A stretch of 32,000 bases of DNA from Candidatus Saccharimonadota bacterium. GTDB lineage: Archaea; Nanohalarchaeota; Nanosalinia; Nanosalinales; Nanosalinaceae. Within the stretch, counting starts at the first letter, position 1. Every line of letters starts with the position of its first letter. Shown one piece after another: positions 1 through 32,000 of this stretch. The stretch lies in NCBI GenBank assembly GCA_001761425.1, contig CP012986.1:780001-812000 (forward strand). Reading direction: 5' to 3'. The position numbers and the translations under genes were made by a program. The notes under the pieces were generated by a model. It ran no database searches. It had not been told where the DNA came from and was given only the letters and a program-made list of their open reading frames with translations.

Positions 1-1872
1 GTTGTCGAATATTTCTCCACGGCTCATTCCTGTATGGAGTTTTAGTTTCTCAACGATCTCTGTGGATTCTCTCTCCTTGTTGATCTCGTCTTCTTCCGAG
101 TCCCAAGCGTAGATGACGTTGGCTCCAAGCTCCGTCTCTCCTCCTCGTTTGTAACCTGATTTGGTGACTTCTGCTACCTGGAATACTCTTCTGAAGTTTC
201 TTCTGCGTTCACGGAACATGACCACGTTAACGTCTACTGATTTAACCATCTGCTCCGCTACATCGATAGGCGGATTTAAAAGACGCTGAACTGTCTGTTC
301 TGCTGTATCAGCGTGGATTGTGGAGTATACTGAGTGTCCTGTGTGCATCGCCTCGAAGAGGACTTCTGCCTGGCGCTTTTTACGGATCTCTCCGACCAGG
401 ATACGGTCAGGACGCATACGAAGCGAGTTAACAAGCAGATCAAGCATCGAAATCTCTCCTTTACCTTCAGGGTTTGCCTCTCTCGTCGTAAGAGGCACCC
501 AGTGAAGGAACTCCGGAAGCTGTACTTCTCTTGTATCCTCGATGGATATGATCCTCTGACTGGGAGGAATGAAAGGCATCAAGATGTTCAGAAGGCTTGT
601 CTTACCAGCTCCTGTACCTCCTGATACAAGTACTGAAAGCTCGTACTGCAGACAGAGCCAGAGGAACGCAGCGACTTCTTTGTTAATAGTACCGTTTTTG
701 ATAAAATCTATGACTGTCCACGGATCACGGGCGAACTTACGGATCGTGATAGTGTTACCGTGGGTAGAAATCGGCTGAATGGTGGAGTTAACACGATCTC
801 CACTGGGAAGATGTGCGTCCAGAAGCGGATCCAGGGAGGAAATGTTTTTACCGACACGACGGGCAATTTCCGACGAGTAATTGTAGATCTCTTCTTCGTT
901 CTCAAAAGTAAGGTTTGACTTCAGCCAGCCGTGCTCCTGGTGATAGACCCACGTCGGCTCATCCGCAGAGTTGATAACAAGTTCCTCAAGCCTGGGATCA
1001 TTCAAAAGGATCTCGACATCACCAAGCCCGACCATGTCATGAATCAAATTCCCGATAAGAATCTCCTTCGCACGCTCATCGGAATCAGGCAAAAGATCAT
1101 CCAACTGCTTCTCAACCTCCTCACTGAACTTTCTCTTAACAGTCTCAATCTCATCAGAATCCGTAAACTCCTCTCTCGTCAACTCCACATTCTCAATAAC
1201 ACGCTTCCTAATATTATCCACAAAGGCCTCCGTACCCAGACTGATCTGAGGCCTGTTAATAAAGTAAATCGGGACGTACTCATCGTCCTTATCTCCAATC
1301 ATGATTTTAGCTGGAACCTGATCCGCATCAACCTTGTAACTCTGATTTACCTCATCCAGAGTGCTTTCCCCGTACTCGACCTCCTCATGGTCTTCTTCAG
1401 GGATATCCTCATGATCATCCTCGACCTCGATCTCGTTCTTACCGCCTTCAATCTCAACCTCCTCAGGAATATCTTCCCCCTCAAGGCCTTCTTCCTCTTC
1501 ATCTTCTGAGGCCTCTTCGTCTTCTTCAGTTCCCTCTGACATCGAACCTGTTTCTATTATAGATGAACCCGAACCTTCATCGGAGCCTTCCTCATCCTCT
1601 TCATCTTCGTCCTCATAGTCCTCTGACTCAACGAGCTGGAAATCATCTCCAGAACCATCTCCAGAATCATCTCCGGAGTTTTCTCCATCAGATTCCTGGA
1701 TTTCATCGTCTTCAGAGGCCTGTTCTATCGCTGCCAGGTTCTTCTCGATCTCGTCCTCTATGTCCATGGAACCATCTTCTGAGGCCTCTTTTTCACCGCC
1801 TGAAGCTCCCTGATCCTCTGCTTGTTCGTCCATCATACCGCTTTCTATCAGAGAATCGTCTTCTTCACTCAT
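1..1872 (-). CDS. Type II/IV secretion-family ATPase (FlaI/PilB/GspE/VirB11-like) with ~190-aa acidic N-terminal extension; C-terminus lies beyond the window edge
   Basis: Absent from the ORF track because no stop lies in the window. I translated the minus strand by hand: the frame is open from ATG 1872..1870 to position 1, and the next upstream in-frame triplet is a stop. Walker A is VLVSGGTGAGKTSLLN (about 598-640). Walker B-like DRILVGEIR and His box HTGHSVYSTIHA lie at about 310-420. The ATG overlaps the upstream gene's stop by 8 nt (ATGAGTGA). Confidence 0.85.
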   Translation of the reverse strand, partial: MSEEDDSLIESGMMDEQAEDQGASGGEKEASEDGSMDIEDEIEKNLAAIEQASEDDEIQESDGENSGDDSGDGSGDDFQLVESEDYEDEDEEDEEGSDEGSGSSIIETGSMSEGTEEDEEASEDEEEEGLEGEDIPEEVEIEGGKNEIEVEDDHEDIPEEDHEEVEYGESTLDEVNQSYKVDADQVPAKIMIGDKDDEYVPIYFINRPQISLGTEAFVDNIRKRVIENVELTREEFTDSDEIETVKRKFSEEVEKQLDDLLPDSDERAKEILIGNLIHDMVGLGDVEILLNDPRLEELVINSADEPTWVYHQEHGWLKSNLTFENEEEIYNYSSEIARRVGKNISSLDPLLDAHLPSGDRVNSTIQPISTHGNTITIRKFARDPWTVIDFIKNGTINKEVAAFLWLCLQYELSVLVSGGTGAGKTSLLNILMPFIPPSQRIISIEDTREVQLPEFLHWVPLTTREANPEGKGEISMLDLLVNSLRMRPDRILVGEIRKKRQAEVLFEAMHTGHSVYSTIHADTAEQTVQRLLNPPIDVAEQMVKSVDVNVVMFRERRRNFRRVFQVAEVTKSGYKRGGETELGANVIYAWDSEEDEINKERESTEIVEKLKLHTGMSRGEIFDN

Positions 1873-3352
1873 CGTCTATCTTACCTCTGAGAAACTCTTT
1901 CATAGTTTTACGGTCCTTGTGGCTTTCCTCGAACTCGAGCAAGGCCTTGTAATCCGGGTCCTCAAGTTCCTCGATCCTGAACTCCGCAGCTTTCTCTATA
2001 TTATCGTTCAAGATCTCTCCATAATCTCTATCACCGCTTTCTTCGCCAAGATTTTTCTCTGAGGCCTGGGTATCTTCGTTTTTTTCCTCAGTACTTTCTT
2101 CTTTTTCTGTGCTTTCGTCTTCTTTCCCTTCAGTATCTTCTACACTTCCTCTCCCACTGTCAGAGTCTTTATCAGAATTTTTTTCGTGCATCGAACCGCT
2201 CTCGATTATGGAGGAACCGTGATCCTGCGAATCATTTTTTCCAGAGCTTTCCTGTTCGGAACCGGCTTCCGAGGCCTCTTCGCTGTTATTTTCTTCGTCC
2301 ATGGATGGACTTTCGATTGTACTGGAGCCTGGGGATTCTTCTGAGGCCTCCTCACTCTCCGTTGAATCTTTATCTGGGGCTTTATCCGGGGGATTCTCCT
2401 CCATTACCTCCTGTACTTTATCCTGTTTTGAGGTTTTTTCACTGCTTTTTTCTTTGTCTGGGGTTTCCTGTGTGTTTTCCGCCCCGTGTTTTTTGTCTGT
2501 ATTTTGTTCTTCTGTCTCCTGTTCAGGCCTTTCCTCTTTTTCCTGGGTTTCTTCCTCTTTGCTTTCTTTTTCTTCTTTTGAGCCTGTGAGTGGGTTGGGC
2601 GGTAATTTAAACGGTATTTTTGAGGTGATTTTTCCAAATCTGGTTTTTTCCTCGTTTTTTTCGTCTTGTTTTTTCTCTTTTTCTTTTTCTCTAAGTTCCT
2701 TTTTTTTCTCCTGTATTTTTTTGTCTTCTATTTTCTCTATTTTGTCGTGGAGGTTTTGGAAGGCCTTTACTTTTTTTCTGACCTGTTGTTCTTCGTGTTC
2801 GAAGTCTATTTCCTGTTCTGCTTCGTCGACTTCTTCCATGACTTCGTCGATTTCTTCGAGAAGCTGGAATGTGTCCTGTGTGACCTGATCGTTTTCTAGG
2901 TCTTCTATATGTTTTTCCAGTCTTTTTTCCAGGCTGTGAAGCTGGCTAATCCTTTCTTTTATCGAGTTGTATTTTTCTTCCTGGGCTTCCATATCCATCG
3001 CGGTTTTCTGTAGCTCGTCTCTGAGTTTTGATACGCTCTGGCTTTTCTCTCTTGCGTGGTCCTCAATTTTCTGTGTTTTGTCCTCTATATTGCTGTGAAG
3101 TTGCTGTCTCCTGTCTTTCATTTCTTCGACATGTTCTTCGTCGTATATCAGGACTAGGCCAGATCTTACAGTGTAGTCTTTGTCTATAAGGCCTTCTTGT
3201 TCGAGTGCATCTGCCCATTCTTTGACTCTGTCTTGTTTGACACCTATTTCCTGGGATATCTCTGATACTGAGGCCTTCTGGTTCTCTGCGAGGTAGTTTA
3301 GAACGGTGTCTACTCCTGTTTCGATGATAAGGTTTTGCCAGTTATCTGACAT
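1865..3352 (-). CDS. Winged-helix (TrmB/MarR-like) N-terminal domain protein with coiled-coil, K/E-rich linker and long D/E/S-rich disordered tail
   Basis: 495-aa ORF with an ATG start. The N-terminal ~70 aa (VDTVLNYLAENQKASVSEISQEIGVKQDRVKEWADALEQEGLIDKDYTVRSGLVLIY) has a helix-turn-helix-wing pattern. A heptad-like region (~80-200) follows, then low complexity. It is translationally coupled to the downstream ATPase. Confidence 0.7.
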   Translation of the reverse strand: MSDNWQNLIIETGVDTVLNYLAENQKASVSEISQEIGVKQDRVKEWADALEQEGLIDKDYTVRSGLVLIYDEEHVEEMKDRRQQLHSNIEDKTQKIEDHAREKSQSVSKLRDELQKTAMDMEAQEEKYNSIKERISQLHSLEKRLEKHIEDLENDQVTQDTFQLLEEIDEVMEEVDEAEQEIDFEHEEQQVRKKVKAFQNLHDKIEKIEDKKIQEKKKELREKEKEKKQDEKNEEKTRFGKITSKIPFKLPPNPLTGSKEEKESKEEETQEKEERPEQETEEQNTDKKHGAENTQETPDKEKSSEKTSKQDKVQEVMEENPPDKAPDKDSTESEEASEESPGSSTIESPSMDEENNSEEASEAGSEQESSGKNDSQDHGSSIIESGSMHEKNSDKDSDSGRGSVEDTEGKEDESTEKEESTEEKNEDTQASEKNLGEESGDRDYGEILNDNIEKAAEFRIEELEDPDYKALLEFEESHKDRKTMKEFLRGKIDDE

Positions 3353-3395
3353 TTAGACAGTATAGTTTTAACTAGGACTGGTTTTAAAGACTATT
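3353..3395. promoter_or_regulatory. Divergent promoter region with two TATA-like elements
   Basis: TATAGTTTTA (3361-3370) lies ~30 nt upstream of ATG 3396. TTTTAAAG (3382-3389; CTTTAAAA on the minus strand) lies ~33 nt upstream of ATG 3352. The spacing fits leaderless archaeal transcripts. Confidence 0.4.
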
Positions 3396-4205
3396 ATGTA
3401 CCTCGTTCTGTCCCATGTACTGGCGTTCTGTGCCCTGTGCATCAGTTCGTTTTATGACGTGTTCTCCGAGAAAGGAGATGTACCGGATCTTCCAGCTTTC
3501 GTAGCGATAGGAGCAGGAATCATACTTCACGCTATCTATGCGTTCCAGGCCTGGAGTGTAGAGCCTTTTCTCTGGATGATAGGGACAGGCCTTGCCTTTT
3601 CTGCTTATGGCTGGATGGCTTACTGGAAAGGCCTGTGGGGTGGAGCGGATGCCATGGGAGTGACAGTCCTTGGTTTTGCAGCGCCTTATGCGGTTTCAGG
3701 GCCTGGGTTGATCTATCCTGTTAACTTGTTTGTAAATATAATGATTGTAGGCCTTGTCTATACTGTAGGATTCGCTTTTTACAGAGCTGTCCGGTCTGAA
3801 GGTTTCTTCGAACGTACGAGGGATAGAATACTGGAGGATAAAAGGAGAATTCCTGTTGAGGTTGTGGCCGCAGGCCTTTTCTCGTTGTATGCAGGAACCG
3901 TGGATTTGAACCCTTATCTGTATTTTTTGGCTTTGGTCTTCATAATCTTTCTCTACAGATTTCTCAAGGTCCTGGAGGATTCGGAGATGACTAAAACAGT
4001 TTCTGTGGAGGATCTGGAGGGAGGAGAGGTTGTTGCTGAACAGGGAGATATCATTGAAGGTATTTCAGAGGAAGAGATTGAGGAGCTGGAAGTGGAGAAG
4101 GTAGAGGTACAGGAAGGTATCCGTTTTATGCCAGTGTTCCCTGTAGCCTTGTTGATGACAGATGTTTTCGGGGCTGGAGTCTTCCTCCTGTTACAGATAT
4201 TCTAG
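3396..4205 (+). CDS. Peptidase A24 family prepilin/preflagellin peptidase (FlaK/PibD-like) with archaeal C-terminal domain
   Basis: Polytopic membrane protein. The first catalytic Asp sits in SSFYDVFS (D21) and the second in WGGADAMG (D85, GxGD-type motif). An acidic cytosolic insert and a terminal TM segment resemble the archaeal A24 C-terminal domain. Confidence 0.75.
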   Translation: MYLVLSHVLAFCALCISSFYDVFSEKGDVPDLPAFVAIGAGIILHAIYAFQAWSVEPFLWMIGTGLAFSAYGWMAYWKGLWGGADAMGVTVLGFAAPYAVSGPGLIYPVNLFVNIMIVGLVYTVGFAFYRAVRSEGFFERTRDRILEDKRRIPVEVVAAGLFSLYAGTVDLNPYLYFLALVFIIFLYRFLKVLEDSEMTKTVSVEDLEGGEVVAEQGDIIEGISEEEIEELEVEKVEVQEGIRFMPVFPVALLMTDVFGAGVFLLLQIF

Positions 4206-4774
4206 TACGGTTTTGGAAAAAATGTTTTCAGCTTTGAAACAGGCTCGTCGATATACTGGAGTTTTTCGAACCAGAGTATCCAGAGGGCCAGTACGAGGCC
4301 TGTAAGACTCCATTTCCATAATGTATCATGGATTATCTGGAAGGAAATGATTCCTGTGTGGCTTAGATAGATAGTTGTCACTATCCGTACGATATTGGCC
4401 AGGAATAACAGGGCTGTACCTGCGAAGATGTATTTCAGGTTTTTCCTGTATTTTTCTGTTGATGCGAAGACAAGAGCAGTGAACGCCGTCATGGATTTCC
4501 AGCCCAGGCAGTCCTGGGTGATAATATAATGGACGCCGTCCGTGACCACTTTTATCCCTGAAACGGTGAATGAGGCTTTCATCAGCGGATCAACTATAAC
4601 TGCTACGATCTGGGCGAGAAATGCCTGTGCAGAGGTAGTATCTGGATAGATGAAAAGTATAGCTTGGAAGATCAGGCCTGCGAACAGGAGTTTGAAGGTA
4701 AATTTGAGGCCTTCGAACAGTTTTTTCTGTTGTTTGTTCATTTCTTTCCTGTCAAAGGCCTTTTCCGGGTTCAT
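4202..4774 (-). CDS. Exosortase/archaeosortase family protein (small ArtE-like form)
   Basis: 190-aa multi-TM protein carrying the family triad in the right order: Cys in ITQDCLGWKS, Arg in LANIVRIV (ANxxRI), His in QIIHDTLWKW. Its ATG overlaps the DUF460 stop by 4 nt (ATGA at 4771-4774). Confidence 0.6.
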   Translation of the reverse strand: MNPEKAFDRKEMNKQQKKLFEGLKFTFKLLFAGLIFQAILFIYPDTTSAQAFLAQIVAVIVDPLMKASFTVSGIKVVTDGVHYIITQDCLGWKSMTAFTALVFASTEKYRKNLKYIFAGTALLFLANIVRIVTTIYLSHTGIISFQIIHDTLWKWSLTGLVLALWILWFEKLQYIDEPVSKLKTFFPKPY

Positions 4775-5802
4775 CGTGATTCTTTGTATTCTTCGATGAT
4801 TTCTTCGAAGTTTTCCGCTGTGTCGGGGAAGTCTTCAGCGATGTAGTGGTCTTTTAGCTCTATGCCTTTGATCTCCTCTATTTTGTGGATGTTGAATCCT
4901 CTTTTTCTCAGTCTTTCCTTTATCTCGTCTGATCTGGTTACGGATCTTTCAGGGACTTCTTCGCTTCTGCCGTTTATGATAGGGATGATTTCTGCGCCGT
5001 CTTTGAGTTTTGAAATGGCTTTTTTGTACTGTTTTTCTCTTATCTCTGCGTTTTTCAGTTCTTCTTCGAGTTCCTGTATTTCACTGTTTTTCTCATTTAT
5101 TATGCCTTCTCTCTTGCTTATCTCCTGGTCCTTAACTATTTTATCTCTCTTGCCTTCTTTCAGGTCTTCGTATTTACTTCTTAACTGTTTTTTACCCTGT
5201 TTTTCCTCGCCTAGCTCTGATTTCAGGGCCTTTACCTGGTCTTCAAGGTTTCTGACTTTTGTTCTGAGTCTCTCTTTTTCCCGGTCTTTTTCTGCCTGAG
5301 AGGCCTTGTTGTTTTCCTGGGTAATATCGGTGTTTTCTTCTTCTTTTTCGGTTTTTTCAGGTTTCAGGGGCCTGTCTGAGAAGTATCTTTTTGCTATTTC
5401 AGGCCTTTCGGTTTCAAGTCTGTCGTTGTATTTTTCTATCTTTCTTATCTCGCGTTGAAGGTTTTTGTATGCGTGTACTGCGGATGCTACTGCGTCTTTC
5501 TCGTGAGAATTGGATCCTTTGCCTAGCTGTTTTTTTCTCTGTGAGTCAAGATCTTGGTCTGGTTCGAAAATTTTTGCTCCGAGCGATGTTCTGATGTCTT
5601 CTACTGTGGAAGGCGTCTTCCCTTTGTCGGAGGCGATTACGACAGGTTTTCCGACTTTGACTATTCTTTCTATGATTTCGCTGGGTGGGAAGTTTTTTCC
5701 GCTTTCCAGTAGCTGTATTTTTCCGTCGAGGTCGAGTGCTGCGACTGCGGATGTGCTTCCGGGGTCTATTCCGATTATCAGGGCTTTTTTTGGTTTATTC
5801 AT
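4771..5802 (-). CDS. DUF460 / COG2433 protein (RNase H-fold putative nuclease) with C-terminal coiled-coil
   Basis: ALIIGIDPGSTSAVAALDLDGK...VVIASDKGKTPSTVE is typical of archaeal DUF460. I prefer ATG 5802 (MNKPKK...), which overlaps the hef stop by 8 nt (ATGAATAA), over the track start at 5880, which would overlap hef by 86 nt. Confidence 0.7.
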   Translation of the reverse strand: MNKPKKALIIGIDPGSTSAVAALDLDGKIQLLESGKNFPPSEIIERIVKVGKPVVIASDKGKTPSTVEDIRTSLGAKIFEPDQDLDSQRKKQLGKGSNSHEKDAVASAVHAYKNLQREIRKIEKYNDRLETERPEIAKRYFSDRPLKPEKTEKEEENTDITQENNKASQAEKDREKERLRTKVRNLEDQVKALKSELGEEKQGKKQLRSKYEDLKEGKRDKIVKDQEISKREGIINEKNSEIQELEEELKNAEIREKQYKKAISKLKDGAEIIPIINGRSEEVPERSVTRSDEIKERLRKRGFNIHKIEEIKGIELKDHYIAEDFPDTAENFEEIIEEYKESR

Positions 5803-8023
5803 ACTTTTTTTCTGCGAGTTCCCGTATTGAACGTGCTTTTTTGTCGCCGATGCCTTCCACTTCTTTGAGCTCTTCTTCATTAGCTGTGAGTACTTTTTGG
5901 ATTGTTCCGAACTCTTTCAGGAGTCTTCTCGCTATCTTTGTGTTGACGTCTGGGAGGCCTGCGACGACGAATTCCTGGAGTTCTTTCTCCGTTTTCGGGC
6001 TTTTTCCTCCTCTTACTGCTACTTCTTTCTCGTTTTCTTCCTGTTCTCTTTTAGCTAGGCTTTCGAGGAGTTCGGCTGTTCCTTTGATTTCGTTGCTCCA
6101 GAGTATGCTTACGCTGTGATCGATGGCGATGGATGCGAGGGCGCCTCTTATGGCGTTGGGATGTATGTCTCTATGCGAGTACAGGTCTTTTCCCTCTATG
6201 ATGAGGACCGGGTTCTCGAACTGGTGGAGGCTCTGGATCTGGTCGAATACTCTGTTGTCGATTATAGAGTCTACGAAATCCTTTGCTTCTTTCCTCTCGA
6301 TCGCTGTTCTCTCTGATACCAGGAAGTCTGCGACGTCAAGACGTTTTTTCTTTACGATGGCGTCCATGCGGGAGAGTTCTTTCGAGACCTTGTTCTCACG
6401 GTCATCGGCGTAGACCACAAGTTCCTCTTCTTCTGTAGGATCAGCAATTTTTTCATCCTCTTCTTCGCTTTCTTCTGAGGCCTTCTCATCGTCGAATCCG
6501 TCAGCTAGTGTTTTCTGACCGTTTTTATCTTCTTTCTCTTTTTCAGCTGCCATTTCCGAGGTTTCTCCCTTGAGTTCATTTAGTACTTTCTTCATTTTCT
6601 TCTTTTTGTGGTGTGCACTCCAGTAGTATCCTTCGTCACGAGTGTTTTCCGCGATCAAGACAATGACTTTACCGCTTTCCTGACGGCCTGTACGCCCAGC
6701 TCGCTGGATATCACGGATTCCTGAAGGCACAGGTTCGTAGAAAACGACGTAGTCTACAGCGGGGATGTCGAGGCCTTCTTCACCGATGCTTGTAGAAACT
6801 AAAACATCGTATTTGCCGTCTTCGAAGGCCTGAAGTACTTTTGCCTGTTTGTTCTGTGTCATTCCGTCGTCTCCCTGCTGGCCTATGAATTTGACTGCGT
6901 TATGGCCCTGGGTGTTAAGTTCTTTGACTATTGCGTCGCATGAGGAGCGGTACTCGGTGAAGATCATTGCTTTTTCGTTTTCTTCTTTTTTGCCGATTAT
7001 TTTCCGTAGTTTATCGATTTTTGGGTGTTCTTCTCCTTTTTTCTTCAGGTGTTCGGTCATTCCGCGGGCTTTGGAGAATTTGTCGTGGTCTACAGCTCTC
7101 TTGGCTGCTTTCGAGTCATCGTTTTCGAGGCCTCTCATGTAGTTGTAGGCCTGGCTTACTCCCTGGGTTTCCAGAAGTTCCAGGGCCTGGGAAATTTTTA
7201 ATGCGGTTGCGACCCTGCTTATGGCTGAGTAAAGTTTTGGGTCATCTGAGTTTGATAGTTTGGAGCCGAGTTCTCCTCTCAGGTTCAGCAGGTCTGTTTT
7301 CTGCACGTTGTTCAGGGAGTTTATCTGATCCAGTCTTTTCAGTTCTTTGAGCTGTTCTCTTTTTGCGTCTTCCAGATGGTTTTTTGCGGTTTTGAATCTG
7401 TCGTCCAGTGAGACGTATTTCCAGTCCACTTCTTTATCCTGTATGTATGGTTCGACATCAGGGTCGTCTTCGGTTCTGACCTCGAAGTTATTGATCTCCA
7501 GGTTGTTTGCGACCTCCATGATTTTTTCCTTGTCGCCGCCTGGTGAAGCTGTCAGGGCCAGTTTCTGATTGTTCATTTTTTCACTGATGAAGACATAGCT
7601 GTATTCTCCTGTGGCTCTGTGGGCCTCGTCGAAGATGGTTAATGCGAAGTCCTGTACAGGTATTTCTCCTGCGATTATATCGTTTTCCACGACTTGAGGT
7701 GTTCCGAAAAAGATTTTTTTCTCTCTCCAGAGTTCGTATCTTTTGTCAGGCCTTGTATCTCCTGTCATCACCTGCATATCTTCTTTGTCGACGTTCAGCA
7801 GTCCGTTGAATTCTTCGAGGTGTTGTTCGACCAGCGGTTTCGTAGGTGCCATGAAGAGGACTTTGCCGTTTTTCAGTTTCTGGGATGCGACCATCGCTGC
7901 TATAACTGTTTTTCCAAGGCCTGTGGGCAGGACTACCAGTGTGTTCTTGTTTGATGCTGATGCTGCGATGACTTCCTGGTAGGCTCTGGATTCCAGTACA
8001 TCGGTTTTGAGAAGCTGTGTCAC
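5795..8023 (-). CDS. hef: Hef helicase-nuclease (SF2 helicase + ERCC4/XPF nuclease + HhH2), FANCM/XPF family
   Basis: Motif I LPTGLGKT, motif II FDEAH, motif VI QRAGRTGR. The C-terminal ERCC4 region is VYADDRE...DVADFLVSERTAIERKEAKDF, with a terminal HhH (GIGDKKARSIRE). The first codon is GTG at 8023..8021. Confidence 0.9.
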   Translation of the reverse strand: MTQLLKTDVLESRAYQEVIAASASNKNTLVVLPTGLGKTVIAAMVASQKLKNGKVLFMAPTKPLVEQHLEEFNGLLNVDKEDMQVMTGDTRPDKRYELWREKKIFFGTPQVVENDIIAGEIPVQDFALTIFDEAHRATGEYSYVFISEKMNNQKLALTASPGGDKEKIMEVANNLEINNFEVRTEDDPDVEPYIQDKEVDWKYVSLDDRFKTAKNHLEDAKREQLKELKRLDQINSLNNVQKTDLLNLRGELGSKLSNSDDPKLYSAISRVATALKISQALELLETQGVSQAYNYMRGLENDDSKAAKRAVDHDKFSKARGMTEHLKKKGEEHPKIDKLRKIIGKKEENEKAMIFTEYRSSCDAIVKELNTQGHNAVKFIGQQGDDGMTQNKQAKVLQAFEDGKYDVLVSTSIGEEGLDIPAVDYVVFYEPVPSGIRDIQRAGRTGRQESGKVIVLIAENTRDEGYYWSAHHKKKKMKKVLNELKGETSEMAAEKEKEDKNGQKTLADGFDDEKASEESEEEDEKIADPTEEEELVVYADDRENKVSKELSRMDAIVKKKRLDVADFLVSERTAIERKEAKDFVDSIIDNRVFDQIQSLHQFENPVLIIEGKDLYSHRDIHPNAIRGALASIAIDHSVSILWSNEIKGTAELLESLAKREQEENEKEVAVRGGKSPKTEKELQEFVVAGLPDVNTKIARRLLKEFGTIQKVLTANEEELKEVEGIGDKKARSIRELAEKKYE

Positions 8024-8043
8024 AGAAAATTTACAGGGTTGAA

Positions 8044-8054
8044 ATTTGATAAAC
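8044..8054 (-). promoter_or_regulatory. TATA-like element upstream of hef
   Basis: The minus strand reads GTTTATCAAAT, centred ~26 nt upstream of the hef start codon. Confidence 0.35.
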
Positions 8055-8092
8055 TGACTGGGGAGAGGCCTTTCAGCGTTTGGATCTGTTTT

Positions 8093-8620
8093 TCATGTCT
8101 GGAGGCCGAATTTGTCTCTTTCAGGGGGTTCGAGGAATTTGATTATCTGGAAGCCTGTTCCTATGACTGTGAGTGAGAGTATGGCTGACTGCAGGGTTAT
8201 CTGGTTTACTGGCATCCCTGATTTGATTATGACTGTGGCGACATAGGCCAGGGAGTAGACCATTCCTGATGATGAGGCCAGGAATGCGACTGTCGAGTTC
8301 CATTTGTGGAAGAAGTTGAGGTAGCCTGTTAGGAGGCCTACTCCTATCAGGAAGTAGGTGACTGTTTTCTCGATAGGGCCTGTGATGTTGGATGTTAGAA
8401 GCAGTGTGAGGCCTGTGCTTATCCAGATGACAGAGTTGGAGACGGATGAGTTCCATCCCAGGCTCTCGTGTTTGTGTTTTCCGAAGTACAGTTCAAGTAC
8501 GATTCCTCCGAGGATGAGAGGCAGGAGTGTAGGTATCATCTCCGGAGTATTTATCGGCGCTAGGAATATCTGTTCCACTCCGAGGATTATTTCTTCACTG
8601 AAGTAGTCAGTAATCTGCAT
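8093..8620 (-). CDS. Hypothetical integral membrane protein (about 5 TM segments)
   Basis: 175-aa ORF with an ATG start and hydrophobic segments throughout. I recognise no family motif. Confidence 0.55.
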   Translation of the reverse strand: MQITDYFSEEIILGVEQIFLAPINTPEMIPTLLPLILGGIVLELYFGKHKHESLGWNSSVSNSVIWISTGLTLLLTSNITGPIEKTVTYFLIGVGLLTGYLNFFHKWNSTVAFLASSSGMVYSLAYVATVIIKSGMPVNQITLQSAILSLTVIGTGFQIIKFLEPPERDKFGLQT

Positions 8621-8690
8621 ATTCTGAGGCCTCTATCACTAGTTAAATAGAAATTGGTTGATAAATTCCCTGTTCAGAGGCCTTTTCTTT

Positions 8691-9953
8691 TTATTCGTCG
8701 AAGGCGTCTGGTGTTCCTCCTGCGTGCCAGCTTCTTCTGGGCCTCATCTGGATGGGGAATACTCTCTCCGAGTTGTCGTCCAGCATGAGTCCTGTTCCAG
8801 GCCTGTCAGGAAGCGCGTCGATGTAGTGGCCGATGTCATGTCTCATGTAGCTCTGCATGATTTCTCCCAGGGCCTGGATGTCTTCCTTCGCTGTCAATCT
8901 GTGGGAGAGGATTACATCGCACTGAGATAATGCGTTTGAGTTGAGTTTTGCCGGTTGCTGTGTACATAAGGCTAGTGAGACTCCTGGTTCTCTTCCGATC
9001 TTTACCCATCTTAGAAGAGGTTTGGTGGCTGGAGTCCTTCCGTTATTCGGTATAAACTGGTGGGCTTCGTCGATAAGCATCCAGACGATAGGCATCTCGT
9101 TTTCCGATATTCCCTGCATTTCGTCAAGTTCTTCCATCCTTCTGGCTGCCATTCTCTGCTGTAGTACTCTTTTCGCTAGAAGGCCTACTACCAGGCTTCT
9201 TACTGACCATCCTGAGCTCATCTCTCCGAAGACTGACATGTCGATGATCGAGATCTCTCCTCTTGTCATAAAATCGTCGATTGTGCTTTCCTCGCCAAAG
9301 ATTCCCCAGTCCTTCGCGTTCTGGAAACGGTTTTCCAGTGCTCTGCGTGTATCTTTGTCGAAATCAAACTTGTCGAGGGATTTGATCATCATGTTGAGTG
9401 TGTAGTCGTTTCCGAACTTGTCGTCCATTTTCGTGACTACTCTCTCCAGAAGGATACCGATCTTGGAGTTAAGCTCGAGGTTGAAGGCCATTGACCATTC
9501 AGTTGCGGAAAGCTCTGCCGGATTCAGTGTAAATGTTTTATCGTACGGCATGTCTTTTTGCTCGAAACTTTCCGTCTTGCCTTCGGGAATGAAGATATTG
9601 ATGTCGTATCCTTTCGGTTTTAGATCCCATTGCTCCAGCATCGTCGCCGCCCTGTCATTAGGCCTTTTCATGGACCAGTAGATGCCCATAGGATCGACCA
9701 AGATAGTAGAAAGGTTATCAGAGATATCTGCATCATGTATCTCCTCTGCTATAGTTCCGAGAGAGTAGCTTTTTCCTGTTCCTCTCTTGCCGAAAACTCC
9801 CATGACGTGAGGCGTGGCGATGTCAAAGTTTATCGGGTTTGCAGCGTGTGCTTCCTCGTTTTCACCGACCAGATGTCTGCCGATCTCGCCGGTTCCTTTC
9901 ATCCCGTACTTTTCTTCCAGATCCTCGCCTCTTCCGACACTGATCTTCGGCAT
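8691..9953 (-). CDS. HerA/FtsK-superfamily P-loop ATPase (DUF87/COG0433-like), short N-terminus
   Basis: Walker A GKRGTGKS at residues 55-62, Walker B VWMLIDEAHQF, then the conserved SLALCTQQP...ILSHRL region typical of HerA-like ATPases. Only ~50 aa precede the P-loop, so a full HAS barrel is unlikely. Confidence 0.7.
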   Translation of the reverse strand: MPKISVGRGEDLEEKYGMKGTGEIGRHLVGENEEAHAANPINFDIATPHVMGVFGKRGTGKSYSLGTIAEEIHDADISDNLSTILVDPMGIYWSMKRPNDRAATMLEQWDLKPKGYDINIFIPEGKTESFEQKDMPYDKTFTLNPAELSATEWSMAFNLELNSKIGILLERVVTKMDDKFGNDYTLNMMIKSLDKFDFDKDTRRALENRFQNAKDWGIFGEESTIDDFMTRGEISIIDMSVFGEMSSGWSVRSLVVGLLAKRVLQQRMAARRMEELDEMQGISENEMPIVWMLIDEAHQFIPNNGRTPATKPLLRWVKIGREPGVSLALCTQQPAKLNSNALSQCDVILSHRLTAKEDIQALGEIMQSYMRHDIGHYIDALPDRPGTGLMLDDNSERVFPIQMRPRRSWHAGGTPDAFDE

Positions 9954-9975
9954 AAAGATTCAAGTGCAAGGCCTG

Positions 9976-9986
9976 AATATAAAAAC
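9976..9986 (-). promoter_or_regulatory. TATA-like element upstream of the HerA-like ATPase gene
   Basis: The minus strand reads GTTTTTATATT, centred ~28 nt upstream of ATG 9953. Confidence 0.4.
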
Positions 9987-10004
9987 TGGTCAAAAAATGG
10001 GTCT

Positions 10005-10613
10005 TCACATAGTCAGGGCGATCATGACGATTGTGAGCCCTGTCATCAGCAGCCAGGAGAAACCGCTCCAGCGTAGAATGGTTGCTCCGTCAAGTGGGTC
10101 TGTAGGAATCTTTTCGTAATCGAAAGGCATCAGTTGGAATAATGTGAATGCTGCTATCGCCTGGGCCATCTGCGGTAGGGACAGGGCCATTGCTCCGGCC
10201 CATCCTGTCCAGAGGCCTATTATTCCGGCGGATGAAAGCCAGTACTGTCTTTTCATCCACATTGCGTCGATGCTTTTGCCCCATTGCTCGTATCTTTCGC
10301 CTGAAAAATCGCTGTAGATCGGGAACATAAGTAGAAGGGAGAAATCGCTGACAACTGAGAATACAGCTGCAGCCAGTGTCACAGTAGCTCCTTCCCTGGA
10401 GACCTTGAGATTGACGTAGGATTCCATCCAGTGAGCTACAGTCCTCTGACCTGCCTCCCTCAGAGTCATGACTGTGATACCTGCCAGCATGTAGAAAGCA
10501 AGATTTTCGAACGTGAAAACCCCTGTAAAAGCACTGAAGGCTACACCAGTAACTGCCGAACCTATCAAAAAGTTCTTTACATCAGAGGTATCGATCGCAG
10601 CTTCCTCGGCCAT
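10005..10613 (-). CDS. Site-2 protease (M50)-like membrane protein with degenerate metal site
   Basis: LREAGQRTVA aligns to the M50 consensus LHELGHALVA (Glu kept, both His lost). QLMP...PLDGATILR matches the C-terminal NLLPxxPLDGGRxLR motif. The track start at 10616 is TTG; ATG is at 10613. Confidence 0.5.
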   Translation of the reverse strand: MAEEAAIDTSDVKNFLIGSAVTGVAFSAFTGVFTFENLAFYMLAGITVMTLREAGQRTVAHWMESYVNLKVSREGATVTLAAAVFSVVSDFSLLLMFPIYSDFSGERYEQWGKSIDAMWMKRQYWLSSAGIIGLWTGWAGAMALSLPQMAQAIAAFTLFQLMPFDYEKIPTDPLDGATILRWSGFSWLLMTGLTIVMIALTM

Positions 10614-10650
10614 CAAATAAGAATTAAGGCCTCTGGTTTAAAGAACTATT

Positions 10651-11142
10651 TCAGGCCCCGGATTCGACGAACATTTCCATCATGTTTTCAGTCAGGTCAT
10701 AGTCCTCGGAATCACGGAAAATCTCCGGGAAATTTCTTATCTCATCCAAGTGAAGACCGGTCTCGCCTTCTTCATAGGCCTCACGCACTCTGGTCCAAGG
10801 CACCATGTAGGCCTTGCGCGCTTTCCCTCTTCCGCGTTTGAATTCGACTGCCAGGAAACCGTTTCTACCGCTTCTGTCGATAAAATCGCTGATACGTTCG
10901 ACCTGGTGGGCTCCGTTACTCTGAGAGAAGTGCTGTGAGAAGTAGAGCTTGTTGGTGGAGTCAGTTTTGACGGATTTGTTCTCGATCGCGATATAAAAGG
11001 TTTCATGCTTTGAATCAACCAGTACGTCGCATAGCTGGGAAGAAAATCTGTGCTGTTTCTTCCTGTGAGCGATTCCGTTGATCTCCTCATCTTCAAAGAA
11101 GTTGTTGAACGAGTTAACCAACGCACGCTCAAAGTCAGTCAT
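10651..11142 (-). CDS. hjc: Holliday junction resolvase Hjc-like PD-(D/E)XK nuclease
   Basis: The pieces are collinear with Pyrococcus Hjc as I recall it: FERALV (Glu), CDVLVD (Asp), YIAIENKS (E-x-K), then LYFS...ERISDFIDRSGRNGFLAVEFK (compare LYV...RLIEFSRRFGGIPVLAVKF). The track start at 11151 is TTG; ATG is at 11142 (MTDFERALV). Confidence 0.6.
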   Translation of the reverse strand: MTDFERALVNSFNNFFEDEEINGIAHRKKQHRFSSQLCDVLVDSKHETFYIAIENKSVKTDSTNKLYFSQHFSQSNGAHQVERISDFIDRSGRNGFLAVEFKRGRGKARKAYMVPWTRVREAYEEGETGLHLDEIRNFPEIFRDSEDYDLTENMMEMFVESGA

Positions 11143-11187
11143 AAGAAACAATATGCCGCTACATCAATAAAAAATAATCCCTCACCT

Positions 11188-11937
11188 CTAGAAACTGTTG
11201 AGGCCCTTCTGTTTAGGCCTGTCCAGTACTTTCCCTGATGTCAGGGCTAACGCGATTCTGCCGTTTCCTACAATCTGGCCTTTCACAGCCTCAAGTTCTC
11301 CCTCGAAAAGGCCTTTTCTTCGAAAATCTCCTTCAAGGTTCGGATAGATGGTTAAAGCGTTGACATCGACTATTTCTCCTTCCAGTTCTTTTTCTTCCAT
11401 GGTTTCCCGGAGTTTTTCCGGGCTTGAGGCCTGTGAGGTTTTCTTCTCTTTTCTTACTCTTTCTGTCAGGCCGTTGCTGGATATTCTGTCCTCGTTTTCC
11501 AGGGCGACTTTGGATGTGAGGCCTTCAAGTATCTCGGCTGCGTAGTCTGCTCCCTGTTCTACCCAGCGTTTTGGCACGTTCTTGCTTCTTGTTACTCCGA
11601 CCTTTACTTCTCCTGAGATCTGGGCGAGGTAGACGGAGAACTCGCCGTCTAGATCGTTTTGTGTGTCTCCTCTGACGTATCCGGAGTAGATGTCTTTTCC
11701 CCTGCATTCAGGGCACTGTGATCCTTTCTCCAGCTTTCGAAACCCTGGGCATTTCGCTCTTTCACCGGGAGCTGGTGCGTAACCTGTGCATCTTCTCTCA
11801 CCTGTTATCTCGAAAGAAAATTTTCTGCCTGGAGAAAGCTGCAGGTGTTCAAATCCTTCACGTGTCGCAAGCAAGAGTGAGGCCTTCCATCCTTTCTTTT
11901 TTTCTTCCCACTGAGTTTTTACTATGGATTTCTTCAT
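11188..11937 (-). CDS. Zn-ribbon protein, tentatively DUF2797-like
   Basis: 249-aa ORF with a Cys cluster (RRCTG...KCPGF...QCPECRG), followed by VYLAQISGEVKVGVTRSKNVPKRWVEQGADYA. The family assignment is from memory only. Its ATG overlaps the traB-like stop (ATGA). Confidence 0.5.
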   Translation of the reverse strand: MKKSIVKTQWEEKKKGWKASLLLATREGFEHLQLSPGRKFSFEITGERRCTGYAPAPGERAKCPGFRKLEKGSQCPECRGKDIYSGYVRGDTQNDLDGEFSVYLAQISGEVKVGVTRSKNVPKRWVEQGADYAAEILEGLTSKVALENEDRISSNGLTERVRKEKKTSQASSPEKLRETMEEKELEGEIVDVNALTIYPNLEGDFRRKGLFEGELEAVKGQIVGNGRIALALTSGKVLDRPKQKGLNSF

Positions 11938-12542
11938 TCGACCTCACATTTGAGCTCTTTCTTGTGCGCTGCCCCGACGAAAACTGCTATGTCATCATCA
12001 GGGTTTTTTTCCCTGTACTCTTTCAAGGCCTCGGTCATATGAATGTTTCTGTCATCCACTAAGGCCTTGTAGATTCCTGGAAAACTTTCTCTGAACTTCT
12101 GGAGCATGTAGGCCACTTTTTTATCCTCCGGGATCTTGGAGACGTCAAAACTTTCTCCCGGTAGAACGAAGCTGGCCATGAGGCCTGCGACCGCTTTTAC
12201 TCTTTCTTTCCTTCTCGTGTTCATCAGGTTCTGGACTGTCATCCTGATGTCCTGATCTATCAGTATGACATCCGCGCCCTCGTACCTTGCTTTTTCGTAG
12301 GCGTAAAGCATCTCTGTCCCGGGCATGACTCCGGTCTTTTTCCCGATGTAGGCCTGGAACTTCTGTATAATCTTCATGAATATTGGGCCTTGAGAATCAG
12401 TCTGTCCCTGCTGAATCATGGCTTCAAGCCTGACAGGATCAAGCTCCAGAGCGACTACATCAGGATCTAGCTCCTTGAAGGCCTCATCGATTACATCAAA
12501 ACTTTCTCTTGAAACATGCGAAGTCCCATATACCTTGATCAT
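11934..12542 (-). CDS. TraB/PrgY (GumN) family protein
   Basis: The N-terminal IKVYGTSHVSRES...VVALELD signature (GTxHVS) is typical of the TraB family. The track start at 12548 is TTG; ATG is at 12542. Confidence 0.7.
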   Translation of the reverse strand: MIKVYGTSHVSRESFDVIDEAFKELDPDVVALELDPVRLEAMIQQGQTDSQGPIFMKIIQKFQAYIGKKTGVMPGTEMLYAYEKARYEGADVILIDQDIRMTVQNLMNTRRKERVKAVAGLMASFVLPGESFDVSKIPEDKKVAYMLQKFRESFPGIYKALVDDRNIHMTEALKEYREKNPDDDIAVFVGAAHKKELKCEVE

Positions 12543-12601
12543 CGGCAATACAGAATTTGTGATGGAATCGTTAAAAGAAAACCGATGGAGAGATGTAAAA
12601 A

Positions 12602-12870
12602 CCAGCGGGTTCCCGTGGCTGGACGACTTTCAACGGCGGCGAATCCACGGACAGTCTCAGGTCCGCCACCCCCCGAACATGCAACCGACTGCTTAGTGCT
12701 GCTCCCGTCAAGGCCTGACACAGTTCACAACCTGCTGCATCCCGGAGGACGGACCATCAACAACTGAACCGAGGGGCCTAACCACTGGAAGACCGCCTCG
12801 CCACGGTTTTCGGCTCACTGCATATAGAGGATTTCAGGTTACAGGCAACCCCGAATCGCCCAGCCTACCC
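12602..12870 (-). ncRNA. Signal recognition particle RNA (archaeal 7S/SRP RNA), ends approximate
   Basis: Read on the minus strand. The 5' GGCUGGGCG pairs perfectly with the 3' CGUCCAGCC. The Alu-domain motif GCCUGUAAC lies near the 5' end. GUCAGGCCUUGACGGGAGCAGCACUAAGCAG aligns closely to E. coli 4.5S domain IV (GUCAGGUCCGGAAGGAAGCAGCCAAGGCAG). The region is GC-richer than its flanks. A T5 run follows the 3' end (12597-12601). Only junk ORFs overlap it. Confidence 0.8.
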
Positions 12871-12894
12871 ATAACAAAGGCCTTGAATTGGAAA

Positions 12895-12904
12895 GGTTAA
12901 AAAC
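12895..12904 (-). promoter_or_regulatory. TATA-like element upstream of SRP RNA
   Basis: The minus strand reads GTTTTTAACC, centred ~30 nt upstream of the inferred SRP RNA 5' end. Confidence 0.35.
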
Positions 12905-12967
12905 AGGAGGGGAAAATATTAGAGACCTGAAGGATCCACCTGATCCTGCCGAAAGGATGCAACAATT

Positions 12968-13357
12968 CTATACTGGCAGTCTCTGTCTTATTTCTGATAG
13001 TACGTTTTCTGGTATGAGGCCTATGGTGGTGATGGCGAAGATTACTGTCAGGAGCAGTGGTTTGAAGTTGATGAATGATTTGAGTTCTGAGCCGATGAAT
13101 AGGCTTCCGGTGTAGAGTGAGAAGGTTCCTGATACGAAGAAGGCAAGTAGTGTTACTATGAGGCCTTGTACTCGTTCTCTGTCGAGTATGAGGTAGTATG
13201 TAAGTGCTGAGGCGAGGAATGACAGGTAGAATACCTGGTTGCCTTTGAGGCCTGTAGAGCCTAGTAGTAGTGTGAAGACGAGTATTATTACTGTTAGGAA
13301 TCCTTTTTTCTTCAGTTTTTCGTTATCTTTGATCCAGATGTCTTCCATCATTTTCAT
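12968..13357 (-). CDS. Hypothetical small membrane protein (about 4 TM segments)
   Basis: 129-aa ORF with an ATG start, hydrophobic throughout, no recognisable motif. Confidence 0.5.
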   Translation of the reverse strand: MKMMEDIWIKDNEKLKKKGFLTVIILVFTLLLGSTGLKGNQVFYLSFLASALTYYLILDRERVQGLIVTLLAFFVSGTFSLYTGSLFIGSELKSFINFKPLLLTVIFAITTIGLIPENVLSEIRQRLPV

Positions 13358-13409
13358 CAGAAAGGGTCTTGTGTTTATTGTTCTTGTCGCCGTGGTTTAA
13401 GGCCTTTCC

Positions 13410-14216
13410 CTAGAGTTCGAATTCCATGCCTTGTTCTGCGACTCCGAATCCTCTTTCCTGTATTTCCTGTCTTTCATCTGTGTCTTTTCTCAGGGCTGGA
13501 TTGGTGTGGTTGATGTGTGTAAAGTAGATATCTGTGTCCCAGCCTTCTGCCAGGTGCATGGTCTCTTTCATGACAGGATGAGGTACTTCCTCGTATCTTT
13601 CGATCTCTTCCTCACTCCAGAATGTTCCATCGACTATCGCGATGTCGGCTTGCTGCATCAGGTTCAGGGTTTTCTCCGTCCATTCGTGGATGTCAGCGAT
13701 GTAGAAAAGCTTTTTTTCCTCGCCGTGAATCATGAAGCTCAAAGTATCAGTGTTCACACGGTTGTGCCTGGCTTCAAAGGCCTCTATCCTACCTCCCTGG
13801 ATATCAACTTCGTCCTCATCGTTGAAACTCATTATCTCAACGTTACCTTTATCGACGAGAAGCCTGAAAGGATCGTTCTTCCTGATATAATCCTCTGTCT
13901 TATCGGAAACATAGAGCGGGAGATCTGTCTTGTTCGCTCCCTCCTCTCCGAACTGAAGAAGGCCTGTTATATGCCCCAGATGCCCGTGACTGATGAAAAC
14001 ACCGTCCAGGTAATCTGCTTTCACCTGGTAACGGACGTCAGGAGTCGCATCAACAAGATACCTGAAGCTGTCCTCCTCCTCACTATCTTTCAACAGGATA
14101 GACGCGTTCCTCTTCGCCTCCTCAGGGTTTTCACGCGCCGCCTCACAGACATCACAGCCACACTCAAGATGCGGAACACCACCGTCCTGAGTACTGCCAA
14201 GCACTTCTATCTTCAT
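13410..14216 (-). CDS. MBL-fold metallo-hydrolase, PqqB-like
   Basis: The N-terminus KIEVLGSTQDGGVPHLECGCDVCEAAR resembles the PqqB N-terminus (LGSAAGGGFPQWNCNC). It has the metallo-beta-lactamase His motif ISHGHLGHITG and later His/Asp residues (FTHINH). Confidence 0.75.
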   Translation of the reverse strand: MKIEVLGSTQDGGVPHLECGCDVCEAARENPEEAKRNASILLKDSEEEDSFRYLVDATPDVRYQVKADYLDGVFISHGHLGHITGLLQFGEEGANKTDLPLYVSDKTEDYIRKNDPFRLLVDKGNVEIMSFNDEDEVDIQGGRIEAFEARHNRVNTDTLSFMIHGEEKKLFYIADIHEWTEKTLNLMQQADIAIVDGTFWSEEEIERYEEVPHPVMKETMHLAEGWDTDIYFTHINHTNPALRKDTDERQEIQERGFGVAEQGMEFEL

Positions 14217-14400
14217 AATTTTAGAATCCCCTTATACCCTCACGATTAAACCCCGAATATTAAAAAGGCGAAACAGTCCCCAAGGCCTTGATTTAAAACT
14301 TCTAACCCCTAACTCGAAAAACACATAACATATGTTAAAGGCCTTTAAACCGGTCAGGCAAAAACACCTCAACTACCGGAAAAAGCCCAGTTTTTCCAAT

Positions 14401-14525
14401 GCCGGGTTGGCAGAGGAGTCATGCAGCGGCCTGCAAGGCCTCAAGTCCCTCTGGGACGAGGATTGAGAAGCGTTCAGCTTCAAGTGAGATAGCCGCCTAC
14501 CTGGGTGCAAATCCCAGACCCGGCT
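14401..14525 (+). tRNA. tRNA-Cys (GCA) with ~54-nt intron in the anticodon loop
   Basis: Acceptor stem GCCGGGU/ACCCGGC with discriminator U73, the Cys identity element. T arm CUGGG-UGCAAAU-CCCAG. Anticodon stem GCGGC (14426-14430) / GCCGC (14492-14496). Loop CU-GCA-A followed by an intron at about 14437-14490; the junction is ambiguous by 1 nt. CCA is not encoded. The T run at 14525-14529 overlaps the discriminator and may act as a terminator. Confidence 0.85.
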
Positions 14526-14571
14526 TTTTCCCATTCCAATTCTCACGGACAATAAAGTAATTCAGAGGGAA

Positions 14572-14617
14572 AGGCCTCAGCGTGCTTGATGTTGGAAATT
14601 CCAACGTTTTGAGGCCT
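14572..14617. repeat. Inverted-repeat hairpin between tRNA-Cys and the convergent gene (possible bidirectional terminator or small RNA)
   Basis: AGGCCTCA (14572-14579) and TGAGGCCT (14610-14617) enclose the palindrome GTTGGAAATTCCAAC (14591-14605). An outer 8-bp pair is CCCATTCC (14530-14537) / GGAATGGG (14629-14636). Confidence 0.4.
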
Positions 14618-14637
14618 TGATAAGTTCTGGAATGGGG

Positions 14638-15435
14638 TTAGTTTTCTTCTATGATTATTGGGTATTCGCTGCCGTCGTTTTCTATCGTGTAGTTGTCCAG
14701 TGAGTCGTTTGGTGCTCTTTTGACTGCTTTCTTGAAGTTTCTCTTGATGTGGCCTCCTCTGGCGCTTCCTATATGTGTGTTTTCTTTTATGATTGCTCTT
14801 CCGTCTTGATCTATCCTGCTGGTGACGGCGTTGTAGTAAGGCCTCAGTTTCTCGAACTTGGAGTCTTTGGTCTCTATATCTTCTTCAGTTGTTTTTTCCT
14901 TCCAGAGCTGTTCTCTGGTCTCATGGTAGAGCTTATCCATAAGTTCTGCTCTCTTCTCCAGGTCTGAACTGCCCCAGTAACTTGGCTCCATTTCTCCGCC
15001 GACTTCGATTGCTCTGACATCTTCATCGTTCTTGTCATACCTGAAGACGTAGGTATTTCTCCCAACCTCCTGCGTGAACGTCGTAGAGCCTTCAAATGAG
15101 CTTCTTATATCGTACCGGGATTCTTTGCCGTCAGAATCGATAAGAACGGTCTCTCCCGTAACAGAGTTCATCCTAACCTCCTGTATATCGATCTCAAGGC
15201 CTTCAACTTCTATCTTTTCCAGATTTTCGTCTTCATACCAGTCTGTCCCTGTCTCCTGTAGCCTGTAGGTCGAGCCATGGCTCTCAGAACTTTCTCTACG
15301 GTCCTTGGAATAGACCAGGTCAAAACCTTCAACTTCGTCAATTTCCTCTCCTTCAAGCCGGTCCGCAAGCTCCTCTAATTCAAGGCCTCCCTCAAGTTCC
15401 TGTCTGGAGCGTTCTGGGCTGAGAAGATTAGTCAT
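14638..15435 (-). CDS. Hypothetical acidic protein (no recognisable family)
   Basis: 265-aa ORF with an ATG start and no better competing frame. Its composition matches neighbouring genes. Confidence 0.55.
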   Translation of the reverse strand: MTNLLSPERSRQELEGGLELEELADRLEGEEIDEVEGFDLVYSKDRRESSESHGSTYRLQETGTDWYEDENLEKIEVEGLEIDIQEVRMNSVTGETVLIDSDGKESRYDIRSSFEGSTTFTQEVGRNTYVFRYDKNDEDVRAIEVGGEMEPSYWGSSDLEKRAELMDKLYHETREQLWKEKTTEEDIETKDSKFEKLRPYYNAVTSRIDQDGRAIIKENTHIGSARGGHIKRNFKKAVKRAPNDSLDNYTIENDGSEYPIIIEEN

Positions 15436-15513
15436 ATAACAGCGAAAGCCCCGTAAAAGAAAACTGAAGAATCCTCCACTGGTTTTGCCATCGATTACAA
15501 TTTTGTGAACTCA

Positions 15514-15523
15514 TTTATAAAAA
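15514..15523 (+). promoter_or_regulatory. TATA box upstream of the 15545 gene
   Basis: TTTATAAAAA is centred ~27 nt upstream of ATG 15545, which fits a leaderless transcript. Confidence 0.45.
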
Positions 15524-15544
15524 CTTCAGGCCGAAAAGTGCTTT

Positions 15545-15982
15545 ATGCCGGACGATGGTTCCGGAGATACACCTTTCGACAGGATTTTCGATTCTTACAG
15601 AGTTACAGGCCTCGAAGACAGCTACAGAATGGAGGCCTCCGATCTGAACAGCCAGTTCAACCTTATCGATGATTACCTTTCAAAAGGAGGAAAAACCCGT
15701 GTAGAACTGGCGGAGACAGGCTTCCAGAACTATCACCGGAAAGGATATCTTTCAGAAAGCGATGAAGTAATCGTATACGCAGAAGTTGATACAGAACCCA
15801 GGAGAGTTTCACTAAACGAACTGACAGACGTTGTACTGGGTAAAAGACATAGATCCGAGAGTAAAAGGCCTCCTGCCGTACCTGTAGAGTTCACTGACGT
15901 ACAGGAGCCTTACAGCAACTTCGATCTGTTTATGCCTTCCCATGAGGCCTTTGAGATGGAGCTGAGAAGGTCGATCGACTGA
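15545..15982 (+). CDS. Hypothetical protein (no recognisable family)
   Basis: 145-aa ORF with an ATG start and a well-placed TATA box. Confidence 0.55.
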   Translation: MPDDGSGDTPFDRIFDSYRVTGLEDSYRMEASDLNSQFNLIDDYLSKGGKTRVELAETGFQNYHRKGYLSESDEVIVYAEVDTEPRRVSLNELTDVVLGKRHRSESKRPPAVPVEFTDVQEPYSNFDLFMPSHEAFEMELRRSID

Positions 15983-16133
15983 AGGTTTTTCAACTCAGTT
16001 AATCTTTCTGAAGACAAAAAAGTTTGAGCAGGTCAGTTCTGAGGAATCCAGGTTCGATTTTTGGAAAGGCATGGAAGAGGATTTGAATGTCGATGTCGTC
16101 AATTAGAAAAAGACTGATGTAGAAAATGTTTCC

Positions 16134-16610
16134 ATGGGAGAATCTTCTGAAGACAGGGAAAGTTCGAAACAAAAAAGTTTTCGTACGGTTGTAAAGGCCT
16201 TGATCACTGATAGAGGTGAAATCTTGATCGGTAAAAAAGAACAGGAAAAAGGCCATCCGATCTCAGGGGAATGGCATATCCTCGGAGGCCACCTGGAACA
16301 CGGAGAAAAGATAGAGGAAGCGGTGAAACGGGAAGTAAAGGAGGAGACAGGCCTTGTAGTGGATGTTCACCAGGCCGTGGATATAATGAGTTTTTCCTGG
16401 GAAGAAGGCGAAAAAGATTCTTTACAGATTGTTTTCCACTGCGTGGCAGATTCACATGATCCAGAGGCCCTGGATGATCTTGAAGAGGTGAAATGGGTGA
16501 AACCTGATGAGATCACAGAGTACGTCCACAGCGAGGAAGCTGAGAGACTCGAACAGCGGGAGGATCAGGCCCAGTTCCTGGAAAAAATGCAGAAAATGCC
16601 CTCCGCATAA
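16134..16610 (+). CDS. NUDIX hydrolase
   Basis: Nudix box GGHLEHGEKIEEAVKREVKEETGL (Gx5Ex7REUxEExGU). Confidence 0.85.
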   Translation: MGESSEDRESSKQKSFRTVVKALITDRGEILIGKKEQEKGHPISGEWHILGGHLEHGEKIEEAVKREVKEETGLVVDVHQAVDIMSFSWEEGEKDSLQIVFHCVADSHDPEALDDLEEVKWVKPDEITEYVHSEEAERLEQREDQAQFLEKMQKMPSA

Positions 16611-16617
16611 TTAAAAA

Positions 16618-17010
16618 ATGGTAGAAACTGAGGGAAAAGTAGCGATCGGAATCATCAGGAACCAGGGAAAATACCTGGTGATGAAACGCTCCGAACAGAC
16701 CTCAAGCTCAGGCCTCTGGACCTTTCCCGGCGGAAAAATAGAGGAAGACGAATCCGTCAAGGAAGCCGCAAAACGGGAAATCAGGGAAGAAACAGGCCTT
16801 GAAACAGAAGTTCTCAGAACCGGGGAAAGCTACACGAATAAAGGAGAGCTAGGCCTCTGGAAAATCTTCCCAGTACTGATGGAATCCGATACGCGGAACG
16901 TCGAGATGAACCATGAACACTCAGAACACAGATGGATAGACCCTAAGGAGCTTGAAGGCCTTGAGACACTTGGAGAAATCCAGGCGCCGGAGAAACTGGG
17001 CCTGAGATAG
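16618..17010 (+). CDS. NUDIX hydrolase (second, tandem copy)
   Basis: Nudix box PGGKIEEDESVKEAAKREIREETGL. It starts 7 nt after the stop of the previous gene. Confidence 0.85.
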   Translation: MVETEGKVAIGIIRNQGKYLVMKRSEQTSSSGLWTFPGGKIEEDESVKEAAKREIREETGLETEVLRTGESYTNKGELGLWKIFPVLMESDTRNVEMNHEHSEHRWIDPKELEGLETLGEIQAPEKLGLR

Positions 17011-17022
17011 GAAGGCCTTTCT

Positions 17023-17137
17023 TATTTAAAAATCCAGCCGTTGTTTTTCTTGTATGAGCAGTGAGTGTTTTTGTCCGTGTCACTGAAAGTTTGATTTTCT
17101 CAGTTTTTACGCTGCTCATGGTTGAAGGTGAAGTTCC
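17023..17137 (+). promoter_or_regulatory. cysS upstream region: TATA-like box, T-run terminators of the NUDIX operon, structured ~84-nt leader and Shine-Dalgarno
   Basis: TTATTTAAAAAT at 17023-17033. T5 runs occur near 17044, 17068 and 17104. 17053-17063 can pair with 17110-17120 (8 WC + 2 GU pairs), or 17059-17064 can pair with 17080-17085. AGGTGA (17126-17131) lies 6 nt before the ATG. Confidence 0.4.
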
Positions 17138-18592
17138 ATGGTTCTGAAACTGTACAATACTCTGGAGCGCGAGAAACAGGAATTTAAACCGAAGGAAAAA
17201 GGAAAGGTAAAGTTCTACAGCTGTGGACAGACAATCTACGATGACTTACACGTAGGAAACGCCCGTGCATACGTTGTCTGGGATACTCTAAGAAGATACC
17301 TTGAGTACAAAGGTTATACGGTAAGACATGTACAGAACATCACTGATGTCGGCCACTTAACCGATGATGGGGATCAGGGAGAGGATAAAGTCGAGAAACG
17401 GGCGAAAAAATTAGGCCTTGAACCCATGGAGCTGGTTGAAGACCAGATCAAACGTTATTTCGAAGATACGAGAGCGGTGAACGTGGAGAGACAGGATATA
17501 ATGCCCCGGGCCACCGGTCATATCAACGAGATGATAGAGTACGTCCAGGAGATTTACGACAACGGTTACGCCTACGAAAAAGATGGAAACATCTACTTCG
17601 ACGTCGAAAAATTCTCGGAGGATTATCCGTACGGCGAGATGGCGAAGAAAGACCTGGAACAGTTGAAAGAGGAAGCCAGAAGCCGTGTCGAACCGGATGA
17701 GAAAAAAACGAATCAGTTTGACTTCGCTCTCTGGCTGAACTCTGAAGGCTCTGAACATCTCATGGAATGGACAGCAGACTTCCAGATCGGCGGAGAATTA
17801 CTGGAAAGCAAGGGTTATCCTGGCTGGCACATCGAATGTTCTGTCATGTCCCAGAAATACCTGGGCGACGAATTCGACATCCACGCAGGAGGAAAAGACC
17901 ACATCTTCCCCCATCATCCGAATGAGCGCGCCCAGGCCTTCGCAGCATCAGGAGACGGTCAAGCACGTTACTGGCTCCACAACGAATTCATCCAGGTAGA
18001 AGGAGAGAAAATGTCCAAATCCGAAGGAAACTTCTACACAGTAAAAGAACTACTGGACGAAGGATTCAACGGAAACACGATAAGACTCTACCTGATAAGC
18101 TCACACTACAGAAGCGAAACAGACTTCTCCATGGAAGGCCTCGAAAAAGCGGAAAAAGAACTCACCAGGATCAAAAGAACTCTACAGAAGATAGAAAAAT
18201 TCTCCAGCTCAGGCGCAACAATCCTGGACGAAGAATGCGACGAATTCCTGAAAAAATTCGAATCCGCAATGGACGACGACCTCAACACCGCAAGAGCAAA
18301 ACAGATCCTCATGAAATTCGTCAACGACATCAACTCAGAAATCGAAAGATACGAAGACGGAAGCCTCGACAAAGCACGCGACTACATCCTCGAAGGCCTC
18401 CAACTTCTCGGAGTAGAGCTTGAAGAAAATGAGAAAGAAGAAGGCCTTGTCAAATCAATGCTAGAACTCAGAAAAGACGCAAGAAACCGGGAAGACTACG
18501 AAACCAGCGACTTCATCCGCGACCAGCTTGAAGGCCTCGGCTTCGAAGTAGAAGACACCGAAAAAGGAGCTATCTGGGTGGAAAAAAGCTAA
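17138..18592 (+). CDS. cysS: Cysteine--tRNA ligase
   Basis: HIGH motif HVGNARAY, KMSKS motif EKMSKSEGN, class I core (GWHIECS), typical length of 484 aa. Confidence 0.95.
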   Translation: MVLKLYNTLEREKQEFKPKEKGKVKFYSCGQTIYDDLHVGNARAYVVWDTLRRYLEYKGYTVRHVQNITDVGHLTDDGDQGEDKVEKRAKKLGLEPMELVEDQIKRYFEDTRAVNVERQDIMPRATGHINEMIEYVQEIYDNGYAYEKDGNIYFDVEKFSEDYPYGEMAKKDLEQLKEEARSRVEPDEKKTNQFDFALWLNSEGSEHLMEWTADFQIGGELLESKGYPGWHIECSVMSQKYLGDEFDIHAGGKDHIFPHHPNERAQAFAASGDGQARYWLHNEFIQVEGEKMSKSEGNFYTVKELLDEGFNGNTIRLYLISSHYRSETDFSMEGLEKAEKELTRIKRTLQKIEKFSSSGATILDEECDEFLKKFESAMDDDLNTARAKQILMKFVNDINSEIERYEDGSLDKARDYILEGLQLLGVELEENEKEEGLVKSMLELRKDARNREDYETSDFIRDQLEGLGFEVEDTEKGAIWVEKS

Positions 18593-18690
18593 CAACTAGT
18601 CCGAAATTAGATCAAATAGTTAAGATTTGAACCAGCAGAGGTATGATTGAAGAATGTGAACTACATAAGGTGCTCTATCCGCTAGTGACC

Positions 18691-20182
18691 TTTTCAACAG
18701 TTCTAAAGTTCAATTGAAAGCTGGTTGTCTGCTAGCTTCTTCGCAAGGTCATGCTTGAGTTCTAATACTTCTAAAGTTCAATTGAAAGTGTTTTAGAACC
18801 TTTAGACAATGCTACATGGATATCGTTCTAATACTTCTAAAGTTCAATTGAAAGTAGGCAAGAAATGGGTGGAAACGGTCGTAATTTACCGTTCTAATAC
18901 TTCTAAAGTTCAATTGAAAGTTATCATCGTGACAAGCATTCCTGGAGATTCGCGTGGTTCTAATACTTCTAAAGTTCAATTGAAAGTGATGTCAAGGTAA
19001 GGGAAAGTAGCCATGGAGACATGTTCTAATACTTCTAAAGTTCAATTGAAAGGCCTGAATCATTCCGCAACGGCCTCCTTAACACGTCTGTTCTAATACT
19101 TCTAAAGTTCAATTGAAAGCTAGTCGGATCTCCCTCTTCTCCAAAGTCAGGCCTGGTTCTAATACTTCTAAAGTTCAATTGAAAGCATGAGCTGGGAAGG
19201 CGGACGCAGCCGTATTCGGCAGTTCTAATACTTCTAAAGTTCAATTGAAAGAGCAGTATCAGCAGCTAAAAAAACTGAACGAACAGCTGTTCTAATACTT
19301 CTAAAGTTCAATTGAAAGAGGCCTTAGCTCAGATGGCAGCTCATCCTGACCTCGGTTCTAATACTTCTAAAGTTCAATTGAAAGACCTGATCCGTTGTAT
19401 TCCAGAGCGTTGTAGAATTCGTTCTAATACTTCTAAAGTTCAATTGAAAGATTTCAGGTTTTCAGGGTTCTCAGCTCTTGTACCTGGTTCTAATACTTCT
19501 AAAGTTCAATTGAAAGCGGTTAGCGGTCGAGGAAGTGGAAGAGCCCAGTGTGTGTTCTAATACTTCTAAAGTTCAATTGAAAGTTATCTTCTTCGATGAG
19601 GCGAAGACGATTTTCTCAGGTTCTAATACTTCTAAAGTTCAATTGAAAGTTGATAGCGATGAGGATGATGGAAGGTTTCAACCAGGTTCTAATACTTCTA
19701 AAGTTCAATTGAAAGAGTCACGGGCCTCAGCCATCGCATGCTTCCCATAGTCGTTCTAATACTTCTAAAGTTCAATTGAAAGTAATTTTATCAGTACCTG
19801 CTTCAGCAATAGCAGCATGTTCTAATACTTCTAAAGTTCAATTGAAAGCCACCTGAGAACTCATACCGTGAACTGTCAGAGTCCCGTTCTAATACTTCTA
19901 AAGTTCAATTGAAAGGCCCCGATCGGCATAGTGATCTGGAGCTACCTGCTCTAGTTCTAATACTTCTAAAGTTCAATTGAAAGGACTGGATCAGCCAGTA
20001 GTCCGAGGATGCTGTATGAGTTCTAATACTTCTAAAGTTCAATTGAAAGTCAAGCTCCGGCCATTTCCCTTATCCTTCTGTGCAAGTTCTAATACTTCTA
20101 AAGTTCAATTGAAAGTCGTTGAAAAAGATTGAAGAAGGCGAATTCTTTCCCAGTTCTAATACTTCTAAAGTTCAATTGAAAG
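18691..20182 (+). CRISPR. CRISPR array: 22 identical 30-nt repeats GTTCTAATACTTCTAAAGTTCAATTGAAAG plus one degenerate repeat at 18691-18720; 22 spacers of 36-38 nt
   Basis: Full repeats start at 18759, 18825, 18891, 18957, 19023, 19090, 19156, 19222, 19289, 19355, 19421, 19487, 19554, 19620, 19686, 19753, 19819, 19886, 19954, 20020, 20086 and 20153. The degenerate copy TTTTCAACAGTTCTAAAGTTCAATTGAAAG keeps only the last 20 nt. The plus strand is assigned from the ATTGAAAG 3' end and the resemblance to the Pyrococcus furiosus repeat. The position of the degenerate repeat argues the opposite (see findings). Confidence 0.95.
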
Positions 20183-20287
20183 CCGGCCATATTTTGGGTT
20201 ATATGGCGCTATATCAGTTGTTTAGTGTTGAGGTTTTTGTACCTTTGGAGGTAATGTAGGTTGTTTATAAGGATAGTTAGAAAGAGG

Positions 20288-20548
20288 TCAGAGTACTTGA
20301 CTTGAGCTTCCTTTTTCTTCGCCTATTACTTCACGTTCTATGTACTTTTGGTTGCCCATCTGATAAATAATTACCGAATCACCGATATCAGTGATTTCTT
20401 CGAGGTAATCTTTGATTTCTCTCAGTTCTCCTTCTGTTAGTTCTCCCTCAAAGACTGAGTTCTGGACCCAGTGCATTCTGGCTCTGAGGAACTTGAGTAC
20501 TTTTCTGTTCTTTTCCTGTGCCACATCGTATACAGCGACTACAAACAA
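20288..20548 (-). CDS. cas2: CRISPR-associated endoribonuclease Cas2
   Basis: 86 aa with the N-terminal FVVAVYDV beta-strand motif. It sits directly after cas1. The start codon is TTG (20548..20546); no in-frame ATG is available. Confidence 0.9.
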   Translation of the reverse strand: MFVVAVYDVAQEKNRKVLKFLRARMHWVQNSVFEGELTEGELREIKDYLEEITDIGDSVIIYQMGNQKYIEREVIGEEKGSSSQVL

Positions 20549-20550
20549 CT

Positions 20551-21543
20551 TCAGTCAGCTCGATAAGGCTTGTACTCTTTGTCATCAAGTACATGTTTGA
20601 TGATTTTGTAAGCCTCTAATCTGAACATTCTCTGATAGGAGACTTTTCGCTCCAGTTTTTCATTGTAAATTGTCTGTTCGAGTCTTTCCTCGAACTCGGC
20701 CACAAATTTCTTCCTGCCTTTATCGTTCAGGAGACAGCCGTCAAGATCCTTATCAAAGTGCTTATCCGGTTTCAACTCCTGCTTGTTCACGAGTTTGAAA
20801 AGCGTCTTGTCAACTATTACCGGCTTAAATATCTCGCTTAAATCCAGGCTTAGAGAAAATCGTCTTTCCCGTGGCTCGTGCAGATAGGAGATTGTCGGAT
20901 TCAGCTGGGTTCTATAGATCTCATTCAGTATTGAAGAGTAGAGCATCGAATTCCCGAAGGAGATCATGGCGTTGACTTCATTGTCCGGCGGCTGCTTGAC
21001 TCTTTTCGTGAAAACAAAGCTATCCCTTAAAATTTTGTTAAATGTGGAGTAATAGCTTCTTCTTATACTCCCTTCTATACCTAAGATATCCTCTGCTGTA
21101 TCGACTTTTTCTGTGCCTTCACGCAGATTCTCTATCTCTGATATTTGTTCTTCAACATCTTTTCCTTTATTCCGGTAGTACCGCAGATTTTGAAGCATAT
21201 TGTAGGAGGATCCTTCAACGAACTTCTGAGCTAGCTCCAACCTTTTCTGCGAATTGTTATAGTACTCTGATTGATTTACAACTACAAGGCCTGAGTTTAG
21301 GAACTCTTTTGGATAGAAGCTTCCGCGGTAGTCGCCGTACCAGCCGTAGTAGTGGGCCAGAGTCTCCTGTTTCCCAAGGAATTCAAAGAAACGTGTATTA
21401 AAATCTAGCTGTCCCATAAGGTGAAGCGAGTTACAGTTTTTCACAGGGATCTTCTTTTTCTCACCCTCCTTAGTTTCCAATTGTATAGTATTGTCTTTTC
21501 TCTTTAGTTCGCCATTCGTAGTCACATAATAGTTCTTCTTCAT
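20551..21543 (-). CDS. cas1: CRISPR-associated endonuclease Cas1
   Basis: 330 aa with the conserved ISYLHEPRERRFSLSLDLSEIFKPVIVD block (His/Glu/Asp catalytic region), in cas4-cas1-cas2 order. Confidence 0.92.
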   Translation of the reverse strand: MKKNYYVTTNGELKRKDNTIQLETKEGEKKKIPVKNCNSLHLMGQLDFNTRFFEFLGKQETLAHYYGWYGDYRGSFYPKEFLNSGLVVVNQSEYYNNSQKRLELAQKFVEGSSYNMLQNLRYYRNKGKDVEEQISEIENLREGTEKVDTAEDILGIEGSIRRSYYSTFNKILRDSFVFTKRVKQPPDNEVNAMISFGNSMLYSSILNEIYRTQLNPTISYLHEPRERRFSLSLDLSEIFKPVIVDKTLFKLVNKQELKPDKHFDKDLDGCLLNDKGRKKFVAEFEERLEQTIYNEKLERKVSYQRMFRLEAYKIIKHVLDDKEYKPYRAD

Positions 21544-21554
21544 GATATTTCACT

Positions 21555-22076
21555 TCAAATCTGGAAAAAGTCTCTGTAAGTAGCGTTTTTCGGCAGGTTT
21601 TCAAGATCAGCATCCGGAGGAGTATCCCTAGTGATTATGTCTCTGATTTCCTCCACTATTTCCTCAATCTCTTCTTCGTCCTCTTCTGTCAGTTCAATAG
21701 TCTTGGTCTTCTTCTCTTCCGGAATCTTCAGCTCGCCTTTCATCTCCATATCTTTCTTAGTCTTCAGATACCAGAGATAATATTTTAGTTGCATTACTGC
21801 TGGTTTCTTGAGTGTAGAGGATTTCTTCACCTCATAAATCTTGCTTTTCCCCTCAATAATATCGACCGCTATAGTTCCATCGATCAAAACATTCCTCGTA
21901 TTTTTTCTTGAGTAACTGGAGTCTTGAATCTGGTTGCCGATATCGATATTGCTGTCATCGTAGTTCATGTTGATGTTGTTAGCGAAGTACCAGAGCTCCT
22001 TCTTCGAAACATAGTAATACTGGATCATCACGCCCGTAACTTTCGGCTTATCCCGCGTGTCGATAAACTCCGTCAT
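21555..22076 (-). CDS. cas4: Cas4-family RecB-like nuclease, cysteine-free variant
   Basis: 173 aa. N-terminal VTGVMIQYYYVSKKELWYF (compare the Cas4 pattern ...YFVCxRxLW), nuclease motifs VD...IYEVKKS (D..ExK) and QLKYYLWYL (QxxxY). It sits between cas3 and cas1. The translation contains no Cys. Confidence 0.8.
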   Translation of the reverse strand: MTEFIDTRDKPKVTGVMIQYYYVSKKELWYFANNINMNYDDSNIDIGNQIQDSSYSRKNTRNVLIDGTIAVDIIEGKSKIYEVKKSSTLKKPAVMQLKYYLWYLKTKKDMEMKGELKIPEEKKTKTIELTEEDEEEIEEIVEEIRDIITRDTPPDADLENLPKNATYRDFFQI

Positions 22077-24496
22077 AGAATCCTTTGCTCCACCTTGGAT
22101 TCCGGTATCTGGAAACCTGTAACCTGGTGATACCAGTCGTCCTCACTTTCACCGATTTTCTCTCTTATAATCTCTCGGAAGTTGTCCGAAAAATCCGTTT
22201 CCGGAAGGCCTGAAAGTTTCTCTTCATCACCGTAAATCCTTGCATTTACTATATAGCTGTGGAACTCTGACTTTAATTCCTGCATCTGCTTCCGTCTCTC
22301 GAAATACGGTTTACTGTATATCTCTAACACGGTCTGATAGATTTTCTCTGAACCTTCTGCGTGAACGAAAACAGGCACCGACTGGATATTCTCTATCAAG
22401 CTAACATCAATATTTGAGAAGTTCAATTCTCTAACATTCTTCAGTAAGTCCTCATGATCCTGATTCTTCCTCTCATTAACGATTTCAAAGTATCTTTCAA
22501 CTGCCTGCCTGTTGAAATCTGCTTCCGAGACTCTGCCGGAAAACTCTTCTATAACTTCCTCTGTAAAACTGATTAAACCGCTGTCAGAATCTCCAGTGTA
22601 GACATAATTGCAGAGAGCCTTTCCATACTCGTCTTCAAGCTTTACAACCTTGACAAGGCCTTTGTCGCTGGAATCCTCCCTGTTACATCTTCCCGCTGTC
22701 TGGACGATAGAGTCCAGAGGAGCAAAATCTCGCCATACTTTATCCATATCGATATCTACGCCTGCCTCAATAAGCTGAGTAGTCACAACCAACACAGGCT
22801 CATCTGAATCCTTGATCTCCTGAATCCGCTCATCCCTGTGCTTCGGAAGTATATCAGTCGACAGGAAAATAATCTCTCTATCAACTTTCTCAACAAGCTC
22901 CTGATAAAGCTGTTTGGCAGAGTTCTTGGTATTCATAACCGTCATCAAATCTTTCTCAGATTCAGCTTCCTCTCCTATTTCTCCAGCCAGCTCGGATAAA
23001 TCATTCAGGCGTAAATCGAACTCGTAATCCACGCGATCAAACTTCTCAAAGTACGCTTCTTTTTTCTCCTCTGGAATGGCCTCTTTGCTTTCTTCCTTCT
23101 CTATCAGCTCTGGCTGGGTAGCCGTCATCAAAACTATTTTAGAATTAAATTTTTCTGCCAGGATTTTGAAGGCCTCTTCCACAGGTTTCCAGTACTTGAT
23201 CGGCAGTGACTGTATCTCGTCTAGCAAGATTATAGAATTCGCAATCTTATGGAACTTCCGGGCCTGAGAATTTTCTGTGGAGAATAAGGTCTCGAAGAAC
23301 TGGACGAAAGTAGTATTCACGACTTCAGAGTTCCAGCCCTCAGTCAAAAGAATGGGATTGCTAGGATTTTTCTCTTCCTCCTCTTCCCTCTCCTCATCAG
23401 ACATATTCTCTGCATAACCCGGTGATAGATGATCATGGCGAAGCAAAAGCTCAGGCCTTGAATCGTATTCTCCTTCCTCGTTTTCTTCAAGCAAACCCGA
23501 ATTCCCCAGTACATTTTCAACTACATCATGGTTCTGATCGATTATACTGAGGAACGGAAGAGAGTAAATAATCCTTGGAGGCCTCTCATACTCTTCTTTC
23601 TCGGACATTTCTTGTCTCATCTGCAATGCCATGTTGAACGCTGTCAAAGTCTTCCCCGCTCCTGTCGGCAGAGTCAAGGTCATCAAATCCTCATCCAAAT
23701 CTATCGATTCCTCAGCCAGCTCAAAGGCCTCCTGTCTGATCTCATTAATTCTAGACTCAGGATCATCCCACCCCTTATCGCTCTTGTACTTTTTCACCAT
23801 GTCTGCTGGTAGTTCTTTGTGATCTCCGACTGAAGGCCATTCTTCGTAGTCGAACCGTGCTGTATCCATCTTATCGGCGTCAAGAAGCACAGAGTAACAG
23901 AAAAGGGTTAGGAAGAAACTCTCTGGTTTACTACCAAACCGGTCTTTAGTATTTTTTAGGCTTGTGACATCTATTTCGTCGAATATTTGCTCGCCTTGGA
24001 CTTGTTCCTTGAATCCTTTAATATAATCTATTTGCCAAGTTTGGTATATTTCATTCAGATCATCGCCTAATTTTTTCACCTGTTTTTTGAGTATTCTTTT
24101 GGATTTTTTGTCTGTCTTCTTTTTGATCTGGCTTTCATGGTGGCCAAACAGGTTTTCTAAGTCTCCGTGGTGTTTTAGAACGATAAGCCATCCTAGTAAC
24201 TGCATTTTTTCCGAAAATCCTTCTTGTTTCAAAACGTGGTATGTGTAGTAGGCCGAAATTAGGGAATGTTGTTTATCTTCTGGGTCAACCTGCTTATCAG
24301 TAGTCAGATAGTCCTGAAAGTATGTAGTGCCTTTCCCGAAATCGTGGCATTGTCCGAGGATCGTACAGAAAGATTTCAGATCCTCATCAATATCTAATTT
24401 TTTCTCTTCAATAATCTTCTCAGACTTTCTACTGACGCTCTCAAGATGTTCTTCCAGTTTTTGCCTTTCTGGCTCCGTATGAGCGATCAGTTTCAT
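22073..24496 (-). CDS. cas3: Cas3 helicase with fused N-terminal HD nuclease domain
   Basis: HD motifs GQCHDFGK, LKHHGD and LLDADKMD. Helicase motif I LPTGAGKT, motif II LLDEIQS, motif VI QTAGRCNRE. 807 aa. Confidence 0.92.
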   Translation of the reverse strand: MKLIAHTEPERQKLEEHLESVSRKSEKIIEEKKLDIDEDLKSFCTILGQCHDFGKGTTYFQDYLTTDKQVDPEDKQHSLISAYYTYHVLKQEGFSEKMQLLGWLIVLKHHGDLENLFGHHESQIKKKTDKKSKRILKKQVKKLGDDLNEIYQTWQIDYIKGFKEQVQGEQIFDEIDVTSLKNTKDRFGSKPESFFLTLFCYSVLLDADKMDTARFDYEEWPSVGDHKELPADMVKKYKSDKGWDDPESRINEIRQEAFELAEESIDLDEDLMTLTLPTGAGKTLTAFNMALQMRQEMSEKEEYERPPRIIYSLPFLSIIDQNHDVVENVLGNSGLLEENEEGEYDSRPELLLRHDHLSPGYAENMSDEEREEEEEKNPSNPILLTEGWNSEVVNTTFVQFFETLFSTENSQARKFHKIANSIILLDEIQSLPIKYWKPVEEAFKILAEKFNSKIVLMTATQPELIEKEESKEAIPEEKKEAYFEKFDRVDYEFDLRLNDLSELAGEIGEEAESEKDLMTVMNTKNSAKQLYQELVEKVDREIIFLSTDILPKHRDERIQEIKDSDEPVLVVTTQLIEAGVDIDMDKVWRDFAPLDSIVQTAGRCNREDSSDKGLVKVVKLEDEYGKALCNYVYTGDSDSGLISFTEEVIEEFSGRVSEADFNRQAVERYFEIVNERKNQDHEDLLKNVRELNFSNIDVSLIENIQSVPVFVHAEGSEKIYQTVLEIYSKPYFERRKQMQELKSEFHSYIVNARIYGDEEKLSGLPETDFSDNFREIIREKIGESEDDWYHQVTGFQIPESKVEQRIL

Positions 24497-25257
24497 TCTA
24501 GAAACTTTATTTTATGTCCGTTTTCCAGTTGGTAGTATTGGCCTTCATTTTGATGAACAGAGTAGTCATTGTCCTCTTCAGTATCGTTATTCTGAGATTT
24601 GAGCGTTTCAACATACATTATATCGGAGAATTTCTGAACTTCTCTTTCCTGATTCATGAACATTGAGACACTTTCCTTTGCGTATTTTTTACCCTCCTCA
24701 AACTGTACGCTAGAGTTTTCCAGAGGTATCACGCTATCAATATCTGCTTCGCCTTCTTTTTCCTCAAGTTCTTGCTTTCCTATATACTCGTATCGAGCTA
24801 TATTTTCAGATATGCCGAGGTAGGGAGTGTAAAATGATTTTTCTTCCTCTAGAACATTTTCAGGTGATTCAAGTTTATTGCTTCTGAAATAGATCACATA
24901 TTGAGGCTTTCTGATCATCTCAAAAGGAACTTGATTTTTCTCCAGTTTCTCTGGCGGTATACCCAGTTTGATAATTCTCTCTGTTTCATCTTTCATTTTA
25001 AGCAGGTTGATGTTTATAGTCTGTTTCTCAGTTTCCTCTCTAGGTTGGTTTAGTACTGCAATATCAGAATTTTCCTGTGAGAAAACTTCTTGATAGCTAT
25101 TTTCACCTTTCCTTGGGAGACCAAAAATTGCTCCTAGAAGTCCTGCTACAGCCGTCCTCGGCGGAACACCGTGAGTTAAGGGGGAAGAAGTGGAGAAGTT
25201 TTTACGGAAATGGCCGTAATCTGCCTCCACTTTTATCCCGTAGACAATCTCGGCCAT
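24493..25257 (-). CDS. cas5: Cas5 (type I-B)
   Basis: N-terminal YGHFRKNFSTSSPLTHGVPPRTAVAGLLGAIFGL matches the Cas5 RAMP signature. It has a 4-nt overlap with cas3. Confidence 0.85.
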   Translation of the reverse strand: MAEIVYGIKVEADYGHFRKNFSTSSPLTHGVPPRTAVAGLLGAIFGLPRKGENSYQEVFSQENSDIAVLNQPREETEKQTININLLKMKDETERIIKLGIPPEKLEKNQVPFEMIRKPQYVIYFRSNKLESPENVLEEEKSFYTPYLGISENIARYEYIGKQELEEKEGEADIDSVIPLENSSVQFEEGKKYAKESVSMFMNQEREVQKFSDIMYVETLKSQNNDTEEDNDYSVHQNEGQYYQLENGHKIKFLE

Positions 25258-25260
25258 TCT

Positions 25261-26193
25261 TTATTCCAGTTCTAAAGATTCTATGTCGATTTTGTCACTT
25301 TCTAGAGAAGGTTCTTCGGAGAACTCAGTGTATACAGCTTCTATCTTATCCGAATGCTTCTCTAACTCCTTCCTCAGCTCGGATAGATCAAGCTCCAAAT
25401 CACTGAACTTCCTGATCTCCTTATCCTTCTTCTCCGATTTCTTCTCGACTTTGTGATCTAGGCCTCCAATGTGGTAGTTATCTTCATTGTACTCTACGAT
25501 GATCAGTGCTTGTGGCTTGTGCGCCATTTTGGAATGAGTAATAAGAGACTTTGTTCCGTTCCATAATCCGTCGGCCAGCGTATGTACATCTTCTCGAGTA
25601 AGTTCTGTGTGTTCTGCTGCGTTTTCATTCACCAGGCCGTAGAATTTAATCAGAGAGTACGGAAGATCGTAGCGGTCTGCAAATGTTCCCTGCTCCTGAT
25701 CGCCATCGGAAGGGATTGACACAGATTGCTGGATATATCTTCTGTCAACTTTATGCATTGACCTCCCCATCTTAAACTGTGTCGGCCCTGTAAGTGCGAA
25801 AGAACGTTTTTTCACGCTGATAGTGGCTCCGAATAGTCTGATATCAACGAACTTGGATATCAACTCATCTCGGATATCTGATTTTGAAGGCTCATTCTTT
25901 GTGATCTTCTGATCTATCGCCTTCTCCACCATCTCCTTTCTGCTTCTAAGCTTACCATCTTCTTTCTCGGAGGCCTTTACAAAAATATTATGTCCTTGAC
26001 TGTCGAGATAATCTCTTACTGTTCGTTTCAGGCGTACATCCGTTACTATGTTCTCTTCCGTAGTGTCGTCTATTCGTGGCCTGTTCTCTTCGAGAGGGTC
26101 TCCGTTAGGGTTTCCTTCCTCCACGTCGTAGAGGAAGATGATTTCGAATCTGTTGTCGATTTGCGAGTCGTCGTCTTCTTTGAGTTCTGTCAT
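25261..26193 (-). CDS. cas7: Cas7 (Csh2/Cst2-type, type I-B)
   Basis: FLYDVEEGNPNGDP...VTDVRLKRTVRDYL is the characteristic Cas7 I-B N-terminal motif. Confidence 0.88.
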   Translation of the reverse strand: MTELKEDDDSQIDNRFEIIFLYDVEEGNPNGDPLEENRPRIDDTTEENIVTDVRLKRTVRDYLDSQGHNIFVKASEKEDGKLRSRKEMVEKAIDQKITKNEPSKSDIRDELISKFVDIRLFGATISVKKRSFALTGPTQFKMGRSMHKVDRRYIQQSVSIPSDGDQEQGTFADRYDLPYSLIKFYGLVNENAAEHTELTREDVHTLADGLWNGTKSLITHSKMAHKPQALIIVEYNEDNYHIGGLDHKVEKKSEKKDKEIRKFSDLELDLSELRKELEKHSDKIEAVYTEFSEEPSLESDKIDIESLELE

Positions 26194-28061
26194 TAGTTGT
26201 CACCTTCTGTAGAGTTGTTCTTGAAAACCTGGTTTAAGCTCATACCAAGAGTGAAGAAGTAGCTGATATCGTCATCTGAGATCTGCCAGCTATCCTCCTC
26301 AGCTAGGAGAAGATAATGGGCCACAGTTTCTCTGAGACCTGTATAAGAAACGTTCTTTTCCGTTTTGCTGTCGTAGATCTCTAAAGTCCTTGAGGCTTCC
26401 GTGAATATGTATTCAAGTTTCTCCTTATCGAGTCGGAGATTGGCCAGTTTCTTCCGGAAAGGTGCTTTTTTAGTACCTGAATCATCTGAGTCGCTGTATC
26501 TCTGCCTCCATTGAACCTGCATCAGATTCTGTGCGAGCACGCCCTCAAGGAAAGCTGCTTTTTTAGCAGGAGAATCAAATGAGTTCGAATGTTCATCAAA
26601 GAATTTTTTGATGTTTTCGTCTTCTTCTGTTTCGAGGTCTTCCATAATTTGGTTGAAGTCTTTCATAGTACTATTTTCGTCAAGTAAATCGTTTTTCCTA
26701 AGGAATTCTAGGAAAAAGAATGATTTGATCATATAATGAGGGTAATTTTTCTCATCAGGGTTTCTGAATCTAGACATGCCTTCATCAACAAAGATACTGA
26801 CTAAATCTTCCCTTTTAACTTTATCTCCTTTTAGAATCTTTGAGGTTAGATCCATGGCCTTGTTGAAGAAGTCTTTAGGCTCATTTTTCTCAGGATTGGG
26901 CCTAGGCAACACGTTCAAGATCAAAGAGTCTAATTCCCTAGGAACTGTGTAATCTCCTTTAAAATGAGGATTAAATTCATCAGATAATCTGTCAATACTA
27001 TCTTCTAAATCACTGATGTGTGAAGGTGCAACATCCTTGATTTCTTTTTTGATTTTCTCGGAGTTTTGTTTTGTCTTGAAGAATATGAATTCAAGATTTA
27101 CAGGGGCTTCAAGATCATCAACATTTCTGTAAAATCTTTCAGCCTCTAAGAGGCTTCCCTCAGTACTTTCTGTATCTTGACCGACCAAGTCTAGAAAATT
27201 GTCGCTTACTTCTCCCAAGAATTCTGGGATTACATAATACTGTACATTATCTCCTACATAGTAACTGAAATCTTGCTCCTTCACAAACAGACTTCCCATA
27301 GCTATCCTCTCAGAGCAATTCTCACAGACCGGTAAGTTTTTCCAGGAATCTGACCTTTCGAAAGATGGTGCATACCGTGCATTATCAATTGTGTAAAATT
27401 TGAAGGGGAATGAATAACCGTAAACCTTCTTCCTCTCCCTGCAAACAGCGCATAATTCATCCTCCGAGCTACTCTCACCGTGAGTGGTTGTATAGTGCCA
27501 GCTCTCTTTCACGTTTTTCTTTAGAGCTTTCTTCAATTGTCCAATCTCAACCGGAAACTTGAGTTCGCCATTCTCCCTATAAACTACCGACAGCACATGA
27601 TTAGGCCCTTTATCTAGAACATTTCTTTTCTCAGCAACATGTCCCTTAATCTCTTCTTCATTATCTAGATATTCTTCCCTAGTATTCGCAATTAAGTCGA
27701 ACTCATCACGATCGTCACAGAAGCCATAACCAAACAGTCTATTAGGTCTTCCTTCGTAATGACTTTTGGTATTCTGAGTAATCTTTGTTGAAGGACCCCA
27801 ATCACCGCCTCTAGAAGTCCCCTTCTTATACAAAACATCAATTTCATTACCTTTCAAGTCCATTCTGATAACATCATTGAATTCTAAACTATCGCCTTCT
27901 TTATCAAAAACTACTGCAACGATACTCGAACTTTCCTCACTTTCATCATCTCGGACTTGATCCTCAACCCATCTTTTTAGCTGATAAGTATCTGTAAAAG
28001 CCTCAATATTCTCTCTTTCGGAGTCTAAATAATCGCCAAGCATTTTCAACTGTTGCAGCAT
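26193..28061 (-). CDS. cas8b: Cas8b (type I-B large subunit)
   Basis: 622 aa, positioned between cas6 and cas7, with Cys pairs CAVCRE and CENCSE. The call rests on position and size plus weak resemblance to Csh1-type proteins. Confidence 0.7.
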   Translation of the reverse strand: MLQQLKMLGDYLDSERENIEAFTDTYQLKRWVEDQVRDDESEESSSIVAVVFDKEGDSLEFNDVIRMDLKGNEIDVLYKKGTSRGGDWGPSTKITQNTKSHYEGRPNRLFGYGFCDDRDEFDLIANTREEYLDNEEEIKGHVAEKRNVLDKGPNHVLSVVYRENGELKFPVEIGQLKKALKKNVKESWHYTTTHGESSSEDELCAVCRERKKVYGYSFPFKFYTIDNARYAPSFERSDSWKNLPVCENCSERIAMGSLFVKEQDFSYYVGDNVQYYVIPEFLGEVSDNFLDLVGQDTESTEGSLLEAERFYRNVDDLEAPVNLEFIFFKTKQNSEKIKKEIKDVAPSHISDLEDSIDRLSDEFNPHFKGDYTVPRELDSLILNVLPRPNPEKNEPKDFFNKAMDLTSKILKGDKVKREDLVSIFVDEGMSRFRNPDEKNYPHYMIKSFFFLEFLRKNDLLDENSTMKDFNQIMEDLETEEDENIKKFFDEHSNSFDSPAKKAAFLEGVLAQNLMQVQWRQRYSDSDDSGTKKAPFRKKLANLRLDKEKLEYIFTEASRTLEIYDSKTEKNVSYTGLRETVAHYLLLAEEDSWQISDDDISYFFTLGMSLNQVFKNNSTEGDN

Positions 28062-28063
28062 TT

Positions 28064-28801
28064 TTAGTCGTTCACCTTGTTCATGAATCCGAATCCTGTG
28101 GCGTTTAGTTCTCCGAGGCCTGAGTCGTAGGCCATCTGGATCAATCGGTACATCTCTCTGTTATGGCATTCGTATTCGAGCTCCCATGTCGTGCCGACTA
28201 CGGTATCTGTTCCTTCCGCGTATTTCAACGGTACTGCTACTTCTTTCCGCGGGGTGTAACCTGTGAAGTAAGGTCTATCCGGTGGCTCACGGTTGTAGTA
28301 TGTCTCATATTTGTGCGCAAGGTTTTCCTCTATCCTGTCAATAAAGGCCTGTGAATCATGTTTCATCTTCCAGTAGATCTGCTGATGGTTGCCTTCAATA
28401 CCGTACTCGGCGGCTTTCTCTTTCGCTATCCTGACAACTATCGGTGTGCCTGTAATCATCTTTCCCTTTTCTCCAGGATCTACTGAAATCTTGGAAGTAT
28501 CTTTTATCGAGTACTGCTGTTCCCCAAACTCCAGCCTATCATTCTTTTCAGAAACTTCTGCAAACTTCTCCACAATCTTCCTATTGCTGCTGGCCAAGAT
28601 AAAAGTCCGATTATCCCCCTGTTTAATGTCTTCGGGAGGGAAAACATTTGAGAAACTGAAAAACTTGAAAGGCCTGTTATCATGCACGTCCTCTAATCCT
28701 GCCTCCTCAAGTTTTCTATAGACTGCTCCCTGTAGGTCAACGTGATAGGACGGATTATAGGCCTGGTCTTTTAGAGAACTAAGTTTTAGTAGAACTCTCA
28801 T
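28064..28801 (-). CDS. cas6: Cas6 CRISPR repeat endoribonuclease
   Basis: 245 aa with the C-terminal glycine-rich loop GLGELNATGFGFM. It is the first gene of the cas operon. Confidence 0.85.
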   Translation of the reverse strand: MRVLLKLSSLKDQAYNPSYHVDLQGAVYRKLEEAGLEDVHDNRPFKFFSFSNVFPPEDIKQGDNRTFILASSNRKIVEKFAEVSEKNDRLEFGEQQYSIKDTSKISVDPGEKGKMITGTPIVVRIAKEKAAEYGIEGNHQQIYWKMKHDSQAFIDRIEENLAHKYETYYNREPPDRPYFTGYTPRKEVAVPLKYAEGTDTVVGTTWELEYECHNREMYRLIQMAYDSGLGELNATGFGFMNKVND

Positions 28802-28823
28802 GGAAATGGTGTGAATTCTGTCT

Positions 28824-28830
28824 CTTTTAT
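28824..28830 (-). promoter_or_regulatory. TATA-like element upstream of cas6
   Basis: The minus strand reads ATAAAAG, centred ~26 nt upstream of ATG 28801. Confidence 0.35.
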
Positions 28831-28894
28831 CTCTGTTGGCTAGAGAAATAAAAACGCAGAATAACAGGATTGGAAAGTTTAAGGCCTTTTTGTT

Positions 28895-29041
28895 TTATTC
28901 TTGGCTTTCGAGTTCTTTTTTCTTTTGTTGTTTGCGGTCTGGTTGTTCTTCGAAGATTTCTTTGGCTCTGTCGTCGCTTATGCCGAGCATTTCTTTGGCC
29001 TTTTGTTTCTGTTCTTCTGCTGCGTCCTTGTTCGGTCCCAT
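28895..29041 (-). CDS. Small K/E-rich hypothetical protein (48 aa) immediately upstream of cas6
   Basis: Hand translation: MGPNKDAAEEQKQKAKEMLGISDDRAKEIFEEQPDRKQQKKKELESQE. It falls below the ORF-track size cut-off. A TTAAAAAAAG element (29062-29071, minus strand) lies ~26 nt upstream of the ATG. A T5 run on the minus strand (about 28850-28854) follows the stop. Confidence 0.35.
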   Translation of the reverse strand: MGPNKDAAEEQKQKAKEMLGISDDRAKEIFEEQPDRKQQKKKELESQE

Positions 29042-29162
29042 GTATGTTACTATAGGTCTTTCTTTTTTTAACGATTTGTTTCTGGGAGGCCTGGATTAGA
29101 GGAAAGAGGTTGGAAAAAGGCGATGAGGGAAATGAAAGAGTATGAGGTTGAAGGGCCTTTTT

Positions 29163-30266
29163 TTATTCGACGAGTTGTGTGAAGTTTTCTTTGAATTTTT
29201 TGTAGTGTTTGAGTTTCATGGAGGCGCCGGCTGCTTTGCGGTGTCCTCCTGCTTCTGCGCCTTCTTTTTTTGCTTCCTGGGGTAAGGCCTTTTGAAGTAG
29301 GTTTCCGAGGTCTGCTCTTCCTGATTGGCAGCGGGCTGAGATGTTGATTTTTTCGTCTTTCTGGATGACCAGGTGGATCCAGTCCGGTGTTTTTGTGGAC
29401 ATGTTGGTGGCTATGCTACTTGTGATGTGGAAGTCGCTGTCGAGTTCGAAGAAGATGATTCTTTTTTCTCTGTTGATTTCTCTGTCTTCTTCGTAGTCTT
29501 CCATCATTTTGTTGAACTCGTCCTGCATTTCGAGGTAGACTTCGTAGACCTGTCTGTAGGCTTCCTGTGCCTCGAGTTCTTTTAGGTCTTTTGAGTTCAT
29601 CAGGGCTTCGTATGCAAGCTGTGCGAAGTGTTTTGAGTCTCTGTAAGGCTTGATGTTCAGTACTGAGGAGTATCTGCCGTATTCACAGTTTTTCGCAAGC
29701 TGATGCTGGTTAAGATCTTCAGGCAGGTATTTTTCGTATTTGTCCTCCAGTTCTTCGAAGAGTTCAGGACATGAATCGACTCCGAAGTCCTGTATGACTC
29801 CGAGGCCTGCTATCCACCGCAGTTGTTCATGGAGACCGAAGTGATCTGCTATATCCAGGCAGATCTTCGAACATGGTACGTAGACATCTGCGTTCTCCTC
29901 TCTGGGATTGACAAAAGGGATGTTATCTGGTACTCTTCCAAAGCTGTGATGATCTACCACCAGGATTTCAAGGTCGTACTCTTCTCTGAGGCCTTCAAGC
30001 TCATCTGCTTTCAGGTTAAAGTCAAGCACCACGAGGATATCCTTCTGCTCCAGCTTCTCTCTATCAGCTTCTTCGAGATGGTAAGCTCTTTCCTCAGGGA
30101 TCGTTACGAGATCTGCTTCCCGTCCTCTCTCTTTTTCAAGTATCTTTGAGATGATCACGGCACTTGAAGTCCCGTCCATATCCCAGTGATGGATGATTTC
30201 GACTTGGTCTTGCTCCGAAACATTCCGGAGAAAATCTAGTGCAGGGTCTAAGTTTTCCTGTTCCAT
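29163..30266 (-). CDS. DHH/DHHA1 family phosphoesterase (NrnA/RecJ-like)
   Basis: Motifs HHWDMDGTSS, VVLDFN, VVDHHS (DHH) and GGHRKAAGA (DHHA1). Confidence 0.85.
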   Translation of the reverse strand: MEQENLDPALDFLRNVSEQDQVEIIHHWDMDGTSSAVIISKILEKERGREADLVTIPEERAYHLEEADREKLEQKDILVVLDFNLKADELEGLREEYDLEILVVDHHSFGRVPDNIPFVNPREENADVYVPCSKICLDIADHFGLHEQLRWIAGLGVIQDFGVDSCPELFEELEDKYEKYLPEDLNQHQLAKNCEYGRYSSVLNIKPYRDSKHFAQLAYEALMNSKDLKELEAQEAYRQVYEVYLEMQDEFNKMMEDYEEDREINREKRIIFFELDSDFHITSSIATNMSTKTPDWIHLVIQKDEKINISARCQSGRADLGNLLQKALPQEAKKEGAEAGGHRKAAGASMKLKHYKKFKENFTQLVE

Positions 30267-30324
30267 ACATAATCACGGTTCAGCGAATGTTTTTAACCGA
30301 CCGGTCTCAAAGAAAAAGACCTGT

Positions 30325-32000
30325 CTAGGCCTTCGGCTCTGAGAACCGGAAAATGGTTTTGAACTCTCTGAACTCGACCTCGCCTCCGTATTCAAGGTCT
30401 TCACCGCTGAAACCAACTGACTCAACGTTCACCCTGCTCTCGATCATATCCGAATACTTCTCCAGGACATCGGACTCGCCTTCAAACGAAAGCCCAACGC
30501 TGTCCTCTACTTCAAGGCCTTCATCCTTCCTCTTTTGCTGGATGGCACGGATAACCTCCGCTACAAAGGCCTCTTCCTCGATCTTCTCAGTCATGATCAA
30601 GTCAAGGTACAGGTTGCCTCTGGAGAACTCGAGCTGGCTGACTCCTTCCGTTGTCTCCTGCCTGATCTCGACATCATCTTCTGTGACATCGTAGCCGTCG
30701 ATCTCGATCTCTCCAAGCTCCTGGAGCTGTTTCACCTGGTCTGTGTCAAGCTCCTCGATCAGATCAGCGACTTTCTCCGCATCACCGCCGAACTTGGGGC
30801 CAAGCTCCGGATAACTCGGCTCCGCTACAGGCTTCGAGGCTACTTCACCGTACTCAACGGATTTGACGTTCGCCATATCTTCGATCAACGGTTTAAAGGC
30901 CTCAAGCTCATCCTCAAGGCCTTCAGCAGATACAATCAGTCTCTGGGCCGGCCAGCGAAGGTTGTACTCTTCTTTGTCTCTGATCTTGTTCGCTTTCTCG
31001 ACTATTTCTCTGGCTATCTCCATCTTTTCCTCAAGGCCTTCGTCCATCATTTCTTCATCTGGTTCAGGGTATGGTTCCATGTGTACTGATTCTTCCTGGC
31101 CCTGGATATCGTGATAGACCTTTTCCGTTACGAAAGGTGCGAAAGGCGCGAGCAAAAAGTTCACACGCTCGATAACCGAGGCCAGAGTCCATTTCGCTGC
31201 CTCGTCGCCGTTCTTGACTCTTTCACGGACCTTCTTGATATACCAGCGAGAGATATCCTCCAGTATGAAATCCTCGATATCCCTCGTTATCTCATGGAAA
31301 AAGGCCTCATCCATTTTCTCCGGTGCTTCCGCGTTCAGAGAGTTGGCCTTGGAGAGTATCCACCTGTCCTCTACCTCAAGTTTTTCAGGCCTCTCCACTT
31401 CTCCTTCAAGATAGGTATCAAGGAACTCTTTAGTGTTCCAGTACACTGAGAAGAGCCTGTAAATCTCATTTTCTATCTCGTCTTCATCATAGTTCTTCTG
31501 CTCCCACGCAGGCGCAAGACGAAGCTGGTAGAACCTTGGAAGATCCGCACCGAACTTCTCGACCTGTTCAGCCGGATCCACAACGTTTCCAAGCGACTTG
31601 GACATCTTCTCGCCTTCCGCATCAAGAACGTAGCCCTGGAACAGTACTTTCTCGTAAGGAGCCTCGTCGAACCCAAGGATTCCTGTAAACATGAGCGAGT
31701 AGAACCATCCCCGGATCTGATCTGAAGCTTCAGTAATGAAGTCCATCGGCCACATGTCCTCGAACGGTTTTTCTTCAAACGGGTAATGCAGGGAAGCGAA
31801 CGGAGCGATACCCGAGTCAAACCAGACATCGAAGATATCTGGAATTCTTTCATATTCTCCGCCGCAGCCACATTCCCAGGAAATATCATCCACGACGTGT
31901 TTGTGAGGGTCGAACTCTTCTGGTAACTCTCCGATTTTTTCCTCAAGCTGTTCGAAGCTCCCGATTATCTCCTTTTCGCCACACTCATCACAGATCCAGA
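30325..32000 (-). CDS. ileS: Isoleucine--tRNA ligase, C-terminal ~558 codons; N-terminus lies beyond the window edge
   Basis: KMSKS loop GEKMSKSLGNVV. The frame stays open upstream of the track start (a GTG at 31893) to the window edge, reading WICDECGEKEIIGSFEQLEEKIGELPEEFDPHKHVVDDISWECGCGG (Zn-binding Cys pairs). An anticodon-binding and C-terminal region follows. Confidence 0.9.
   Translation of the reverse strand, partial: WICDECGEKEIIGSFEQLEEKIGELPEEFDPHKHVVDDISWECGCGGEYERIPDIFDVWFDSGIAPFASLHYPFEEKPFEDMWPMDFITEASDQIRGWFYSLMFTGILGFDEAPYEKVLFQGYVLDAEGEKMSKSLGNVVDPAEQVEKFGADLPRFYQLRLAPAWEQKNYDEDEIENEIYRLFSVYWNTKEFLDTYLEGEVERPEKLEVEDRWILSKANSLNAEAPEKMDEAFFHEITRDIEDFILEDISRWYIKKVRERVKNGDEAAKWTLASVIERVNFLLAPFAPFVTEKVYHDIQGQEESVHMEPYPEPDEEMMDEGLEEKMEIAREIVEKANKIRDKEEYNLRWPAQRLIVSAEGLEDELEAFKPLIEDMANVKSVEYGEVASKPVAEPSYPELGPKFGGDAEKVADLIEELDTDQVKQLQELGEIEIDGYDVTEDDVEIRQETTEGVSQLEFSRGNLYLDLIMTEKIEEEAFVAEVIRAIQQKRKDEGLEVEDSVGLSFEGESDVLEKYSDMIESRVNVESVGFSGEDLEYGGEVEFREFKTIFRFSEPKA

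Follow-up and report, generated by a model that had tools for sequence, protein, structure and literature searches.

Results

Features of the locus

The DNA analysed, referred to here as the window, was a 32,000-nucleotide stretch that matches Candidatus Nanopetramus SG9 (SG9), a DPANN nanohaloarchaeon. It contains two blocks of native chromosome on either side of a CRISPR-Cas island, and its features are presented in Table 1. The density of the hexamer AGGCCT along it is uneven. Within the FlaI/VirB11-type ATPase gene no site was found in the conserved ATPase domain (1-1200), whereas six fall at 1224-1787, in the acidic N-terminal tail. Density drops to 1.6 sites per kb in the CRISPR-Cas block (18.6-28.8 kb), and high density resumes at 28802 and continues for 8 kb past the window. 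Native SG9 DNA carries 4.5 sites per kb, most of them within genes.

Table 1. Features of the window and AGGCCT sites located in them
Feature	Positions	Strand	Remarks
AGGCCT field	1-32000		118 sites; recount and shuffles
Native chromosome block	1-18600		89 sites, mean spacing ~197 bp
FlaI/VirB11-type secretion ATPase gene, running off the window start	1-1872	-	PF00437 T2SSE
Short intergenic spacer with two AGGCCT (8627, 8678)	8621-8690		
Archaeal SRP RNA with one AGGCCT (12711-12716) in a conserved segment	12603-12874	-	
tRNA-Cys(GCA) with 54-nt intron	14401-14525	+	Site 14436-14441 spans exon/intron junction
Cysteinyl-tRNA synthetase gene	17138-18592	+	6 sites: 17413, 17934, 18136, 18394, 18442, 18532
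CRISPR array, 23 repeats	18668-20182		Two spacers with AGGCCT (19149, 19319); 19051 is a repeat/spacer junction site
Type I-B cas operon: cas2, cas1, cas4, cas3, cas5, cas7, cas8b, cas6	20288-28801	-	
Native block right of the island (DHH phosphoesterase, isoleucyl-tRNA synthetase)	28802-32000		13 sites

Over-representation of AGGCCT

An earlier note on this DNA had counted by eye about 118 AGGCCT, against about 6 expected, and had estimated that some 60% of GGCC tetramers carried the A....T flank. Recounting returned exactly 118, the highest rank of any hexamer, and 118 of the 197 GGCC in the window (60%) were so flanked. The expected number was 5.9 under an order-0 and 7.0 under an order-1 model, and 100 dinucleotide-preserving shuffles of the window averaged 7.03 +/- 2.62 and never exceeded 13. 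The excess also stood when synonymous codons were shuffled within each gene, preserving both protein sequence and codon usage: native genes contained 80 sites against 14.5 +/- 3.3 in the shuffles (maximum 25; z = 20). This null is conservative, because codon usage itself already holds the AGGCCT signal. Markov models of order 3 and order 4 gave observed/expected ratios (O/E) in the window of only 2.1 and 1.15, which is no refutation because the counts of AGGC, GGCC, AGGCC and GGCCT are mostly AGGCCT itself; these expectations were dropped as circular, and codon shuffles and phylogenetic controls were used instead. O/E for AGGCCT was 17-22; across 48 kb of SG9 sequence its z reached 50, and the next palindromes were enriched 3-4-fold.

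The effective motif was V-AGGCCT-B, with T at -1 and A at +1 each present at only about 7% of sites. No conservation of the flanks beyond these two positions and no longer conserved element was detected at the sites in the window, which ruled out a longer hidden motif or a mobile element. All nine one-off variant classes of the hexamer occurred at O/E 0.55-2.1. All six positions were favoured, and the preference was equally strong for the outer A/T and against transversion neighbours. In a 4096-state model, a 20-fold excess that left the neighbours at 1.0 was obtained only if the whole hexamer was favoured from all 18 neighbours. A directional pressure on the DNA itself favours complete AGGCCT approximately 10-20-fold over every single-base variant.

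Sites in genes, spacers and RNAs

As the earlier note had described, AGGCCT fell in all three reading frames of native genes, with xGL (xxA GGC CTx) accounting for 41-45 sites, [KEQ]A[FSLY..] for 30 and RP for 9-10; the prominence it gave to repeated EAS did not hold, since EAS accounted for only three sites and is a minor class. AGGCCT occupied 75% of the amino-acid contexts in SG9 that are able to encode it (permissive contexts). The intergenic examples of the earlier note were real, and at 9.5 sites per kb (13 in 1375 bp) native intergenic DNA had double the coding density. Sites were sparse near promoters and start codons, and enriched immediately downstream of stop codons. With respect to the RNA genes, the reported site across the exon-intron junction of tRNA-Cys(GCA) was recovered; the intron is missing from a 97.6%-identical relative. 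The reported SRP RNA site was likewise present, but it is also AGGCCT in the AGGCCT-poor relatives L015, L032 and L011, which makes it ancestral and no evidence for the bias.

Distribution among relatives and history of sites

At least four nanohaloarchaeal lineages showed a 9-21-fold excess of AGGCCT. Rich genomes included SG9, Nanosalina VS9-1 (NZ_CP180230.1) and M3_22 (CP046106.1), and poor genomes included N. constans (CP040089.1), NHA25 and N. antarcticus. Rich genomes occupied at least three to four places on the cysteinyl-tRNA synthetase (CysRS) tree, interleaved with poor ones, and relatives at 82% protein identity were poor. Relatives with the same G+C and gene content carried 0.1-0.4 sites per kb against 4.5 in SG9, and occupancy of permissive contexts was 54-84% in other rich genomes and 0-14% in poor ones. 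The denser intergenic DNA, the 75% occupancy and the lack of any excess in relatives that share the orthologues support the earlier claim that a DNA-level process, and no peptide motif, is at work. GGCC was avoided in some relatives (13 against 33.6 expected in N. constans; 10 in 21 kb of NHA25), and one locus, L034, showed a weaker excess of another palindrome, ACCGGT. The patchy distribution of AGGCCT resembles that of mobile restriction-modification or methyltransferase genes.

At orthologous positions AGGCCT was present in 26-62% of cases in rich genomes (exceptions L217, 12%, and L218, 18%), compared with 6-22% for control hexamers. One-off states at these positions were depleted (27 against 91 expected, P = 3e-15, 11 rich genomes pooled), and stepwise gain was seen, for example AAGTAT to AAGCCT to AGGCCT. 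Over long divergence AGGCCT persisted three times better than ordinary hexamers. Against the 97.6%-identical relative, nine site changes were counted where 17 were expected, half the background rate; a simple equilibrium fixation-bias model predicted 2.2, so that observed turnover was four times faster than the model allows (P = 4e-4). Three of the nine site differences between SG9 and L203 involved C/T-type neighbours.

The effect on protein sequence was examined in CysRS. Only one of its six sites came from synonymous choice alone, and at least four occupy positions at which AGGCCT-poor relatives have different residues, with ELF, SEL/AEM or QEL replaced by EGL and QCF/QSF by QAF. These replacements bear out the earlier suggestion that the DNA bias reshapes protein. 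Permissive tripeptides were 1.5-2 times commoner in rich than in poor genomes (P = 0.001), and AGGCCT sites favoured poorly conserved genes and residues. The bias acts on DNA, is opposed only by protein constraint, and is strong enough to replace amino acids.

Spacing of sites

Adjacent sites less than 25 bp apart made up only 7 of 780 independent intervals, against 71 expected. The edge of this exclusion was sharp at 25 bp, the few closer pairs occurring at about the unenriched baseline rate, and intervals of exactly 25 bp were possibly piled up (7 against 2.7 expected). Unoccupied permissive contexts clustered within 25 bp of AGGCCT sites (Fisher P = 0.005). Even spacing overall was significant in the left block of the window (coefficient of variation 0.74) but was rejected, since it disappeared on extension into 16 kb of flanking DNA (1.01) owing to the long site-free stretches at conserved genes. 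Helical periodicity of the spacing was not significant. Divergence at 4-fold sites near AGGCCT, which methyl-directed short-patch repair would be expected to lower, was suggestive of a local reduction (3/162 at 7-19 bp against 51/1029 farther away) and also not significant. Among the spacing patterns only short-range exclusion is robust.

The CRISPR-Cas island

The cas operon (G+C ~0.40) contained 13 AGGCCT (1.6 per kb) at 45% occupancy of permissive contexts and is a horizontally acquired block of intermediate density. Two CRISPR-Cas cassettes have been swapped into the same slot, and both are intermediate in density. AGGCCT occurred in 2 of the 22 spacers (P = 0.013). Three spacers searched against IMG/VR for viral sources gave no match, nor did one searched against JGI metagenomes with a flank filter against the array itself, and no spacer matched any locus compared. 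In a scan of IMG/VR for a triple-site AGGCCT pattern the matches were due to chance; of two apparently rich ones, L189 was a eukaryote-like 73-bp tandem repeat and L239 a virus with collagen-like QGLQG repeats.

Search for a determinant

Pfam analysis of 48 kb of SG9 (the window plus flanks read as two 10-kb stretches, ~4% of the genome) revealed no methyltransferase, restriction or Vsr-like gene. A screen for C5 and N4/N6 methyltransferase motifs found none in the window, in L203 or in the CysRS-derived loci L003-L038; it covered about half a megabase, of which ~100 kb came from AGGCCT-rich lineages, and a few percent of each genome (~2% for rich genomes other than SG9). The only window genes limited to rich lineages encode two acidic proteins (14638-15435 and 15545-15982), found also in L003 and L007, which are not plausible determinants.

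Discussion

Some lineages are subject to the pressure towards complete AGGCCT and their close relatives are not, and it ceases within 25 bp of an existing site. As to its agent, which we infer, our tentative preference, held with somewhat less than even confidence, is for a HIP-like element driven by a lineage-specific, horizontally gained and lost reader of the whole palindrome. Such a protein, presumably a dimer, would cover about 25 bp, and the likeliest candidate would be a StuI-type (AGGCCT) DNA methyltransferase combined with a short-range methylation-guided repair or reader activity. Variants completing a new AGGCCT would be preferentially kept and variants destroying one preferentially removed, with no such bias in the shadow of a neighbouring site. 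Elhai's proposal for the HIPs of cyanobacteria follows the same logic, but over hundreds of bases where AGGCCT would act over tens. With regard to this explanation, the 25-bp exclusion fits any bound protein equally well, and short-term turnover is faster than equilibrium fixation bias predicts. We also know of no way in which methylation alone could create sites.

The closest known system is indeed HIP1 (GCGATCGC), as the earlier note had proposed, together with the alternate HIPs GGCGCC, GCsGC and rCCGGy of cyanobacteria (PMC4390886). In the parts of Elhai 2015 (PMC4390886) drawn on here, alternate HIP hexamers reach O/E ~15 and each co-occurs with a methyltransferase of matching specificity. 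To judge from the same parts, HIPs and AGGCCT are alike in being short, G+C-rich palindromes that are extreme O/E outliers and grossly over-represented genome-wide, in genes and spacers, with a patchy distribution among relatives, and in coinciding with a restriction-modification-type recognition sequence; HIP1 occurs at 300-2700 per Mb, whereas AGGCCT, of other sequence and in an archaeon, reaches ~4500 per Mb of native DNA and 9.5 per kb in intergenic DNA. Unlike HIP, AGGCCT has no enriched one-off variants, and its near-saturation, amino-acid rewriting and 25-bp exclusion have no counterpart in those passages of Elhai 2015 (PMC4390886). A StuI-type system in Alcanivorax borkumensis SK2 methylates AgGCcT, with 1674 sites per genome (PMC12128166). 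Its recognition sequence is identical, so proteins reading exactly AGGCCT exist. In that genome of ~3.1 Mb the site density is ~0.5 per kb. Avoidance is the usual outcome of restriction, and GGCC shows it in N. constans and NHA25, whereas AGGCCT in SG9, at a 20-fold excess, is neither under-represented nor at expectation as a type II restriction-modification site would be. In Dam GATC-directed mismatch repair and in Chi, too, short motifs occur throughout the genome at a density that serves the repair or recombination machinery. GATC, however, shows no gross over-representation, Chi is asymmetric and oriented, and neither is known to rewrite proteins on the scale of AGGCCT.

A horizontally mobile, sequence-specific genome-marking system of an as yet undescribed kind, carried by some DPANN archaea, is possible, if rather doubtful. 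Here the AGGCCT reader, which would keep out a second site within 25 bp, would drive its own site near saturation or be served by that saturation, giving about one site per 200 bp, or ~5000 per 1.1-Mb genome, with synonymous sites and variable residues rewritten. The mark could distinguish self from non-self or direct repair in cells that are attached to a host archaeon and exchange material with it.

Somewhat less probable still, we consider, is that an abundant DNA-binding protein, sequence-specific and either architectural or self-marking, binds at AGGCCT; each occupied site would bring a slight gain in fitness, and weak selection would fill the genome. The scaled selection strength would be ~3, like that of codon bias, and a second site inside a 25-bp footprint would add nothing, as is consistent with the sharp 25-bp wall, the near-baseline rate of closer pairs and the possible pile-up. 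The preference for the whole hexamer over all neighbours, its threefold long-term persistence, and the scarcity of sites at start codons and promoters with enrichment just after stop codons also agree with a bound protein. No candidate protein was identified, however, the spacing has no helical periodicity and the flanks no preference beyond -1/+1; selection would have to uphold ~5000 sites individually, and short-term turnover exceeds what it predicts.

Spread by molecular drive among DNA-exchanging cells of an uptake, recombination or anti-degradation signal, of the type of the USS of Pasteurellaceae, the DUS of Neisseriaceae, or Chi, appears improbable. Documented for uptake sequences are an approximate doubling of the tripeptides able to encode them, a preference for weakly conserved genes and residues, scarcity in recently transferred genes and lineage specificity (Findlay and Redfield). 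AGGCCT shares with USS and DUS the genome-wide excess, a roughly two-fold tripeptide enrichment, the bias towards weakly conserved genes and residues and the lineage specificity, and is rarer in horizontally acquired genes. Both swapped CRISPR-Cas cassettes are intermediate in density, and the two motif-bearing spacers suggest that a local mobile gene pool shares AGGCCT. Uptake sequences, however, are asymmetric motifs of 9-12 bp at ~1 per kb, whereas AGGCCT is a less specific 6-bp palindrome at ~5 per kb whose close pairs are excluded, a sharp exclusion that redundancy at the scale of DNA fragments does not lead one to expect. Close inverted pairs are, moreover, frequent among uptake sequences. 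No competence receptor was identified, and we know of no sequence-specific DNA uptake, or receptor gene for it, in archaea.

Methylation-linked repair can raise the frequency of a palindrome, as with Vsr/Dcm (CCWGG, E. coli) and Mig.MthI/M.MthTI (GGCC, Methanothermobacter). The earlier note had listed such a bias among four candidate agents, with no choice between them, and a purely mutational agent modelled on these systems, with T:G in the AGGCCT context always corrected to C:G, is now very improbable. GGCC, the core of the archaeal example and a classic cytosine-methylation target, lies inside the motif, and the C/T-type share of the SG9/L203 differences points the same way. The model, however, has a ceiling of 3.7-fold with one cytosine and 8-fold with both, against ~20-fold observed, and empties AGGCTT, AAGCCT, AGGTCT and AGACCT, which were found at O/E 1.0-1.6. 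The predicted signature of a modest, few-fold excess with depleted deamination neighbours is thus absent; the equal preference for outer A/T and against transversion neighbours and the 25-bp exclusion go unexplained. With one-off variants at expected levels, T:G repair of the Vsr type fails as an explanation by itself; contradicted as sole agent, it could still contribute.

The idea that the excess follows from oligonucleotide, codon or amino-acid composition, or from a dispersed repeat family, deserves almost no credence and is already contradicted, since the order-4 Markov ratio that favours it is circular and, even with most sites in genes, the excess is not due to composition or peptide usage given the codon shuffles, the denser intergenic DNA, the absence of an excess in relatives of equal G+C that share the orthologues, and the lack of a conserved flank past one base.

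HIP-type palindromes were recognised in cyanobacteria some thirty years ago and still have no accepted mechanism. No mention of an AGGCCT excess in nanohaloarchaea was found in the literature searched. This independent archaeal case provides a natural comparative experiment, with the bias on or off among close relatives that include complete genomes, and comparing gene presence and absence across a few 1-Mb genomes could identify the determinant. AGGCCT density also gives a simple marker with which nanohaloarchaeal metagenomes can be binned and foreign DNA in them recognised. In a reduced genome, as these data show, a bias at the DNA level can alter the proteome to a measurable degree.

AGGCCT excess and occupancy of coding contexts

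A recount over the window gave exactly 118 copies of AGGCCT, where the earlier note had put the number at about 118, and 118 of the 197 GGCC tetramers carry the A....T flank, in agreement with its figure of about 60%. The expectation of about 6 copies from composition was likewise borne out, with 5.9 predicted from base composition and 7.0 from dinucleotides, and 100 dinucleotide-preserving shuffles of the window yielded 7.03 ± 2.62 copies (maximum 13). AGGCCT was the top-ranked of all 4096 hexamers in the window, above T-rich words favoured by composition, and the remaining palindromic hexamers each showed an excess of at most about 3.7-fold. Markov models of the window returned observed/expected (O/E) ratios of 2.1 (order 3) and 1.15 (order 4); these expectations are circular, since AGGC, GGCC, GCCT, AGGCC and GGCCT are here mostly parts of AGGCCT. 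When synonymous codons were permuted inside each gene, keeping every protein and the per-gene codon usage, 14.5 ± 3.3 copies were obtained versus 80 observed in native genes (those outside the CRISPR-Cas block). Compositional explanations were rejected on the basis of the shuffles, the codon permutation and the low counts in relatives.

All amino-acid contexts able to encode AGGCCT synonymously (RP, [KEQ]-A-[FLSYCW] and x-G-L) were scored as permissive. Of the 113 such contexts in native genes of the window, 85 (75%) use AGGCCT, as do 73% over 48 kb of Candidatus Nanopetramus SG9 (SG9), the genome whose published description the window matches. Occupancy was 54–84% in other nanohaloarchaea with high AGGCCT O/E (rich genomes), 0–14% in those near baseline (poor genomes) and 24–27% in two intermediates. 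In native intergenic DNA, 13 sites fell within 1375 bp, a density of 9.5 per kb and double that of coding DNA. Sites were rare within 40 bp of start codons and frequent in the 30 bp past stop codons, and the secretion ATPase gene had none in its conserved ATPase domain (1-1200) and six in the acidic tail of the same protein. AGGCCT therefore fills any DNA that is free to change.

Distribution among relatives

O/E was calculated for GTDB species representatives over some 21 kb surrounding CysRS. Values were 17 in SG9, 18 in L003, 11 in L004, 9.5 in M3_22 (CP046106.1) and 21 in Nanosalina VS9-1 (NZ_CP180230.1), the last two being complete genomes, 21.5 in NHA29 and 3.4 in L007, compared with 0–2.6 in about 25 other nanohaloarchaea and about 1 in non-halophilic archaea and Saccharibacteria. 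In a neighbour-joining tree of CysRS, a single gene and thus only indicative, rich genomes fell in at least 3–4 places with poor ones between them. The poor group also takes in N. antarcticus and N. occultus (CP104395). The pattern recurred in 28 metagenome contigs that were sampled independently through the HerA-like protein: 12 of them were rich, with up to 102 sites per 21 kb, and contigs with a HerA-like protein 82–87% identical to that of SG9 were poor (O/E 0.4–1.7).

The cultivated Nanohalobium constans (CP040089.1) had no AGGCCT in 21 kb and 13 GGCC versus 33.6 ± 5.3 expected, and NHA25, at 49% G+C, had 10 GGCC in 21.5 kb and AGGCCT was absent. This depletion is the pattern expected from GGCC-directed restriction. 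With GGCC scarce in these two genomes and AGGCCT in excess elsewhere, opposite pressures therefore act on GGCC-containing words within the phylum.

Other words were also elevated in some loci. The 15-kb locus of Nanohaloarchaea archaeon SW_4_43_9 contained 13 ACCGGT versus 1.4 expected and 24 AACCGG versus 3.8; in this nanohaloarchaeon ACCGGT may represent a further iterated palindrome, weaker than AGGCCT. Excesses of 3–6-fold were seen for TCCGGA and GATATC in other loci.

Effects on protein sequence

A CysRS codon alignment of 37 nanohaloarchaea and outgroups was examined. One SG9 site coincides with a conserved EGL that poor genomes encode as GAAGGACTG or a similar sequence. Four other SG9 sites encode EGL or QAF in the SG9 clade but ELF, SEL/AEM, QEL/EEx or QCF/QSF in poor genomes. 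Permissive tripeptides numbered 4.0–6.3 per kb of ORF in rich genomes versus 2.4–4.0 in poor genomes of similar G+C (P = 0.001), and tripeptide identity to several poor relatives was lower at SG9 site positions than at control positions. Judged from these alignments, AGGCCT pressure is changing proteins.

Spacing and turnover of sites

Spacing was pooled over rich loci of many lineages, with identical intervals counted once. Only 7 of 780 distances between adjacent sites were below 25 bp versus 71 expected at random placement, the number of such pairs being approximately that of the unenriched background. Distances of 25–29 bp were at expectation (14 versus 13.5), with 7 versus 2.7 at exactly 25 bp, and no helical periodicity in site spacing was detectable. 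In SG9 genes, 7 of 28 unoccupied permissive contexts lay within 25 bp of a site, versus 4 of 85 occupied ones (P = 0.005). The deficit of close pairs and the unoccupied contexts near sites show that enrichment does not operate within about 25 bp of a site already present.

SG9 was compared with L203, a locus 97.6% identical over 11.4 kb. The two had 52 sites in common, with 7 found only in SG9 and 4 only in L203; differences were of many kinds (AGCCCT, AAGCCT, GGGCCT, AGGCTT, AGGCCC, AGGCAT). Both gains and losses were seen with outgroups, including a stepwise gain (AAGTAT to AAGCCT to AGGCCT). Nine site differences were observed, whereas background divergence by position class predicts 17.1 (ratio 0.53, P = 0.025) and a fixation bias at equilibrium with strength 3.3 predicts 2.2 (P = 4e-4), so short-term site protection is only mild. 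At four-fold sites (7138-18592), divergence was 7/80 at 1–6 bp from a shared AGGCCT, 3/162 at 7–19 bp and 51/1029 farther away, a hint of locally reduced change beside sites that falls short of significance at this sample size.

Long-term persistence of sites is much better than short-term: at 75% nucleotide identity 64–77% of sites were conserved versus 25% of ordinary hexamer windows, and at 61% identity 42–55% versus 14–18%. Orthologous coding positions in most rich genomes were bimodal, being either AGGCCT or at least two changes away, and single-base neighbours accounted for 27 of 340 states pooled over 11 rich genomes versus 91 expected, as expected if near-sites are strongly drawn towards becoming full sites. 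In the closest poor relatives, L212 and L213, no single-base remnants were found at SG9 site positions and multi-base differences were commoner there than at controls, which argues against recent neutral decay.

The nine classes of single-base variants had O/E of 0.55–2.1 in native DNA. In the rich genomes examined, the sole flank bias was an avoidance of T at -1 and of A at +1 (about 7%; weakest in L003, at 15%), and flank comparison revealed no element longer than AGGCCT with these two positions. In a substitution model with 4096 states (all hexamers), a bias acting on all 18 neighbours gave a 20-fold excess with neighbours at 1.0, both when gains were boosted 20-fold and when fixation was biased at a scaled strength of about 3. 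Very-short-patch (Vsr-type) repair of T:G to C:G as the only cause was rejected, since its modelled ceiling was too low (3.7-fold with one cytosine, 8-fold with both) and it would empty AGGCTT/AAGCCT (and AGGTCT/AGACCT), observed at O/E 1.0–1.6.

Gene content and the CRISPR-Cas slot

Features of the window
Feature	Position	Strand	Remarks
495-aa protein gene	1865-3352	minus	between FlaI-type ATPase and prepilin-peptidase-like genes
HerA-like ATPase (DUF87) cluster	8093-11151	minus	HerA-like ATPase, two small proteins of unknown function, weak Hjc-type nuclease match; Hef adjoins
Archaeal SRP RNA
tRNA-Cys(GCA)	14401-14525		54-nt intron, 14437-14490
Slot between CysRS and DHH/IleRS	18593-28801		11452-21455 in L203
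CRISPR array	18668-20182		23 repeats; adjoins type I-B cas operon
Housekeeping genes			CysRS, IleRS, Hef, HerA-like ATPase, NUDIX hydrolases, FlaI-type ATPase

Homologues of SG9 CysRS were labelled Nanohaloarchaea or Nanohalobium. The tRNA-Cys intron is missing in L203, and syntenic tRNAs in seven other nanohaloarchaea are 71 nt and intronless; it looks like a very recent gain. The HerA-like cluster is conserved in synteny in rich and poor nanohaloarchaea alike and probably forms a module for DNA repair or resection. The 495-aa protein begins with a winged-helix-like segment, continues as a coiled coil and ends in a long acidic tail rich in Ser and Glu; it matched no Pfam family, and the other loci examined contained no homologue of it.

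The I-B cassette of SG9 carries 1.6 sites per kb (O/E about 8, 45% occupancy). The same chromosomal slot in L203 is taken by another cassette, of type I-D, at 2.0 sites per kb; the L203/L204 genes are Csc1, Csc2, a large-subunit-like 906-aa protein, Cas6 and Csa3. In most other nanohaloarchaea the slot is empty, with CysRS followed directly by the DHH and IleRS genes, and it appears to be a cassette-exchange hotspot. Divergence between the SG9 and L203 flanks is only 2.4%, which means that one or both cassettes came in recently, and even so each already shows several-fold AGGCCT enrichment. AGGCCT also occurs within 2 of 22 spacers (P = 0.013). Most simply, the mobile DNA that circulates in these lineages would itself be partly enriched in AGGCCT. 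The published description of SG9, from Atacama halite, reported a type I CRISPR locus with 22 spacers, ascribed the low-G+C CRISPR region to horizontal transfer and did not mention AGGCCT. The array in the JGI assembly of the same genome is longer by two repeat-spacer units: one duplicates spacer 6, and the other holds a spacer, TTATTCCGGGTTTTCGGCCTTGACAGCTCTCAGCTCG, absent from the window.

Candidate mechanisms

The data show a directional pressure towards AGGCCT that is lineage-specific, acts at the DNA level on the whole hexamer and has a blind zone of 25 bp. We rank first a mechanism like that of the highly iterated palindromes (HIPs) of cyanobacteria, which by analogy would centre on a candidate protein reading AGGCCT. 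The most likely agent would be a StuI-type methyltransferase with short-range methyl-guided repair or reader activity. It is placed first because AGGCCT is a known restriction-modification specificity (PMC12128166), because a patchy distribution, with relatives that instead avoid GGCC, is what the traffic of restriction-modification systems typically produces, and because of the cyanobacterial precedent: Elhai 2015 (PMC4390886) describes a matching methyltransferase accompanying each alternate HIP, and the ratchet proposed there predicts saturation once all positions are within range of a site.

Two serious rivals are retained. An abundant DNA-binding protein would account for the exclusion zone equally well, as would any bound protein. 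An uptake or Chi-like drive is favoured by the proteome effects of uptake sequences, which closely resemble those of AGGCCT here. Both are kept also because no AGGCCT methyltransferase gene was present in the stretches read, which cover a few percent of the genomes.

The AGGCCT excess is real and strong and, with no report of the bias found in the literature searched, new as far as that search extends. It is best filed as a new archaeal variant of the highly iterated palindrome phenomenon. Saturated codon contexts, rewritten proteins, on/off states in close relatives and the strict exclusion below 25 bp open its mechanism to direct testing.
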